This document shows, piece after piece, positions 1 through 64,000 of a DNA stretch of 64,000 nt. The position numbers were made by a program, and so were the translations under genes. The notes under the pieces were generated by a model, which ran no database searches, was not told where the DNA came from, and was given only the letters and a program-made list of their open reading frames with translations. This DNA is from Cenarchaeum sp. (GTDB lineage Archaea > Thermoproteota > Nitrososphaeria > Nitrososphaerales > Nitrosopumilaceae): the NCBI GenBank assembly GCA_965206845.1, contig OZ242221.1, positions 640,001 through 704,000 on the forward strand, given 5' to 3'. How positions within the stretch are numbered: position 1 is the first letter of the stretch; every line of letters begins with the position of its first letter.

Positions 1-169
1 TCTGGGATGACGTGTTCGGTGGTGTGGCAGATACACCGATCCTGCAGAACAAGCTCGGGGATTCGGGCGGCGTCTACGGGGCTGCACTGCTGTAGCCGTA
101 ACCGCGGGCAGGATGGCGCACATGTATCAGGCACATCTAAAATAGGCAAAGGGGGACTAGAGAACGGCC

Positions 170-499
170 TTATGTGGCAAGGGCGCGGTCGATCATCTTC
201 TTGTAGGACTCTTTTGATGCGGCGCCTACCTGCTGGCTGATCATTTTGCCGTCTTTGAACAGTGCCAGAGTGGGTATGCTAAATACGTTGTACTGTGAGG
301 CCAGCTCGCCTGCATCGTCGACGTTTACCTTGACAAAGTCCACGGTGCCGTCGTACTCCTGTGCAAGCTCCTCAACCACAGGGCTCACCATCCTGCACGG
401 TCCGCACCACTCAGCCCAAAAGTCTACAAAGACCGGACGCGGCGATCGTATTACGCCGCTCTCCCAGCTTTTGGGATCTGATATCTTTGAAATTCCCAT
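170..499 (-). CDS. trxA: Thioredoxin
   Basis: WCGPC active site. Start set at ATG 499 (MGISKISD), about 30 nt below a TTTAGG box. Confidence 0.93.
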   Translation of the reverse strand: MGISKISDPKSWESGVIRSPRPVFVDFWAEWCGPCRMVSPVVEELAQEYDGTVDFVKVNVDDAGELASQYNVFSIPTLALFKDGKMISQQVGAASKESYKKMIDRALAT

Positions 500-549
500 G
501 GTACGATTGGTCATTGGTACACACCTAAATATGTTCCACCGATGGACCG

Positions 550-641
550 GTATAGACTCAGGTCCCGCTCGAACCTAGGCACGATTTTGCGAGACGCGAC
601 GCAGTTTTGTGTCTAGAAGGATCGCCGACCTGAGTACATAC
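550..641. mobile_element. 92-bp MITE, family A (diverged copy)
   Basis: Imperfect TIR GTATAGACTCAGGTC / GACCTGAGTACATAC and 8-bp TSD ATGGACCG (542-549, 642-649). Aligns without gaps to the reverse complement of the copies at 34422 and 55468. Confidence 0.85.
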
Positions 642-763
642 ATGGACCGCACGGCGCCATCCGCCGTCCGGGCCAGACAAGGAATCCTGCCAAACCCATG
701 CCCGAATGAAGAGGCGGCCGGCGCCATACCGCCCCGCTATCAAATATACTTAAATTATATCGG

Positions 764-1558
764 ATGGGTGTACCTGTATTGAGCACTGATCTTAGGCTGA
801 AGAAGTTGAGAGGATCAGGGGGCTATGTTATAGCAACCGTAGATGATCTCCAACAGGGAAAAGGAAACTTGGGCGGTCCGGATCTGTTCCTTGCTCCCAT
901 CGGCAGAATTGACACTTCCAGAATATCAAAATTCTTCTGCAACACATGCGAGAGCGAATACGACGGGGCCCCGGACATCAAGTATGAGAGTCCAAACGAG
1001 GAGGTAGCCGAGAATCTGATTCTGGCAGAGAAGGGGCAGTATATCTGCCAGACATGCAGTTCGACCCTGGCAGAGTACAGGGAGTTTAAGAAGAGCGACG
1101 AGGCGGCAGATGTCGGGGCTGCAAAACCGATAGAGGTGGCAGATACTGTTGCCAGCGAGGCTACAGAGGTGGCAGATATATCCATCATTGAGGATGCAGG
1201 ATCCGATACGATATCGGCAGAACTACCGGTTCCGGAAACGGATCCAGAGTCGCAGCCTGAGACTGGGGAGATCAGATCAATCATCGGCATGGCGATCTTT
1301 GACATGGATGCCGCAGGGATGGGAACCGTAAAACAGATAGGCATCGATGCCACACAGACCCTGACCCTGGTGGTAGAAGGGACCGACGGAACCAGACAAA
1401 TGATCGCATGGGATCGGGTCAGGAGCGTAGGCGACATTATCCTTCTAGGAGAGAAAGGCCCCGCCGCGGCGCCATCACAAGATCACGGTTGCCCGCAGTG
1501 CAAGTTCGAGAACAAGCCGGATTCAAAATTCTGCGAGCAGTGCGGACACGCATTCTGA
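764..1558 (+). CDS. Conserved thaumarchaeal zinc-ribbon / PRC-barrel-like protein
   Basis: CxxC pairs (CNTC/CQTC; CPQC/CEQC at the C-terminus) and a PRC-like segment (VRSVGDIILL). True start may be the TTG near 779. Confidence 0.75.
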   Translation: MGVPVLSTDLRLKKLRGSGGYVIATVDDLQQGKGNLGGPDLFLAPIGRIDTSRISKFFCNTCESEYDGAPDIKYESPNEEVAENLILAEKGQYICQTCSSTLAEYREFKKSDEAADVGAAKPIEVADTVASEATEVADISIIEDAGSDTISAELPVPETDPESQPETGEIRSIIGMAIFDMDAAGMGTVKQIGIDATQTLTLVVEGTDGTRQMIAWDRVRSVGDIILLGEKGPAAAPSQDHGCPQCKFENKPDSKFCEQCGHAF

Positions 1559-1639
1559 TTCCATAGGATCACGGCACTTTAGCGAACAGAGCATGTCACC
1601 AAACATATATCAAACAAGGAAAGCGACGGAAAAACACAT

Positions 1640-2356
1640 TTGGCAAAACAATCGATAGCAAGGAAAGCCATTAAAGACGTGGCCATAGTGGCCGTGGGCG
1701 TTTTGATCTTCTGGTTTGGACTCCAGTTGGTCTTTGGAACCGCAAACCCGTTTTATGTGGTATCCAGCGGAAGCATGGTTCCCGAACTGAATGTGTATGA
1801 CATTCTTGTCGTGCAGGCAAACGATCCGTTCGAATCGGTGCGGCTGGGCGACATAATAGTATTTGACCGGCCATCGGGCTCCGAAAGGGTAATTGTTCAC
1901 AGGGTAGTCTCGATAATAGACGAGGATCCGTATACTCTTAGAACCAAGGGCGATGCCAACCCCGCATCCATACCAGGGACGGACTTTCCGATAACCGCAG
2001 ACGAGTACCTCGGCACGGTGTCATACGTTATCCCGCAGGCAGGGTTTGTTACCCAGATATTTGCACCGCCGATAAACTACGTCCTGATTGCAGTGGTTCT
2101 GGGCTTGCTGATACTCAAGACTTTTAGAAGCCACAGGTCGGAGAGGGCGGATGTCGACCCGCCGGCAGTGGAGGACATGCCAGACGACGGCTCGTACACA
2201 GACGGGCCCTTCGACACAGACGAAGCCACTGCCACAGATGTGGGCAGTCCCGACTCCGAGCAGGCAGCCGCATCTGCCACGGACACGGACGAGGCGCCAC
2301 TGCCACAAGAGAGCGAACCAGAAGAAGGCTCCGATGCGAAGCAGGAGAAGGACTAG
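1640..2356 (+). CDS. Signal peptidase I (S26B, archaeal type) with acidic tail
   Basis: N-terminal TM helix and the motifs SGSMVP, VIVHRV, TKGDAN. Confidence 0.9.
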   Translation: MAKQSIARKAIKDVAIVAVGVLIFWFGLQLVFGTANPFYVVSSGSMVPELNVYDILVVQANDPFESVRLGDIIVFDRPSGSERVIVHRVVSIIDEDPYTLRTKGDANPASIPGTDFPITADEYLGTVSYVIPQAGFVTQIFAPPINYVLIAVVLGLLILKTFRSHRSERADVDPPAVEDMPDDGSYTDGPFDTDEATATDVGSPDSEQAAASATDTDEAPLPQESEPEEGSDAKQEKD

Positions 2357-2360
2357 AACC

Positions 2361-3866
2361 CTAAACGCCTGTAATCTTGAAGACGCGCTTGAAATAATCC
2401 GAAGGCTCGGCGGTATCCTCAAAATCGTTCTTTATTCCCGCCAGGTGCTTTGCCAGGTTCTTTTTGTACAGCATCTGCATCTGCCTCTGAATCTGAACTC
2501 TCTGCGCCTGCGGGGAGCCGGCGCCGTGCATGGACTCGGTAAGGTATCCGACGGCGTTTCGTCCCATCGTCATATTCTCAATCAGTCTCAGTATCCTCCG
2601 CCGGTTCTCTACATCCACGCCTTTTCGGCCGGCAAAGTATTTGTCAAGGAGTGGCCCTATCTCCGGATGTTTAAAGTCGTCATCCGACGGCAGTGTCACC
2701 ATGAGCCCTCCGGCAATATCCTGAGCCAGCCGCCCGATCTCGTACGGGAATCTTGTCACGTTGTGCTTGCATACCTGTGCCAGCATATCGTCGTTCATAT
2801 AGACGCCAGACTTCATCTTCTGGGACTGATACGACGATGCGATTCCTGCAGCAAAGATGGATTCGTTGAGGTGCGTCATCTCTATGAGCTTGTCCTTGAT
2901 GTGCGAGACCCTAGGCACGCCGTTATAGTCTGCAATGGTTCCTGCCGCGCCGATGAGGACATCGCCGAGTCCGGTCTTGCAGACATAGCTGCGCCGGTGA
3001 TAGCAGGTAAACCGCTCAATCAGCATCGAGGCAAACTCCCACTCGCCGAACATAAAGACATACTCCCATGGAATAAAGACCCTATCTAGTATGACCAAGG
3101 CCTCCTGGCCACTGTACTGTGCATTTCCCGCGTCAATGTCCCCGTTCTCCATGCTCCTAGTATCGCAGGACTGCCTGCCGTAGACATAGGTAATTCCCGG
3201 TGCATCCACCGGAAACGCTCCCACTATGGCGTAATCCCGGTCGTTAGCGGTAAGGCGGACTGTTGGCATTATGATAATCCAGTGAGAGTTAACGCATCCT
3301 GTCTGGTGCGCCTTGGCGCCCGAGACGTAGACGCCTCGCTCATCCTTGTCCACCACGCGTGTGTACAGGTCGGGATCCACCTGTTCCGAAGGACCCTTGC
3401 TACGATCCCCCTTTGGATCGGTCATCGCGCCGCCGATGACCAGGTTCTCCCTCTGAACCATTTTGATAAACTCCAGCAGCCTCGAATGGTAGTCTGTTCT
3501 GTGCTTTTCATCGATCTCAAATGTGGTCGAGTGTAACGAGTTCAGCGCGTCCATTCCCACACACCGCTGAAAGCACGTTCCGGTGTTCTGTCCCAGCTTC
3601 CGCTGCATCTTGTTCTGCATGACCAGATCGTTGGCGCTCTCGGCAATATGCAGAAACCTGTTTACCCTTGCCCCGCTGATCGAGGATTCGGCCGAGGCCA
3701 GCCCCTCCTCCCTTACGGCAAGATCAAACGTCTCTGCCACCGCATTGATGGATGGCTTGATCATTGGGTGCTCGACGGGATCCTCTACAAGGTCTCCAAA
3801 TAGGTACACCTTGAGTTTTCTGCCCCTCAGGCTGTTGATATAATCCTCCCCCGTGCGGATAACCAC
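2361..3866 (-). CDS. hcd: 4-hydroxybutyryl-CoA dehydratase (3HP/4HB cycle)
   Basis: CFQRCVGMD, AMTDPKGDR, HRRSYVCK and ESMHGAGS motifs. Confidence 0.93.
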   Translation of the reverse strand: MVIRTGEDYINSLRGRKLKVYLFGDLVEDPVEHPMIKPSINAVAETFDLAVREEGLASAESSISGARVNRFLHIAESANDLVMQNKMQRKLGQNTGTCFQRCVGMDALNSLHSTTFEIDEKHRTDYHSRLLEFIKMVQRENLVIGGAMTDPKGDRSKGPSEQVDPDLYTRVVDKDERGVYVSGAKAHQTGCVNSHWIIIMPTVRLTANDRDYAIVGAFPVDAPGITYVYGRQSCDTRSMENGDIDAGNAQYSGQEALVILDRVFIPWEYVFMFGEWEFASMLIERFTCYHRRSYVCKTGLGDVLIGAAGTIADYNGVPRVSHIKDKLIEMTHLNESIFAAGIASSYQSQKMKSGVYMNDDMLAQVCKHNVTRFPYEIGRLAQDIAGGLMVTLPSDDDFKHPEIGPLLDKYFAGRKGVDVENRRRILRLIENMTMGRNAVGYLTESMHGAGSPQAQRVQIQRQMQMLYKKNLAKHLAGIKNDFEDTAEPSDYFKRVFKITGV

Positions 3867-4108
3867 AGACTCTACTCCAAAGAACTTATATAAATACCAT
3901 AAATTCTGCCTAGGCGGATGGGCCGGATTTTTCCCCGCTTGAACGTGGATTTATACACTCCATCCAGTTTTCACATCGGCGCCATCCGAATGCCCTGATC
4001 CCGCATGCGGTCATGCCCTCCCTTCATTTTGGCATGGGCGCATACACACAAGCCGCAAGAGTCCTCACCTCTGGCTCAATGTAGACGGCCTCGGTGCTTC
4101 GGGCCGAT

Positions 4109-6208
4109 TCACTGAAGCCCGATCCGGACATCCAGAATCCGGCACCCCCGGCCTTCTTCCATTACCAGAACCGGGTTCATGTCCAGCTCCCTGATCTCCT
4201 CAAAGTCAGTCACAAGCTGCGAGAGCCTCTGGATGCACTCGGAGAGTTTGGGCAGATCCGACGGCTTTTCACCGCGCGCGCCCTCCAGCAGCTTCCTGGT
4301 CTTGATGGAGGCGATCATGTCGTCTGCCTCCCGGGCGGTAATCGGAGCCAGCTTGAATGTGACGTCCTTGAGTATCTCTACGTATATGCCGCCCATTCCC
4401 AGCATCAGAACGGGACCCATGCCGGGCTCGTGCTTGCAGCCGATGATGAGCTCCTTTCCGCCCTTTACCATCTCCACTACCAGACAGCCCATGATCTCGG
4501 CATCCTTGTTGTATTTTTTGCAGCTGGAGATTATCCTGGCAAAGGCCGCCCTTACCTCTTCCTCGTTCTTCAGGTTGACTGCCACCCCGCCCGCATCGGA
4601 CTTGTGAATTATCTGTGGGGACGCAACCTTTAGCACCACGGGGAACTTGATCCTACCAGCCATGCGGGCAGCCTCGTCTGCATTCCTTGCCAACCTGCTC
4701 TTCGGAAGGGGAAACCCGTATGCATTGAGTATCTGCTGCCCCTCTTCCTCCAGCAGGTTCTGCCTCCCTTCACGCCTTGCAGAGTCGAGAATCTTTCTCA
4801 CTTTTTTTGCGTTCACCTCAAACTTGGTGACCCTTCCCTGGGGCGTGTTTATCCACCGGGAGAATCTGAGCATGGCTCCAAGGGCCCGGACAGCCCCCTC
4901 TGCGTATGTGTAGTAGGGAACATCCCCGGCTGCAAGAATCTGCCGGTTCGTTATGCCCTCGTCCAAGCCCATCAGACTCGCAAGCATGGTCTTTTTGTGC
5001 TTCTTGGACATCTCCACTATGACCCTGGCCAGTCCGTCGTAGTCCAGGGTGCCTGACGGGGTGCACATTGTAATTACAGAGCCTACGTTCTCGTGTCGTA
5101 GCACATGCTCCAAAACCCCCCTGAACCGCTCAAAGTTGGCATCGCCCACTATGTCTACGGGGTTGCGGGAGCTTCCCCATGGCGGAATTACCCGGTCTAT
5201 CTCGGGCCTGATGGAATCGATCTTGGCCATCGCAATTCCCGTCTTGGAGCACGCGTCAGTAGATATGATTGCAGGTCCTCCTGCATTTGATACTATTGCC
5301 AGATCTCCGCCGGTAGGTAGCGGCTGCTTTGAGAAGGCGGTGGCATAGTCAAAGAGCTCCTCCATCGTATCCACCCGAATGGCTCCCGACTGCCGGAGAA
5401 GCGCGTCGTACAGCTCGTCTGAGCCCATCAAGGCTCCCGTATGCGACATGGCCGCCTTTGCCCCCTCGGCGCTACGGCCTGCCTTGAGCACCAGTACGGG
5501 TTTTTTGTGCTTCCGGGTGACACTCCTGCACACCTTGAGAAAGTCCTTGCCGTTGCCCACATCCTCTAGATACATGACTATCACCCGGGTCTGCTTGTGG
5601 GATGCCAGCATCTTGAGGACTGCGATCTCGTTTGTGGATGCCTTGTTTCCCAGGCTTATCACGGCGGAGAACCCTATGCCCTGGGCGCTGGCATCCTCGC
5701 ACAGGGCAGCGCATATGGCTCCGCTCTGGGAGACCAGGGCGATGTGGCCCGTCTTGGGCGTGATCTTCAGAAAGGTGGAATTCATCATGGTGTTCGGGTC
5801 AAGGTTCATGACTCCGAGGCAGTTGGGACCGATCATCTCCATCTTGTGCTTCCTTACGATGTCCTTGATCTGCTGCTCAAGCCTGGCTCCCTCTTCGTCC
5901 ACCTCCTTGAAGCCCGCTGTAATTACCACAACGCCCTTGATCTTCTTCCTGCCACACTCCTCTAGAACCTGTGGCACGAGCGTATTCCTAATTACAATAA
6001 CTGCTAGGCTGATGGGATCCGGGACATCCAGAACCGACTTGTACGCCTTTTTGTCAAATACCGTGGACCGAGAGGGACTTATGGGATACACAGGCCCCTG
6101 AAAGCCGTTCATTATGTTTGAGGTGATTGTCCTGCCTACCGTACCCTCCTTATCGGAGGCGCCGATAACCGCTATAGACTTTGGGGACAACAGGACGGAC
6201 TCGGCCAT
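4109..6208 (-). CDS. ADP-forming acyl-CoA synthetase, probably 4-hydroxybutyryl-CoA synthetase
   Basis: CoA-binding SIAVIGAS, GPNCLG, SQSGA and SHTG motifs, plus ATP-grasp IHKSD. Adjacent to hcd as in Nitrosopumilus. Confidence 0.88.
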   Translation of the reverse strand: MAESVLLSPKSIAVIGASDKEGTVGRTITSNIMNGFQGPVYPISPSRSTVFDKKAYKSVLDVPDPISLAVIVIRNTLVPQVLEECGRKKIKGVVVITAGFKEVDEEGARLEQQIKDIVRKHKMEMIGPNCLGVMNLDPNTMMNSTFLKITPKTGHIALVSQSGAICAALCEDASAQGIGFSAVISLGNKASTNEIAVLKMLASHKQTRVIVMYLEDVGNGKDFLKVCRSVTRKHKKPVLVLKAGRSAEGAKAAMSHTGALMGSDELYDALLRQSGAIRVDTMEELFDYATAFSKQPLPTGGDLAIVSNAGGPAIISTDACSKTGIAMAKIDSIRPEIDRVIPPWGSSRNPVDIVGDANFERFRGVLEHVLRHENVGSVITMCTPSGTLDYDGLARVIVEMSKKHKKTMLASLMGLDEGITNRQILAAGDVPYYTYAEGAVRALGAMLRFSRWINTPQGRVTKFEVNAKKVRKILDSARREGRQNLLEEEGQQILNAYGFPLPKSRLARNADEAARMAGRIKFPVVLKVASPQIIHKSDAGGVAVNLKNEEEVRAAFARIISSCKKYNKDAEIMGCLVVEMVKGGKELIIGCKHEPGMGPVLMLGMGGIYVEILKDVTFKLAPITAREADDMIASIKTRKLLEGARGEKPSDLPKLSECIQRLSQLVTDFEEIRELDMNPVLVMEEGRGCRILDVRIGLQ

Positions 6209-6255
6209 CTTTGATGGTGTAAATGGCAGTTATCTAATAAAGCTATTCAATCTGC

Positions 6256-6346
6256 TAGTTTGTTGCACAACTCCGAATCGCAGGCACAGAGTGCCTGCTC
6301 CTCGGCACCCATCTAGGCACGTTTGAGAAGATTGTGCAACAAACTA
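6256..6346. mobile_element. 91-bp MITE, family B
   Basis: Perfect 15-bp TIR TAGTTTGTTGCACAA / TTGTGCAACAAACTA and 8-bp TSD CAATCTGC (6248-6255, 6347-6354). Confidence 0.92.
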
Positions 6347-6528
6347 CAATCTGCCCGTCATGGGCTGTCTGCCATATCGAACTGGACGCAAGGAACCGCC
6401 CGGACGCACGCCCTTGCACGAAATGTGGGGAGGGCATGGCCGCGTACCTGCCGGGGCCCTGCTCACGCCTACGGCTCACAGCAGGGGCAAGGCTGGTGCG
6501 TCCGCCTCGCATGCACAAATCCACAAGC

Positions 6529-6813
6529 TCAGTCTAGGGAGATCTTGAGAAATATCAGCAGCGCCACAAGCTCTGCCACTCCGACTCCCACCATATATGG
6601 AAATATATCGTGTGAGAAGAGCATCTCTACAGAAAAGTATGCCGTGGCGCTGATCGCGTTGTGCAGGAACAGCATTCCGGCAAACACGATCAGTCCTAAT
6701 GGAAGCTGGGCCCTTGTTTTGGTGTACATCTTTCCAAATGTAGCCACTAGGATGCCAAGTATGATCATGTTGATGATTGACACGATGGAAAGGATGGCAG
6801 ATGTAGGCTCCAT
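6529..6813 (-). CDS. Small 3-TM membrane protein
   Basis: Three hydrophobic helices. Follows the wHTH regulator, a common archaeal pairing. Confidence 0.75.
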   Translation of the reverse strand: MEPTSAILSIVSIINMIILGILVATFGKMYTKTRAQLPLGLIVFAGMLFLHNAISATAYFSVEMLFSHDIFPYMVGVGVAELVALLIFLKISLD

Positions 6814-6836
6814 TCACTAGACAACCCCTGCAAGAT

Positions 6837-7139
6837 TTATTTACTTTTTTCCAGTTTTTCTACAATTTCCTCCAGGGATTTCATGTTGTTCTCCAGCAGC
6901 GGCGAGATAAAGTACAGGACGCCATATTTTTCTCCCTCCTTGGAGACCAGGTTGTTCTTTTCTAGTACACGTACGTGGTGCTGGATTGCCTTGTAGTCCA
7001 GATTCAGTTTCTCGGCCAGCTGGTTGATATTCATAGGAACGTCCGTGATCGCATTGATTATCCGCAGTCTGTTCAAACCGCCTCTAGAGCCAGCAAAGAC
7101 AAACCAAAGGAGTCTTTTGACATAGGGGTCGTTGGCCAT
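6837..7139 (-). CDS. ArsR-like winged-helix transcriptional regulator
   Basis: GSRGGLNRLRII...NINQLA..LNLDYKAIQHH pattern. Confidence 0.85.
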   Translation of the reverse strand: MANDPYVKRLLWFVFAGSRGGLNRLRIINAITDVPMNINQLAEKLNLDYKAIQHHVRVLEKNNLVSKEGEKYGVLYFISPLLENNMKSLEEIVEKLEKSK

Positions 7140-7266
7140 TATGTACAGATGACTACTTCGAAACGTTACTTAAACCATTTAGAAAAGGCGTGGGCCCGGT
7201 CAGGGACGCAGACGGCGCGCCCCAGACACAATACCTATCTATAGAAACGGCGCCAAGGCATTTCAG

Positions 7267-8655
7267 ATGACGTACGACTCGGTGATCGTTGGCTCGCATG
7301 TGGTGCTCTCATCCGGGATGGTAGACAGAAACATCGTGATGGACGAGGGCAGGATAGTCTCAGTTACAAACGATGTGCCGTCATGCGATCACAAGATCAA
7401 TGGCGTGGGCATGGTATCGATTCCCGGGCTCATCGATCCGCACGTTCACTACGGGGTCTACTCGCCTATAGAGGAGGCTGGCAGGACCGAATCCCGCGCC
7501 GCGGCAGTAGGCGGGGTAACCACCATGATGAGGATGCTCCGACACGGCTCGTCCTACAGGGAAACACTGCAGTCGCACCTTGACGCAAGCGCAAAGAACC
7601 ACCATGTGGACTATGCAGTCCATGCATCCATATTTAATCAGGGGCAGGTGGACGAGATGGACTATATCCGGCAGAAGGGAGTCACGTCGTTTAAGATCTA
7701 CATGAACCTGGGCTCGGATATCGGACACGTGTACATGGACATGGTTCCCGGATCGCAGGCGCTCCATGGGGAGCATGTGGAGGTGAGTGACCGGTTGGTA
7801 GAGGAGACTGTCAAAAAGGCGGCCCTGCTTGGGTGTCCTGTGTGCGTGCATGCCGAGGATTACGAGCAGTGCTCACGTGGAATCCGGGAGGCTCGGATGA
7901 GAAACCAGGACGGCCTTGCCGCATGGTCGTCAAGTCGCTCGCCGGGATCTGAGGCAAAGGCGATCAGGACGGTATCCGCGCTGGCAAGAAAGTACGGATG
8001 CGCGCTGTATCTTGTCCACATAGGATCCAGATCTGCGCTGGGGCAGATCGCGGCAGAGCGCCTGGCCGGCACCAAAATCTCTGTCGAGACATGCCCCCAC
8101 TACCTTGCCCTCTCCTATGAGAAGCAGGATGGCTACCTGGCAAAGGTGATGCCGCCCATCCGGTCGCAGGACGATGTTGGCGCTGTATGGCAAGCGGTAC
8201 GCCGGGGAGCCGTCGACACGATCGGAACGGATCACGTGGCCAACCGGCTGAGTTTGAAGTTGGGGGGTGATGACGTCTGGGGGGCGCTGGCAGGATTTCC
8301 CAGCATAGGGACAGCCCTGCCGCTCTTGCTCTCCGAAGGAGTCAACAGGGGAAGGATCAGCTTGGATCATCTGGTCAGGATCTGCAGTCTCAACGCAGCC
8401 AGGATCTTCGCCATGTACCCAAAAAAGGGAGTGCTGGAACCTGGATCTGATGCGGACATCACCATGATCGATCTAAAGAAGGAGGCCAGGGTTACAAGCG
8501 ATCTCTTTGGCGGGTTCTCGGACTATTCCGTATACGAGGGGTGGAAACTGAAGGGATGGCCACAAAAAACGATCGTCCGCGGGAGTGTGGTGGTAGACGA
8601 CTTCGAGGTTATCGGAAGGCCCGGCTGGGGCAGGATGGTTCCAAGGCAGGCATAA
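7267..8655 (+). CDS. pyrC: Dihydroorotase / cyclic amidohydrolase family protein
   Basis: PGLIDPHVH, HAED, ETCPHYL and GTDH motifs. Hydantoinase or allantoinase specificity cannot be excluded. Confidence 0.75.
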   Translation: MTYDSVIVGSHVVLSSGMVDRNIVMDEGRIVSVTNDVPSCDHKINGVGMVSIPGLIDPHVHYGVYSPIEEAGRTESRAAAVGGVTTMMRMLRHGSSYRETLQSHLDASAKNHHVDYAVHASIFNQGQVDEMDYIRQKGVTSFKIYMNLGSDIGHVYMDMVPGSQALHGEHVEVSDRLVEETVKKAALLGCPVCVHAEDYEQCSRGIREARMRNQDGLAAWSSSRSPGSEAKAIRTVSALARKYGCALYLVHIGSRSALGQIAAERLAGTKISVETCPHYLALSYEKQDGYLAKVMPPIRSQDDVGAVWQAVRRGAVDTIGTDHVANRLSLKLGGDDVWGALAGFPSIGTALPLLLSEGVNRGRISLDHLVRICSLNAARIFAMYPKKGVLEPGSDADITMIDLKKEARVTSDLFGGFSDYSVYEGWKLKGWPQKTIVRGSVVVDDFEVIGRPGWGRMVPRQA

Positions 8656-8700
8656 GCCGCAGGATGGCACCTGCCCCGGTGTGTATACCGTAGACTCTGA

Positions 8701-9381
8701 CTACCGCACGATAGTCTCAAACCTTCCCCCAATATCTGCCATGTAGATCACATCCGGGATTCTTGTAAAGATGCCGCACTCCATCACGCCGGGAATTGCA
8801 ATGATCTTCTGCCGCAGCGACTCTGGCTCTGTTATCGTACCAAAATCGCAGTCCAAAATTATATTTCCGTTCTCGGTGATAAACGGATAGCCCCTCTCAA
8901 GCTTCCGGAGACTCGGCCGACCTCCCAGATCTGTGATCTTCTGGATCGCAGACGTCCTTGCCAGCTGGTGAACCTCCACCGGAACCGGCCGGGCAAGGTT
9001 TGTTACAAACTTTGACGAGTCGGCCATGATTACGACCTTCTCTGCCATGCCTATGAGGATGTTCTCCCGCAGCAGCGCGCCGCCGCCTCCCTTGATTACA
9101 AACCCCTGTGAGTCGATCTGGTCCGCCCCGTCAAACACCACATCGATGCACCCGACCTGATCCGCCTCAACCAACGGAATGCCGCCCAGCTGGGCGGCCA
9201 TTTTGATCTGTAGTGATGTGGGAACGCCCCTGATGTCTACATCTCCTGCGCGAACCAGCCGCGACAGCGACTTGACAAAGGCGGTTGCCGCCCTGCCGCT
9301 TCCCAGTCCCAGTATCTGCCCGTCACTCACAAACTTTAGTGCATCTGTTGACAATGCCTCGATGGCATCATCAAAGGACAA
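8701..9381 (-). CDS. rpiA: Ribose-5-phosphate isomerase A
   Basis: GLGSG, DGAD and IKGGGGALLRE motifs. Confidence 0.95.
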   Translation of the reverse strand: MSFDDAIEALSTDALKFVSDGQILGLGSGRAATAFVKSLSRLVRAGDVDIRGVPTSLQIKMAAQLGGIPLVEADQVGCIDVVFDGADQIDSQGFVIKGGGGALLRENILIGMAEKVVIMADSSKFVTNLARPVPVEVHQLARTSAIQKITDLGGRPSLRKLERGYPFITENGNIILDCDFGTITEPESLRQKIIAIPGVMECGIFTRIPDVIYMADIGGRFETIVR

Positions 9382-10224
9382 CTACTCCACCTCGGTCTCG
9401 CTGAGTTTGGAGAGTGTTTTTGTGATCTCCAGCTTGAGCGCCTCAAGGTCGTCTGCGTCGTCTGGCTCTGCGGGATCCGTACCCGGGACCTTGGCGGTCG
9501 GCTGTGCCGCCGCGGGTGGCTTTGACGGTACGGGGGCGATCGGGGCGTCAGGTGCGTCTGTTCCGGACTCGCTTTGTACTGCCAGGGGCTTTGAGGGTAC
9601 GGGGGCGACGGCTATCTGGGCCGGCTCCTGCCTTGTCCGCTTGATCTTCTGCCGCGACCGCCTTGCGGCACTTCCCGGTGTGGCTGGCCTTGCCCTGCCC
9701 GTGGCAGGCTGCAGAACACCTGCAGATGTATCCAGCTCGTCGATCTCGATATCCGGCAGCAAGATGGCCGGCACGTCGGTCGGTGGCGCCCTTGCGGGCT
9801 CAGCCGGCTTTGCTGCACCAGCAGGCTCCCGAGCCTTCTGCATCCCCGCAGCAGAGATCTTTGACGACATCTCGCCTAGCCTCTCCTCGATATGCGACAG
9901 TTTTTGATCCAGATCTGCCAGCCCGCCGTGCAGGCTGGGCTCTGCGCCAGTCGACCTCAGCCACTCGATCCTTCCTGCTGTCTCCCCCAGCTGGTGCTGG
10001 TACTTTGCAAGCAACCTGTTGTACTGAACCCTTGTCAGCCCGTCCTCGTGTCTGTACAACCTTGCAATGGTCTTTGTGAGTACGTCTCGCTCTATCTCAA
10101 GCTCGGCAATCTTTGGTATGATGTGCGGTTCTGCCTCGGTAGCGCGGGGCGGGCCCCTGGGAAATTTTTTTATCGCCACTGCCGTTGCAAGACCTGCAAA
10201 TGAGCTTAAGACGAGTTCTAACAA
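9382..10224 (-). CDS. Hypothetical protein (N-terminal anchor, coiled coil, Pro/Ala-rich linker)
   Basis: Abuts rpl37e and rpiA within an operon. Internal APVPSKP repeat. Confidence 0.7.
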   Translation of the reverse strand: MLELVLSSFAGLATAVAIKKFPRGPPRATEAEPHIIPKIAELEIERDVLTKTIARLYRHEDGLTRVQYNRLLAKYQHQLGETAGRIEWLRSTGAEPSLHGGLADLDQKLSHIEERLGEMSSKISAAGMQKAREPAGAAKPAEPARAPPTDVPAILLPDIEIDELDTSAGVLQPATGRARPATPGSAARRSRQKIKRTRQEPAQIAVAPVPSKPLAVQSESGTDAPDAPIAPVPSKPPAAAQPTAKVPGTDPAEPDDADDLEALKLEITKTLSKLSETEVE

Positions 10225-10392
10225 TTACGTGTACCATTTGATCCAAGAGTATTTACGCATTTTGGAGTCTGGAGAACCGCAGCTCGCGCATCGTTGATGA
10301 CGCTTGTGAAATGAGTTGTTTCCGCATCTCCTGCACCGTATATGGACCTTTTTTTTGGTAAAAGCCCCCATGGATGTTGTGCCTTTTACCAT
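10225..10392 (-). CDS. rpl37e: 50S ribosomal protein L37e (absent from the ORF track)
   Basis: Hand translation: [55 protein letters not shown]. Confidence 0.95.
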
Positions 10393-10406
10393 ATTGGTCG
10401 CACCAC

Positions 10407-10637
10407 CTACGCCGGAGGTGGAGAGATCATTACAACATTGTCTCCCCTTACAATTATGGTACCAAGACTGGTAGAATCGCCGTCAGTAGTAATCTCTTCT
10501 GACTGATCCAGCAACAGGTTCATGTGCTGGTCAAATCCAAGCAGGCTGCCACGGATGGTCTTACCGCCCTTGAGCTTGATAAGAACAACCTTGTTAATGC
10601 TCTCATCTAGTACTTTTACCGCCATATCTACCGACAT
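10407..10637 (-). CDS. lsm: Sm-like (LSm) protein
   Basis: GFDQHMNL and IIVRGDNV motifs. Lies upstream of rpl37e, as is typical in archaea. Confidence 0.95.
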
Positions 10638-10682
10638 TTACTTTACCTACAGCTTGTAGTTATGGAGGATTATATTAAAATA

Positions 10683-11408
10683 TCACTTGTGTAACTTTCG
10701 AGCGCTGCCTGTAAGGCAAAGTTGACATTCTTTGTGCAGATTTGCAACAACCTGGGCCAGGATCCTGTGCCCCTGCTCTGCTGTGGCCCCCGTGGGATCC
10801 CCCCAGATGCCGTTTCCGGTGGCGGTGGGAAACGACTTTGACGCCAGTCGCGATATCCTTCGCAGCTCCCCCCTAGAGAGATCCCGCGTGTCTAGGCCCT
10901 TTACGGCCCGGGACATGTCCGTATTTTGGGAGATGGCAAGCATGAGCGAGGTCTCGACGTGGCCTGCGTGGTCAAAGGGAATGTCCATAAAATGCCAATA
11001 GGAGAGTACAAAGACCCTGACCCTTCCGCCAAGGCGCCTCTCGGTCTTCCCCGCAAGCCGAGCCAGGGCCTTTTGGTTTCCGTGATGTCCGTTTACCACA
11101 AATACGTTCTCCACCCTGTTTTTGGTCAGGGACTCGATCAAATCAGACATCACCCCTAGCAGGGTACGGCCGCTTATGCTCAGCTGGAAGAGCGGTTGGT
11201 GCTCGTACGACACGCCGTATGGCACTGTGGGCAGCTGAAGAAAGCCACCCATCTCACATAAGCGCCCTGCCACCTCTGTTACGATGTCAGTGTCGGTGGA
11301 GACCGGCAGGTGCGGCCCGTGCTGCTCGATTGATCCCACAGGCATCACCGCATTCAGGCATCCTGCCTCCCTCAGCACGGGATCGGACTGGCAGGCTAGC
11401 TTCATCAT
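10683..11408 (-). CDS. Creatininase-family amidohydrolase (ArfB-like)
   Basis: GSIEQHGPHLP, NGHHGN and DHAG.VETS motifs. Confidence 0.85.
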   Translation of the reverse strand: MMKLACQSDPVLREAGCLNAVMPVGSIEQHGPHLPVSTDTDIVTEVAGRLCEMGGFLQLPTVPYGVSYEHQPLFQLSISGRTLLGVMSDLIESLTKNRVENVFVVNGHHGNQKALARLAGKTERRLGGRVRVFVLSYWHFMDIPFDHAGHVETSLMLAISQNTDMSRAVKGLDTRDLSRGELRRISRLASKSFPTATGNGIWGDPTGATAEQGHRILAQVVANLHKECQLCLTGSARKLHK

Positions 11409-12361
11409 CCGTCTCCTGGATCTGGCGCTGAACTTGTTCCGCCAAACATCATATCCAGCATGGGATAGAGCTGTCCGGCGGGCTTTTTGGATCTGGTGTG
11501 GACCTTTCTCCAGCGAACCTCGAGCCTGTTGGAGAGGTGCATCTTTACTGCGCGCAGTAGAGTCTTTGACTCCAGCTCCTGTCCCCTCTTTTTTATCTGC
11601 TCCAACGGGTCATCAGGATCCACGCTAAAGGAGCCCTGAAAGATGATGGGGCCCTGATCCAGATTCTCTGTCACATAGTGGGACGTCACCCCCACTATCT
11701 TGGTGCCCCTCTCGTAGGCCTGCGAGTAGGCAAACGCTCCCGGAAACGCTGGAAGCAGGGAAGGGTGTATGTTTATGATCCTGTTGGGATACCTCCACAC
11801 GAAGCTTGGCGTGAGGATTCTCATGTACCTTGCAAGCACGATAAGATCGACGTCATACTCCTTGCAGATGGCCAGCAGCCTGTTCTCTGCCTCTGCCTGC
11901 ACCTTGTGGTTTACCAATACAAAGGGCACGCCGGCCTCCCTTGCGACTGGCTCCAGGGTCTCCTCGGTTCCCACTATGACGCAGATCTTACCCATCAGCG
12001 TGCGCCTCCCCTTGAGCAGGGTCTCAAGGCACAACGGCTCCCGCGTTACAAACACCGCAATGTTCTTCCGCGATGCCGTCTCGTGGTGGGTGCTTACATC
12101 CATGTCTTCCTTCTTTGCCAGCACCTGTATGCGCCGATCCAGCTCCTTGGCATCAATCTTTTTGCTAAACGACACTTCTAGGTACATTCCGAAGAGACCG
12201 TGGATGACATTCTGGTTCATCTTCTCGATGTTTCCCCCGTTTGCAAAGGCAAAGTGGGTAAACGCCGCCACCACTCCCTCGTGGTCGCGACCCACCACGG
12301 TAATGCCGATTACGGTCTTTCCCATATCGGCCTTGATTCGCAATTCCTTATTAATGCGCAT
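11405..12361 (-). CDS. purU: Formyltetrahydrofolate deformylase
   Basis: ACT domain followed by LARYMRIL, INIHPSLLPAF and LDQGPII. Start codon uncertain. Confidence 0.9.
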   Translation of the reverse strand: MRINKELRIKADMGKTVIGITVVGRDHEGVVAAFTHFAFANGGNIEKMNQNVIHGLFGMYLEVSFSKKIDAKELDRRIQVLAKKEDMDVSTHHETASRKNIAVFVTREPLCLETLLKGRRTLMGKICVIVGTEETLEPVAREAGVPFVLVNHKVQAEAENRLLAICKEYDVDLIVLARYMRILTPSFVWRYPNRIINIHPSLLPAFPGAFAYSQAYERGTKIVGVTSHYVTENLDQGPIIFQGSFSVDPDDPLEQIKKRGQELESKTLLRAVKMHLSNRLEVRWRKVHTRSKKPAGQLYPMLDMMFGGTSSAPDPGDG

Positions 12362-12450
12362 CCCATGAAGGCTTGGTGCCGCTCCCGGTTCCGCGGTAAG
12401 GCGATGGGTTTAGGTGTGTGGTCGGATGGCCGCTCCCGCATGTATGGTTA

Positions 12451-12538
12451 TGGTGCGGAAGGTGGGATTCGAACCCACGAACTCCTGAAAGACAGGGTCC
12501 TAAGCCCTGCGCCTTTGACCAGGCTTGGCAACTCCCGC
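12451..12538 (-). tRNA. tRNA-Leu(TAG)
   Basis: Cloverleaf with anticodon arm CAGGG-CTTAGGA-CCCTG, long variable arm, GTTCGAATC and encoded CCA. Confidence 0.96.
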
Positions 12539-12586
12539 ATAGTGCGTCGCCCAAACACAAATTTATCTATTGTTAAGATGACCTGT

Positions 12587-13936
12587 ATGGCTGGACTTTT
12601 TGGAACGAACGGCGTCAGAGGGGTCTTTGGGGCGGACCTCACCCTGGAGCTTGTGCACGATGTTACCCTGGCAGCCGCATCATACTTTGAGGACGGGCTC
12701 ATACTGGTGGGGTACGATGGCCGGAAGACAAGCCCGCTGATCTCAAAGGTGGTGTGCTCGGCCCTGAACTATGCCGGCCTGGACTGCGGCGCGGCTGGGC
12801 TGGTTCCGACCCCGGCGCTGGAGTTTGCTGTAAAGAGTCTGGGGTACCGTGGAGGCATCATGATTACCGCGTCGCACAACCCCCCGCAGTACAACGGCAT
12901 CAAGCTAGTGGCACGTGACGGTGTCGAGATCTCACGGGAGGACGAGCGCGTTGTGGAGGACACATACACTACAAAGAGATACCGCCGGGGCACGGACTGG
13001 GGGAAGACATCGGCCGAACCCCGCGTCCTCGGCACGTACCTTGACGGGGTATGCCGGCAAATCAACACGGAGATGATCATGAAGCGCAGATATACGGTGG
13101 TTTTGGATCTGGGAAACGGAGCACAGGCAATTGCGGCGCCAGAGTTGGCAGGCAGGCTTGGCTGCACCGTCCATACTATAAACGGGGTCGTAGACGGGGA
13201 ATTTCCCGGAAGGGGATCCGAGCCCACGCCAGCAAACCTGGGCGCGCTCACCAGGGCGGTGCTGGAGAACGGAGCGGATCTTGGCATTGCATTTGACGGT
13301 GACGGGGATCGAAGCATGCTGTGCGACGAGCTGGGCACCATACTTACCGGGGACCGGTCGGCCCTCCTGCTCTCCGGCTTCCTGCTGGAGAGGAGCCCGG
13401 AGGCAAAGATCGTCACATGCGTAAACTCTGGCCTTGCCATAGAGGATGTGGCTGGACGGTTCTCTTCGGACGTAATCAGGACAAAGGTTGGGAGTGTAGA
13501 GGTATCCAGGCGGATGGTTCTTGAGGACGCCCTCATAGGATTTGAGGAGAACGGCGGATTCATGTTCGGGCCGCACAATCAGGTAAGGGACGGATGCATG
13601 ACCTTGGCGCTGGCGCTGGACATGATGGCGCACACCGGCAGAAGCATCTCGTCGGGCGTGGCCGGCCTTCCGCCGTCGTACACCGCAAAGGACAGGATAT
13701 CCTGCACGCCGCAGCAGGCGCGGGGGATCATTGCTATGCTGAAGAGTGAGCATCCCGGCGCCGATACGGCCGATGGTATCAGAATACCCCTGGGTAGAAG
13801 GGAGTGGGTAATGATCAGGCCCAGTGGAACGGAGCCCGTACTTCGTGTTTATGCCGAGTCGGATTCCCGGGAAAACCTCGGGAGGCTCATATCCGGGTAC
13901 GTCTCAAGGATCAGATCGGCGCTTGATGCCACCTAG
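12587..13936 (+). CDS. glmM: Phosphoglucosamine mutase / phosphohexomutase
   Basis: LFGTNGVRG, ITASHNP, FDGDGDR and RPSGTEP motifs. Start reset to ATG 12587. Confidence 0.88.
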   Translation: MAGLFGTNGVRGVFGADLTLELVHDVTLAAASYFEDGLILVGYDGRKTSPLISKVVCSALNYAGLDCGAAGLVPTPALEFAVKSLGYRGGIMITASHNPPQYNGIKLVARDGVEISREDERVVEDTYTTKRYRRGTDWGKTSAEPRVLGTYLDGVCRQINTEMIMKRRYTVVLDLGNGAQAIAAPELAGRLGCTVHTINGVVDGEFPGRGSEPTPANLGALTRAVLENGADLGIAFDGDGDRSMLCDELGTILTGDRSALLLSGFLLERSPEAKIVTCVNSGLAIEDVAGRFSSDVIRTKVGSVEVSRRMVLEDALIGFEENGGFMFGPHNQVRDGCMTLALALDMMAHTGRSISSGVAGLPPSYTAKDRISCTPQQARGIIAMLKSEHPGADTADGIRIPLGRREWVMIRPSGTEPVLRVYAESDSRENLGRLISGYVSRIRSALDAT

Positions 13937-14049
13937 GCCAGAATGCAGGAGCCAGGTCCGTACAGAGACGCAGCGCGCGCCGATGTTGTGGATCTGATCC
14001 ACCTGCAGTACGTCAATCCGGGGGCACATCTGCGGACTGAATCCTGCAG

Positions 14050-15282
14050 GGCTGTGTCCCACGGACATATACTCCCCCAAAATCGCAAGGCATAATGATC
14101 CGATGATCGCGGCTCGACCCAATGAAAAAAGGAAAACGCGATCAGCGACAATGCGACCTGGTCCAGCAGCATCTGCCGGGTCTCATACTGAGCACGATAC
14201 TGGGGATAGTTGAGGATCTGGGCGACCCATACCGGGCCAGGCCCGGACTGGGCGGCATGACCGCCTACCCGCCAAAGGCCATGGCCGTCGTCTGCATTCT
14301 CATGGAAGCAGAGGCGCGCACCTACCGAAAGATGGTGGGCCACCTCAGGATGAACCGGGGCCTCGCCATGAAGATAGGGCTGCTCAAGATACCCTCAAAG
14401 AGCACCATATGGCGCGCCTACGGCATGATCCCCGAGCCGTACCTGCGGGAGGTCCACACGAGGATCATCGGCGACGTCATGGTGACCGGCTCGTTGGCCG
14501 GGGACAGCACCGGCTACTCCAGCAACAGGTTCGTCCGGTGGTTCAGCATCCGCCACGACCAGGTCAGGCTCAAGCGCGGCTGGGTCAAGCTGCACAGCAT
14601 CGTCGATGTCTCCACCAGGACCGTCTTGGACTACCTGGTCACAGACGGGTACGCCTCCGACATCACAGGATTGTGGCCGATGCTGGGAAGGATCGAAGAA
14701 GGCGCCGACTTCTTCTGCCTGGATTCGGCCTACCTGGCAAGGAAGATTTGCGACGCGATAGCTGCCAAGGGCATGGTACCGCGCATCCGGCCCAAGTCCA
14801 ATACCGTCTGCAAGAACGGGGGCAGCCAGGCCTGGGGCGATATGACCAGGACGCACAGGGACGAGCTGGCCCGGTTCATGGACGAGTACCACCAGCGCAG
14901 CATCATCGAGGCCGTCTTTGGGGCAATCAAGAGAATGTATGGGAACCACCTCAGGAGCCGCAGGCGCGCCCGGCAGAGCCGGGAGATAGCAATCCGGGTC
15001 ATCTGCTACAACATCGAGGTGGTCGCGCGATCGCACGTAAAAAGCGGCAGGCTCACGCACGAGTCGCTCACTGCAATGGCTGCCTGACTGGCGCGGTAGC
15101 CGCCGCGCCGTCCGTGGGGGAGCCTGCGCACCATCCCTTGGATCGGATGGGATTTTACAGTTTCGGACAACATTTGAAGCCGGCGGTATGTGAAAAATGC
15201 CACAATCCCAAGAATTCGAAGAATACCTGTACCGACGCGACGACGGCGGATGATTGTGGGGTTATGTCTCTAGGACACAGCC
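14050..15282 (+). mobile_element. Complete IS element (IS5-family-like), 1233 bp
   Basis: 20-bp TIR GGCTGTGTCC....GACATA (17/20 identical) and 9-bp TSD ATCCTGCAG (14041-14049, 15283-15291). Confidence 0.93.
14122..15087 (+). CDS. DDE transposase (intact ORF)
   Basis: DSTG, KLH, LDSAY and Y..RS..EAVFG.IK motifs. Confidence 0.92.
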   Translation: MKKGKRDQRQCDLVQQHLPGLILSTILGIVEDLGDPYRARPGLGGMTAYPPKAMAVVCILMEAEARTYRKMVGHLRMNRGLAMKIGLLKIPSKSTIWRAYGMIPEPYLREVHTRIIGDVMVTGSLAGDSTGYSSNRFVRWFSIRHDQVRLKRGWVKLHSIVDVSTRTVLDYLVTDGYASDITGLWPMLGRIEEGADFFCLDSAYLARKICDAIAAKGMVPRIRPKSNTVCKNGGSQAWGDMTRTHRDELARFMDEYHQRSIIEAVFGAIKRMYGNHLRSRRRARQSREIAIRVICYNIEVVARSHVKSGRLTHESLTAMAA

Positions 15283-15327
15283 ATCCTGCAGACAACACTT
15301 TTATGACCAAATGGAAAAATTTTTGAA

Positions 15328-15732
15328 ATGGAAACAAACCCGAAGGTAAAGAAAGCATACTATGTTAAATTTGAAACACCTCAGGATCTTGTCAGCCCGA
15401 TACTGGAAGCCATCAGGGTTGCAGCAACCAGCGGCAAGGTAAAGAAGGGCACAAACGAGGCCACAAAGGCGATAGAGAGGAACCAGAGCAAGCTCCTAGT
15501 CATTGCCGAAGATGTGCAGCCGCCCGAGGTAGTGGCGCATCTCCCATTGCTCTGCGAGGAGCAGCACGCGGCATACGCCTTTGTTCCAAGCAAGCACGAT
15601 CTCGGCAAGGCGCTGGGAATCGATATCACTGCGGCAGCAGCTGCCATTTTGGACTCCGGTGATGCCCAGCACATAGTTGACCAGGTAATTGCATCCATTG
15701 AGAAGATAAAAGGTGGCAAGACTGATCAATGA
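15328..15732 (+). CDS. rpl7ae: 50S ribosomal protein L7Ae
   Basis: [13 protein letters not shown] and IAEDVQPPE motifs. Confidence 0.96.
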
Positions 15733-15941
15733 GCACCGAGACTGAAAAGATAACTCCTGCAGAAGTTATCCAAATTGTTGGCAGAACCGGCATTGCGGGT
15801 GAGGTAATCCAGGTAAGGGTAAAGATACTCGCCGGAAAGGATCGGGGACGTCTTCTCACAAGGAATGTAAAAGGCTCGGTTCGCATGGGCGACACAATAA
15901 TGCTTCGCGAGACCGAGAGGGAAGCAAAGAAGATAAAGTAG
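15729..15941 (+). CDS. rps28e: 30S ribosomal protein S28e
   Basis: [20 protein letters not shown] and ETEREA motifs. Confidence 0.96.
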
Positions 15942-15954
15942 GGATCTTGCGCGC

Positions 15955-16155
15955 ATGAGTCTCTTAGTTAAATCCTGCAGTTTCTGTAACAGGCCTGTAA
16001 GAAAGGGCTCTGGCACCATGCTGGTAAAAAACGACGGAACCCTTCTGTGGTTCTGCTCGGCAAAGTGCAAGAAGAACATGCGGGATCTCAAGCGCGATCC
16101 GAGAAAGCTCAAGTGGACCAACAAGTACGTCAAGGGCGGAATCAGGAGAAAGTAG
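15955..16155 (+). CDS. rpl24e: 50S ribosomal protein L24e
   Basis: CSFC...FCSAKC...PRKLKWT pattern. Confidence 0.96.
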   Translation: MSLLVKSCSFCNRPVRKGSGTMLVKNDGTLLWFCSAKCKKNMRDLKRDPRKLKWTNKYVKGGIRRK

Positions 16156-16158
16156 GCC

Positions 16159-16560
16159 ATGGCCGAACAAACGCTGTTTATAGTCAAGCCAGATGCGGTA
16201 AGACGCGGGCTGACAGGTCAGATAATTGCACGGTTTGAGCAGAAGGGATTTGTGCTGGCCAGGCTGAAGCTGTTTCGGTTCACAAGGGAGCAGGCAGAGG
16301 AGTTTTATGCGGTGCACCGGGACAGGCCGTTTTTTGGCGAACTGGTGGACTTTGTGGTATCGGGCAACGTGGTGGCGGCAGTAATCGAGGGCCACAACGC
16401 AATCGCAACGGTACGAATCATGGTGGGCGCAACAAAGTCTTTCGAGGCGGCGCCGGGTAGCATCAGGGGCGACTTTGGACTGGGATTTACGGACAACATA
16501 ATCCACGCATCGGATTCGATTGAGAGCTTTGCACATGAAGCGAGGGTAGCATTCCAGTGA
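16159..16560 (+). CDS. ndk: Nucleoside diphosphate kinase
   Basis: VKPDAV, PGSIRGDF and NIIHASDS motifs. Confidence 0.96.
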   Translation: MAEQTLFIVKPDAVRRGLTGQIIARFEQKGFVLARLKLFRFTREQAEEFYAVHRDRPFFGELVDFVVSGNVVAAVIEGHNAIATVRIMVGATKSFEAAPGSIRGDFGLGFTDNIIHASDSIESFAHEARVAFQ

Positions 16561-18348
16561 TTGGAGTTGAGAATTCGCCAACCGATTGTGGCAGTACTCG
16601 GCCACGTAGACTCGGGCAAGACATCACTGCTAGATAACATACGGGGAACCGGCGTCCAGGGGAGGGAGGCCGGAGGTATCACGCAGCATATAGGAGCCAG
16701 CTTTCTTCCCGACGACGTAATAAAGAAGAGGTGCGGCAACCTCTACGACAAGATGGGGCGAGCCGGAAGCAGGATCCCCGGAGTGCTGGTAATCGATACC
16801 CCGGGACACGAGGTCTTTAGAAACCTTCGCGTTCGTGGGGGTTCTGCTGCAGATATTGCAATCCTGGTGGTTGATGTCAACCGCGGCTTTCAGCAGCAGA
16901 CAAACGAGAGCTTTAACATACTGAAGGACAGAAAGGTGCCGTTTGTCGTGGCCCTGAACAAGGTGGACCAGATATCTGGCTGGCGCAAGACAGGCACCAT
17001 GTCTGTGATCCGGTCCATAGCAGAGCAGGATGCCTCGATCCGGGCAGATCTGGATCAGAAGATATACGACGTGATTGGAACGCTGTCGGTCCTTGGGTAC
17101 CAGTCAGAGGCATTCTACCGGGTAAAGGACTTTACAAAGGAGATAGCCATAGTGCCCATCAGCGCCAGAACCGGCATGGGGGTGTCGGAGATCCTGGCGA
17201 TGCTGGTGGGGCTCACCCAGCAGTACCTGCTCAAAAAGCTGGCGCAAGAGGAGAAGCCCACCAGGGGACTTGTCCTTGAAGTAAACGACGAGGCAGGAAT
17301 GGGTCCTACCGCCAACATAATTCTGATCGACGGTTCGATGGGAAAGAGCGACACAATACTTGTGGCAAAGCGGGACGACATAATCGTTACGAGGCCCAAG
17401 GCAATAATGCTGCCAAAGCCGCTGGACGAGATGCGCGATCCCCGTGACAAGTTCAAGAGCGTGAGCTCGGTTCAGGCTGCCGCCGGAATCAAGATTGCCT
17501 CGCCGGATCTGGATGGCGTGCTTCCCGGCTCCACCGTATACGTGGCAAAGAGCGCGTCTGAGATCGAGCCGCTAAGGAGAGCCATCGAGTCGGAGATGAG
17601 ATCTGTGTTTGTGGAGACCGAGTCTGACGGCATCATAGTAAAGTGCGACACCATCGGATCCCTGGAGGCGATAACTGAGATGCTGCGGCGCCAGCAGATA
17701 CCGATTGCCAGGGCAGACATAGGCCCGGTAAACAAGCGCGATGTAATCGAGGCCAAGGCCGTCAAAAAGAATGACAGGCATCTGGGAGTCGTGCTGGCAT
17801 TCAACGTCAAGGTGCTTCCGGATGCGCAGACAGAGTCGGAGATGTACCACGTCCAAATATTTGGCAACAGGGTAATCTACCGCCTACTGGACAGCTATAC
17901 CGACTGGGTGGAGAAGGACACCATGCACGAGGAGGATGCCACGTTTGGCGAGCTGACACCGATTGCAAAGTTCACGTTCCTGAGAGGGCTTGTGTTTCGC
18001 AACAAGGATCCCGCGGTATTTGGAATCAGGGTAGATGTTGGAACGTTGCGGCAGAAGGTGCACTTTATGAGTGAGCGCGGAAAAAGGATTGGCCAGATAC
18101 ACCAGCTGCAGGAAGACAAGAAGACTGTGGGATCGGCTCAGGAGGGCAGTGAAGTTGCCTGCTCCACCCACGGTGCGGTAGTCGGACGGAACATCAGGGA
18201 GGAGGACGTGTTTTACACACTGCCGTACTCACACGAGGCAAAGCAGCTACTCAAGAGGTTTACCCACAGGCTGTCTCCGGAGGAGCTTGGGATACTAGAC
18301 CACGTTGTGAAGGTACAGAGGGAGATAGATCCTGCATACGGGTACTAG
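16561..18348 (+). CDS. infB: Translation initiation factor aIF5B (IF-2)
   Basis: GHVDSGKT, AGGITQHIGA, DTPGH and NKVD motifs. Confidence 0.96.
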   Translation: MELRIRQPIVAVLGHVDSGKTSLLDNIRGTGVQGREAGGITQHIGASFLPDDVIKKRCGNLYDKMGRAGSRIPGVLVIDTPGHEVFRNLRVRGGSAADIAILVVDVNRGFQQQTNESFNILKDRKVPFVVALNKVDQISGWRKTGTMSVIRSIAEQDASIRADLDQKIYDVIGTLSVLGYQSEAFYRVKDFTKEIAIVPISARTGMGVSEILAMLVGLTQQYLLKKLAQEEKPTRGLVLEVNDEAGMGPTANIILIDGSMGKSDTILVAKRDDIIVTRPKAIMLPKPLDEMRDPRDKFKSVSSVQAAAGIKIASPDLDGVLPGSTVYVAKSASEIEPLRRAIESEMRSVFVETESDGIIVKCDTIGSLEAITEMLRRQQIPIARADIGPVNKRDVIEAKAVKKNDRHLGVVLAFNVKVLPDAQTESEMYHVQIFGNRVIYRLLDSYTDWVEKDTMHEEDATFGELTPIAKFTFLRGLVFRNKDPAVFGIRVDVGTLRQKVHFMSERGKRIGQIHQLQEDKKTVGSAQEGSEVACSTHGAVVGRNIREEDVFYTLPYSHEAKQLLKRFTHRLSPEELGILDHVVKVQREIDPAYGY

Positions 18349-18351
18349 GCC

Positions 18352-18441
18352 TTGAGCATCCAGGCCTTTGCAATAATCAGCGGCGTGACAATCACGACAG
18401 GCCTGTCCGTAGCCATAGCAGTCATCTACTGGCCGCAGTGA
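18352..18441 (+). CDS. Putative 29-aa single-TM micro-protein
   Basis: TTG 3 nt after the infB stop, encoding MSIQAFAIISGVTITTGLSVAIAVIYWPQ. Confidence 0.45.
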   Translation: MSIQAFAIISGVTITTGLSVAIAVIYWPQ

Positions 18442-18566
18442 TCCCGCACGGTGCCACGCAGCAGCAGGGTTTTGATACGGAGCTAGGCCTGTAAACTCTG
18501 CTGCCATCAGGGCGTGGCCATGACCCGGTTTGAGATCTTCCTGGAGCGGGTTATTCCCTGATCTGT

Positions 18567-18977
18567 TCAGACCCGGCCAAGGAATTTTTTTGCCACCATG
18601 TGGATTCCAGGCTCGCCGACAGCACCCACCATCCGCTGGGCCTCACGGCCGTTTTGGAACATCAGGAACGTCGGAATCGACTGCACGGCAAACCGCTGTG
18701 CAACGATCTGGCTCTGATCCACGTTTACCCGGGCAAACTTTATCGTGCGATACGCCCGTGCCATTCTCTCAAAGACGGGGTGCATCGTCTTGCAGGGACC
18801 GCACCACTCTGCCCAGAAATCTACCAACACCAGCGGGTGGGAAGAGATGAACCCATCAAAGCCTGCCACGCCAAGATCCGTGACGGATGCCCGGGACATC
18901 TCTTGGGCCTCCCGTTGGCGGGCAAACATCTCGTGCAGTTTTTTCTGCTTTATGCGCTCAAGCTCCTTATCTTCCAT
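18567..18977 (-). CDS. Thioredoxin (second copy)
   Basis: WCGPC active site with an N-terminal ELERIK..KL helix. Confidence 0.92.
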   Translation of the reverse strand: MEDKELERIKQKKLHEMFARQREAQEMSRASVTDLGVAGFDGFISSHPLVLVDFWAEWCGPCKTMHPVFERMARAYRTIKFARVNVDQSQIVAQRFAVQSIPTFLMFQNGREAQRMVGAVGEPGIHMVAKKFLGRV

Positions 18978-19036
18978 AACGTCCGGATGTATCGGAGGTA
19001 TTTAATTCCTGAAACCCGCTTCCCGAGAGCCCGCAG

Positions 19037-19453
19037 CTACAGATCGAGTAGGAATCTCATGGTGACTGTCCTGCCCTCTCTGATCTCCATCTGATGAAAT
19101 GTGGGTGCCTTGATCTCCACCCTGAAGCGGTGCCGTTTCAGGTCGATGGGCTCGCCGTATGCCACAGCGTCAATCCTGTATGCGCCGGACCGGAACAGCC
19201 TGACATCAAACCTTCGCACTGCAAAGCCCTCGGTTATCAGCAGGTAGATCACCTCCTCAAGCCAGTTGAGCAGGAGATAGTCCAGATCCTTGCCAGAGAC
19301 GGCAACCTGCCGCTGCTCCCTCTCCCGTACCGTCTCCCTGTCCAGCGTGATATCGGCCACGGACTCGGCCGCGCTGAGAAAGGCCGCCTCAAGCGCAGGT
19401 GCCGTCACCTCGACTATTGCGTCGGTTGCGTGATCCAAAAGCCTGTAGCCCAA
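19037..19453 (-). CDS. Archease
   Basis: DHATDA, WLEE, EIKAPT and terminal LDL motifs. Confidence 0.92.
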   Translation of the reverse strand: MGYRLLDHATDAIVEVTAPALEAAFLSAAESVADITLDRETVREREQRQVAVSGKDLDYLLLNWLEEVIYLLITEGFAVRRFDVRLFRSGAYRIDAVAYGEPIDLKRHRFRVEIKAPTFHQMEIREGRTVTMRFLLDL

Positions 19454-19527
19454 CTAGCTTCGGGGCCACAGCCCGGTATTTAGATAGAGCGGCCGGCGTT
19501 CTGTTCGCAGGCCGGCCTGCCCCGCAG

Positions 19528-19764
19528 CTACGATCCCAGGCAGCGGCTCAGGTCGCTGTGAAACTGCGCCCGCTGAAAGTCGTTCAGTTCCTCGTCCCTG
19601 AATGCCATTGCGTACTCTCTCATCATATCGCATGTCCAGTCATCCCAGATGCGCGGATTCACCACATTCTCGTCTGCCCAGTCGATGAGGAAGATGACAG
19701 GAAAGAGGGTGCCAAACACAACCACTAGGAACAGCACCAGCACCCTGTGTCCGATCTCGACCAT
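19528..19764 (-). CDS. Small membrane-anchored hypothetical protein
   Basis: TM helix followed by a short domain containing two Cys. Confidence 0.6.
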   Translation of the reverse strand: MVEIGHRVLVLFLVVVFGTLFPVIFLIDWADENVVNPRIWDDWTCDMMREYAMAFRDEELNDFQRAQFHSDLSRCLGS

Positions 19765-19789
19765 AACAACAAAAACTGGTTTTGGGAGT

Positions 19790-20218
19790 TTAATCTATTT
19801 TGGTATCGCTGCTCTTTTGGGGCCACATGGCATCCCAAGTCTCGGCAAACTTTTTCATCATGTCGCCGTAGGCCTGCATCTGCTTCATTCCGCCGTCCCC
19901 CATGGACTGTTGCCACTGCTCGCCAAACTTTTTGAACGAGTCAGCAGTAGCCTCCGAGACTGTCTTCTGCCAGTTGTCAGAGAACTGTCGCATAAAGTCG
20001 TTCTGCGTCATGCCCATGGATCTTTGCCAGTTCTCGCCAAAGGACTTCATGGTGTCCAGGGAGGACTCGCCGCTGGCCTTCTCCCAGATCCGGTTAAAGT
20101 TCTCCTGCATGGTCGCAGCGGCCTTTTGCATCGAGTCAAACATCCCATTCCAGTTGTCAAGCGACTTGATGTACTCGCCCCATAGCCTCTGCCAGTTCTC
20201 TTTATCGGAGCTAGACAT
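19790..20218 (-). CDS. Trp/Met/Gln-rich helical repeat protein
   Basis: Four F-x-E/D-x-W repeats and an upstream TTTATC box. Confidence 0.7.
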   Translation of the reverse strand: MSSSDKENWQRLWGEYIKSLDNWNGMFDSMQKAAATMQENFNRIWEKASGESSLDTMKSFGENWQRSMGMTQNDFMRQFSDNWQKTVSEATADSFKKFGEQWQQSMGDGGMKQMQAYGDMMKKFAETWDAMWPQKSSDTKID

Positions 20219-20378
20219 ATCCTACCTCACCCCACACCTAAGATAAACCCACCTGATCTGCGCGTGTAGATCTTCGGGTTCCGGAGCGGGATCCGGCAGC
20301 CGGATCCCCGCATGCCCGACACCCGCTCCTGCAGAGGAACCCCTGCATCGGAAAGACTAAATCAAAACTCCGCGTGGT

Positions 20379-21671
20379 ATGTTTGATTTGGAGCTTCCAC
20401 GGGGAATGAAGGACTTTGGCGCAGGAGAGCTGGCAGGGGTCGAGCTGGTCCGCTCCCGCTTCCTTGAGCTGGCCAGGGTGTTTGACCTTGAGATGATGGA
20501 GCCGTCCCCCATCGAGTCCGTTGCCACGCTGGAGGCAAAGAGCGGCCCTGCCATACGCGACGAGATCTACTTCTTCAAGGACAAAGGGGGCCGCGATGTG
20601 GCACTGCGCTTTGACTTTACCGTCGGACTGACCCGCCACGTGGCATCGCAAAAGTCTCTTAGGATGCCTGCAAAATTCGCGTCCTTTGGCGGCGTCTTCA
20701 GGTATGACGAGCCGCAGAAGGGGAGGTACCGCTACTTTCACCAGTGGAACATCGAGACATACGGCAGGCCCGGCATCGAGTCAGAGGCCGAGATGATCGA
20801 GTTTACAGCCAGGCTCTTTGAGGCGCTGGGACTCAAAAACATAACAATCGACATCAGCCACCGCAGGCTGGTCGAGTCCCACATATTCCAGGTCTTTGGA
20901 TCCACAGAGCCTGTGCTGGTAGCAGACATCCTGCGTGCAGTGGACAAGATCGCGAAAAAGTCGCGCCGGGAGATCCTGCAGGAGTTCTCGGACAAGGGGT
21001 ATGACGCGGAGAAGCTGGAGAAGATAATCAGGTTCTCGTCCGTCGCCGGATCCCCATCAGAGGTGGAGAGGCAGGTCGATGTCTCAAAGCTGGACGCGTG
21101 GGGGCATCTTGTCGAGCTGTTCGAGTCGCTGAAGAACCGAAAAGTCAGAAATGCCAGAATCAACCTTGCGGTAGTCCGCGGTCTTGACTACTACTCTGGA
21201 ACGGTGCTGGAGGTGTTTGATACGGGTTCCGGCATGGGTGCCCTTGCAGGCGGTGGCAGGTACGACAGCCTAGCACGGGCCTTTGGGCGCGAGGATTTTG
21301 GCGCCACAGGTGTTGCCGGCGGGGTCGAGAGGACCATTCTTGCAATGGAGGAGCAGGGCATGGCCGTCGCTCCAGGGCATCCGGAGGTATCCGTGCTGTA
21401 CATCGAGCCTGCCGGGAGGCAAGCCGTAGGAATCGCATCGACGCTAAGACAAAAGGGGATTGCAGTCAGGATTGACCTGGCCGGGAGGCCGCTGAAGAAG
21501 CAGATGTCTGCTGCCTCAGACTCGAGATTTGCAGTCATTGTGGGCCCAGAAGAGACCCGGGAGGGAAGAGTGGTGCTCAGGGACATGCAGAGCAGAGTCG
21601 AATCCAGGATTCCAATAGAAGACCTGCTGCGCGATCCCGGACTGGCGCTCAGACCCCAAAGGCCCGGGTGA
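20379..21671 (+). CDS. hisS: Histidyl-tRNA synthetase
   Basis: PRGMKD, FRYDEPQKGRYR, VRGLDYY and GGGRYD motifs. Confidence 0.96.
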   Translation: MFDLELPRGMKDFGAGELAGVELVRSRFLELARVFDLEMMEPSPIESVATLEAKSGPAIRDEIYFFKDKGGRDVALRFDFTVGLTRHVASQKSLRMPAKFASFGGVFRYDEPQKGRYRYFHQWNIETYGRPGIESEAEMIEFTARLFEALGLKNITIDISHRRLVESHIFQVFGSTEPVLVADILRAVDKIAKKSRREILQEFSDKGYDAEKLEKIIRFSSVAGSPSEVERQVDVSKLDAWGHLVELFESLKNRKVRNARINLAVVRGLDYYSGTVLEVFDTGSGMGALAGGGRYDSLARAFGREDFGATGVAGGVERTILAMEEQGMAVAPGHPEVSVLYIEPAGRQAVGIASTLRQKGIAVRIDLAGRPLKKQMSAASDSRFAVIVGPEETREGRVVLRDMQSRVESRIPIEDLLRDPGLALRPQRPG

Positions 21672-22314
21672 GCATCATTATCTCCGGACCGCTTGTAAAC
21701 GAGCCGGTGACTGCCGCCTTGTTGTTCAGCAGTATTCCTGATGACACGAATGGAACCCCGCCGTTGATGGTGGCCTGCTCCATGGAGACTCCCAGTACGC
21801 TGGAGAATCTGCTGATGTCGTCCTCGTCTGTCTCCGGATGAACTATTCCCCCATGCATGTTGGCAACGGCCATGGATCCCGCCTGATGGTAGCCGGCAAC
21901 CTTGCCCCGGATTACCTCCACGTCCAGCACGTCCCCGATGACCCGGACGCATTCCTGTGGGAACCCCGGGGAGATTATGGCCCCGCGATCATTTGCACAG
22001 ATCAGGTTTCCCAGCGCCGTGTACTTTGAGTCCAGAAACCCCACATTGAGCCCCGTGGCTTTCTTCATGTGTTCGTACTCGTCCTCTGAGGCAGTCACCG
22101 GCAGCAGCAGGCCGTGGTTGTTAAAGACCATCAGTGTGCCAAGCAGCCTGGTGTTTGCCACAGAGGCATACACTACGCTGACGCCCAGATGCTCGCCGAG
22201 CTTCTCTCCCCTGGCCCTGGTGTACCCCATGGGCAGAAACACCACATCGTCGTTTGTGGCAGCATAGACTCCTATGTTGGGCCCTCGGTACACGTCATAC
22301 TTGTGAATATCCAC
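21649..22314 (-). CDS. eif6: Translation initiation factor aIF6
   Basis: NIGVY, ALGNLICAND and TINGG motifs. Start reset to GTG 22314. Confidence 0.92.
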   Translation of the reverse strand: MDIHKYDVYRGPNIGVYAATNDDVVFLPMGYTRARGEKLGEHLGVSVVYASVANTRLLGTLMVFNNHGLLLPVTASEDEYEHMKKATGLNVGFLDSKYTALGNLICANDRGAIISPGFPQECVRVIGDVLDVEVIRGKVAGYHQAGSMAVANMHGGIVHPETDEDDISRFSSVLGVSMEQATINGGVPFVSSGILLNNKAAVTGSFTSGPEIMMLTRAFGV

Positions 22315-22520
22315 AGGAACCCCCGGGTATGAAAAGATATGAACCTTGGGCACGCGGCCGCCTGTCCCACCGAGCCAGGCATCGGAATCCACCCCGGCAT
22401 GTGCCCAGACCGTGGCAGAACCGGCCCTGCAGGGCAGAATACGGCCGCCCCGCGGGCCTGGGCAAGGTTTAGTTCAAACTAAGTTTGTTTAGATTTAAAT
22501 AGCATCTGGAAAAATTATAA

Positions 22521-23060
<540 letters not shown>

Positions 23061-23145
23061 AACACCTCCCTTTCTTCCCTTTTTCTAAAATCCGACCTAC
23101 CGTCGGTACTCAACAAATTTTAACCGCCGTGCAGCACCGGTTACC

Positions 23146-23229
23146 GCAGGGGTCGCCTAGCCTGGTAGGGCGCGGGCCTTGAGAGCCTGTGTGGGTAACC
23201 ATACGGGGGTTCGAATCCCTCTCCCTGCG
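23146..23229 (+). tRNA. tRNA-Ser(TGA)
   Basis: Anticodon arm CGGGC-CTTGAGA-GCCTG, long variable arm, GTTCGAATC. Confidence 0.95.
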
Positions 23230-23303
23230 CTATTCTCAACCGTCCCGGCGCGCCAGCAGGCCCTGCCTGTAGCGCAGACGGCCGTATCTTACCCGGCATC
23301 GGG

Positions 23304-24257
23304 TTATCTTGGCACCCGGGCAAGCTCTGCTAGGAGCGCAGAGAGCTGAATCTCCGGGTTGGATCCCGCCAGTATCCGGTAGTCGTACTTTGCGATAATC
23401 TCGAGTATGTCACCTGCGTGATCCGTTCTGCCCCCAAAGACCGCAGCGCAAAGATACTTGAGGAAGTCAGACTCGGACATCCCGTACACCTTGACGAGGT
23501 CTATCATCTTCTCCCGCGCCTGGGGGAATTTGCCGCCAAGCGCAAGCTTTAGCACCACCTTGACGTCCTCTGACTTTGTCAGACCCGCCGCCGCTTTTAC
23601 GCGATCCTCGGTGATTCCGCCCATGCTGGCGACGGTCTGCAGAAGGTTGATCGCATGCCTCAAGTCGCCCCCGGCGTAGTCATACACCGCCTGCAGCCCG
23701 TCCTCGTCTGACTCCGTACCCTCCTTTTCGGCAATCACCTTTAACCTAGATACCACATCCTGCCGCGAGACCGCGGTAAACTTGAAGACCGCGCACCTGC
23801 TCTGGATCGGTTCGATAATCTTGGAGATGTTGTTTGCAGTGATGATGAACCGGCAGTGTCTAGCCGTGTCCTCGATGATCCGCCTCAGGGCGGTCTGGGC
23901 ATCTGACGTCATCTCGTCGGCCTCGTCCAGTATTATGATCTTGAACGGAATATCACCAAAGCTGGCCCAACGGGAGAACTTTTTTACCTTCTCCCGAACC
24001 ATGTTGATTCCGCGCTCATCAGACGCGTTGAGCTCAAGCATGTACTCGCGCCAGTTGTCTCCAAGTATCTGCCTTGCAACGCACAGAGCCGTGGTGGTCT
24101 TGCCGATTCCTGCAGAACCCGAGAAGAGCATGTGCGGCATCTCCGACTCCTTTTTGAGCAGTGCCTCGATACTGCCAATTATCTCCCTCTGGTTCACAAC
24201 ATCTGAGAGCCTCTGGGGCCGGTACCTCTCCACCCACATGGAGTCTGCGGCAGCCAT
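23304..24257 (-). CDS. rfcS: Replication factor C small subunit
   Basis: WVERYRP, GIGKTT, ELNASDERG, DEAD and SRC motifs. Confidence 0.96.
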   Translation of the reverse strand: MAAADSMWVERYRPQRLSDVVNQREIIGSIEALLKKESEMPHMLFSGSAGIGKTTTALCVARQILGDNWREYMLELNASDERGINMVREKVKKFSRWASFGDIPFKIIILDEADEMTSDAQTALRRIIEDTARHCRFIITANNISKIIEPIQSRCAVFKFTAVSRQDVVSRLKVIAEKEGTESDEDGLQAVYDYAGGDLRHAINLLQTVASMGGITEDRVKAAAGLTKSEDVKVVLKLALGGKFPQAREKMIDLVKVYGMSESDFLKYLCAAVFGGRTDHAGDILEIIAKYDYRILAGSNPEIQLSALLAELARVPR

Positions 24258-24465
24258 GCCGTACTTGGGACGCCATCCCTAAATAAATCCGTGGATGCCT
24301 GCAAAGGTGCGCGATCAGCCACCTCGCTTGGGCACAAATTCGGGATAGATCTCAGCATCCGGCAAGTGCGGTAGGCGGCTCCATTGAATCAATTATTATT
24401 CAACTATTTAGTGAAAAAATGTGATGCACCGCTGTAAAATCAATATTTGAGACTCATGTCCGGAT

Positions 24466-24981
24466 TTGAAGACAAAAGATGTCAGGGATCTGCACGGTAC
24501 CGCATTCTCCCTGGAAGATGTAAAGGTGACACTGCACAGGGATATCGGCCTCAACGTATCCGGAATTAGCGTGGAAGGCAAGGAGGGCGAGGTACTCAAC
24601 ATCCCCCGCTGGGTTGCCCGGGTGCTCGAAGATCGGGGGCATGCCACCATCGAGGAGGCAGACATGGTAGTGGAGCTGAAGCAGGCGTTGGTAAAAGAGA
24701 ATGTGCAGGGTGACTTCGAGATGTCCACGCTCGAGCCATACTTTTACATCAGGCTGAGATCATACATAAAAAGACTGGATGGGCGGGATGCCGACCGGGT
24801 CGAGAGCATGCTTGGCACGCTTGTCAGAAAGAGGCAGGGCAAGATAGTCCGCCTAGCCGACTCGTCTGCCCTTACCGCAGAACATGCCAAAAAGCTTACC
24901 GTGGAGGAGAGGTTATTCTACAATAACCTCCACGATATTAGCGCCGGTTTCAGAGATAGCATACTTGGTGAAAAAGCATGA
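24466..24981 (+). CDS. GINS subunit (Gins23-like)
   Basis: IPRWVARVL B-domain motif, R..KI and LT.EER. Overlaps the mcm start. Confidence 0.85.
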   Translation: MKTKDVRDLHGTAFSLEDVKVTLHRDIGLNVSGISVEGKEGEVLNIPRWVARVLEDRGHATIEEADMVVELKQALVKENVQGDFEMSTLEPYFYIRLRSYIKRLDGRDADRVESMLGTLVRKRQGKIVRLADSSALTAEHAKKLTVEERLFYNNLHDISAGFRDSILGEKA

Positions 24982-27065
24982 GCGTTATGAAGACACAGAG
25001 CACGGAATCTGCGCTGGCAGACATCGTAAAAACATTTCTGGTCGAGTTCAGGGACAAAAGCGGTGGCTTCAGGTACGTAGAGAAGATCGACCAGATGATG
25101 TCGCGCCGCGCAAAATACATGGTGGTAAATTACAACGACCTGGTTCTCTCATTGGAGATCGAGGCCAGGTTCAGTGATAGCGCAGATCACATTCTCAAGG
25201 CGTTCTCAAAGGCCATCTATCTGATCCTTCGGGAACGGTTCCCAGAGTACGCAGACAAGATCAAGGACGAGATCCGGGCCAGGATAATCAACTTCCCCGT
25301 ACAGCGCAGCCTGAGACAGATCAACGCCGAGATCATAAGCAAGATGACCAGCGTCTCTGGAATGGTGGTACGCACCTCGGAGGTAAAGCCCCTGGCCAGG
25401 GAGCTGAGCTACGTGTGCCCCGAAGGCCACAAGACCCAAGTAATCCTGCTAAAGGGAATGAGCGTCAACGTGCCGACAAAGTGCTCGGATCCAAAGTGTA
25501 CGCATCGGGATCTGGAGGTGGAACCGGAGACCAGCAGGTTTATCGACTTTCAGATCATCAGGCTGCAGGAGCTGCCGGAGGATCTTCCGCCAGGACAGCT
25601 CCCCCACTACGTGGACGTGGCAATAAAGCAGGATCTGGTGGACAACGCGCGCCCCGGAGACCGCATCATACTGACAGGCATTGTCAGAATAGAGCAGGAG
25701 CCGGTCTCGGGAATCAATCGCGCCAACAGCGGACTGTACCGGCTGAGAATAGACGGAAACAACATCGAGTTTTTGGGAGGCCGGGGGGCCAACATATCGC
25801 GCAAGTCAGAGAGGGAGGAGGTGTCCGTAGAGGAGGAGAAGATCATCCGCGCGCTGGCAAACAGCATGGACATCAACGAGAGGCTGATCGAGTCATTTGC
25901 ACCCCACATCCAGGGCCAGTCACTCATCAAAGAAGCGATCCTGCTTCTTATAATCGGCTCCACCCAGAGGCTGCTGGCAGACGGAAGCAAGATTCGCGGA
26001 GACATCAACATATTCCTGGTGGGCGATCCGGGAACCGCAAAGAGCGAGATGCTAAAGTTCTGCGCAAGGATAGCCCCCCGCGGCCTCTACACCTCGGGCA
26101 GGGGTTCTACTGCCGCAGGCCTGACTGCCGCAGTGGTTCGCGACAAGAGCGGGATCATGATGCTGGAGGCAGGAGCCGTTGTGCTGGGGGATCAGGGGCT
26201 TGTGTGCATAGACGAGTTTGACAAGATGAAGCCCGAGGACCGTAGTGCGCTGCACGAGGTGATGGAGCAACAGTCGGCCAGCATTGCCAAGGGAGGCATT
26301 GTGGCCACCCTGAACGCGCGGACATCAATCCTTGCAGCGGCAAACCCGATGTACGGCAAGTACGACCCCTTCAAGAACATCACAGAGAACGTAAACCTGC
26401 CCGTTCCACTGCTTACGCGGTTTGATCTCATATTTGTGATCCGCGACATCCCCGCAAAGGAGAAGGATGCGAGTATAGCAAGGCACATCATAGACCTGCA
26501 CACGCCCAGGGGTGTTGAGAAGCGCTCGCTGATCGATGTTGACATCCTCACAAAGTACCTGTCATACGCAAAGAGATTCAACCCAGTTCTGACCCAGGAG
26601 GCCGAGCAGAAGATTCTCGACTACTACCTCAAGATGAGAAATGTCGAGTCCGACGAGATGATGATCACGGTAACGCCGCGCCAGCTGGAGGGGCTCATCA
26701 GGCTCACCATGGCCCGGGCCAGGCTGCTGATGAGGGATCAGGCCGATGCCGATGATGCCGATCGCGCCATATACCTGTATGAGTGCATGCTGCGCGATGC
26801 CGGCATGGACGTCAACACCGGAAGGATCGACATGGGAGTCATACATGGAAAGCCCAGGAGCGAGATAGCCAAGATGCAGATCTTCATGGAAGTCCTAAAG
26901 GGCCTTGAGGGGGAACCGCCGTCCGCCGTGGAAGAGAAGCTGTTCATAGACGAGCTCGTAAAATCCGGCAAGTTCGACGAGGAGGAGTCGCGCAGGTACA
27001 TCAAAAAGATGTCAGAGGAAGGAACTATTTATGAAGCAAAGGTAGGCCACTATAAACGCGTATGA
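24978..27065 (+). CDS. mcm: MCM replicative helicase (no intein)
   Basis: GDPGTAKS, IDEFDKM and TRFD motifs plus a Zn finger. Confidence 0.97.
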   Translation: MSVMKTQSTESALADIVKTFLVEFRDKSGGFRYVEKIDQMMSRRAKYMVVNYNDLVLSLEIEARFSDSADHILKAFSKAIYLILRERFPEYADKIKDEIRARIINFPVQRSLRQINAEIISKMTSVSGMVVRTSEVKPLARELSYVCPEGHKTQVILLKGMSVNVPTKCSDPKCTHRDLEVEPETSRFIDFQIIRLQELPEDLPPGQLPHYVDVAIKQDLVDNARPGDRIILTGIVRIEQEPVSGINRANSGLYRLRIDGNNIEFLGGRGANISRKSEREEVSVEEEKIIRALANSMDINERLIESFAPHIQGQSLIKEAILLLIIGSTQRLLADGSKIRGDINIFLVGDPGTAKSEMLKFCARIAPRGLYTSGRGSTAAGLTAAVVRDKSGIMMLEAGAVVLGDQGLVCIDEFDKMKPEDRSALHEVMEQQSASIAKGGIVATLNARTSILAAANPMYGKYDPFKNITENVNLPVPLLTRFDLIFVIRDIPAKEKDASIARHIIDLHTPRGVEKRSLIDVDILTKYLSYAKRFNPVLTQEAEQKILDYYLKMRNVESDEMMITVTPRQLEGLIRLTMARARLLMRDQADADDADRAIYLYECMLRDAGMDVNTGRIDMGVIHGKPRSEIAKMQIFMEVLKGLEGEPPSAVEEKLFIDELVKSGKFDEEESRRYIKKMSEEGTIYEAKVGHYKRV

Positions 27066-29188
27066 AGATAACAGATCTGAGGCTACCAGATGACTCGATT
27101 AGCTTCCTCAAATCTCAGGGATACGTAGATCTCTATCCCCCGCAGGCAGACAGCGTAAAGGCCGGCCTGCTGAGCGGAAAGAGCATGCTGGTATCCGCAC
27201 CCACTGCCAGCGGCAAGACCCTCATTGCCACAATGGCCATTCTTGCCTACCTGCAGGGCAGCCACCGCAAGGTAGTCTACCTGAGCCCGCTCAAGGCCCT
27301 GGCAGCAGAGAAGTACGGCGAGCTCAAAAAGATCAAAACGATTCCCGGGCTGAAGGATGTCCGGATCCGGATCTCCACCGGCGACTTTGATTCAAGGGAT
27401 GGCGCTATCGCCAGAAGCGATGTCGCCATTATGACAAACGAGAAGATGGACTCGGCCATCCGCCATGATCCCAGCTGGGTCGACGAGGTCGGCCTGGTCA
27501 TAGTGGACGAGATACACCTGCTGGGAGACCAGACCCGTGGCCCCACGCTGGAGATGATCCTAAGCAAGCTCAGGTACCTGGGAAGCAGGATGCAGGTCAT
27601 CGGCCTGAGTGCAACCATCTCAAATGCAGACGAGATAGCCCGGTGGCTTGACACCACCCTGGTCGTCAGCGACTGGAGGCCCGTGTCACTGACTGAGGGC
27701 GTGTACGACTACGGCACGGTCACGATGCAAGACGGGCGCGCCTTTGAGGTACCCCTCACACTCCGGAGCCCCCCCGTTGACATCGGCGTGGACTCGGTGG
27801 TGCACGGGGGGCAGTCGCTTGTGTTTGCCTCCACCAGGTCCAGATCCGTATCCCTGGCCTCCAAGGCCGCTGCTGCCGTCTTCAAGCTAATGAAAAAGTC
27901 CGATGTCACACACCTGGCAAAGGTGTCACGGAGCATCCTTGAGAGGAACGAGAACACCAAGATGATCAAGGCGCTGGCAGATCTGGTAAAGAACGGGGTG
28001 GCATTTCACCACGCGGGGCTGAACCAGTACTGCCGCGAGATCGTGGAGAAGGAGTTCCGCTCGGGCAGAATCAAGCTGCTGACGTCCACTCCGACGCTGG
28101 CAGCCGGGGTGAACCTGCCTGCAAGGAGGGTGGTGGTCTCCAGCGTTACCCGGTACGACGCCCGCATGGGAGCCAGCATGCCGATCAGCGTCATGGAGTA
28201 CAAGCAGTACTGCGGCAGGGCAGGAAGACCCCAGTACGACGACTACGGGGAGGCCATAATCGTCGGGAACGGCAACGCCTGGGAGATGACAGAGATGTAC
28301 GTCAACGGGGAGCCTGAGCCCGTGGAGTCGCAGATCACAGGCCAGAGATCCCTGCGAATCCACACCTTGAGCCTGATTACGACCGTGCCGGGAATCAAGG
28401 GCGGCGAGATCGCCGAATTTTTCCTGAACACCCTTGGTGGCACCCAGTCATCCGGCCCGGGAGTCGAGCGTGACGTCTGGAGCACGCTGGAGTTCCTGCA
28501 GGAGGGCGGTCTTATCGTCTGCAAGGGCGGCAGATACGCGGCAACGGAGTTTGGCAAAAAGGCATCCCTTCTGTACATAGACCCGGAGACCGCCCTCATG
28601 TTTCGGGAGACGCTGAGGACGGCATCCAAAAGGCCCAGGCATACCCTGGGCTTTCTTCACCTGATCACCGAATGCGGGGAGTTCTATCCAAAATTTGGCA
28701 TGAGAAAGGACGACTACGATCGTGCCGCCGACGTGATCGATACGCACGCAGAGGAGATCATTGATTTCTTCACGGAGCAGGAATGCAACCGGAGCCTTCT
28801 GGCGCTGCACTACTGGATTATGGAGCAGACGGATCTTGTCATCTCGGATCACCTGGGCATCGAGTCAGGTGACATGCACAGAATGGTGGAGACCGCCGCC
28901 TGGCTGGCCCACTCCCTGCAGGAGCTGGCAAGGCTTCAGGGGCGCGCCGATCTGCTAGAGGAGCTTGGCATCCTGCAGCGGAGGATCACCTACGGCATCA
29001 TGGAGGACCTGACAGAGCTGACCAGGATACGCGGAGTGGGCCGGATCCGGGCCCGGAGCCTGTTCAAGCACAAGATCAGGACCCTTGACGACCTAGCAAG
29101 GTTACCCGTCAGAAACCTGGCCGCAATCGACAAGATCGGCAGAACCATCGCGGCCAGCATCAAGTCACAGACGGGGACTGTAACATAA
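27062..29188 (+). CDS. hel308: Hel308/Ski2-like SF2 helicase
   Basis: PTASGKT, DEIH, FHHAGL and GRAGRP motifs with a C-terminal HhH. Confidence 0.93.
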   Translation: MKITDLRLPDDSISFLKSQGYVDLYPPQADSVKAGLLSGKSMLVSAPTASGKTLIATMAILAYLQGSHRKVVYLSPLKALAAEKYGELKKIKTIPGLKDVRIRISTGDFDSRDGAIARSDVAIMTNEKMDSAIRHDPSWVDEVGLVIVDEIHLLGDQTRGPTLEMILSKLRYLGSRMQVIGLSATISNADEIARWLDTTLVVSDWRPVSLTEGVYDYGTVTMQDGRAFEVPLTLRSPPVDIGVDSVVHGGQSLVFASTRSRSVSLASKAAAAVFKLMKKSDVTHLAKVSRSILERNENTKMIKALADLVKNGVAFHHAGLNQYCREIVEKEFRSGRIKLLTSTPTLAAGVNLPARRVVVSSVTRYDARMGASMPISVMEYKQYCGRAGRPQYDDYGEAIIVGNGNAWEMTEMYVNGEPEPVESQITGQRSLRIHTLSLITTVPGIKGGEIAEFFLNTLGGTQSSGPGVERDVWSTLEFLQEGGLIVCKGGRYAATEFGKKASLLYIDPETALMFRETLRTASKRPRHTLGFLHLITECGEFYPKFGMRKDDYDRAADVIDTHAEEIIDFFTEQECNRSLLALHYWIMEQTDLVISDHLGIESGDMHRMVETAAWLAHSLQELARLQGRADLLEELGILQRRITYGIMEDLTELTRIRGVGRIRARSLFKHKIRTLDDLARLPVRNLAAIDKIGRTIAASIKSQTGTVT

Positions 29189-30199
29189 TTGGCAGACGAG
29201 ATGATTGCGGCGATAGCCGCATCCGCTGTTGCGTTTTTTACGGTGTACCTGGCCATGCCGCCGCTGATCAGGATCCTGGAGGCAAGAAACATGACGGTGC
29301 CAGACGTCAACAAGAAGGGGCATGTCATGGTTGCCCGTCCCGGCGGGCCTGCGCTCATCGCGGGGATACTGGCATCTGAGGCAGTCATGTACGCGTTCTT
29401 TCCGGACGGCGCCATACTTGCAATAATGGCCACCACCACCATCGCGTTCTTTGTGGGGCTGACAGACGACATAAGGGTCATGGGCGGCTGGTTCAAACCC
29501 GTGGCGCTGGCCTTTGCGGCAGCCCCCATCCTCCTGCTGGGTGCGTACGACTCGAACCTTGCGTTTCCCCTGTTTGGCAACGTGCAGATTCCCGTGCTGT
29601 ATCTGGGGGTGGCGGTGCTCATGATCTCGATTACAGGCAACACGATAAACTCCATTGACGTGGTAAACGGTTCGGCCAGCGGCTTTATGATAATTGCAAG
29701 CTTTGCCCTGTCCATCTCGCTGTTCATAGTGGAGTGGCTTGCCGGCGGGCAGGACTACGTGGTGGCAGCCGCCAGCCTGCCCCTGGGATTTGTCTCGCTG
29801 GCCCTGTACAGGTACCACCGCATCCAGAGCAGGATATTTCCCGGAGACTCGGGGGCGCTGACCCTGGGCTGCATGTACGGCGCCATCGCCGTTGTAGGCG
29901 GCGCGGAGATTATCGCCGCAGTGGCGCTGCTTCCTGCCATAGTCAACTCGTTTCTGTTTCTGTCAAGCATGAAGCGCGTAGTGGAACACCGCCAGATCAA
30001 ATCAAGGCCGGTAACACACACAGAAGACATGAAGCTCAAGGCAACCGACAGCAAGACCGCGCCTGTCACACTGGTGAGGCTCATCGTTGCATTCCGGCCC
30101 CTGACCGAGAGGGAGGTGGCACATGCGATCTTCAGGTTGGCGCTGTTCTCTGGGGGATTGGCCGTAGTAACTGCCCTGCTGATGGGGGTGTCGCTGTGA
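29189..30199 (+). CDS. MraY-family UDP-GlcNAc-1-phosphate transferase (AglH-like)
   Basis: Multi-TM protein with GLTDD, NSIDVVNG and IFPGDSG motifs. Confidence 0.85.
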   Translation: MADEMIAAIAASAVAFFTVYLAMPPLIRILEARNMTVPDVNKKGHVMVARPGGPALIAGILASEAVMYAFFPDGAILAIMATTTIAFFVGLTDDIRVMGGWFKPVALAFAAAPILLLGAYDSNLAFPLFGNVQIPVLYLGVAVLMISITGNTINSIDVVNGSASGFMIIASFALSISLFIVEWLAGGQDYVVAAASLPLGFVSLALYRYHRIQSRIFPGDSGALTLGCMYGAIAVVGGAEIIAAVALLPAIVNSFLFLSSMKRVVEHRQIKSRPVTHTEDMKLKATDSKTAPVTLVRLIVAFRPLTEREVAHAIFRLALFSGGLAVVTALLMGVSL

Positions 30200-30429
30200 T
30201 AGGGCCCATCTACGTCTTCGTCGCAGTAATGTGGCTGCTGATTCTGTCAGGCGGCGGACTGGCCGTCCTCATACTGGGGCCGATCACCATCTCTGGGTAT
30301 GGAGAGCTTGACGGCGCTCTCTCGTCTGGAGTAAAGGCGGTAGCGGCCATACTGCTGTCGGTACTCTGGGTAGTAATCCTCACCAAGATCAAGAACTGGA
30401 TGTTTCGCAGAAAGATCAGCTCCGTATAA
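30196..30429 (+). CDS. Small 2-TM membrane protein
   Basis: GTG start overlaps the upstream stop (GTGA). Two hydrophobic helices. Confidence 0.65.
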   Translation: MIGPIYVFVAVMWLLILSGGGLAVLILGPITISGYGELDGALSSGVKAVAAILLSVLWVVILTKIKNWMFRRKISSV

Positions 30430-30480
30430 GCCGCCGCCCCAGTGCCAGCAGGTCCGACCAGAGGCAGCGCACGGGCATTC

Positions 30481-30750
30481 TCAGAGGTGCCAGGGCATGC
30501 CGGATCTGGTTACCCTGTCAGGCAGATTTGTCGCGTTGCCCTTTAGAAACTCCATGTCCTGCTTTTTGTCCCTGAGGTCATCAGGCAGCATTATCGGAAT
30601 CCCGTCTATTATGGGGTAAAAGCGGGAGCAGTCGGGGCAGAGCAGTGCGCCCTCCAGGACAGCGTCCCCCTTTGTTCTTATCTCGACCAGCTCCAGGGGG
30701 GAGTGCCTGTCAATCGGGCATATCAGTATGTCCAGCATCTTTTTGTTCAT
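30481..30750 (-). CDS. trm112: Trm112-family methyltransferase activator
   Basis: LDILICP...G.L.C..C.R.YPI.DGIPIML pattern. Confidence 0.92.
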   Translation of the reverse strand: MNKKMLDILICPIDRHSPLELVEIRTKGDAVLEGALLCPDCSRFYPIIDGIPIMLPDDLRDKKQDMEFLKGNATNLPDRVTRSGMPWHL

Positions 30751-31670
30751 CTTGACTCCAGATAAATGGGCGTACCGCTTTCGTTGGATAAAAGTGCAGC
30801 TTCAAGCATTTTTGCTGCGTTTACTGCCTCCCGCGCATCTGCAGGCGGCCGGGTCTTCCCGGCAGCAGCGGCAAGAAGGCCCTCGATCTCACACTGCAGG
30901 GGATCCCTCCACGGATCCGTCGCATCCCTGGTTGCGGCAGGCGTCCTGATCCTGATCTCCTGCGAGACTGCGTCGCCGGAGACGACTGCGTTCGTGCATA
31001 TCGCGCTAAACGTCTGCTCCTTGAGCGGGGAGATCCAGCCAGATGAGACTGTCGCCATCTTGCCGTCCCCAAAGCCCAGCACAACCACGGCGTGGTCATC
31101 GCAGCCGCCATGCATGCTGCCTGACCTGGCAAAGACCATCTCCGGCGTCTGGCCAAAGAGCCACACGGCAGAGTCCATATCCTGTGCCGCGGCATCACGG
31201 ATGACTCCCGCACCGCCGGCGTGCGGCGGAGCCTTGTGCCTGTGAAACTCCAGCGCCGCGAGGCTGCCAAGGGTTCCTGACATGACCAGATCTCTTGCCT
31301 TTGCCACGGCAGGGTTAAACCTCCCGGTGCAGCCGTACAGCAGCAGGGTCCGGTTTCTCTCTGCCAGCTCCATCAGGGGATCGATCTCCCGGGACTGGTA
31401 CGTCACGGATCCGTCTACGAGGATGTCCTTTTTGGCCCTGACCAGCCGTGCTATCGCCTCTGGATGCATGTGCACGCACACAAGGGCGGCATCAAACTCG
31501 GACGACAGCAGCGCGTCAAGTGACGTGTGATGGCTCGCCGAGTACCTGTGGCCGCACTCCCTGGCAGCATCCTCCACGGCATCATATACGGCGCCAAGCG
31601 CCCCCAGCTCGGCCAGTATTCTGGCATGGTTCTCGCTCCGGCTCCCGGCGCCGACCAGCGCCACCTTCAG
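30747..31670 (-). CDS. Gfo/Idh/MocA oxidoreductase (divergent)
   Basis: Rossmann start (L)KVALVGAG, RFNP and GVIRD motifs. Start is CTG 31670 or GTG 31664. Confidence 0.8.
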   Translation of the reverse strand: MKVALVGAGSRSENHARILAELGALGAVYDAVEDAARECGHRYSASHHTSLDALLSSEFDAALVCVHMHPEAIARLVRAKKDILVDGSVTYQSREIDPLMELAERNRTLLLYGCTGRFNPAVAKARDLVMSGTLGSLAALEFHRHKAPPHAGGAGVIRDAAAQDMDSAVWLFGQTPEMVFARSGSMHGGCDDHAVVVLGFGDGKMATVSSGWISPLKEQTFSAICTNAVVSGDAVSQEIRIRTPAATRDATDPWRDPLQCEIEGLLAAAAGKTRPPADAREAVNAAKMLEAALLSNESGTPIYLESR

Positions 31671-31671
31671 A

Positions 31672-32589
31672 CTAGTACACCTCCGTCAGCCACCGGGAAT
31701 ATCTCATGTTCCTGCCGTTCGCTGCGTCATCATATGCGTCCATGATCTTCTGGGTAACGGGGCCGGGCCTGCCTGTGCCTATCTTCTCGCCGTCTATGCC
31801 GGTTACCGGAGTGATCTCTGCTGCCGTGCCGCACAGAAATACCTCGTCGGCCGCATACAGGTCCTGCTTGTCTATAGTCTGCACGGACGCGTCATAGCCG
31901 GTGTCCTTTGCCATCTCAAGTATGGTATCCCGGGTAATGCCCTTGAGGGCAGAAGAGCCGACCGGCGGCGTGAGCAGGCGGCCGTCCTTTATGATGAAGA
32001 TGTTCTCTCCGGGTGATTCGCTTACGTGCCCCTCGAGGTCGAGGAATATGGCCTCATCAAACCCCCTGTTCTTTGCCTCGATTGTGGCAATTATGGAGTT
32101 GAGGTAGTTTCCCCCCATCTTTGCCTGCGTGGGCGTGGATGCCGACGAGAACTTTCTCCACGACGTGATACAGGCAGAGATTCCGTTCTTGTCAAATAGA
32201 TCACTAAACGAGAACACGCACATCGCGGCATGCGTGGGGGCATCGGCGGTAACATGCAGGTTGATGCCATACTGCCCGATAAAGTAAAACGGCCTGATGT
32301 AGCAGTGCTCCCTCACCCCGTTCTTTCTGCACAGCTGAACCATTGCCTCCTTGAGCTCCTCGTTTGAAAAGTTCAGCGACATGGAATAGTATGCGCCCGA
32401 GTTCCTAAACCGCCGCAGGTGCTCGTCTATCCTGAATATGTAGAGGTTGTTGGGGTTCCAGTACGCCCGAACCCCCTCAAATACCGATGTGCCGTAGTGT
32501 ATTGCATGGGTGGTAATTGGAACCTGTGCCTGATCTATGGTAACGAGCTTGCCGTCAAACCACACGTATTTTGCCAGCGGTATCTTCAC
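31672..32589 (-). CDS. ilvE: Branched-chain amino acid aminotransferase
   Basis: HYGTSVFEG, AKMGGNY, LKGITR and GTAAEI motifs. Confidence 0.95.
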   Translation of the reverse strand: MKIPLAKYVWFDGKLVTIDQAQVPITTHAIHYGTSVFEGVRAYWNPNNLYIFRIDEHLRRFRNSGAYYSMSLNFSNEELKEAMVQLCRKNGVREHCYIRPFYFIGQYGINLHVTADAPTHAAMCVFSFSDLFDKNGISACITSWRKFSSASTPTQAKMGGNYLNSIIATIEAKNRGFDEAIFLDLEGHVSESPGENIFIIKDGRLLTPPVGSSALKGITRDTILEMAKDTGYDASVQTIDKQDLYAADEVFLCGTAAEITPVTGIDGEKIGTGRPGPVTQKIMDAYDDAANGRNMRYSRWLTEVY

Positions 32590-32618
32590 ATACGCACAAC
32601 GGCGAACGCATAATTAAT

Positions 32619-33221
32619 CTATTTTGACCATCCGTCTTTTGGAAACTTCATTCCGGCTATCCGGACGGTGCGATCCTCGGCATCTGCAAACCCCTCAACC
32701 ACGTCCCAGTGCTCCCGGACTATTCCTACCACCTCGCCCGGCACCTGCCTCTCCCAGTCCGAATCTGCACCCTTTGCGGCATCATACATCTCGCTCTTGA
32801 CTGATGATGCGGATATCGCCTTCCTGCTGCCCACGCGGGGACGGAGTCGGTACAGCTTGAGCATGTAGCCCTCGGCCCGGTCTCCCGTATACGTAAAGTA
32901 GTCGCCCCGGATGCCCGCAAGTATCTGCCTTCGAAGCCGCCAGGAGCCGGGCGAGATCAGCGGGGGCATATACCTCGAGAACGGGGCAAAGAACGCATAG
33001 TTTCGGGATACTGTAACCGTGTCGCCGAATATGGACTCGATCATCTTTTTTCTGACCTCGAATCCGAAGGGAAAGCTCCTGCTGTTGACCTCGGCATCCC
33101 CCTTCACAAAGAGGACGGGCATCACGCAAACCGAGTCTGCCTGGGCCTTCAGCTCGTTAATTATCTCCACATGGGCGCAGGTTACGGGATTCAGGTGCGC
33201 CAGATACAGTGCCGTGGTCAA
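32619..33221 (-). CDS. HIGH-type nucleotidyltransferase-like protein
   Basis: LAHLNPVTCAH (HxGH-like) and ISAS motifs. Confidence 0.7.
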   Translation of the reverse strand: MTTALYLAHLNPVTCAHVEIINELKAQADSVCVMPVLFVKGDAEVNSRSFPFGFEVRKKMIESIFGDTVTVSRNYAFFAPFSRYMPPLISPGSWRLRRQILAGIRGDYFTYTGDRAEGYMLKLYRLRPRVGSRKAISASSVKSEMYDAAKGADSDWERQVPGEVVGIVREHWDVVEGFADAEDRTVRIAGMKFPKDGWSK

Positions 33222-33262
33222 CTGTCTGCCCTAGGCGGCAGCCCGTATTTCAATAGTCCAGA

Positions 33263-33336
33263 TGGGGACGATGGGATTTGAACCCATGATCTCCAGCGCC
33301 CGAGGCTGGCAGTATACCAAGCTAACCTACGTCCCC
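33263..33336 (-). tRNA. tRNA-Pro(CGG)
   Basis: Anticodon arm CCAGC-CTCGGGC-GCTGG and GTTCAAATC. Confidence 0.95.
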
Positions 33337-33528
33337 ACAACATGGACCCTGCACCGGATAATAATTCTTTAAGTTTGAGCCCTCGATATGGGGCAACCTG
33401 TCGCGGGGGGTCGGGCGCGAAGGTCTGGCATGGCGTAAAGGCCGATCCAAATGAGAGCGGTTCTGGTCTCCGCCAAGCGCAGGGAGACGTCTGAGATGCG
33501 CGTTTGAAGGGTGTGAGTTTGTACGGCT

Positions 33529-34374
33529 CTAGCCGTAGGACTCGTACTTTACCTCAAAGCTGCCATCGCTACGTTTTCTGCGCTCGGTGACAAGTCCCCG
33601 GGGCTTTAAAAAGTCCATTACGCCGTCTATTGTTCCCTGCCATCCGCAGATGTAGAACATCGTATTGTCCTTGGTAATCTTTTCGCCCACAATCTCCTCT
33701 ACCGGTGACAGCTCGGCGCCATCCCTGGGGCGCAGAAACGTCTCCACCCTGCCTACCTGTCCGGACCACGATCTGTTGAACTGCTCCTGCGGTCTGCTTA
33801 CTGCCGCCCTGTAGGTAAAGTTCCACTTGTCCTTGCCCCGATCCTGGCTTTCATACTCTAGGTTGGTCAACAGCTCCTTGTAGCCAAGCTCGTCTACGTA
33901 GCTTGCACCGTGCAGAACGACGATCTCCCTCTTGTCCCCGGTGTCGCGCAGGTGTTGGGCATAGCTCACAAAGGGAGCAAGTCCCGTACCGCCGCCTATG
34001 CAGACTATTCTGCGGTCGTCCTTCCTGTCATCGGGAAGCTTCTCGTTAAGCGTAAAGGCGCCTGTGGGGCGAATCCAGTTTACCGTGTCACCTGCCTTGG
34101 CATTGAAGAGCTGTGTGGTAAGGCGTCCCGGTATGGGCTTGCGAACCCACCTCACGTAAAGTTCGATGTACTTGTGGTTCTCGGGGTGTGACGCTATCGA
34201 GTACGCCCTTCTTACAATTTTATTATTCTCCAGCGGGTTGGGCATTCCTACGGTAAGGAACTGGCCCGCCTTGTAGTCCGGCACCGAACCGTCGTTTGGA
34301 ACCAGCCTAAAGATCGCCAAATCTTCCTTGAACAGCTGTATGTAAGTGATAGTCGCCTTGTTCTCTACAACCAC
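33529..34374 (-). CDS. fpr: Ferredoxin-NADP+ reductase
   Basis: RAYSIAS, GGTGLAPF, YICG and terminal YESY motifs. Start reset to GTG 34374 because the longer ORF begins inside a MITE. Confidence 0.92.
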   Translation of the reverse strand: MVVENKATITYIQLFKEDLAIFRLVPNDGSVPDYKAGQFLTVGMPNPLENNKIVRRAYSIASHPENHKYIELYVRWVRKPIPGRLTTQLFNAKAGDTVNWIRPTGAFTLNEKLPDDRKDDRRIVCIGGGTGLAPFVSYAQHLRDTGDKREIVVLHGASYVDELGYKELLTNLEYESQDRGKDKWNFTYRAAVSRPQEQFNRSWSGQVGRVETFLRPRDGAELSPVEEIVGEKITKDNTMFYICGWQGTIDGVMDFLKPRGLVTERRKRSDGSFEVKYESYG

Positions 34375-34421
34375 AGATTTTTCAGACAGTCTGTGGTTAA
34401 ATATCTTATGGATCGTTGGTA

Positions 34422-34513
34422 GTACATACTCACGCCCATGATGCACCTAGTCGTAAAAACACGCGGCAGTGTGCAAAACTATGCCTAGCTTTGATCTGGA
34501 CCTGAGTATGTAC
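34422..34513. mobile_element. 92-bp MITE, family A
   Basis: Perfect 11-bp TIR GTACATACTCA and 8-bp TSD CGTTGGTA. 91/92 identical to the copy at 55468. Confidence 0.95.
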
Positions 34514-34724
34514 CGTTGGTAGGCACAGGAATCCTCCCGCATGCGTGCCTGAATTGGGCGTCTGACGCCTGTAGTACCGCTCTCCGGATTCTGGCGCCCT
34601 GCGGCAAAGGGACTGCAGGGCAAGCCGTCGCATGCACGGACGGACCGGACGCCATACTTTCAGCTACATGTTAAATATTCGATCTAAAAGGTGTATATGG
34701 CTATCTCAAATGAGACTGGCTAGT

Positions 34725-34798
34725 GGGCCGGTCGTCTAGACTGGTAGGATACGCCCTTGGCATGGGTGAGATCGAGGGTTCAAATCCCTCCCGGTCCA
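34725..34798 (+). tRNA. tRNA-Ala(GGC)
   Basis: Anticodon arm CGCCC-TTGGCAT-GGGTG and a G3:U70 pair. Confidence 0.96.
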
Positions 34799-34841
34799 TA
34801 CTTTTCAAGTAACTTTTGTAGGCTCCACGCACACAATAGGC

Positions 34842-34973
34842 ATGAAGTTGACAAAAGACGAAATCGCCAGGGCAAGGGACGCATCCCCCATGGAGCTCTT
34901 CGCGCAGGGCATACGCTCAAAGGAGACGCTGGAGAAGTACTCGAGAACCCTCCGGCAGGTGACCTGCGAGTTC
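34842..34973 (+). pseudogene. Tyrosine integrase, N-terminal fragment
   Basis: SPMELFAQGIRSKETLEKY resembles thaumarchaeal integrase N-termini. Starts 44 nt after tRNA-Ala and is cut by an IS. Confidence 0.7.
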
Positions 34974-36089
34974 CTGAGAAGTGATCCGTTATTATTTTTC
35001 AAGCCTGCCCACCCTACTTTTCAGGCCCGTTTCCGTCAGGCTGCCTGTTCTGCCAGCCACAACAGTCTTTGATTTACCAATCCGCACACGACGTCGTTGA
35101 TCCGGTCGTACTTCTTCAGCGGGTTCCGGTACACCCCGCTCATTATCCGCCAAGTCTTGACTCTCCGGATGGCATGTTCCACGTAGACGCGAATCTTTGA
35201 GTGCAGCCTGTTGAACTCTTTTTCGAGCGCCGAGAGCTTTTTTCCTGGCTTCCGCCTGATCGGTTCCATCACTTCCACCTCTTCGTACATCTTCTGCGCC
35301 CCCGGGTAGCCCCTGTCCGTATAGACCCGCACCTTTGTCTTCCCCTTCTTGCCGTCAGACCCGTCCCGGGACGGCAGGCCGGAGGGAAACGTCGGGTGCT
35401 TCATCCTGTACACCCTGACGTCGTGGACGCGTCCTGGGGAGTGCCTCGTGTTGTGGATGATCAGGCCGTTTGTGTTCACGGTGTACTGTACCTTGGCCGT
35501 GTGCCTCCCGGCCTTGCCCGAATAGTGGGACTTTTCCATGTCTTTCCGTTTGGGCCTCTGCACCTGCTGCTCCGAGGCGTCAATGAGGCACCGGAGCCCT
35601 GGAAGGATCTCCTCAAGCTCCTCAAGGGTCGAGGCCCTCTTTGCCCTGTCGTGGATCTTGGCTGGTATCGGGATGCATTGCCTGACGACCGGCGCGATCT
35701 GGTCGATGGAGCGCGATACCGTGGCCTGGCCCACCCCGAAGACCTCGGCCGCCACGTCTTGGGTGGCATACGTCCTGTAGTAGAACAGGAGGAGCAGCAC
35801 GCGGTTGCGCAGGTCGAGCGCGAATCTGCGCCCGGCCCCGATTGCGCGCCTACGAGGCCTCTTGGAGAGCCTCTCCCTCTCCACCTCGGGGTGCGCCTTC
35901 TCCACCTTTGCGAACAACAAATCAAATTCCTAGAGGGACATGCCCATGAGGGTCTTGAAACGCCTGGCGTTTCCTGACAGCTTGGTATACGATAGCATGT
36001 GACAGGCTGGATCGGACGATATTTTGATCTTACTGCCTTCCCCAGGCCGCCGCCTACGGCGAATGGGCTAATTACGAATCAGTTCTCAG
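34974..36089 (-). mobile_element. IS5-family (ISL2/DDE_Tnp_4-like) element, inactive
   Basis: 21-bp TIR CTGAGAAGTGATCCGTTATTA / TAATTACGAATCAGTTCTCAG (18/21). No matching TSD. Confidence 0.88.
35036..35998 (-). pseudogene. Transposase with in-frame TAG at codon 23
   Basis: ATG 35998 reads MLSYTKLSGNARRFKTLMGMSL*EFDLL. Downstream IDASE, HD, DRGY and R..VEHAI..VK motifs. Confidence 0.88.
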
Positions 36090-36437
36090 AACTACTTCAA
36101 GACGTCCGTGCTGGAGCTTGCGGGCGAGTACGCCGGCGTCGTGCCGGACCTGACCATAGACGACTCCGAGAGGCTCAAGCGCTCAAACAGGCGCATGTCT
36201 GCCAACATACGGGAGCTTGAGGCCAAGGATGCCCGGATAGACCAGCTGGAGAGGAAGGTGCGCAACCTGGAGGGGCTGCGCGTCGAGGCCCTCGACATGG
36301 ACAAGCTCCTCGAAGAGGCGAGCATGGACATGAGGGCGGCAACGGAGGGGATCTGGGTGGGGTTTGGGGGAATTGCGCATAAGATCTATCATACACGCCG
36401 AGAAAACGCATTCATGTTAGTCGATATTCAAATGTAA
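36090..36437 (+). pseudogene. Tyrosine integrase, C-terminal fragment
   Basis: NYFKTSVLELAGEY...PDLTIDDSERLK followed by a coiled coil. The catalytic core between the two fragments is missing. Confidence 0.7.
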
Positions 36438-36451
36438 TGTTTTAGCGGGTT

Positions 36452-36982
36452 TTAATCTAGACCGGTATTTGCAATTAAGCTGTCCCTGTCATACTGAAGG
36501 CCGCTGTCTTTTTCATATATCTGTGAGAGTATATCATAGCAGTGTATCCTGAGCCTGAGGCTGTTTATGTGATCAAGACCTCTTCCATGCTTCACATCAT
36601 TCCTAAGGGAGAGTATAATCCTCATCTTGTGTTCGAATACCTGCTTATCTATGAAGACACTTTCAAAATAACTCTTCCAGTTGTCTTTTTTTGCGATTAT
36701 CCTTCCATAGCCATCAAAATTAATGTAATGCCACACCTCATACGTCGGCTTGTTCAGTACGTCTGACATTTTTTTGGCGTCCTCGTGCCTCTTGTCCGCG
36801 TGGTTCCTTATCTCCTGCGGAATGCAGGCCTTCCACCAGTTTTTTGTGCCAGAAAGCTTGCGCACCACGAACTCTCGTGTGGTTTCCTCGAAATAGTCCA
36901 GCACTTTAGAGTCGGTCGTCAAGGCTGCATGTGTCTTATTTTTAGATGTTAAAAGTATGATGCCGGGATTGATATTGTCCAA
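36452..36982 (-). CDS. Swt1-like HEPN domain protein (possibly N-truncated)
   Basis: NWW..CIP, NW..YF..VF and RNDVKH (RxxxxH) motifs. Low GC. Confidence 0.75.
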   Translation of the reverse strand: MDNINPGIILLTSKNKTHAALTTDSKVLDYFEETTREFVVRKLSGTKNWWKACIPQEIRNHADKRHEDAKKMSDVLNKPTYEVWHYINFDGYGRIIAKKDNWKSYFESVFIDKQVFEHKMRIILSLRNDVKHGRGLDHINSLRLRIHCYDILSQIYEKDSGLQYDRDSLIANTGLD

Positions 36983-37026
36983 ATTCTAGTTTTGTCGTCT
37001 CATTTTATGTCCTTTTGTGCATGCTG

Positions 37027-37210
37027 TAGCGACACGCCAAAGTTCGTTCCAAGAAAAATGCACCAGACCGAAAACTTTGTAGATCGCTTCATTCTCTGAC
37101 ACAACATGGGTGAAACAGAGCGGAAAGAACTCAAAGAGGCATGCAGGAAGGAGAAAGATCCCATGGCGGTTGCAAGAATGCTCGCGGTGCACATGTACCC
37201 CTATGCGTAA
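37027..37210 (+). mobile_element. IS630-family left-end relic with 34-codon transposase stub
   Basis: End sequence TAGCGACACGCCAAAGTTCG. ORF 37106-37210 begins MGETERKELKEACRKEKDPMAVARMLAVHM. Confidence 0.65.
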
Positions 37211-37313
37211 TCCCTCCAAACCCCACGCCGATAAGCTTAGATCAGACACGATCACCCCACACACATATGACCAGATGCAGCATGCAAAAGGCTAGATCAT
37301 CGGGTGGCTCTTC

Positions 37314-38126
37314 TTACATCTTGTCCAGAAATTCGTGTATCTGGTCCGAGGCATCTGGAATCTTGGGATCCATGTCCTTCAGGGTGTCTGTGATGATCTT
37401 TCCCACTACCCAGTTGCGGTACCACTTGTCGTCTGCCGGTACCACGTACCACGGAGCCCACGGAGTGCTGCATCTTCCGAGCACCTGCTCGTACGCCTCC
37501 ATGTTCTTGTCCCAGTTCTTGCGTTCCTCGTAGTCTCTGCTGCTGAACTTCCAGTGTTTTTGCGGATTCGTGACCCTCTTGGCCAGCCTTCGCTTCTGCT
37601 CGTCCTTGCTTATGTGCAGGTAAAATTTCAAGGTCCGCACGCTCTCGTCCCTGAGCATCTTTTCAAAGTTGTTTATGTGCTTGTATCTCTTGGACCAGCG
37701 CTCTTCGGGCAGGAGGTTGTACACGCTGACTGACAGAATGTCGCCGTAGTGGGAGCGGTTGAATATGACGATCTCTCCGCCTGCGGGAACCACCCTGTGA
37801 ATGCGCCACAAAAAGTCGTGCTTTGCTTCCACTGAATTTGGGGCTTTGAACGACACCACCCTGCATCCCTGAGGGTTGAACCCTTGCATGACGTCGCGTA
37901 TAGTTCCGTCCTTGCCTCCTGCATCCATCGCCTGCAAGACAATCAGCAGTGCCTGCTTGCCTTCTGCAAACAGCTTGTTCTGGAGTTCGAACATCTCCTC
38001 GTGTATCTGATCCAGCTCCCGCCTTGCCTCCTCCTTCTTCACTCTTCCGCCGCCTTTAGTGCTTATCTTGCCAAGATCAACTTTGGATTCAGGCTTGATG
38101 CAAAAATCCGACTCCTTGTATGCCAA
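37314..38126 (-). CDS. ppk2: Polyphosphate kinase 2 family protein
   Basis: QAMDAGGKDG (Walker A), HDFLWR, FNRSHY, KHWKF and APWYVVPAD motifs. Confidence 0.93.
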   Translation of the reverse strand: MAYKESDFCIKPESKVDLGKISTKGGGRVKKEEARRELDQIHEEMFELQNKLFAEGKQALLIVLQAMDAGGKDGTIRDVMQGFNPQGCRVVSFKAPNSVEAKHDFLWRIHRVVPAGGEIVIFNRSHYGDILSVSVYNLLPEERWSKRYKHINNFEKMLRDESVRTLKFYLHISKDEQKRRLAKRVTNPQKHWKFSSRDYEERKNWDKNMEAYEQVLGRCSTPWAPWYVVPADDKWYRNWVVGKIITDTLKDMDPKIPDASDQIHEFLDKM

Positions 38127-38422
38127 ACAAGAATATGAAGATCAAATGTGATATAAGCATGCAGTTGTACCCTGTTCAATCTTATCTATGTGCAGCGTTT
38201 TTAAAGATTAGCTGGATTTTTCCGTGTTGCTGGATGGCCTTGGCTAGAGGTGATACTCCACTCAAAGGATGGTCGGACACTTATCTATACGAGCACTATC
38301 ACTCAGTACCATTCTTCATCCATTCATTAGGGGCAAGTCGCAGTTAGGTGACGAGCATGAAAACTCAAATTGAACACCGCACAAATCCCTAACCACAATC
38401 TCCTGACGTTCAGTCATGCGTA

Positions 38423-38596
38423 TAGCGACACGCAAAAATTCGTGCAGTGTGTAAGCAGACCGTAAGGCTTTGATACGCTTAAAAATCCACTTATGGAGTC
38501 AAATCCTTCATGGAATACACTGTTTTCTTTTGACTAGTTGTGATCGATTCCAATAGGTGCTGGTCAATGTTCTGCACGAATTTATGATCGGCGCTA
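38423..38596. mobile_element. 174-bp IS630-type MITE
   Basis: TIR TAGCG......A.AAATTCGTGCAG at both ends, each flanked by TA. The left end resembles 37027 and 48287. Confidence 0.78.
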
Positions 38597-38977
38597 TACC
38601 TGCCTGAATCGCAGGCGTACACTGCCGCCACAACTCCGAGGAGCATCGGAACTAAAATTTGTACTCTTTTCTATTTCTATCACCTCCTTTTTTTCCGTGG
38701 CAGGCTGAAGCTGCAACCATCTATCAGGGCTCGAGGCCCAGTAACACAGCAGCTCGGACTGCCCCATTCAACTAATAGGTCTCTTTGACCATGGTACGTG
38801 AGGGGTCGGCCCGCCACACTAGGTGGATAGGAGGGGTTATCATGTGTTCAACTAAGTGCAAACCTTTCCCGGTTCATTCTTCGCGTATTTGGATACTAAC
38901 TCAGATCTCTCCTTTGCCGGATGCTGGCCTGTGCATTCGATTGTGTTCTTGCGACAGGCCGCACAGCCGCCCTGCCC

Positions 38978-39403
38978 CTACTCCGGGCTCTGGATCCTTG
39001 AGGTGCCGCCGTGAGCCGCAAGGAACTCCAGCGAGCCCTCGGCACACGAGCGAACCATGGAGCTGGGATCCTTTGTAAGCTCCGTTATCTTTGCGATCCC
39101 GTCCAGATCCTTCCTGTTTGCCAGAACCAGCGCAACAAATGCCCGTACATTCTTGCGGGGCGAGCTCAAATGAGGAATTAGGATGTCAGAGATCCTGTTG
39201 CTGTTGCTCATCAGGGAGCTAAAGGCCTCCCCCCTGACCCGGATATCCGGGTCGTCAAGCATCGGTATTATGGCCTCGACAAGCTGCGGCCTGTCCGTAT
39301 CGGAGAGATCCTCTAAGACTTTGATCTTTTCTTCACGGGTGCCAGAGTCCAGTACTGCCATCAGATCGTCAACCGATCCGGATTCGGCATCAGTCTTTGC
39401 CAC
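38978..39403 (-). CDS. HEAT-repeat protein
   Basis: LDDPDIRVRGEA, KNVRAFVA and DPSSMVRSCA repeats. Start uncertain. Confidence 0.8.
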   Translation of the reverse strand: MAKTDAESGSVDDLMAVLDSGTREEKIKVLEDLSDTDRPQLVEAIIPMLDDPDIRVRGEAFSSLMSNSNRISDILIPHLSSPRKNVRAFVALVLANRKDLDGIAKITELTKDPSSMVRSCAEGSLEFLAAHGGTSRIQSPE

Positions 39404-39735
39404 AAAGCTCACCCAATATTGCCAAAGGTCGGATCTTGAATTTAAGTTGTGCCAATGCGGGTCGCAAGACTCTGCGTGTATAAGAGTGGAGCAACAGCTG
39501 CCGTGCGCGATACCGGCCTGAGCGGGCTTGGCAAAATCCGGAAGGGACACACCCACGCAAGGGCACCATGGCAGAAGAGACAGATGCTGCTGCGTCCCGG
39601 GATGCCATGATCATGCCGCCTGGTGGCCTGTCAGAGCGCGTCCCAAGCGGGATCCGGCAGCAAAAACTACGACTAGATCCAGGCAACATAAAAAAAACCC
39701 GTACTTTAAATTATACTGGAGCTGCAAACACCCTA

Positions 39736-40023
39736 ATGTCTACCGAAGCAAGAGACACCATCTACATAGGCAAGAAGCCGTTGATGGCGTATGTTACATC
39801 TACGCTCATTCAACTGACTAGCTTGCCGGCCGTTAGCATCAAGGCCAGAGGTATGAGCATCGGTCACGCAGTTGATGTGGCACAGATCATATCACGCAAG
39901 ACCGGGAGCGCCGGATACTCCATCGGAAGCATAACAATTGGCTCTGAAAGTCTAGAGTCAAAAGACGGCAAAGCAAGAAACGTATCCACCATCGATATCG
40001 AAGTAAAGAGAAACGCCTCTTAG
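39736..40023 (+). CDS. albA: DNA/RNA-binding protein Alba
   Basis: IYIGKKPLMAYV, IKARG..I..AVDVA and RNVSTIDI motifs. Confidence 0.94.
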   Translation: MSTEARDTIYIGKKPLMAYVTSTLIQLTSLPAVSIKARGMSIGHAVDVAQIISRKTGSAGYSIGSITIGSESLESKDGKARNVSTIDIEVKRNAS

Positions 40024-40049
40024 ACACTCTTTACTTGACATTTTTTATC

Positions 40050-40907
40050 CTAGACCGAGCCGTATCTCTCTTCCAGCTCTCTGAACCGGGAGAGATCCAC
40101 CAGATCGTTGAACTGCTCAAAGTCCACCATGTTCCCCTCCAGCTTCTTGGTGGTTCCAGACAGCCGGAGCTCCCTTAGAACGCCCATGGCGGCGTACGAG
40201 CTTGCAAACAGGACCGACAGCGGATACAGAATTATCTTAAATCCCATACTGTAGAGATCTTCTGCAGAGCTGATGGGCGTCGCCCCTCCCTCGATCATGT
40301 TTGCAACCAGAGGGGCCTTGATCTCCCGTCCAATCTGTTTCATCTCGTCTATGGATCTTGGAGCCTCGATGAAGATCACGTCTGCGCCAATCTTCCTGTT
40401 CTGCCTGCCTCGCTCTATGGCGGCATCTATGCCCTCAGTTGCCCTTGCATCGGTTCTGGCCACAATTACAAAGTCCTCGCTGTCCCGCGCGTCAACTGCA
40501 GCCTGGAGCTTCTCTGCATATTCTGCCTGTGGGATCACCTCCTTTCCATTCATGTGTCCGCAGCGCTTGGGCCAGCGCTGATCCTCAAGAAATATGCCCG
40601 ATGCCCCTGCGGACTCGAGATCCCTTACCAGCTTCCATACGCTGAGCGCGTTTCCGTACCCGGTGTCCGCATCCACTATAACCGGAAGCGAGACGGCCTT
40701 GCAGATTCTTCTCGCGTTCTCTGTGGTCTCGGCGGCACCTATGAACCCATAGTCGGGCATTCCAAAGAGGGTGGCGGACGTCCCATAGCCGGTCTGGAAC
40801 ATTGCATCAAACCCCACCTTCTGCACTATTTTTGCGCCCATGGCATCGTACACTCCGGGAACGACCAGCGGGCCGTCCCGGCGCAGGATCTGCTTTATGG
40901 TCTCCAC
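40050..40907 (-). CDS. Isocitrate lyase/PEP mutase family (PrpB-like)
   Basis: DADTGYG, EDQ.WPKRCGH and ARTDA motifs. Start reset to GTG 40907. Confidence 0.88.
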   Translation of the reverse strand: METIKQILRRDGPLVVPGVYDAMGAKIVQKVGFDAMFQTGYGTSATLFGMPDYGFIGAAETTENARRICKAVSLPVIVDADTGYGNALSVWKLVRDLESAGASGIFLEDQRWPKRCGHMNGKEVIPQAEYAEKLQAAVDARDSEDFVIVARTDARATEGIDAAIERGRQNRKIGADVIFIEAPRSIDEMKQIGREIKAPLVANMIEGGATPISSAEDLYSMGFKIILYPLSVLFASSYAAMGVLRELRLSGTTKKLEGNMVDFEQFNDLVDLSRFRELEERYGSV

Positions 40908-41173
40908 AGACTGCCGCGGAACGGGAGTTATTTGAAGCTTGAGTGTTTTTGCGCGCCGCATGCCACCGGCTCCGGACCGGCAGAGCCGGAGCAGACCGGA
41001 TGCAAGTGATGACAGACACGGCCAAATGCAGAAGCTTGGCCAGTGCGCGATCCCCGGCTCGGATCTGCAGAACCTGATACGGCAGGTCGGCATCTGCTGC
41101 ATCCGGAGGATCGCGCAAATACACGCGCATGTTGAAAAAGCCTAAATTGAGCACGGGTGGCATCTCACTCAAC

Positions 41174-41247
41174 GGGTCTGTAGCGCAGCCAGGTAGCGCA
41201 CCGGACTTTTAATCCGGCTGTCGTGGGTTCGAATCCCATCAGACCCG
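41174..41247 (+). tRNA. tRNA-Lys(TTT)
   Basis: Anticodon arm CCGGA-CTTTTAA-TCCGG and GTTCGAATC. Confidence 0.96.
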
Positions 41248-41790
41248 CTCTCCCTGTGGATTCGGGTTCTCCAGCACGACCCTGCCGTTTGGCATGGCGC
41301 CGACAAGCCTGAAGATCGAGTTGCTAGCAGTGCCCTCTCAGTACTTGGCCCCGCCCAAACATCCGTCGGATCTCATACCGCCGTTTCCGGGTTGACGGGA
41401 TCGGAGGCTGCAGATTCGGAGAGTCCGATAATGGCAGATCCGGGCCGGCAAACATTCCCTCCGCGCCGGGTCTGACAGACAGCGTCGCAGAACCGCCGGC
41501 CGCTTTGGGTGACCGGGCTGCGATCTGCCACAACTGCCATCAGGGAGGCAGGTGCCGTAACGGAGTCGTTTCGGGAGGCAGAACCTCGATCTGTCATACA
41601 TCGTGGGAGATCCATAGCTTGCGCCTTCTGGGATCTCGGTCATCGGTCGACACCGTATCGTGCTGCCCTTGCCGCATGCGCGTTCCGGAACTACTCGTCA
41701 CGCATGCGCATTTCTTGTCAATGCATGTGGATCGTTGGGGCGGCTCGTTGATCTGCATGTGTCAGGACTGCCCAACCTCCGGGTTAACTC

Positions 41791-41820
41791 TATATAAGAT
41801 AATGTTGCTAGTTAACATTA
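41791..41820 (+). promoter_or_regulatory. TATA box plus inverted-repeat operator upstream of abiEi
   Basis: TATATAAG at 41791, then TAATGTT-N7-AACATTA (41800-41820) ending at the start codon. Confidence 0.6.
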
Positions 41821-42641
41821 TGGTTACAAAGAATTTACACTTGGGACCCACAGAGCTGAGACTCCTGCTGGAGCTGGAAAAGGAAGAACGGCGCATCTTT
41901 GACACGGGGGATGCGAACCGGATTCTTGGAACCGGAAGGGACTCTGTAAATACGGCCCTCTACAGGCTCGGGAGAAAGGGCAGGGTAAAGAGGATAGAGC
42001 GCGGAAAGTACATTCTGGTTCCCGCAAGGGCGGGGTACGACGGCGGGTGGGCCGAGGTGTCTCCTCTCATCGCAAGCCGCCTAACGAAGCCGTACTACAT
42101 AGGGTTTGCATCCGCGCTAAACCACTGGGGCATGACGGAGCAGGTGCCGCGCTCCACGTACATCGCCACAACCAAGAGAAAGAGGAGAACGGAACACGCA
42201 TCCCTGAGGTTTGTCTTTGTTACCCTGACGGAAGACCATTTCTTTGGAAGTACCGAAGTGGCCATAGACGGGATGCCTGTCCGCGTATCCGACATGGAGA
42301 AGACGATAGTTGACTGTCTCCTGCATCCGGAGTACTGTGGAGGGCTTGACGAGGTCTCCAAGGGATTGTGGGAATCGTGGGAGGATCTGGACAAGGCCAA
42401 ACTGCTGGAGTATGCGGAGAGGACCGGTGTCGGGACCGTAAAGAGGAGACTCCTCTACCTGCTGGATGTCCTCAAACTGAACGATGCGGCAACGGAAGAT
42501 GCCTTGAAAGGGGTGCAAGGAATGAACGGCCGGGTGTGGCTTGATCCCATGTGGAGCAAGACCGCGCTCCGAATTTCCAAAAAGTACAACCTTATCATAA
42601 ACAGAAGCAGTGAATCGCTTACTAGATGGAGGGGATACTGA
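41820..42641 (+). CDS. abiEi: Type IV TA antitoxin, AbiEi family
   Basis: N-terminal wHTH (RL..KG...RIERGKY), SAL.HWG.TEQVP and EKTIVD motifs. Confidence 0.9.
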   Translation: MVTKNLHLGPTELRLLLELEKEERRIFDTGDANRILGTGRDSVNTALYRLGRKGRVKRIERGKYILVPARAGYDGGWAEVSPLIASRLTKPYYIGFASALNHWGMTEQVPRSTYIATTKRKRRTEHASLRFVFVTLTEDHFFGSTEVAIDGMPVRVSDMEKTIVDCLLHPEYCGGLDEVSKGLWESWEDLDKAKLLEYAERTGVGTVKRRLLYLLDVLKLNDAATEDALKGVQGMNGRVWLDPMWSKTALRISKKYNLIINRSSESLTRWRGY

Positions 42642-43430
42642 CTGATTAGCGGCAGTAGGATAAGAAGGATGGCCGGCGAGAGAGGCATCGATCCCTCAAT
42701 GCTGGAGAAGGACTACGTTCTGGGCTGGATCCTCTATGGAATCTCGGAAAGTTCGATCGGGCAGAGGCTCGCTTTCAAGGGAGGTACCGCCCTTTCCAAG
42801 GTATACTATCCCGGAGAATGGAGGTTCTCCGAGGATCTTGACTTTACCGCACTTGACAGCTCCGAGTGGGACAGAACTGCGGATGCCCTGGGGGGAGAGG
42901 TGCCGGAGAAGGTAAGGGAGTCGTCCGGGATGGAGATCGCTCTGAGGCCCAAACTGCACACCAATCCGAGATATCTCCAAGCAAGGATGCGGTACGTCGG
43001 ACCCATTGGTCGGGGCACGGCAAAGGTGGACATAACGAGGGAGGGGTTCTTGGGATCCGTGGAAGACGTCTCCGTTCCAGCAGCATTCGACTGTCCGGAA
43101 TTTACCGTCAGGGCCCATACTGTCGAAACCATACTGGCGGAGAAGATGCGCTCCATAATACAGCGGGGCCACGTCAGGGACTACTACGATGTGTGGAGGC
43201 TGCTGGGCGAGAGGCCAAGCCGAGGGGTGGCAGACATGTTCGTGAAAAAATGCAGGGCCGCAGGAGTAGACTATTCCGGTGTGGAACAGTTCTTTCCAGC
43301 GGACATAGAGGAGAACCTAAAGGCGTATGCAGATATTGGTCTTGCCAGACTCGCCGCGCATGATATGCCTTCCGTCGAAGAGATGCTGTCAGAGCTCAGG
43401 GCGTCACTTGAGAGGCTCCTGTCTGCTTGA
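42642..43430 (+). CDS. abiEii: Type IV TA toxin, AbiEii nucleotidyltransferase
   Basis: EKDY, FKGGTAL, RFSEDLDF, AEK and RDYYD motifs. Start is CTG 42642 or ATG 42669. Confidence 0.92.
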   Translation: MISGSRIRRMAGERGIDPSMLEKDYVLGWILYGISESSIGQRLAFKGGTALSKVYYPGEWRFSEDLDFTALDSSEWDRTADALGGEVPEKVRESSGMEIALRPKLHTNPRYLQARMRYVGPIGRGTAKVDITREGFLGSVEDVSVPAAFDCPEFTVRAHTVETILAEKMRSIIQRGHVRDYYDVWRLLGERPSRGVADMFVKKCRAAGVDYSGVEQFFPADIEENLKAYADIGLARLAAHDMPSVEEMLSELRASLERLLSA

Positions 43431-43454
43431 AGGCGCCAGGACACATCCCGGGCG

Positions 43455-43469
43455 CGAATCCCATCAGAC
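43455..43469 (+). repeat. att-like direct repeat of the tRNA-Lys 3' end
   Basis: CGAATCCCATCAGAC is identical to 41230-41244. Confidence 0.75.
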
Positions 43470-43618
43470 TCATTTCCTGCCTTGCCTGTCCCAGACATGC
43501 CTCTGCCACACCCCATTCCGGGTCTCTCCGACTCCCGTTGCCCCTTGACGGTGGAGCCGGATTCGCAATATGTGATGCGGCCATGGTATAATAGCGCCGA
43601 AGGCGCATTTGATGGCAG

Positions 43619-44584
43619 TTGAAGATGGACTCTCCGACAGCGCTGGGAATCGCAGCGGCCGCAGTGTTGTGCACCTTTGCGGCATTCCTTGCGTACGGTT
43701 CGGGAGGCGTTCCAGATCATGTTCCACAGGAGGACGGGATCACCAAGGACGGGGAAGCGCTGCTCGCCATGGTAGAAATGGCGGACGCGTACAGGGACGG
43801 CGGGCAGGACGCGGCGGCAGAGGAGCAGGAAGAGGCGTTCCAGCAGAAGTTGGCGGAGGTCGCGCGCAATCGACTCGGCGTGGAAATATCGTCGGCAAAC
43901 GCCTATCTTTTCTTCCCGGATCTGCCGGATCCGGCGATGCGTCCCGGCCAGATCTGCGGCTCCGCGGCGGGCATACCGGCCCACCTTGAGAAGGTGCGCG
44001 GGGCCGGGTGGTTCATGGCGTACATGGAAAAGTACTCTTCCTATACGATCCAGATGCACCTGAACGACGAGCGGCCCGAGCTCGGGTTCCACTACGGGTT
44101 CACGGCGGCCTCCGGCGATGGCGAGCACGCCACCACGTACTTCCACGTGGACACATGCACCGGCGAGGTGATCGATCCGGACAGCTACCGGCTGACGTGC
44201 CGCGACGGAGGGAGCGACTATGTGCTCAGCACATCAAACTACGACGACACGGTAGCGAGCTTGGAACTGGAAGAGTTCTGCGACATACCGCTGGATCCGT
44301 GGCGCCAAGATCTGTACGATTACTCCGTAGAGGAAGGCGAGGCAGCATGGGATCTGCTCGCAGAAGATCCGGAAGACTACGAATCGTTCATAGCGCGCGA
44401 GCGAGAGTTCGACCAGCTCAACTTGCTGAGCGAACTGGCGCGCATGGCATACTCCAACAACTTCGGAGACGCGGAGATCCAAGAGCGCATGCTGGAATAC
44501 TGCGGCAGGTTCGGCCCCCTGCCGGAAGACTTGGCGGATCTCATGGAGGGCGGCGGACCAGGCAGGAGCCTGTCCGCGTGCTGA
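43619..44584 (+). CDS. Secreted or membrane-anchored acidic hypothetical protein
   Basis: Signal-like N-terminus, Asp/Glu-rich, several Cys, gene-like codon use. Confidence 0.75.
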   Translation: MKMDSPTALGIAAAAVLCTFAAFLAYGSGGVPDHVPQEDGITKDGEALLAMVEMADAYRDGGQDAAAEEQEEAFQQKLAEVARNRLGVEISSANAYLFFPDLPDPAMRPGQICGSAAGIPAHLEKVRGAGWFMAYMEKYSSYTIQMHLNDERPELGFHYGFTAASGDGEHATTYFHVDTCTGEVIDPDSYRLTCRDGGSDYVLSTSNYDDTVASLELEEFCDIPLDPWRQDLYDYSVEEGEAAWDLLAEDPEDYESFIAREREFDQLNLLSELARMAYSNNFGDAEIQERMLEYCGRFGPLPEDLADLMEGGGPGRSLSAC

Positions 44585-45019
44585 GGCGCGCCGGCACCCT
44601 GCCTGCACGGGACGGTGCCACCAATAGGCGGCACGATACCGGGCGGGCCACAACATCAGGCCCATTAAGCCGACGCTGTCGACACCCCGCCCGGAGGCGT
44701 CTTGTGCTGGAGCCTTGAAATTTCCCCGCATCCACGTGTGTGGCATGTAACAGGCGCACCAGGCCTCCTTTGCTCCGGGTCGTGGTGATCCGACCCGGAG
44801 CACATCTTGCATTAGACTCTATGCGCAGTGGCCAAAATGATCCGATCATTTTCCACGCATAGCAGAAGTTTTCACGAAAATGCAGATCCTCAGCCTTGAT
44901 CAACCGTTTCAGGCCAAGCCAGCCTCATACGAACCGAATGGATCAGGGCGCGACAGTGCCACTGCGTGACGCCTCGAAGCGGTGACGGGGATGGAGGCAG
45001 CAGCCCAAGACCGGAGTCT

Positions 45020-45200
45020 GGAAGCAGGTTCATGCCCGGCACCAGCGAGGAGAGGCTGGGGAGGATGGCTGGAAGGGAGAAGAATCCGCGCGCAAAGCTC
45101 AGGCTCTTGGCGTGCCGCCTGCTTTCCCTGTTGGGCCGCGTGGTGCAGGGATTTGCATGCGGCACGCCGGGTACGAGAAGGCGCCGTTCCCGCATCCCCA
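45020..45200 (+). pseudogene. IS630-like transposase N-terminal relic
   Basis: FMPGTSEERLGRMAGREKNPRAKLRLLAC resembles IS630 N-termini. Boundaries approximate. Confidence 0.5.
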
Positions 45201-45407
45201 GGCGTCAGGCAGGAAACAACAGCCTGTATTCGGCGCAGATTCGCTACCGGACAAGGAATGGAACCCATTCGCGCGGAAGGGATCGCAGACGGAGCCGGCA
45301 ACCCCAGACAGGCCTCGATAACGCAAAGGAGCCCACGAAAGCCCGGATTCCCTGCAGTGGGGTGTCCGCTGGCACGGCCGATGGCGCCGGTTCCGCAGTA
45401 CCGCCGG

Positions 45408-46334
45408 CTACCTTGAGACCAGGCATCCGAGCCTGTATATGTTGGCAAGGACATCGCCGGCGATGATCACCGCCGGTGTGACCGCGCCATTCTTCTCCAT
45501 CAGCCCCGGAACCAGCAGGGCCTTGTCCTCAAGCCTGTCGATGGCGGATTCGGCCGGATTCCCGGGCGTTCCGAACCTGTTGCCAAGATCCAGGTGCCTT
45601 GCCGTTCCGCCCAACTCGACGACCTGCCTCAGGCATTCCCTCTCGTCGTTGGGGAGGCCCTGCACGATCGCGCGCAGCCTGTCGGATAAGAGCAGGGACG
45701 AGACCGCCCTAGCCTTCTCCGTCATGCTCATGCCGGCGTGGTCTATGTTCAGGCAAGCGCACATGGAGGTGATCGAGTCTTGCGGGCAGTCCCTGATCAT
45801 GGAGTGGATCCCGTAGATCCGTCCGCCCGGGCGCGAGAGCACGGTGACCGGCTCTATGAACACCTCCCCGCACATGGTGTGGGTTCCGTCCGCATCCCAC
45901 GGATGCATTAGCCCCGTAAAGAACGATCCCTCCTCCAGGGCCTCGATCTCCGGCAGCAGCCGGATTCTGTACGTTCCGCCCCCGCTGGTGGACGCTGCCG
46001 TGATGGTCTTGGCATCCATGTGCAGCACTACAAAGCGGTCATAGGCCATCTCCTTTGCCTGGAGCAGCTTTGGCGCAAGATCCCCGTCGTCCACGAACCT
46101 CTCCACGAACTCGTCTAGAATGGTGGTTCCCGTCCGAGGGTTGACCTGCTTGCAGGCAAACCAGATTGACACCTGGCTGTACCTGCGCTCCTCGTTATCG
46201 TCGTTGATGGTGTAGGGGTACTCCGGGATGGCCTTCGTTATGACGTCGTCGTAGTTCCAGAGCGCGAAGTTCAGGAGGCGGTCGAGAAAGTTCTCCTCGG
46301 TAACCTCCAGATACTGCCGTATCCTTGATAGCAT
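45408..46334 (-). CDS. Hypothetical two-domain protein, paralogue of 46610-47158
   Basis: Shared WF..KQ..P.TG.T.LDEFVERFV and GL.HPW motifs, plus an extra helical/wHTH-like C-terminal domain. Start inferred from alignment with the paralogue. Confidence 0.75.
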   Translation of the reverse strand: MLSRIRQYLEVTEENFLDRLLNFALWNYDDVITKAIPEYPYTINDDNEERRYSQVSIWFACKQVNPRTGTTILDEFVERFVDDGDLAPKLLQAKEMAYDRFVVLHMDAKTITAASTSGGGTYRIRLLPEIEALEEGSFFTGLMHPWDADGTHTMCGEVFIEPVTVLSRPGGRIYGIHSMIRDCPQDSITSMCACLNIDHAGMSMTEKARAVSSLLLSDRLRAIVQGLPNDERECLRQVVELGGTARHLDLGNRFGTPGNPAESAIDRLEDKALLVPGLMEKNGAVTPAVIIAGDVLANIYRLGCLVSR

Positions 46335-46609
46335 TTGATTTCTGTCAGGCACTGCGCAAGCATGCTTTGAGCCCATCAATAACTTTTGCCGCGCCATCGT
46401 GGCGGCAGGCCGCGCGGGAACTCTGGCACCGAGCCCCGCGCCGTCTTTCGGATACGGAGTCGGATCGCGCATGCCCAAACCGGCGGGAGGCTGCCGGATC
46501 GCGCCAGCCGGGAGCCCGGGGCACGGCCAGTCGGGTCACCGTAGGGCGCCGGCCGCCGCCTCCCGCTCCACACACAGTTGGATCCCCTGCTGACACTCCG
46601 GTCGGCCTC

Positions 46610-47158
46610 TCAGAACCGCCGCGCATCCCTGCGATCGGGGGGCATGACAACAGTGAGTATGCCGCACGCCTTGTGCGTCCCGTTCTTCATCCACGGGTGT
46701 ATCAGTCCAAAGATGGTGGTTCCGCGCGTGTACCTGTCGGCAGCCATCTTGCTGACCATTATCTTGTACGTTCTGCGCCTCTTCTCAGCCCTTGCGACGA
46801 TGACCCTATACATCCTGATCTCGTTGTCGTCCCCGATGACTCTGATCTTCTTGCCCTTCGTCTCCAGTACGTGGAAGGCGTCGTAGAAGAGATCCTTTAT
46901 CTGCAGGATCTTTGCCGCGAGCTTTTCGTCTCTCACGAACCTCTCGACGAACTCGTCGAGCACCGTCTCTCCCGTCTCCGGCCTGATCTGCTTGTAGGCA
47001 AACCACGTGATGAACTGCTTGTACGCCAGCAGATCGTCGTCAAATTCGAGGCTGTACGGGCACTTGCCGCACCAGTCAGCCATGGTGTCGCCGTAGACCG
47101 CCAGCGCATAGTCGTGGACATGCTGCTCAAGGTTCCCCTCCGTAATCTTTGGAATCAT
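46610..47158 (-). CDS. Hypothetical protein (single-domain paralogue)
   Basis: Same motifs as its neighbour, with an upstream AAAAAGATATTT promoter-like site. Confidence 0.75.
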   Translation of the reverse strand: MIPKITEGNLEQHVHDYALAVYGDTMADWCGKCPYSLEFDDDLLAYKQFITWFAYKQIRPETGETVLDEFVERFVRDEKLAAKILQIKDLFYDAFHVLETKGKKIRVIGDDNEIRMYRVIVARAEKRRRTYKIMVSKMAADRYTRGTTIFGLIHPWMKNGTHKACGILTVVMPPDRRDARRF

Positions 47159-47209
47159 GCCGCACCTCCGGACTCCACAGAAATATCTTTTTGCACCTGC
47201 TCGGCTGTG

Positions 47210-48245
47210 TGTAGTATATGGAAGTTATGTCCGCTAGTCATTGGAGCCTGCCTCCATCCATTTTGGGTCTTTTTTCCTGATCGCTTCTGTTGCCTTTTTG
47301 GTAAAGAACGCCTTGAGTGGGGTCTCATAGTTGTCGATGTCCAACGAAAAGTGTAGTCTTCTCTCGTTGTAGTACTTGATATAACTGGACAGGCTCTCGT
47401 AGTGAAAGATCTCCCCTATGCTTCTGTGGAACCGTTCCAGCTTGCCGTTTGCCTGCGGGTGGTACGGTCTGGAGTTGATCAGCTCGATGCCCCTGTCCAG
47501 GAGCTCGCTCTCAAACGCGGTCGGCTGCCAGGATCTTTTTGGCTCCTTTCTGCGAACACCGACAAAACAGGACCCGTTGTCCGAGAGTATCGTGGCCGGG
47601 GTTCCGACACTTTTAATTGCCTGCCGGAGCACTGCCACGGCGTTCTCCGATGTGGCCTCCGTGAACAGGGCTGCCCCGGTCACGCGCCTGGAAGCATCGT
47701 CAAGAAACGTTATCAAATTGAGTCCTCTGAAGCGTGGATCCTTCATTATGTGCCAGTCCGTATGCCACATGGAGTTGGAGTGCCTCCTCTCGTAGCGTAT
47801 CCATTTTCTCTTTCTGGACTTTACAGCCGACGGGGTCACCAGTCCGTTCCCCTTCATTATCCTGCATATGCTGCTGTAGCTTATAACGTGGTCTTTCCGC
47901 AGGCGCCTCGCCATGCGCAGCACGCCGGCCGGCTCCCGCTTGTGCTCCTCAAGCACCATCCGTATCTCGTCCGTGGTGGGCTGCACTGGCTTCCTTCCCG
48001 GGCGACGCGGCACATGCGGGGTGCCCGTCCTGCAGAACCCGGCCCACAGCCTCCTGACATGCTGGGCGTCACACCCAGTTCTGATGCCATCGTGGACGCG
48101 CTTTTGCCCTTCTTGCGCCGTCTTATCGCGTATCGTATGGCATCCGCCGTCAGTCGCTTTACCACTTCTTTTTTGATCGGTAAGGGGCAAAGTAATCCTT
48201 TACGCTACGCCTGATCTTAGGCGGACATAATTGTCGTACAATAGA
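47210..48245 (-). mobile_element. IS481-family element, degenerate
   Basis: 25-bp imperfect TIR (TGTAG...TTATGTCCGC, about 18/25). TSD not intact. Confidence 0.75.
47234..48165 (-). pseudogene. IS481/rve transposase, frameshifted near 48065
   Basis: The HTH frame (..ASELGVTP) shifts to QHVRRLW. WHTD, SDNG and PQANGKLER motifs follow. Confidence 0.85.
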
Positions 48246-48248
48246 GCT

Positions 48249-48287
48249 TGGTGTAATTTTCTTGGAACGAACTTTGGCGTGTCGCTA
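48249..48287 (-). repeat. IS630-type end relic
   Basis: Reverse complement of TAGCGACACGCCAAAGTTCGTTCCAAGAAAA, matching 37027, with a TA flank. Confidence 0.75.
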
Positions 48288-48329
48288 TAGTTCCATCACC
48301 CGCGTTTTACGAAGAACCTCATTGCCTGT

Positions 48330-48539
48330 TTAACTGCCAGATGGCCCCTTACCTCTCTTGCCAAATTTCATCTTTATGGCAATAGCTGGTATTACAAAGA
48401 GTGCCATCAGAGCCACAAAGGTGAGAAAAGTATGAGCACCCCTTACACCATCGATCAGAGCAACAACCACTCCAACAGAGAGCAGCAAGATAGCCAGCAA
48501 AATAAGAAAAACAGCTCTCGGACTCATCCTTTTAACCAT
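48330..48539 (-). CDS. Small 2-TM membrane protein (low GC)
   Basis: Two hydrophobic helices and a basic tail. Confidence 0.6.
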   Translation of the reverse strand: MVKRMSPRAVFLILLAILLLSVGVVVALIDGVRGAHTFLTFVALMALFVIPAIAIKMKFGKRGKGPSGS

Positions 48540-48851
48540 CCTTCCTACGATTCGCCTGTTATTCTGTTTTGTTATTTTTTGGGGCTGTCAAGATGCAGGT
48601 GCATGGATCAAGGTGTTGAACCGGGTGCATGACGGAGTCCTTTCGGGCCACGCGGGAGAGCGAACATGACGGTGTATACCGCCACATCTCCAGGGCGCAA
48701 AGCCCGCATTACTTTGCTAGCTGAGCAGGGTGTCGATCCAGCTAGGGTGGAGAAATAGTAAGAATGCTGCCGGACGCTTCAACCGCACTTACCGCATCCA
48801 GGCATTCCTCCGGCATCCTCAATCACATCTGTGACAGCTCGTCCGATCTGC

Positions 48852-50315
48852 CTATCCAACCAGCTGGCTTACGGCAGACGAGAGATCTGCCAGGGCACCT
48901 GCCACGTGGTCGCTGCGCCTGCGCACCTCCTCCTGGTGGACCTTGACGCGTCCGAGCCTGTCCTGTATCATGCGCTTCTGCTCTGCAAACCCGGAAGATC
49001 CCTCGGATATCCTGTCTTCCAGTGACGACGATACGGTTGTCGATGCTGCGATCTGGAGTATGGCCTGCGGATCTGCGCCCGTGCCGTCTACTGCCTCCCG
49101 GATCTCCTGCAGGGACAGACCAGATAGATCTTTCTTTAGCGCCACTGCCTTCTGCACCAGCAGGCCCGTCACCCTGTGGGCAAGTCTGAAGGGCATTCCC
49201 TGCAGTACCATCTTCTCTGCAACGTCCAGTGCGACCAGGTGGCCCCCCCTTGCGGCCCTCTGCATGCCCTCTTCATTGACCGTCATGCCGGTGAGCGCAG
49301 ACCCCACCAGAATTACGGCGTGCGTGGCAGCATCTGATGAGCTCCACACCCGGGACTTGATCTGCTGCAGGTCGCGCCCGTACCCGGTGGCGAGCCCCTT
49401 GGTGGACGCAAGGACGGTCACCAGGTTCCCGATGACCTCGGATGCCTTTGCCCTTGTGAGCTCCAGCATGTCCGGGTTCTTCTTCTGGGGCATAATGCTT
49501 GACGGGGACGCAGACTCGTCTGACAGCTCGATAAAGGAGAACTCCGAGGAGGACCATATCACCAGATCCTCAGACAGTCGGCTCAGGCCCGTCATCAGGA
49601 CTGCCAGGGCCGCCACATACTCGGCCGCAAAGTCCCTGGAGCTGGTGGCGTCAATCGAGTTCTCCACCAGCCCGTCAAATCCCAGCAGCTCCGCGGTACG
49701 CCTCCTGTCTATGCGGATGCTGGTTCCGCCCACCGGCCCGGCGCCCAGCGGGCTTTTGTTGATCCTGCCGTATACGGAGTGCAGCCTGTCCATGTCCCGG
49801 AGCAGCACATCTGCCTGCGCCAGAAGGTAATGGGACAGGGTTCCTGCCTGAGCCTGCTGCAGGTGCGTGTACAGCGGCATTATGCTCCTCTGGTGCCTCT
49901 CCGCCAACGAGAGCAGGGAATCTACGGTATCGGCCAGGCAGGCGCACAGCGTATTGATGTCATCCCGGATCTTCATCCGCATGTCAAGGGCCACCTGGTC
50001 GTTCCGGGAGCGGGCGGTGTGCATCTTGCCGCCGCTCTGCATTCCTGCCTTTTTGATTACTGCCGCCTCGATATACTCGTGGATGTCCTCTGCGCCGGTA
50101 TCGCCATCCGTGCCGACGCCCTTCAGGCCCTCCAGCGCCGCAAGAATTCCTGCCGCCTCGTTCCTGGATATGATGCCGCCCTCGCAGAGCATCACCACAT
50201 GCGCCTGGCTTCCAAGGATGTCGTACAGTGCGATCGCCTCGTCCTCGGACATTGAAGAGACATATCTGAGAATCACATCATCCAGACTGCCTGCAAGTCG
50301 GGAACGATACACCAC
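48852..50315 (-). CDS. argH: Argininosuccinate lyase
   Basis: EDIH, HTARSRNDQ, YTHLQQAQ and SSIMPQKKNPD motifs. Confidence 0.96.
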   Translation of the reverse strand: MVYRSRLAGSLDDVILRYVSSMSEDEAIALYDILGSQAHVVMLCEGGIISRNEAAGILAALEGLKGVGTDGDTGAEDIHEYIEAAVIKKAGMQSGGKMHTARSRNDQVALDMRMKIRDDINTLCACLADTVDSLLSLAERHQRSIMPLYTHLQQAQAGTLSHYLLAQADVLLRDMDRLHSVYGRINKSPLGAGPVGGTSIRIDRRRTAELLGFDGLVENSIDATSSRDFAAEYVAALAVLMTGLSRLSEDLVIWSSSEFSFIELSDESASPSSIMPQKKNPDMLELTRAKASEVIGNLVTVLASTKGLATGYGRDLQQIKSRVWSSSDAATHAVILVGSALTGMTVNEEGMQRAARGGHLVALDVAEKMVLQGMPFRLAHRVTGLLVQKAVALKKDLSGLSLQEIREAVDGTGADPQAILQIAASTTVSSSLEDRISEGSSGFAEQKRMIQDRLGRVKVHQEEVRRRSDHVAGALADLSSAVSQLVG

Positions 50316-50362
50316 TTAACCTCTAAAATGGTTTTATATATAGCATATACGCCCTGACGCGC

Positions 50363-50683
50363 ATGTCACAGGAGACAAGACAGCTGAAGATGAAGATCTT
50401 CGACGAGCTCTCCAAGATCGTCGACCCCGAGATAAACACCCCGATCACAGATCTGGAGCTCATCGACGAGGTCGACATAGACGGATCCAGCATCAAGGTT
50501 GACCTGCACCTCACCAGCCCGTTCTGCCCGGCGGTGTTCGGATTTAAGATATGCCAGGACGTCCACGACAACCTGCTGGGCGTCGATGGGATCGACGATG
50601 TTCAGGTAAACGTGTCAAACCACTTTATGGCAGAGCAGATAAACAACCAGGTAAACAACAGCCCGAATCCGAAGAAGAAGTAA
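50363..50683 (+). CDS. DUF59/SufT-like Fe-S assembly protein
   Basis: IVDPEI and LTSPFCP motifs. Confidence 0.88.
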   Translation: MSQETRQLKMKIFDELSKIVDPEINTPITDLELIDEVDIDGSSIKVDLHLTSPFCPAVFGFKICQDVHDNLLGVDGIDDVQVNVSNHFMAEQINNQVNNSPNPKKK

Positions 50684-50686
50684 ACC

Positions 50687-51472
50687 CTATCTGAATCCCA
50701 AAAGGTATCCCCGAAGCAGCTGTATTCCCATTGCCGGATCAACCCCCTTGGGGCACACCTGGCTGCACGAGCCTGCAAAGTGGCACCGCCATATACCGTG
50801 GGAGTCGTCTATGATCCTCAGCCGCTGATCCTTTCCCTTGTCGCGGTTGTCCGCCACGTAGCGGTACGCCTGCGCAAGCGCCTGCGGCCCGACAAACGCA
50901 GAATCCGTGGTCATTGTGGGGCACGCCGAGTTGCACAGGCCGCACTTGATGCATCCTGCAAACTGCACAAACTTTTCGTACTCCTCAGGAGTCTGCAGGG
51001 TCTCCTTTGCGCCCTGCGGCAGTTCGGCATCATCAGATATGACATAGGGCTTGATCTTTTTGTGGCTGGCAAAGAGCCTGTCAAAGCCCACCGTCAGATC
51101 CCGGATTATGGGAAAGTTGTTCATGGGCTCCACCGTAACCACGTCGGAGTTCAGCTCGTCCACCTTGGTAAAGCACGCAAGGCGCGGCCTGCCGTTTATC
51201 ACCATGCCGCACGAGCCGCATGTGGCCTGCCTGCACGAGTACCTCACCGCCACCGAGTGATCCAGGTACTTCTTTACCTCCAGTATGGCATCAAGTACCG
51301 TGGTCCACTTCTCCACATGCACGTCATACTCTGCAAAGCTCTTCTTGGAGTCGACGCTGGGATTGTACCTTGCTATGCGCAACACGACGACGCGCGAGGA
51401 GGAAGACGCCGCTTCTGACCTGGCTGCCGGATGAGCCACCGGTGACCGCGTCGGCACTATGGCTACGTTCAT
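50687..51472 (-). CDS. sdhB: Succinate dehydrogenase Fe-S subunit
   Basis: SCRQATCGSC, CIKCGLCNSACP and CHFAGSCSQVCP motifs. Confidence 0.95.
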   Translation of the reverse strand: MNVAIVPTRSPVAHPAARSEAASSSSRVVVLRIARYNPSVDSKKSFAEYDVHVEKWTTVLDAILEVKKYLDHSVAVRYSCRQATCGSCGMVINGRPRLACFTKVDELNSDVVTVEPMNNFPIIRDLTVGFDRLFASHKKIKPYVISDDAELPQGAKETLQTPEEYEKFVQFAGCIKCGLCNSACPTMTTDSAFVGPQALAQAYRYVADNRDKGKDQRLRIIDDSHGIWRCHFAGSCSQVCPKGVDPAMGIQLLRGYLLGFR

Positions 51473-51828
51473 CCGACCATCCCCATGCTTGCCAGAAGGA
51501 TTGTCCTGGAGCCATACGCAATAACTGCGATCATTGCAGCCACGCACCCGTACGAGACGGTCTTCTCATACGCACGCCCCTGCTTGAGCTCCAACAGAAC
51601 CACGCGCAGCCCGTTGAAGCCGTGCACCGACAGCAGTATCAGTATGATCTCAAGCATTCCCGCATAGGGCAGGAACTCATAGTTTGCAATCACGCTCTCA
51701 TACGAGAGCGACTCGGAGAATCCCTGGGTCATCCGAAACAGTATGTGTACCGCAACCAGGGCAACGGACGCCAATGCAGTGCCATAGTGTATCTTCATTA
51801 TGTGACTCTCTCTCATCTCACTCACCAA
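51469..51828 (-). CDS. sdhD: Succinate dehydrogenase membrane anchor
   Basis: TM helices, HGFNGLRV motif and operon position. Confidence 0.85.
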   Translation of the reverse strand: MVSEMRESHIMKIHYGTALASVALVAVHILFRMTQGFSESLSYESVIANYEFLPYAGMLEIILILLSVHGFNGLRVVLLELKQGRAYEKTVSYGCVAAMIAVIAYGSRTILLASMGMVG

Positions 51829-52249
51829 ACATTACCGTCAGGCCGTACAGCATCGCTACTGCGGCCAGCACTATGGCCGAGTATATCATAATCTTGTGGC
51901 GCGCGTTCTGGGACTGCGGGACGTACGGATAGTCAGGCCTTCCCGGCCTGCCGACGCCGACGCCGCCGTGGCCCAGCATGACCCTGATTCCGTTCACCGT
52001 GTGAAAGACGCACATTCCTATCACCACGGCCAGGACGACATGCCCCTCGGTGCTCTGCGTCAGCTCCAGAAACTCTTCCCAGCCGGCCTTCCCCTGCAGT
52101 ATGTTGCTGGTCTCGTATATGTGGGCCACAAAGTAGGCCAGCAGCCCCAGACCGGTCAGCCTCATCAGCCAGTAGGCAACCCGCTCGATGCCGTAGCGGC
52201 CGGGGTTTGCCATCCCCCTAATTCCCTCCCTGTTCTCGTCTACAGTCAT
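51818..52249 (-). CDS. sdhC: Succinate dehydrogenase cytochrome b subunit
   Basis: RLTG and FHTVNGIR motifs. Confidence 0.88.
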   Translation of the reverse strand: MTVDENREGIRGMANPGRYGIERVAYWLMRLTGLGLLAYFVAHIYETSNILQGKAGWEEFLELTQSTEGHVVLAVVIGMCVFHTVNGIRVMLGHGGVGVGRPGRPDYPYVPQSQNARHKIMIYSAIVLAAVAMLYGLTVMFGE

Positions 52250-53959
52250 CTAGTATCTTCTCTCCACGGGTTTGTAATTAGTTATCGTAACCGGATGCGT
52301 GTCCATTACAGGCTCCGGACCGTGGTACGCAAGCGTGTGGTGTAAAAAGTTGGCATCGTCACGCACGGGATAGTCTGTTCTGGCATGGCTTCCCCGGGAC
52401 TCGCGCCTGTTGATGGCGCCCACGAGCACCACCTCCGCTACCCGGAACATCGAGTCCAGTTCCATCACGTTGACAAAGTTAGTGTTGTACTCCTTGGCAG
52501 AGTCTTCCACATGCTTCCAGGCGCTCCCCCGCAGGAAGCGAAGCGTCCGCAGCCCCTCTGTCAGGTCCCTCTCGTTGCGGTATACGTACGCCCTGTCGTT
52601 CATCATGTCGGTGAGGGCCTGCCTTACCTCGTATGGGTTTGCGTCCCCCCTTCCGCGGAAGATCCCGTCGTAGATGCGCTTCTCCTCCTCTGCAACCATG
52701 TGACCCGGCCAGGAGCTAGACGGCCTGCACTGCATGGCATAGTCTGCTGCCATCCTGCCGGTAATGTTTCCCCACACTATGCATTCTGAGGTGGAGTTTG
52801 CCCCCAGCCGGTTGGCTCCGTGGGCGCTGTTGCATGCCGCCTCGCCGGCCGCCCAGACGCCGTGCATCTCGGCTCGGCCGTCGATGTCTGTGTGTATCCC
52901 GCCCATCATATAGTGACACACGGGCCGCACGTCCAGCAGATCCTTTGAGGGATCCAGTCCGGAGAACTTGATTGATATCTCGCGGATTCCGCCCAGCTTC
53001 TCCTTGATCACCTCGTCGCCAATATGCCTCAGGTCAAGCTTCATGCAGTCAACCCCTGTCTCGTGCTTGAAGCCCCGACCCTCGTTTATCTCAGTCATTA
53101 TAGAACGGGACACTATATCCCTGGGAGCCAGCTCCATCTTCTTTGCCGCATACCTGCTCATAAAGCGCTCATTCTGGCTGTTGAGCAGGTGGCCGCCCTC
53201 GCCACGCGCACCCTCGGTGATCAGGATTCCCGACGGCATGATTCCCGTGGGGTGAAACTGCACGAACTCCATGTCCTTTAGCGCCATACCTGCGCGAAGC
53301 GCCATGTCGAGTCCGTCAGGCGTGGAGGAGTGTGCGTATGTCGAGAAGCTGTAGAGGCGTCCCGCCCCGCCGGTTGCGATTATCAGTGCCTTGGCCTTGA
53401 TGCCGTAAAAGGTTCCGTTGGACAGCTCGATGGCCGTAACCCCCATGAACTTTTGGCCGTCGTGAATTATGCTGGTAACAAACCACTCGTTGAGGTACTC
53501 TATGTTGTCGTACTTTTGGCATGTGTCATAGAGCGTCTGCATCTCAAAGAGCCCTACCTTGTCAGAGGCATAGGTGGCCCGCGGAAAGCTGTACCCCCCA
53601 AAGGCGCGCTGGTCAACCCTTCCGTCCTTGCGCCGCGACCACGGCATTCCCCAGTGTTCCAGCCTGTAGATCTCCTCTGGCATCAAGCGGCACAGCCTCT
53701 CTGCCACGTCCTGATCCGCAAGAAAGTCGCTTCCCTTTACCGTGTCATATATGTGGGACTCGATGCTGTCCCCAGCGTCCTCAAAGAGCACTGCGGCCGT
53801 ACCCCCCTCTGCGGAGACCGAATGGGATCTCATTACCTGAACCTTTGATATTACGGCGATTCTGATACCCGGGCTCCTCTGGGCTGCAGAGATTGCCGCG
53901 CGCAGACCGGCTATGCCGGAGCCGCAGATGAGCAGATCATAGCCCATAGTTTCTGCCAT
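52250..53959 (-). CDS. sdhA: Succinate dehydrogenase flavoprotein
   Basis: GSGIAG, RSHSVSAEGG, QFHPT and HGANRLG motifs. Start reset to ATG 53959. Confidence 0.96.
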   Translation of the reverse strand: MAETMGYDLLICGSGIAGLRAAISAAQRSPGIRIAVISKVQVMRSHSVSAEGGTAAVLFEDAGDSIESHIYDTVKGSDFLADQDVAERLCRLMPEEIYRLEHWGMPWSRRKDGRVDQRAFGGYSFPRATYASDKVGLFEMQTLYDTCQKYDNIEYLNEWFVTSIIHDGQKFMGVTAIELSNGTFYGIKAKALIIATGGAGRLYSFSTYAHSSTPDGLDMALRAGMALKDMEFVQFHPTGIMPSGILITEGARGEGGHLLNSQNERFMSRYAAKKMELAPRDIVSRSIMTEINEGRGFKHETGVDCMKLDLRHIGDEVIKEKLGGIREISIKFSGLDPSKDLLDVRPVCHYMMGGIHTDIDGRAEMHGVWAAGEAACNSAHGANRLGANSTSECIVWGNITGRMAADYAMQCRPSSSWPGHMVAEEEKRIYDGIFRGRGDANPYEVRQALTDMMNDRAYVYRNERDLTEGLRTLRFLRGSAWKHVEDSAKEYNTNFVNVMELDSMFRVAEVVLVGAINRRESRGSHARTDYPVRDDANFLHHTLAYHGPEPVMDTHPVTITNYKPVERRY

Positions 53960-54011
53960 TACAGTCAAGGCTCCAATTATGGCGGTTAAAAATGTAGTAA
54001 GCCGACCGTTC

Positions 54012-54155
54012 CTGAGACATGATCCGCAATTAAGAATCGTGCCTTCGATGCCCATAATCTTACAGATGTGTGCTCCAAAGCATGCAACTTTCGTATGATT
54101 ATGCCAAAGATCGTGCTCTAATGTGCCTGCGTGCTAATTACGAATCACATCTCTG
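54012..54155. mobile_element. 144-bp MITE sharing TIRs with the IS at 34974
   Basis: Ends CTGAGACATGATCCGCAATTA and TAATTACGAATCACATCTCTG. Confidence 0.82.
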
Positions 54156-54291
54156 CCCCACAGGGACTGTGGGTCTTGCCCCTTCACGGCCGCCCTCCTC
54201 TGACTGGGAACCGGATCTTCTCAGGGATCGCCTGCGCCTGCAGGCATGGAACCGGTTCGCACATATATCGCGCATGGATCCAGCAGATGCG

Positions 54292-55314
54292 ATGGGACGC
54301 AGGCGGCGCATGAAGCTGCGAAAGGGTATGTACCAAGCCGGGGGGGCAGGTCGGCCGGACGCCGGCACGAAGGATGGCCCCACAGGGCTGGATTCGGGCA
54401 AGAGACGGAGCGGCCGGCCTGCTGGCACGCTACCGCAGAAGAGACCCATGCCCGGTAATGCCGGCCTCGCGGAGCGGTTCGGCATGGAAGGCGAGCCGGA
54501 TCTGCACAAGTACGACAAGCTGACTAATTTTGTGAAGGGGATCAAACAGGCTATGAATCAGAAGGGTTTTGACAAGAACAGGTACATCAGCTCGCTCCGC
54601 GCCAGCGGCATTGGTGAGGAGGCGATTGGCCTGGTTCAGGGAATAATAGAAGTGAGCGCGGACGACAAAATCTCCAGATACACGGCCATGCTTGACACCA
54701 TGAACAGGGGTAGGCACGAAGAGGCACTGGAGATGATCGAGGAGTTCGAACGGCGATACGGCGTTTTTGACTTTACAGGCAGGTACGACGCCCTGACGAA
54801 CTTGGGAAGACTGGAAGAGGCGCTGTCCCTGTGTGACGGGATACTGGACTCCGAGCCGACCCCGTACGCAGTCTGCTGCAAGTCAGACATACTGCGCGAG
54901 CTGGGCCGGGTGCAGGAACAGGTGGAGTTGTACGATCGATGGGAAAGAGAGTTTCCGGGGGATCCTGACATACTCGCGGGCCGCGCCAGGGTACTGGTCA
55001 GCGTGGGCAATCTGGACGAAGCCGAGGAGATGGCCAAAGAGGCCCTGAGGCTTGAGGAGATCACGATTCCCGCATACCTTGCCCTGGGGGAGATTCTGGT
55101 TTCTAGGGGAGACACCGCCGGAGCCATCAAGATACTCAACAGGGCGCTGGACATAGACGAAAACGAGGACGAAGTCTACGTCCGCAAGGCGGAGATCCTG
55201 CTGGACGCAGGAGAGTATGAAAAGGCCGCACTCTGCTGTGAACAGCGGCTAGGAGTGGTTCCTGGAATAAGAAGGCTCAGAGAGATCAGGTATAGAGCAG
55301 AGGCGGCGCTTTGA
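54292..55314 (+). CDS. TPR-repeat protein
   Basis: Repeated LG..EEA and A...L..AL TPR patterns. The track start at 54070 lies inside the MITE, whereas ATG 54292 follows a CATATAT box. Confidence 0.8.
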   Translation: MGRRRRMKLRKGMYQAGGAGRPDAGTKDGPTGLDSGKRRSGRPAGTLPQKRPMPGNAGLAERFGMEGEPDLHKYDKLTNFVKGIKQAMNQKGFDKNRYISSLRASGIGEEAIGLVQGIIEVSADDKISRYTAMLDTMNRGRHEEALEMIEEFERRYGVFDFTGRYDALTNLGRLEEALSLCDGILDSEPTPYAVCCKSDILRELGRVQEQVELYDRWEREFPGDPDILAGRARVLVSVGNLDEAEEMAKEALRLEEITIPAYLALGEILVSRGDTAGAIKILNRALDIDENEDEVYVRKAEILLDAGEYEKAALCCEQRLGVVPGIRRLREIRYRAEAAL

Positions 55315-55467
55315 TGCCAGGCAGAGCCGTCGGTGGCACCAGAATCCGGCCGCAGCGGCCATTCAGATATCCCGGCTGAATGGCATTTCCAGAACGGCCG
55401 TGCCGCCTGCGCTGCCATACAGGGACGGCCGTGAAACCCGCAGGCCGCCAGACAGGCACCCCGGCTG

Positions 55468-55559
55468 GTACATACTCACGCCCATGATGCACCTAGTCGT
55501 AAAAACACGCGGCAGTGTGCAAAACTATGCCTAGCTTTGATCTGGACCTGAGGATGTAC
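55468..55559. mobile_element. 92-bp MITE, family A
   Basis: 91/92 identical to 34422-34513, with 9-bp TSD CCCCGGCTG (55459-55467, 55560-55568). Confidence 0.95.
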
Positions 55560-55608
55560 CCCCGGCTGCTTGGCAAGGTATTAATGGGTTCCAGTAAGGG
55601 AACTCTTC

Positions 55609-56412
55609 ATGCAGGAGGCACCACAGAAGATCTTCAAGCATGTCCGCGAGGCAGACATCACGCGGGCAATCGCCACCGAGTTCAACTCGGTGCTTCAGGA
55701 CAGGGCAGTCTCTGACGTAATAGTAATCGGCGCCGGCCCCGCGGGGCTGACTGCCAGCATGGAGCTGTCCCAGATGGGCTTCAGGGTGCTGGTAGTGGAG
55801 CAGAACAACTACCTCGGCGGCGGCTACTGGCTCGGCGGGTACATGATGAATCCGGTAACCGTAAGGGAGCCGGCGCAGAAGGTCTGGGACGAGCTGGGCG
55901 TGCCCTACAAGAAGGTAGCCGACGGCCTGTACCTTACGCCCGGACCGCACGCGGTATCCAAGCTCATCGCAGGAGCCTGCGACGCTGGAGTCAAGTTTCT
56001 GAACCTCACAAAGTTTGACGATCTGGTTCTCAAGGACGGCCGGGTCTGTGGGATCGTTGTAAACTGGATGCCCGTCTCGGCGCTTCCCCGGAACATCACA
56101 TGCGTTGACCCGGTGGCCCTGGAGGCAAAGATGATAATTGACTCATCGGGCCACGACTCGGTGGCGGTAAAGAGGCTTGTGGACAGGGGCCTGGTTGAAT
56201 GGAAGGGAATGAATCCCATGTATGTTGACGAGGGAGAGGATCAGGTGGTTCACAAGACAGGGGAGGTATATCCTGGACTAGTGGCCGCAGGCATGTCAGT
56301 CACCGAGACCTACGGGCTGGCCAGAATGGGGCCGACCTTTGGCTCGATGCTCTTCTCCGGCAAGAAGGCGGCAGAGATAACCGCGGCAAAGATCAAAGAG
56401 CTTGGGGCATAG
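55609..56412 (+). CDS. thi4: Thiazole synthase THI4 (Cys-type)
   Basis: GAGPAG, GGGYWLGG, TCVDP and RMGPTFGSM motifs. Confidence 0.94.
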   Translation: MQEAPQKIFKHVREADITRAIATEFNSVLQDRAVSDVIVIGAGPAGLTASMELSQMGFRVLVVEQNNYLGGGYWLGGYMMNPVTVREPAQKVWDELGVPYKKVADGLYLTPGPHAVSKLIAGACDAGVKFLNLTKFDDLVLKDGRVCGIVVNWMPVSALPRNITCVDPVALEAKMIIDSSGHDSVAVKRLVDRGLVEWKGMNPMYVDEGEDQVVHKTGEVYPGLVAAGMSVTETYGLARMGPTFGSMLFSGKKAAEITAAKIKELGA

Positions 56413-56424
56413 ACACCTGCAGCC

Positions 56425-57180
56425 TTGATGCCGTCGAAGATCATACTGTACGACGAGCCCCTCGTTCCCGAGATTGACATCTGCGGGCTGGCCGCATTTG
56501 CAGAGCGCACGCTTCATGTTGCAGCCGAGGTGCGCGGCCCGCTGCTTGCAGATCTTCCGCACCACACGCTCCGGGACATGGCGTCGCTCAAGGTGATCAA
56601 CCCCAGGCGGCCGTTTCAGAGGTACTCCCCGGGCATGGAGGAGGTAGAGCAGGAGAGGTCGGGGACTGAGAACATCACTATGTATGACGGCTTTGAGCTC
56701 CAGAGGCTCGTATCAGGGCTGGTTCCGCAGGACGAGATTGCGCTAGACATGCTCTCCGTTGTGTTTACGACCAGGCTGACATGCACCTACGATTTTGGCG
56801 ACTACAGATACCACGGCAGGGCGCTCATCGGAGCCAACCCTGCCATCATCTCCACCACCGGAATCATCGAGGCGCCGGCAAAGCCGCGGGAGTACTACCT
56901 GGATCTGATGCAGAGCATGAGGCACGGCCTCAATATCGAGGCGCTGAAAAAAAAGTACGCCGGAACGTACCTGGAGCGGCACGACGACAGGCTGCCCCGG
57001 ATCGTCCAGGGGTACCTGCTGCAGGCCGCATTCTACCACATCACAGGAGAGCCGTTCTGCGATGATGCCGCATGCCGGCTGTTCAACGCCCACTGGCAGG
57101 CGGACCTGATTCGCTCCCAGATCCAGTCAGGCAGGCTCTGCCCGCGGCACCAGGGCATCCTTCATGAATGTTTAAATTAA
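56425..57180 (+). CDS. Conserved archaeal putative metallopeptidase-like protein
   Basis: YDGFEL, EAPAKPREYY and FC....CRLFNAHWQ....CPRH motifs. Confidence 0.75.
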   Translation: MMPSKIILYDEPLVPEIDICGLAAFAERTLHVAAEVRGPLLADLPHHTLRDMASLKVINPRRPFQRYSPGMEEVEQERSGTENITMYDGFELQRLVSGLVPQDEIALDMLSVVFTTRLTCTYDFGDYRYHGRALIGANPAIISTTGIIEAPAKPREYYLDLMQSMRHGLNIEALKKKYAGTYLERHDDRLPRIVQGYLLQAAFYHITGEPFCDDAACRLFNAHWQADLIRSQIQSGRLCPRHQGILHECLN

Positions 57181-58181
57181 TGACAGGGTGCGGCGAATCT
57201 ATGATGCCAGATGCTGCCAGCTCGACGGTAGTGATGAAGAGGGACGAGACCCACAAAAAGAAGACCAGGTACGACGTCATAATTATCGGGGCAGGTCCGG
57301 CAGGATACACCGCCGGGATATACTGCTCCCGGGCAAGGTGCGATACCCTCATACTCTCAGGCATACTGCCCGGCGGCCAGCTGGTCAACACAACGGAGGT
57401 GGAGAACTATCCCGGCTTTGAGGAGGGAATAATGGGCCCGGATCTCATGATAAGCATGCGGAACCAGACAAAGAGGATGGAGGCAGACATTGTAGATGAC
57501 GAGGTGGTAAACGTGGACTTTAGGAGGAGGCCGTTCAAGGTGCTGACGGCATCAGAAGAGTACGAGGCCCGGGCCGTAATCATTGCCACCGGCGCCAGCC
57601 CCCGCACGCTTGGCCTGGAGGGGGAGCAAACCTTCGGAGGCAGGGGCGTCTCCTACTGCGCCACCTGCGACGGGCCGTTCTTTCGCAACCAGGAGATCGT
57701 GGTGGTGGGCGGAGGCGACTCGGCCATGGAGGAGGCTACGTTTCTGACAAAGTTTGCAGGGACTGTACACCTGGTGCACCGCAGGGATCAGTTCAGGGCC
57801 AGCAAGATAATGCAGGAGAGGGCGCTGAGCAGCGAGAAGATCAGGATACACTACAGCCACGAGCTGGAGAGCATCACAGGAGACCAGAAGGTGCAGCAGG
57901 TAACCCTGAAGAGCACAAAGACGGGCCAGACCCGCGACCTGGCAGTCGGAGGGGTCTTTGTTGCCGTAGGCCACGATCCCAACACAAAGCTCTTTGCGGG
58001 CCAGGTGAAGATGGACGCAGAAGGGTACATAGCGATAAAGAGGAACACCCAGACCAGCGTGGAGGGCGTCTTTGCCGCAGGCGACGTCCACGACCGCAGG
58101 TACCGTCAGGCCGTTACTGCAGCGGGATTTGGCTGCATGGCGGGAATCGACGTCAACAACTTTCTGACAGAGAACTCCTGA
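57168..58181 (+). CDS. trxB: Thioredoxin reductase
   Basis: GAGPAG, CATCDG, GGGDSA and HRRD motifs. True start probably a downstream ATG. Confidence 0.95.
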   Translation: MFKLMTGCGESMMPDAASSTVVMKRDETHKKKTRYDVIIIGAGPAGYTAGIYCSRARCDTLILSGILPGGQLVNTTEVENYPGFEEGIMGPDLMISMRNQTKRMEADIVDDEVVNVDFRRRPFKVLTASEEYEARAVIIATGASPRTLGLEGEQTFGGRGVSYCATCDGPFFRNQEIVVVGGGDSAMEEATFLTKFAGTVHLVHRRDQFRASKIMQERALSSEKIRIHYSHELESITGDQKVQQVTLKSTKTGQTRDLAVGGVFVAVGHDPNTKLFAGQVKMDAEGYIAIKRNTQTSVEGVFAAGDVHDRRYRQAVTAAGFGCMAGIDVNNFLTENS

Positions 58182-58182
58182 G

Positions 58183-59184
58183 TCACAGGTAGGCAATATC
58201 TGAGAGGTGCTCTGAGTGCAGCAGCGCGTCATCAAACTCGTCTCTGGTCATGATGCCCTGCTCTGCGTATATGCTTTTGAACTTTCGCCCGTCGTCGGCA
58301 AAGATCCCCACCACGCAGGCTCCATCGGCCACGTCATACTTTTTCATGGAAGCGTAGACCGCGGCAGACGAGGGGCTGATGAGCAGGCGATCCTTTTCAA
58401 AGACCTCCCTGACCACGCCAAAGGCCTCGGCGTTGGTCACTGATATCCAGTCGTCGACCACACTCTCCCTCTTAAGAAAGAGATCCGGCTTTGCGGACTC
58501 TTCAAAGTTCCGCCATCCCTGTATCAGGTGATCCTGCTGTGGCTGGCAGCCCACTATGTTCACACCGGGCTTCTCCTCCTTGAGGTATGCGCCGATGCCC
58601 GTAATCGTTCCCCCGGTGCCGACACCGGTAAAAAAGTGGGTCACCCTACCGCCGGTCTGCCTCCAGATCTCCGGGCCGGTGCCCCTGTAGTGCCCCATAA
58701 AGTTGGCCTCGTTGGCGTACTGGTTTGGCGAGTAGTAGGTGTCTGGGCGGGACGATGCGATGGAGGTCGCCAGGGCTATGCTCTGGTCGGTGCCCGCGCC
58801 GACTTTGGGGCACAGATCGTCGCTGGTCTCATACACCTTGGCGCCCAGCTGCCTGATTATCGCCTTGGTCTCGTCGCTTGCCTTCTCGGGGATTACGATC
58901 TCGGTCTTGTAGCCCAGCAGGTTTGCAATGCCGGTCAGCGCGATTCCCGTATTGCCCGAGGTGGGCTCGATGATTATGCTGTGCCCTCGCTTGAGAATGC
59001 CCCGCTCCTCGCCGTCCTTTATCATCCAGTATGCGGCCCTGTCCTTTACGGAACCAAACGGGTTGTGGCCCTCCAGCTTTGCAAAGTACTCCCTGCCCGC
59101 AGATGACAGCGATTCCAGCTTTACCAGTGGGGTGTTGCCTACCCGGTTCAGCACGTCCAGATCCGTTACTGCTTTTGTTGCCAG
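58183..59184 (-). CDS. PLP-dependent cysteine synthase family protein
   Basis: GNTPLV, NPFGSVKDR, TSGNTG and GTGGT motifs. Start is CTG 59184 or GTG 59154. Confidence 0.92.
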   Translation of the reverse strand: MATKAVTDLDVLNRVGNTPLVKLESLSSAGREYFAKLEGHNPFGSVKDRAAYWMIKDGEERGILKRGHSIIIEPTSGNTGIALTGIANLLGYKTEIVIPEKASDETKAIIRQLGAKVYETSDDLCPKVGAGTDQSIALATSIASSRPDTYYSPNQYANEANFMGHYRGTGPEIWRQTGGRVTHFFTGVGTGGTITGIGAYLKEEKPGVNIVGCQPQQDHLIQGWRNFEESAKPDLFLKRESVVDDWISVTNAEAFGVVREVFEKDRLLISPSSAAVYASMKKYDVADGACVVGIFADDGRKFKSIYAEQGIMTRDEFDDALLHSEHLSDIAYL

Positions 59185-59185
59185 G

Positions 59186-59422
59186 CTACCTCACCTTCTT
59201 GATCAGAAATGTAATGGTGTCGTCCTCGGATTTTTGCATCTCCAGCAGCTTGTGGCCGTTGCGGCTCACCCACCGGGTAATGTCCTCCTCCGCGGCGGGA
59301 TCGTCTGCAAGCACGGTCAGCACGTCGCCTACGCTCATCCCCTCAAGCTCGATCTTTGTCCGGAACACGGGCTCGGGGCAGAAGAGGCCCGTGGCGTCCA
59401 GTTTCTTTTGTGACTCTGACAT
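59186..59422 (-). CDS. tusA: TusA-family sulfur carrier
   Basis: LDATGLFCPEP and DDPAA motifs. Confidence 0.92.
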   Translation of the reverse strand: MSESQKKLDATGLFCPEPVFRTKIELEGMSVGDVLTVLADDPAAEEDITRWVSRNGHKLLEMQKSEDDTITFLIKKVR

Positions 59423-59479
59423 GGGTAGTAATCCACCTGTTTTTTGCCGCCGGATATTAAAAACCATTTGATTCTGATT

Positions 59480-60394
59480 CTAAAAGGCCATCCGGAACAT
59501 GGTTCCCACATCCCTTTCCCTCATCGGGCCGGGGTCGATTCCCTGAAAGTTGATCTTGCTGGAGATCCGCTTCATGGCAAACGTGGCAAACTTGTACAGC
59601 AGTATCCATAGGTGGCTGTTTGGGTTGCGCTCAAACAGTCCCAGCAGTACCGTAAAGAGGTGCTTTGAGCGGGGATAGAACTGCTCCATGTACTGCTGCA
59701 CGTACTCTGAGGAGTTGCTGATCTTGTAGCGCATGTGCTCGATGGTCTCCTGCGCCGTGGCGTACCCGACGTTCTCGATCCTGATCCTGCCGCGGCGCAT
59801 TGCAGACAGGATGTCATCCAGGCGATCCTCTGCCTCGATCACGTTTGTACATCTGCCCAGTGTGGACGACACGTGGGAGTCGCTGCCGGCAACCTCGATC
59901 AGGTTGTTCTCCCGGGCAAAGATGCTGGCCTTGGTGTTTGCCAGCACGTCCACATTGTTGCTGTTGAAGACCTCCACCAGGTCACAGCACTCTGCCTTCT
60001 CCCTTAGGGCATCCAGGAGCCCGAACGGGTGCGGTGCAGAGGACACCGCGTCCTGCAGCCGTATCTCGTCCACCGTCTCCTCAAGGCTCAGCCCGGGCCT
60101 GATGGGGCTGTGTATTCCGTACGCTATGACATGGGAGCCGTCCAGCGTGGTTATCTCCTCTGCCGGCAGGACCTGTATCTTTTCAAGTTTTTTGTGATCC
60201 GCCACGTACCGGCGCAGCTGCTCGTAGCCGTCCAGCGTGTTGTGGTTTGTGACAAAGATGGCGTCCAGTCCCTGCATGTAGGCCTGCTCTGCCTGCTCTG
60301 CCACCGTGACCCCGCAGTCGTACGGCGCGTCCAGATCCCCAACATTGAAGTTGGAGAACGTGTTGTGGCAGTGAAGCTCGGCCCTTATCACCAA
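59480..60394 (-). CDS. PHP-domain phosphoesterase
   Basis: LHCH, TNHN, PHPF and GSDSH motifs. Confidence 0.88.
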   Translation of the reverse strand: MVIRAELHCHNTFSNFNVGDLDAPYDCGVTVAEQAEQAYMQGLDAIFVTNHNTLDGYEQLRRYVADHKKLEKIQVLPAEEITTLDGSHVIAYGIHSPIRPGLSLEETVDEIRLQDAVSSAPHPFGLLDALREKAECCDLVEVFNSNNVDVLANTKASIFARENNLIEVAGSDSHVSSTLGRCTNVIEAEDRLDDILSAMRRGRIRIENVGYATAQETIEHMRYKISNSSEYVQQYMEQFYPRSKHLFTVLLGLFERNPNSHLWILLYKFATFAMKRISSKINFQGIDPGPMRERDVGTMFRMAF

Positions 60395-60498
60395 TGTACT
60401 CTTGCAGCCGCAGCTTCTTATTTTAACTGTTCATAAGCATGTCGGCGAGAGAACACCTGCAGTACTGAACCACGTACGGAAACCCGCCGGGGCGCCGC

Positions 60499-61230
60499 TC
60501 AGCGGAACAGATCCGCCTCCCTGGGACGGGACAGCGGGACGGCCGGGCCGCCCTGCGGGAACGAATAGTTCCGAATCACCGCCACCGGGCACCGGTTCGT
60601 CTTTCCCATGACGAGCTCCGCTGCCGCGCACAGCTCATCTGCCACGGCTATTGCAGTTACCCGCAGCTCCCTCCCAAAGGCGTCTTTTTTGCCCTTGTAG
60701 TCCAGGATTGCTGGCATGCCAGAGACCCCGATCGCGCAGTCAGTCTGTCCCATTCTCAGGGGGCGCCCAAAGGTGTCAGATATCAGCACCACCGTGTTCC
60801 TGCCCAGCACCTCCTTTATCTCCATGCGGAGCAGCTCCGCAGACTTGTCGGGATCTGCCGGCAGCAGGGTTATCATGCCCTGGGGGACGTTGCTCTCATC
60901 CACGCCTGCGTTTGCGCACACCAAGCCGGTCATGGTCTCAGTTATTATGATCCCGTCCTGCATGCGCACAATCCTCTTGGTCTCGGAGAGTATGGCCTCC
61001 ACCACCCTCGAGTCCTTGCCGTATTCGGACGCTATGCCCTGCGAGAGCATCGACGGAATGACCGCAGACAGCGGAACCACCCTCCCCTCCTGCTTTGAGA
61101 TGATCTTCTGCGATACCACAAGTATGTCGCCATCCCGTATCTTGACGCCGGAGCTCCTGATCATCCTTGCAATGTCGTCGTCCGGTCCGACCTCCCCTTT
61201 TATTGCCACCGGGATGATCTCAAGAGTCAT
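60499..61230 (-). CDS. cofE: Coenzyme F420-0:L-glutamate ligase
   Basis: KIISKQEG, ANAGVDESN and DTFGRP motifs. Start reset to ATG 61230. Confidence 0.93.
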   Translation of the reverse strand: MTLEIIPVAIKGEVGPDDDIARMIRSSGVKIRDGDILVVSQKIISKQEGRVVPLSAVIPSMLSQGIASEYGKDSRVVEAILSETKRIVRMQDGIIITETMTGLVCANAGVDESNVPQGMITLLPADPDKSAELLRMEIKEVLGRNTVVLISDTFGRPLRMGQTDCAIGVSGMPAILDYKGKKDAFGRELRVTAIAVADELCAAAELVMGKTNRCPVAVIRNYSFPQGGPAVPLSRPREADLFR

Positions 61231-61292
61231 CGGAGTGCATACCCGCCGAGTGTAAATATTGGTTGCGTATGTGTCCCGGATGCGGCACGCGT

Positions 61293-61943
61293 CTAGGCCA
61301 GGGGCGGGTTTTCCAGGGCTATGTTGTAGTGCCTCTTGATGATCCCGAGTATCCCCGACAGATCCTTCTCCTCCAGTACCACATCTGCCATGTCCTTTAC
61401 CTTGTCCTGCGCGCGGAAGGCGATTCCCAGGCCGCATATGTCAAAGAGCTTTAGGTCGTTGGCGCCGTCCACCGTAACCACGATATCCTCCTTTCTCTCG
61501 CCCCACTCCAGGATCTTCTTCCTGGCAGGCAGCGCCTTGTCTGATCCCACACTGATCCGGACGCCGTCCAGCTTGCCGTCCTTGAAGACCAGCTCGTTGG
61601 AGTAGACGTAATCCAGTCCCAGCACCCTCTGCAGCCTGTCAGTCATTATGGTAAAGCCGCCGGATATGGCAAGTATCTTCCAGCCGGCAGCCTTGAGTGC
61701 CATGCATGCCGCCCTTGCGCCGGTCATGATGGGCAGCGAGGCGGCCACCTCCTGGCATGTCTTGTAGTCCATGCCCTTTAGCGCGTCGATGCGGGAGACG
61801 AGTCCATCCTCCCAGTCTATGACACCCTTGATTCCCTGTCTTGTGATCTCCCATATCTGATCATCCTTGCCTACCTTCTCAGCAAGAAGCGGCAAGTATT
61901 CGGCGTCAAAAAGGACTCCCTCAACGTCAAAAATTGCAAGCAA
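61293..61943 (-). CDS. serB: Phosphoserine phosphatase (HAD)
   Basis: FDVEGVL, SGGF and DGAND motifs. Confidence 0.88.
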   Translation of the reverse strand: MLAIFDVEGVLFDAEYLPLLAEKVGKDDQIWEITRQGIKGVIDWEDGLVSRIDALKGMDYKTCQEVAASLPIMTGARAACMALKAAGWKILAISGGFTIMTDRLQRVLGLDYVYSNELVFKDGKLDGVRISVGSDKALPARKKILEWGERKEDIVVTVDGANDLKLFDICGLGIAFRAQDKVKDMADVVLEEKDLSGILGIIKRHYNIALENPPLA

Positions 61944-62489
61944 ATGATTTCTGAATTGAGGGCAATCGGATAATTATATTAAAGTTTACAGGCGTAAAAC
62001 CGCTACGGGAACCAGAGGGTCTCCCCCACCCACGATGCCCCTGCCTGCCTGCCAGCCGATAACGGTCTTGTCCCTGGGTGGCATCCCGCGCGCGGGCGCC
62101 TAGGCGGGCGCACCTGGGTTTTTCCGGCCCCGTGACATGTGTGATCCCGCGGCCGTGCCGCCGCACGAGGGCTTCAGCAGCCGGTCTCTGCCCCACAGCG
62201 TCCTTGATCGACGGGGTGCACGATATCCCCCTGCACGGCGCATGCAGGCACGATCACGCCGAACAGAGACAGCCTCCGGCTGCCCGGCACGGCGGCACTT
62301 GCCGTGGGTATAGCCGGATCCGCCAGGCGCATGGTAGCTGGATCACCACATTCTGGATTATGCTGCGGACGGCGAGCTCCGATCCTATCACATCCGGGCA
62401 CGGGATGGCTGTGAGAACCGCCTGGCGGCCCTGGATCGGCACATGCTTCCGCTAGTAATAAATTCGTGCTGTTGGTACACACACCATAG

Positions 62490-62774
62490 ATGGAAGAACT
62501 AGAACACAAGTATGAGGTCGAGATACTGACAGAAGAGAAGAAGCAAAGGATCCCCGAATCCGTAAAGGAGGAGCTGAAGAAGTCCGGAATGATGAACGCC
62601 AAGGGCAAGCTCAAGATCGGCGGGGTCAGCCCCAAGATGCTCAAGCGGATGAAGCAGGAGTACGTGGAGTGCCCGGTTCTTAACGAACGCGTCCACTTCA
62701 TACGGTGCTTTGTATGCACCAACTTTCAGAGCAGGGTCGTAGGCAAGGTGCTCTGCAAGGGATCCCCGCTGTAG
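62490..62774 (+). CDS. Small Cys-containing hypothetical protein
   Basis: CP...CFVC...C pattern and gene-like codon use. Confidence 0.75.
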   Translation: MEELEHKYEVEILTEEKKQRIPESVKEELKKSGMMNAKGKLKIGGVSPKMLKRMKQEYVECPVLNERVHFIRCFVCTNFQSRVVGKVLCKGSPL

Positions 62775-62897
62775 GTACGGGCACCGGCGGTTCCGCACAG
62801 GATCCGCCCTGCAGTCCGGCGCACTCCGGAGCCGGGCACGTCAGGGCAGAGCCGCTTCGAAAAGCACATTAATGAAAATTCCAGTGATGATACAGTT

Positions 62898-64000
62898 TTG
62901 GAAAAGATCGGAATCACCGTATCCAAGAGATCTAACTTTAGCGAATGGTATACGCAAGTGGTCCTCAAGGCGGAGCTGGCAGACTATGCCCCGGTCAAGG
63001 GACTCATCGTGTTGAGGCCCGACGGGTACGCCATATGGGAGCTGGTGCAGCGCACCGTAGATGCCAAGTTTGCCGCAGACGGCATACGCAACGGCTTTCT
63101 GCCCGTGCTGATACCAGAGTCGCTTCTGGGAAAGGAGAAGAAGCACTTTGCCGGGTTCAACCCCGAGGTCTTCTGGGTAACGCACTCAGGCGAGAGCAAG
63201 ATAGGCGACCGGCTGGCCCTGCGTCCCACGTCTGAGACCCTGGCGTACTCGATGTACTCAAAGTGGATAAAGAGCTGGAGGGATCTCCCGCTGAAGATAA
63301 ACTTCTGGAACACGGCGCTAAGGGCAGAGATCAAGGGCACAAAGCCGTTCCTGAGGACGTCAGAGTTTCTGTGGCAGGAAGGCCACACCGTCCACGCAAC
63401 AAGCGGCGAGGCCCAGGAGCAGGTGGCAAGGATGCTAGACGTATATCGGGAGGTGGTGGAGCAGGAGATGGCAATACCCACAGTCGCCGGCAAAAAGTCC
63501 GAGAGCGAGAAGTTTGTAGGCGCCGTATACACCACCACAATCGAGTCCATGATGCCAGACGGCAAGGCCCTGCAGATGGGCACGTCCCACTTTCTCGGCC
63601 AGAACTTCTCCGTGCCCTTTGGAGTAAAGTTTGCAGACAGGGACAACAAGGAACAGTTCGCGTGGCAGACGTCCTGGGGCGTGTCATGGAGGCTGATCGG
63701 GGCAATGATCATGGTCCACGGCGACGACCACGGCCTGAGCCTGCCTCCCCGGATGGCTCCCATCCAGGTTGTAGTCGTGCCTGTCTACTTTACAAAGGGG
63801 CAAGAGACGGAGGTAACCGCCCGGGCGCGGGAGGTAGGACGGATGCTCTGCGGTTGCGGCATACGGGCGCACACAGACGATCGCCAGGAGATGACGCCTG
63901 GCTTCAAGTACCACGACTGGGAGATGAGGGGCGTGCCGCTCAGGATCGAGATCGGGCCCAGGGAACTCAAGGACGACAGGATCAGGGTAACCCAGAGGTA
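62898..64000 (+). CDS. proS: Prolyl-tRNA synthetase (runs off window)
   Basis: Hand translation from TTG 62898 gives NFSEWY, LRPTSE, PFLRTSEFLWQEGHT and TSWGVSWR. Confidence 0.95.
   Translation, partial: MEKIGITVSKRSNFSEWYTQVVLKAELADYAPVKGLIVLRPDGYAIWELVQRTVDAKFAADGIRNGFLPVLIPESLLGKEKKHFAGFNPEVFWVTHSGESKIGDRLALRPTSETLAYSMYSKWIKSWRDLPLKINFWNTALRAEIKGTKPFLRTSEFLWQEGHTVHATSGEAQEQVARMLDVYREVVEQEMAIPTVAGKKSESEKFVGAVYTTTIESMMPDGKALQMGTSHFLGQNFSVPFGVKFADRDNKEQFAWQTSWGVSWRLIGAMIMVHGDDHGLSLPPRMAPIQVVVVPVYFTKGQETEVTARAREVGRMLCGCGIRAHTDDRQEMTPGFKYHDWEMRGVPLRIEIGPRELKDDRIRVTQR

Follow-up and report, generated by a model that had tools for sequence, protein, structure and literature searches.

Insertion of a 92-bp MITE and of its IS66-family relatives at a fixed distance from the core promoter in Cenarchaeum and related genomes suggests promoter-guided target selection

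What places three short repeats of an archaeal genome at the same distance from three different promoters? The window (the whole stretch of 64,000 nucleotides of Cenarchaeum sp. DNA that was analysed) carries three copies of a 92-bp MITE, each found where the initial annotation had located it (Table 1). As had also been noted there, 6 nt separate the target duplication (TSD) from a BRE/TATA motif at all three copies, the TSDs have no sequence in common, and the orientation of the element varies. The distance to the gene had to be corrected: the start codon was said to lie 27-30 nt past the box, but the actual distance is 23-26 nt after the 10-nt motif, that is, 47-50 nt from the element edge. 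For trxA, an ATG at offset 35 was replaced as the start by the ATG at offset 50. The three copies had been treated as one set, and all of them are indeed members of the same MITE family, but copy 1 belongs to a separate subfamily (~72% identity by alignment between copies 2 and 3 and the subfamily mates of copy 1).

Table 1. MITE copies, target duplications, promoter boxes, and adjacent genes in the window
Feature	Position	Strand	Description
MITE copy 1, subfamily A	550..641	+	92 bp, ends GTATAGACTCAGGTCC...GACCTGAGTACATAC
TSD of copy 1	542-549 and 642-649		8 bp, ATGGACCG
BRE/TATA box of thioredoxin gene	524..535	-	AACATATTTAGG on minus strand; 6 nt (536-541) past TSD of copy 1
Thioredoxin gene, 109 aa	170..499	-	PF00085, E=5.5e-30; ATG 50 nt from edge of copy 1
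MITE copy 2, subfamily B	34422..34513	-	92 bp
TSD of copy 2	34414-34421 and 34514-34521		CGTTGGTA
BRE/TATA box	34396..34407	-	AAGATATTTAAC on minus strand; PWM 13.2; 6 nt past TSD of copy 2
Ferredoxin-NADP reductase-type FAD/NAD oxidoreductase, 281 aa	33529..34374	-	PF00970 and PF00175; GTG start 47 nt from edge of copy 2
MITE copy 3, subfamily B	55468..55559	-	92 bp
TSD of copy 3	55459-55467 and 55560-55568		CCCCGGCTG
BRE/TATA box	55575..55586	+	AAGGTATTAATG; PWM 8.1; 6 nt past TSD of copy 3
Thi4 thiazole synthase gene, 267 aa	55609..56412	+	PF01946, E=1e-62; ATG 49 nt from edge of copy 3

A census of the 1.65-Mb Cenarchaeum genome gave 13 full copies and one half copy of the MITE, which form three subfamilies. 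The element has the features of a non-autonomous IS derivative: it is small (92 bp), non-coding, and multicopy, it ends in terminal inverted repeats of ~15-16 nt (GTACAYACTCAGGTC / GACCTGAGTRYGTAC), and it is flanked by direct repeats of variable sequence, mostly 8-9 bp long, in 11 of the 13 full copies (one of these repeats is an imperfect 8-mer, and two copies have no TSD). Its orientation relative to the promoter is random. A BLAST search of the MITE against 60 relatives returned only one 25-nt match (E=0.004). A contig from a sponge metatranscriptome carries the empty allele of the copy 3 site.

The promoter PWM was trained on 947 upstream regions, from which the neighbours of MITEs were left out (387 aligned sites; consensus, A-34 A-33 nn tTWWWWWw). 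Genome-wide, the AT profile of 964 upstream regions shows an AT-rich octamer at ~-30 to -23 and purines at -34/-33, the signal expected of an archaeal BRE/TATA. The boxes beside the MITEs occupy this same place (-34 to -23 from the start codons), which supports their earlier designation as promoters. A box (PWM >=5.9) was found 13-16 nt from the element edge in 10 of the 13 copies, with a background of 5.1% among 328,214 non-coding positions (binomial P=3e-11); note that both the PWM threshold and the offset windows were chosen with the data already in view. Since the PWM penalises G at -24, the box of copy 1 (thioredoxin) is absent from these 10 matches. An ORF start or the start of tRNA-Val lies 47-52 nt from the edge in 10 of the 13 copies, according to a home-made heuristic ORF caller, and by the same heuristic calls none of the MITE copies is located between convergent genes. 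These gene starts presumably coincide with transcription starts; the thi4 RNA contigs (four runs of one study), which cannot fix 5' ends, start only 10-34 nt into the coding sequence and span neither the box nor the MITE. Three or four of the 13 copies do not conform: copy 1282142 has neither box nor TSD; copy 715261, at the 3' end of an ORF, has a shifted box and no downstream gene; and copy 561901 has a box with an ambiguous start. No match was obtained in an Rfam search downstream of copy 715261 and of the half copy.

The search for an autonomous partner, suggested in the initial annotation, led to an IS66-family element with the ends GTAYRCACTCAGGTCC. Intact elements of 1.65-1.69 kb that share their ends with the MITE (GTATRCACTCAGGTCC) are present in genomes G106, G088, and G282; in the Cenarchaeum genome itself, the element is represented only by a deletion derivative of 994 bp (1364870-1365863) and by a solo end. 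The G106 transposase matched Pfam PF03050 (DDE_Tnp_IS66) above the cut-off (E=1.8e-23); the transposase has conserved DDE and CWxH motifs, and its NCBIfam score of 141 is under the cut-off of 180. The remnants in the Cenarchaeum genome matched the NCBIfam IS66 model NF033517 weakly (E=0.0017 and 0.052), at the expected N- and C-terminal positions. The N-terminal fragment of this genome gave no match in a Pfam search, the N-terminal region of the transposase matched neither the IS66 zipper nor the zinc-finger model of Pfam, the transposase alignment, used as a profile against the PDB, returned 0 matches, and none of 32 database relatives of the transposase bears a name. The full-length elements (1.65-2.13 kb) consist of one long ORF (504-587 aa) on the transposase strand, with no accessory tnpA/tnpB of the canonical IS66 type, and thus fit the single-ORF IS66 subgroup rather than canonical IS66. 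Their termini read GTAY or GTAT and their TSD is 8-9 bp; the definition of the IS66 family includes an 8-bp TSD and GTAA-type termini. The single-ORF subgroup is the ISBst12-like group (group traits as in ISfinder), with which the present elements share the DDE_Tnp_IS66 domain with its conserved DDE and CWxH motifs, one long ORF, the element length, the 8-9-bp TSD, and termini beginning with GTA. The genome's other IS66-family element (1114230-1116230) was rejected as a partner, since its ends differ and no similarity between it and the N-terminal fragment could be detected. The 92-bp MITEs are putative passengers of a single-ORF IS66-family transposase that would act on the shared ends and generate the 8-9-bp duplications.

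In four further genomes of the family, the full-length IS with the same ends occupy the canonical offset (9/11 copies, P=8e-9; 8/11, P=1e-12; 7/8, P=6e-10; and 9/11, P=3e-18), and the fixed offset thus recurs in five genomes. In G075, an ORF begins at 48 nt even beside the two off-offset copies. When all 54 copies were aligned on the insertion point alone, positions 20-24 were 93-96% A/T and positions 14-15 were 57-63% A, with no signal in the duplicated target or in the 6-nt spacer. The best box within 40 nt peaked at TSD+6 (relative to the -34 column) and fell at +5 to +8 in 31 of the 54 copies; for the IS66 lineage, a single best box was at +2, whereas +3 and +4 were empty. Offsets are thus narrowly, not broadly, distributed and have the fixed distance expected of initiation-factor-tethered (Ty3-like) integration. 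The original proposal that insertion is positioned relative to BRE/TATA is upheld, with ~1 bp jitter, by the additional MITE copies and by the full-length IS of the four genomes. Target selection referenced to the promoter is real: the element almost always lands at a fixed distance, and the promoter is left intact. This suggests a promoter-guided "safe landing" mechanism, in which the archaeal core promoter would be the zero point of a ruler by which the IS66 lineage finds its target. With the staggered cut at the proper place, a spacer of 6 bp (range, 5-8) would be left between the duplicated 8-9 bp and the BRE 'AA' downstream of them; counted from the start codon of the apparently leaderless genes, the duplication would lie at ~-48 to -41, and insertion in either orientation would spare BRE, TATA, and start site, a safe haven in a gene-dense genome.

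A fixed offset could also be what remains after insertion at random or AT-biased positions, if purifying selection had spared only those copies that sit immediately upstream of a core promoter and leave it intact. The genomes are gene-dense, hits in promoters or genes would do harm, and the age of most MITE copies has sufficed for divergence into three subfamilies. Against this, a further 87-522 nt of non-coding DNA is available in the spacers where the MITEs lie, yet the offsets agree within ~2 bp, and near-identical, hence recent, IS copies share the same offset. The behaviour of other elements is also instructive. In the same other genomes, IS5-family elements (9/10 and 8/10) and an rve-type IS (7/10) dock at the promoter landmark at offsets of their own (cut at ~-37/-36), which bring them 3-4 bp nearer to BRE than the IS66 lineage ever comes, and at one G088 promoter an IS66-type insertion was followed by an rve-type one, each at its own canonical offset. 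Thus, IS5 and rve-type elements are tolerated in the very interval from which the IS66 lineage is almost absent, and the IS66 peak is not a pile-up at the edge of what a promoter tolerates. The pattern is element-specific: an IS630-like element in the examined genomes (0/10) and the 32-copy family-2 repeat of the Cenarchaeum genome (1/32) survive elsewhere than at the landmark, so that selection alone does not explain the pattern, and we regard this account as very unlikely. Even less credit is due to positive selection for a regulatory module, in which the element is kept because its terminal sequence helps the neighbouring promoter by serving, for example, as a binding site upstream of it. 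The two ends are alike and would present the same sequence at the same distance in either orientation; but IS lineages with different termini (GTATAC.., GTATGC.., GTATGG.., and GTACACACTTACC..) and the unrelated ends of IS5 and rve-type elements behave alike, the target genes of the MITE are unrelated housekeeping genes and a tRNA, and a huge pool of random insertions would be required.

Since IS5 and rve-type elements use this landmark too, each at a different offset, more than one cognate transposase must behave in this way, and a landmark common to IS5, rve, and IS66 points to the promoter, bound or bare, as a general docking site. As to which of the two is read, the transposase or its target-capture complex might read the BRE/TATA DNA directly, sensing at one helical turn from the cut a stretch that is AT-rich, bendable, and narrow in its groove, with no host protein involved. 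IS4/IS5-type DDE transposases prefer bendable AT-rich flanks. The 'boxless' copies keep weak, partial AT-rich stretches at the canonical place (positions 18-26), and one of them (L042), with long ORFs reading out of both flanks, is probably inside a gene, from which it follows that sequence could be enough. Moreover, the proximal cut of IS5 and rve-type elements at ~-37/-36 would overlap bound TFB, the region covered by which we take from footprint data to include this position. Direct reading would, on the other hand, require three unrelated transposases each to mimic the degenerate TBP plus TFB specificity, including the 'AA' at -34/-33, while adding no position of their own, and the landmark is one-sided whereas transpososomes are two-fold symmetric. 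A gene starts at promoter distance after 8 of the 10 targeted boxes (9 with the tRNA), as against 27-42% of non-coding look-alike boxes, a comparison confounded by reverse-strand images of real promoters and given no weight here. We consider direct reading quite possible, though on the doubtful side.

The best explanation overall, which we put at about an even chance, is an IS66 ruler from the core promoter with the TBP/TFB-occupied promoter as its landmark. The transposase-DNA complex would dock on a promoter that TBP/TFB occupy and bend; we do not favour a transposase that reads specific bases. That TBP/TFB, rather than bare DNA, is read we infer from the target logo, which equals the promoter logo, is A/T-degenerate, and has no extra positions; such a landmark, used by three unrelated DDE families, would be provided by the host. 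More tentatively, and at somewhat under even chances, the TBP/TFB-occupied promoter of ammonia-oxidising archaea may be a general docking platform for at least three unrelated DDE families (IS66, IS5, and rve-type) with family-specific, bp-precise distances upstream of BRE, a prokaryotic counterpart of Ty3/TFIIIB that evolved repeatedly as a safe haven in streamlined genomes.

Yeast Ty3 is positioned by TFIIIB, and Dictyostelium TRE5-A inserts ~48 bp upstream of tRNA genes. The archaeal elements resemble both in the bp-defined distance from the site of a TBP-containing initiation complex, in the intact gene, and in the safe-haven logic. However, Ty3 and TRE5-A are retrotransposons that target Pol III genes, and their binding has been demonstrated by experiment, whereas the archaeal elements are cut-and-paste or copy-paste DDE IS that insert at general promoters and at the upstream BRE edge, not at the start site. 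In Tn7, the selector TnsD binds the one conserved attTn7 site, and insertion occurs in one orientation. A fixed distance on one side of a recognised, undamaged landmark is common to Tn7 and other selector-guided transposons and to the archaeal IS66 lineage, but the latter has degenerate sites that number in the hundreds, inserts in both orientations, and carries no accessory gene. IS231A and IS903 (IS4/IS5-family) show flank preferences that are symmetric and statistical; with them, too, sequence outside the duplicated bases sways target choice and AT-rich, bendable flanks are favoured, but the archaeal landmark is one-sided, is a promoter, and has a fixed spacing. A literature search, with subscription journals mostly outside its reach, found no description of promoter-referenced IS insertion in archaea or other prokaryotes, and passages of a MITE review contained none for archaea. 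If true, the mechanism would be an archaeal equivalent of a classic eukaryotic retrotransposon strategy that ties transposition to the TBP/TFB machinery; it would explain the tolerance of dozens of copies in the IS-rich genomes of the family, and IS and MITE positions would serve as free promoter markers. A transposase with predictable, promoter-sparing insertion would be an attractive genetic tool for ammonia-oxidising archaea, for which we know of no such tool as yet.

As for the IS66 family itself, the literature search returned no description of a target preference, and to our knowledge none has been recognised. For a distant IS66 relative in the AT-rich genome G297, 4 of 9 copies showed the best box at +6 to +8.

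Re-inspection of the sequence confirmed the positions of the three MITEs (92-bp non-autonomous elements) in the window, each with inverted ends of ~15 nt; copies 2 and 3 share 99% identity, and copy 1 belongs to another subfamily (~72% identity). The initial annotation had also claimed that 6 nt separate the TSD from a BRE/TATA box to one side of every copy, and this arrangement was found at all three, the box being AACATATTTAGG, AAGATATTTAAC or AAGGTATTAATG. The adjoining genes encode thioredoxin, a ferredoxin-NADP-reductase-type oxidoreductase and Thi4; the distance between element edge and start codon is 50, 47 and 49 nt, respectively. Note that copy 2 lies between divergent promoters, at the canonical distance only from the oxidoreductase promoter and not from that of a tRNA-Ala gene 200 nt past the element, which has its own TATA-like box (GTTAAATATT) upstream.

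Elements and loci, with coordinates, TSD and position of the box
Feature	Location	TSD	Box	Null fraction	P
MITE copy 1	window 550-641	ATGGACCG
MITE copy 2	window 34422-34513	CGTTGGTA
MITE copy 3	window 55468-55559	CCCCGGCTG
tRNA-Ala	window 34724-34799
MITE copy 1001374	G000:C1:1001374-1001464	none	offsets 15 and 14 nt
IS66-type fragment, 994 bp	G000 1364870-1365863
Solo end	G000 996381
IS66-family element, ~2 kb (L008)	G000:C1:1114230-1116230
~145-bp repeat, 32 copies	G000; window ~54011-54155		offset 12-17 in 1/32; any within 30 nt in 2/32
MITE-like relative L051	G282 ~7037-7130
MITE-like relative L054	G282 ~1830-1924
Promoter hit twice	G088 C1 ~1,889,700-1,891,200
IS66-type	G106		9/11 copies	0.082	8e-9
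IS66-type	G088		8/11 copies	0.017	1e-12
IS66-type	G282		7/8 copies	0.036	6e-10
IS66-type	G075		9/11 copies	0.007	3e-18
IS5-family, 1,256 bp	G106	9 bp	-34 column 1-4 nt past TSD in 9/10		6e-10
IS5-family, 1,354 bp	G282	8 bp	-34 column 1-4 nt past TSD in 8/10		1.5e-10
rve-type IS, 403-aa ORF	G088	~15 bp	best box 17-18 nt from edge (TSD+2 to 3) in 7/10		below 1e-10
IS630-like	G075		within 45 nt in 0/10

The whole genome (G000; closed, 1,649,950 bp, 57% G+C) was analyzed with a simple codon-usage ORF finder, which gave an incomplete set of 1,448 genes (80% of the genome). The A+T profile upstream of 964 starts rose sharply to an A/T maximum between -30 and -23 and showed A at -34/-33; BRE/TATA at such a fixed distance from start codons would be the signature of mostly leaderless genes. 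A PWM for the boxes was trained on upstream regions, leaving out those within 400 nt of any MITE to avoid circularity. The genome-wide census proposed in the initial annotation was performed by profile search and yielded 13 full copies in three subfamilies, 11 with TSDs, and one half copy. The top PWM match firing away from the element was 13-16 nt from the edge in 10 of the 13 full copies (15 nt in the half copy), as it is for 5.1% of 328,214 non-coding positions (P = 3e-11, with the offset window chosen post hoc). The box of window copy 1 is at offset 14 by eye and is scored down by the PWM. A long ORF begins 47-52 nt from the edge in nine copies, and in a tenth tRNA-Val begins at 47 nt; according to our reading of the translations, the target genes include those for ribosomal protein L3, an RNA polymerase subunit H-like protein, cyclophilin, a Rieske protein and a CDC48-type ATPase. 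The exceptions are copy 1282142 (neither TSD nor box), copy 715261 (box shifted; at the 3' end of an ORF, with no gene within 348 nt and no match there in Rfam) and copy 561901 (box present, start codon ambiguous). Copy 1001374, between the divergent promoters of a helicase-like and a Rieske-type gene, has boxes at canonical offsets on both sides.

The 994-bp element of G000 has subfamily-B ends and codes for an N-terminal fragment of ~180 aa, and the solo end is preceded by a C-terminal transposase fragment; weak matches of both to the NCBIfam IS66 transposase model fall where expected (E = 0.0017 and, for the C-terminal query translated by eye, 0.052). When 301 genomes of the same family (Nitrosopumilaceae) were searched with the N-terminal fragment, matches were obtained in 30, including G000. 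The match in G106 is a 1,671-bp IS in 11 near-identical copies, whose ends (GTATACACTCAGGTCC) are identical to those of the MITE; the autonomous partner that had been sought was thus found. Its 510-aa protein, encoded by the only long ORF on that strand, matches PF03050 (E = 1.8e-23) and scores 141 bits with the NCBIfam IS66 model, under the cut-off of 180. None of 32 database relatives is named, and a structure database search found no solved structure for any relative. Related IS are present in G088, G282 and G075, and related MITEs in G282, a genome of another genus, where L054 again shows TSD + 6 nt + AGAGTATTTATAG. The L008 element, whose 37-nt inverted ends include GTAACTGTTTTGG and whose transposase carries an in-frame TAG, is a different element and was ruled out as the MITE partner. 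In G075, two IS630-like copies (L135 and L137) lie within an IS66-type transposase gene, their flanks coding for part of that protein.

The offset was then scored in these four genomes with the G000 PWM (box score of 5.9 or higher, at 12-17 nt from one or the other edge; null, all flank positions). In the two G075 misses, a box is recognizable by eye and an ORF starts at 48 nt. Identity among many of the copies is 99-100%, which marks these as recent insertions. All 54 copies were aligned on the insertion point alone, with the side picked by the PWM: positions 20-24 are 93-96% A/T and positions 14-15 are 57-63% A, and the TSD and the 6-nt spacer are without conservation, in agreement with the claim that the TSDs are unrelated. 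When the top-scoring box was sought up to 40 nt from the TSD, it lay at +5 to +8 in 31 copies out of 54 (mode +6, 17 copies) and elsewhere in 12, and 11 copies had none. Element orientation relative to the box varies, as had been noted (6:5 for the MITEs, 3:6 and 4:4 for two IS sets, by our tallies).

Chance is excluded as the cause of this pattern. Selection against insertions at other positions does not fit as the sole explanation: the spacers hold 87-522 nt of other non-coding DNA, the peak is already present in recent copies, and other elements persist elsewhere in the same genomes, such as the IS630-like one and the ~145-bp repeat (31 G000 sites besides that in the window, 93-99% identity). 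This repeat, which is not associated with promoter boxes, has the ends GAGACATGATCC...ATCACATCTC with flanks C-T/T-G or C-A/A-G, and overlaps the IS66 C-terminal remnant where the latter begins, at ~995.6-995.8 kb. Furthermore, the two IS5-family elements, diverged from each other, and the rve-type IS (P calculated by hand with the wider-window null of the cross-genome test) have the -34 column at TSD+2 to 3 (L097-L116 and L119-L128). These IS5-family and rve-type elements, the latter with an unusually long TSD of ~15 bp, are tolerated 3-4 bp nearer the BRE/TATA than the IS66 lineage (the MITEs and full-length relatives sharing their ends), which is almost never there, so the IS66 peak does not mark the limit of selective tolerance. 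One G088 promoter was hit by an IS66-type element (L047) and then by an rve-type element (L125), the order following from the rve-type TSD, which includes the outermost 4 nt of the IS66-type terminus. L125 lies between L047 and the box, having pushed L047 away, each at its own canonical offset; the L047 'box' in the cross-genome score is the rve element end, and on visual inspection the true original insertion site fits the rule. The pattern amounts to a ruler for target selection, with the core promoter as its reference point.

As to what the ruler reads, the target logo equals the promoter logo, A/T-degenerate with the BRE 'AA' included and without extra positions, and the landmark is common to three unrelated DDE families; both points favor a TBP/TFB-bound, bent complex, which, judged from sequence, has perhaps an even chance of being the landmark. 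Recognition of the promoter as bare DNA is a less probable but serious alternative. It gains from the boxless copies, which still carry weak AT-rich stretches at the canonical position (one, L042, is probably inside a gene, as long ORFs read out of both flanks), and from the IS5 and rve cut sites, which would overlap a TFB footprint. Promoter-referenced IS insertion in archaea was not reported in the full-text literature searched, which covered few subscription journals, or in passages of a MITE review. The closest analogues of this promoter-referenced form of landmark-directed transposition are Ty3/TFIIIB, TRE5-A and Tn7/TnsD.

At thi4, RNA contigs from four runs of a single sponge metatranscriptome study start 10-34 nt inside the gene and run onward, and none from these runs covers MITE copy 3; such contigs cannot set a 5' end and may include DNA carry-over. 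A contig of low depth bridges window positions 55454 and 55564, so a MITE-free allele exists; the skipped 109 nt comprise the 92-nt MITE, one 9-nt TSD copy and 8 more nt.
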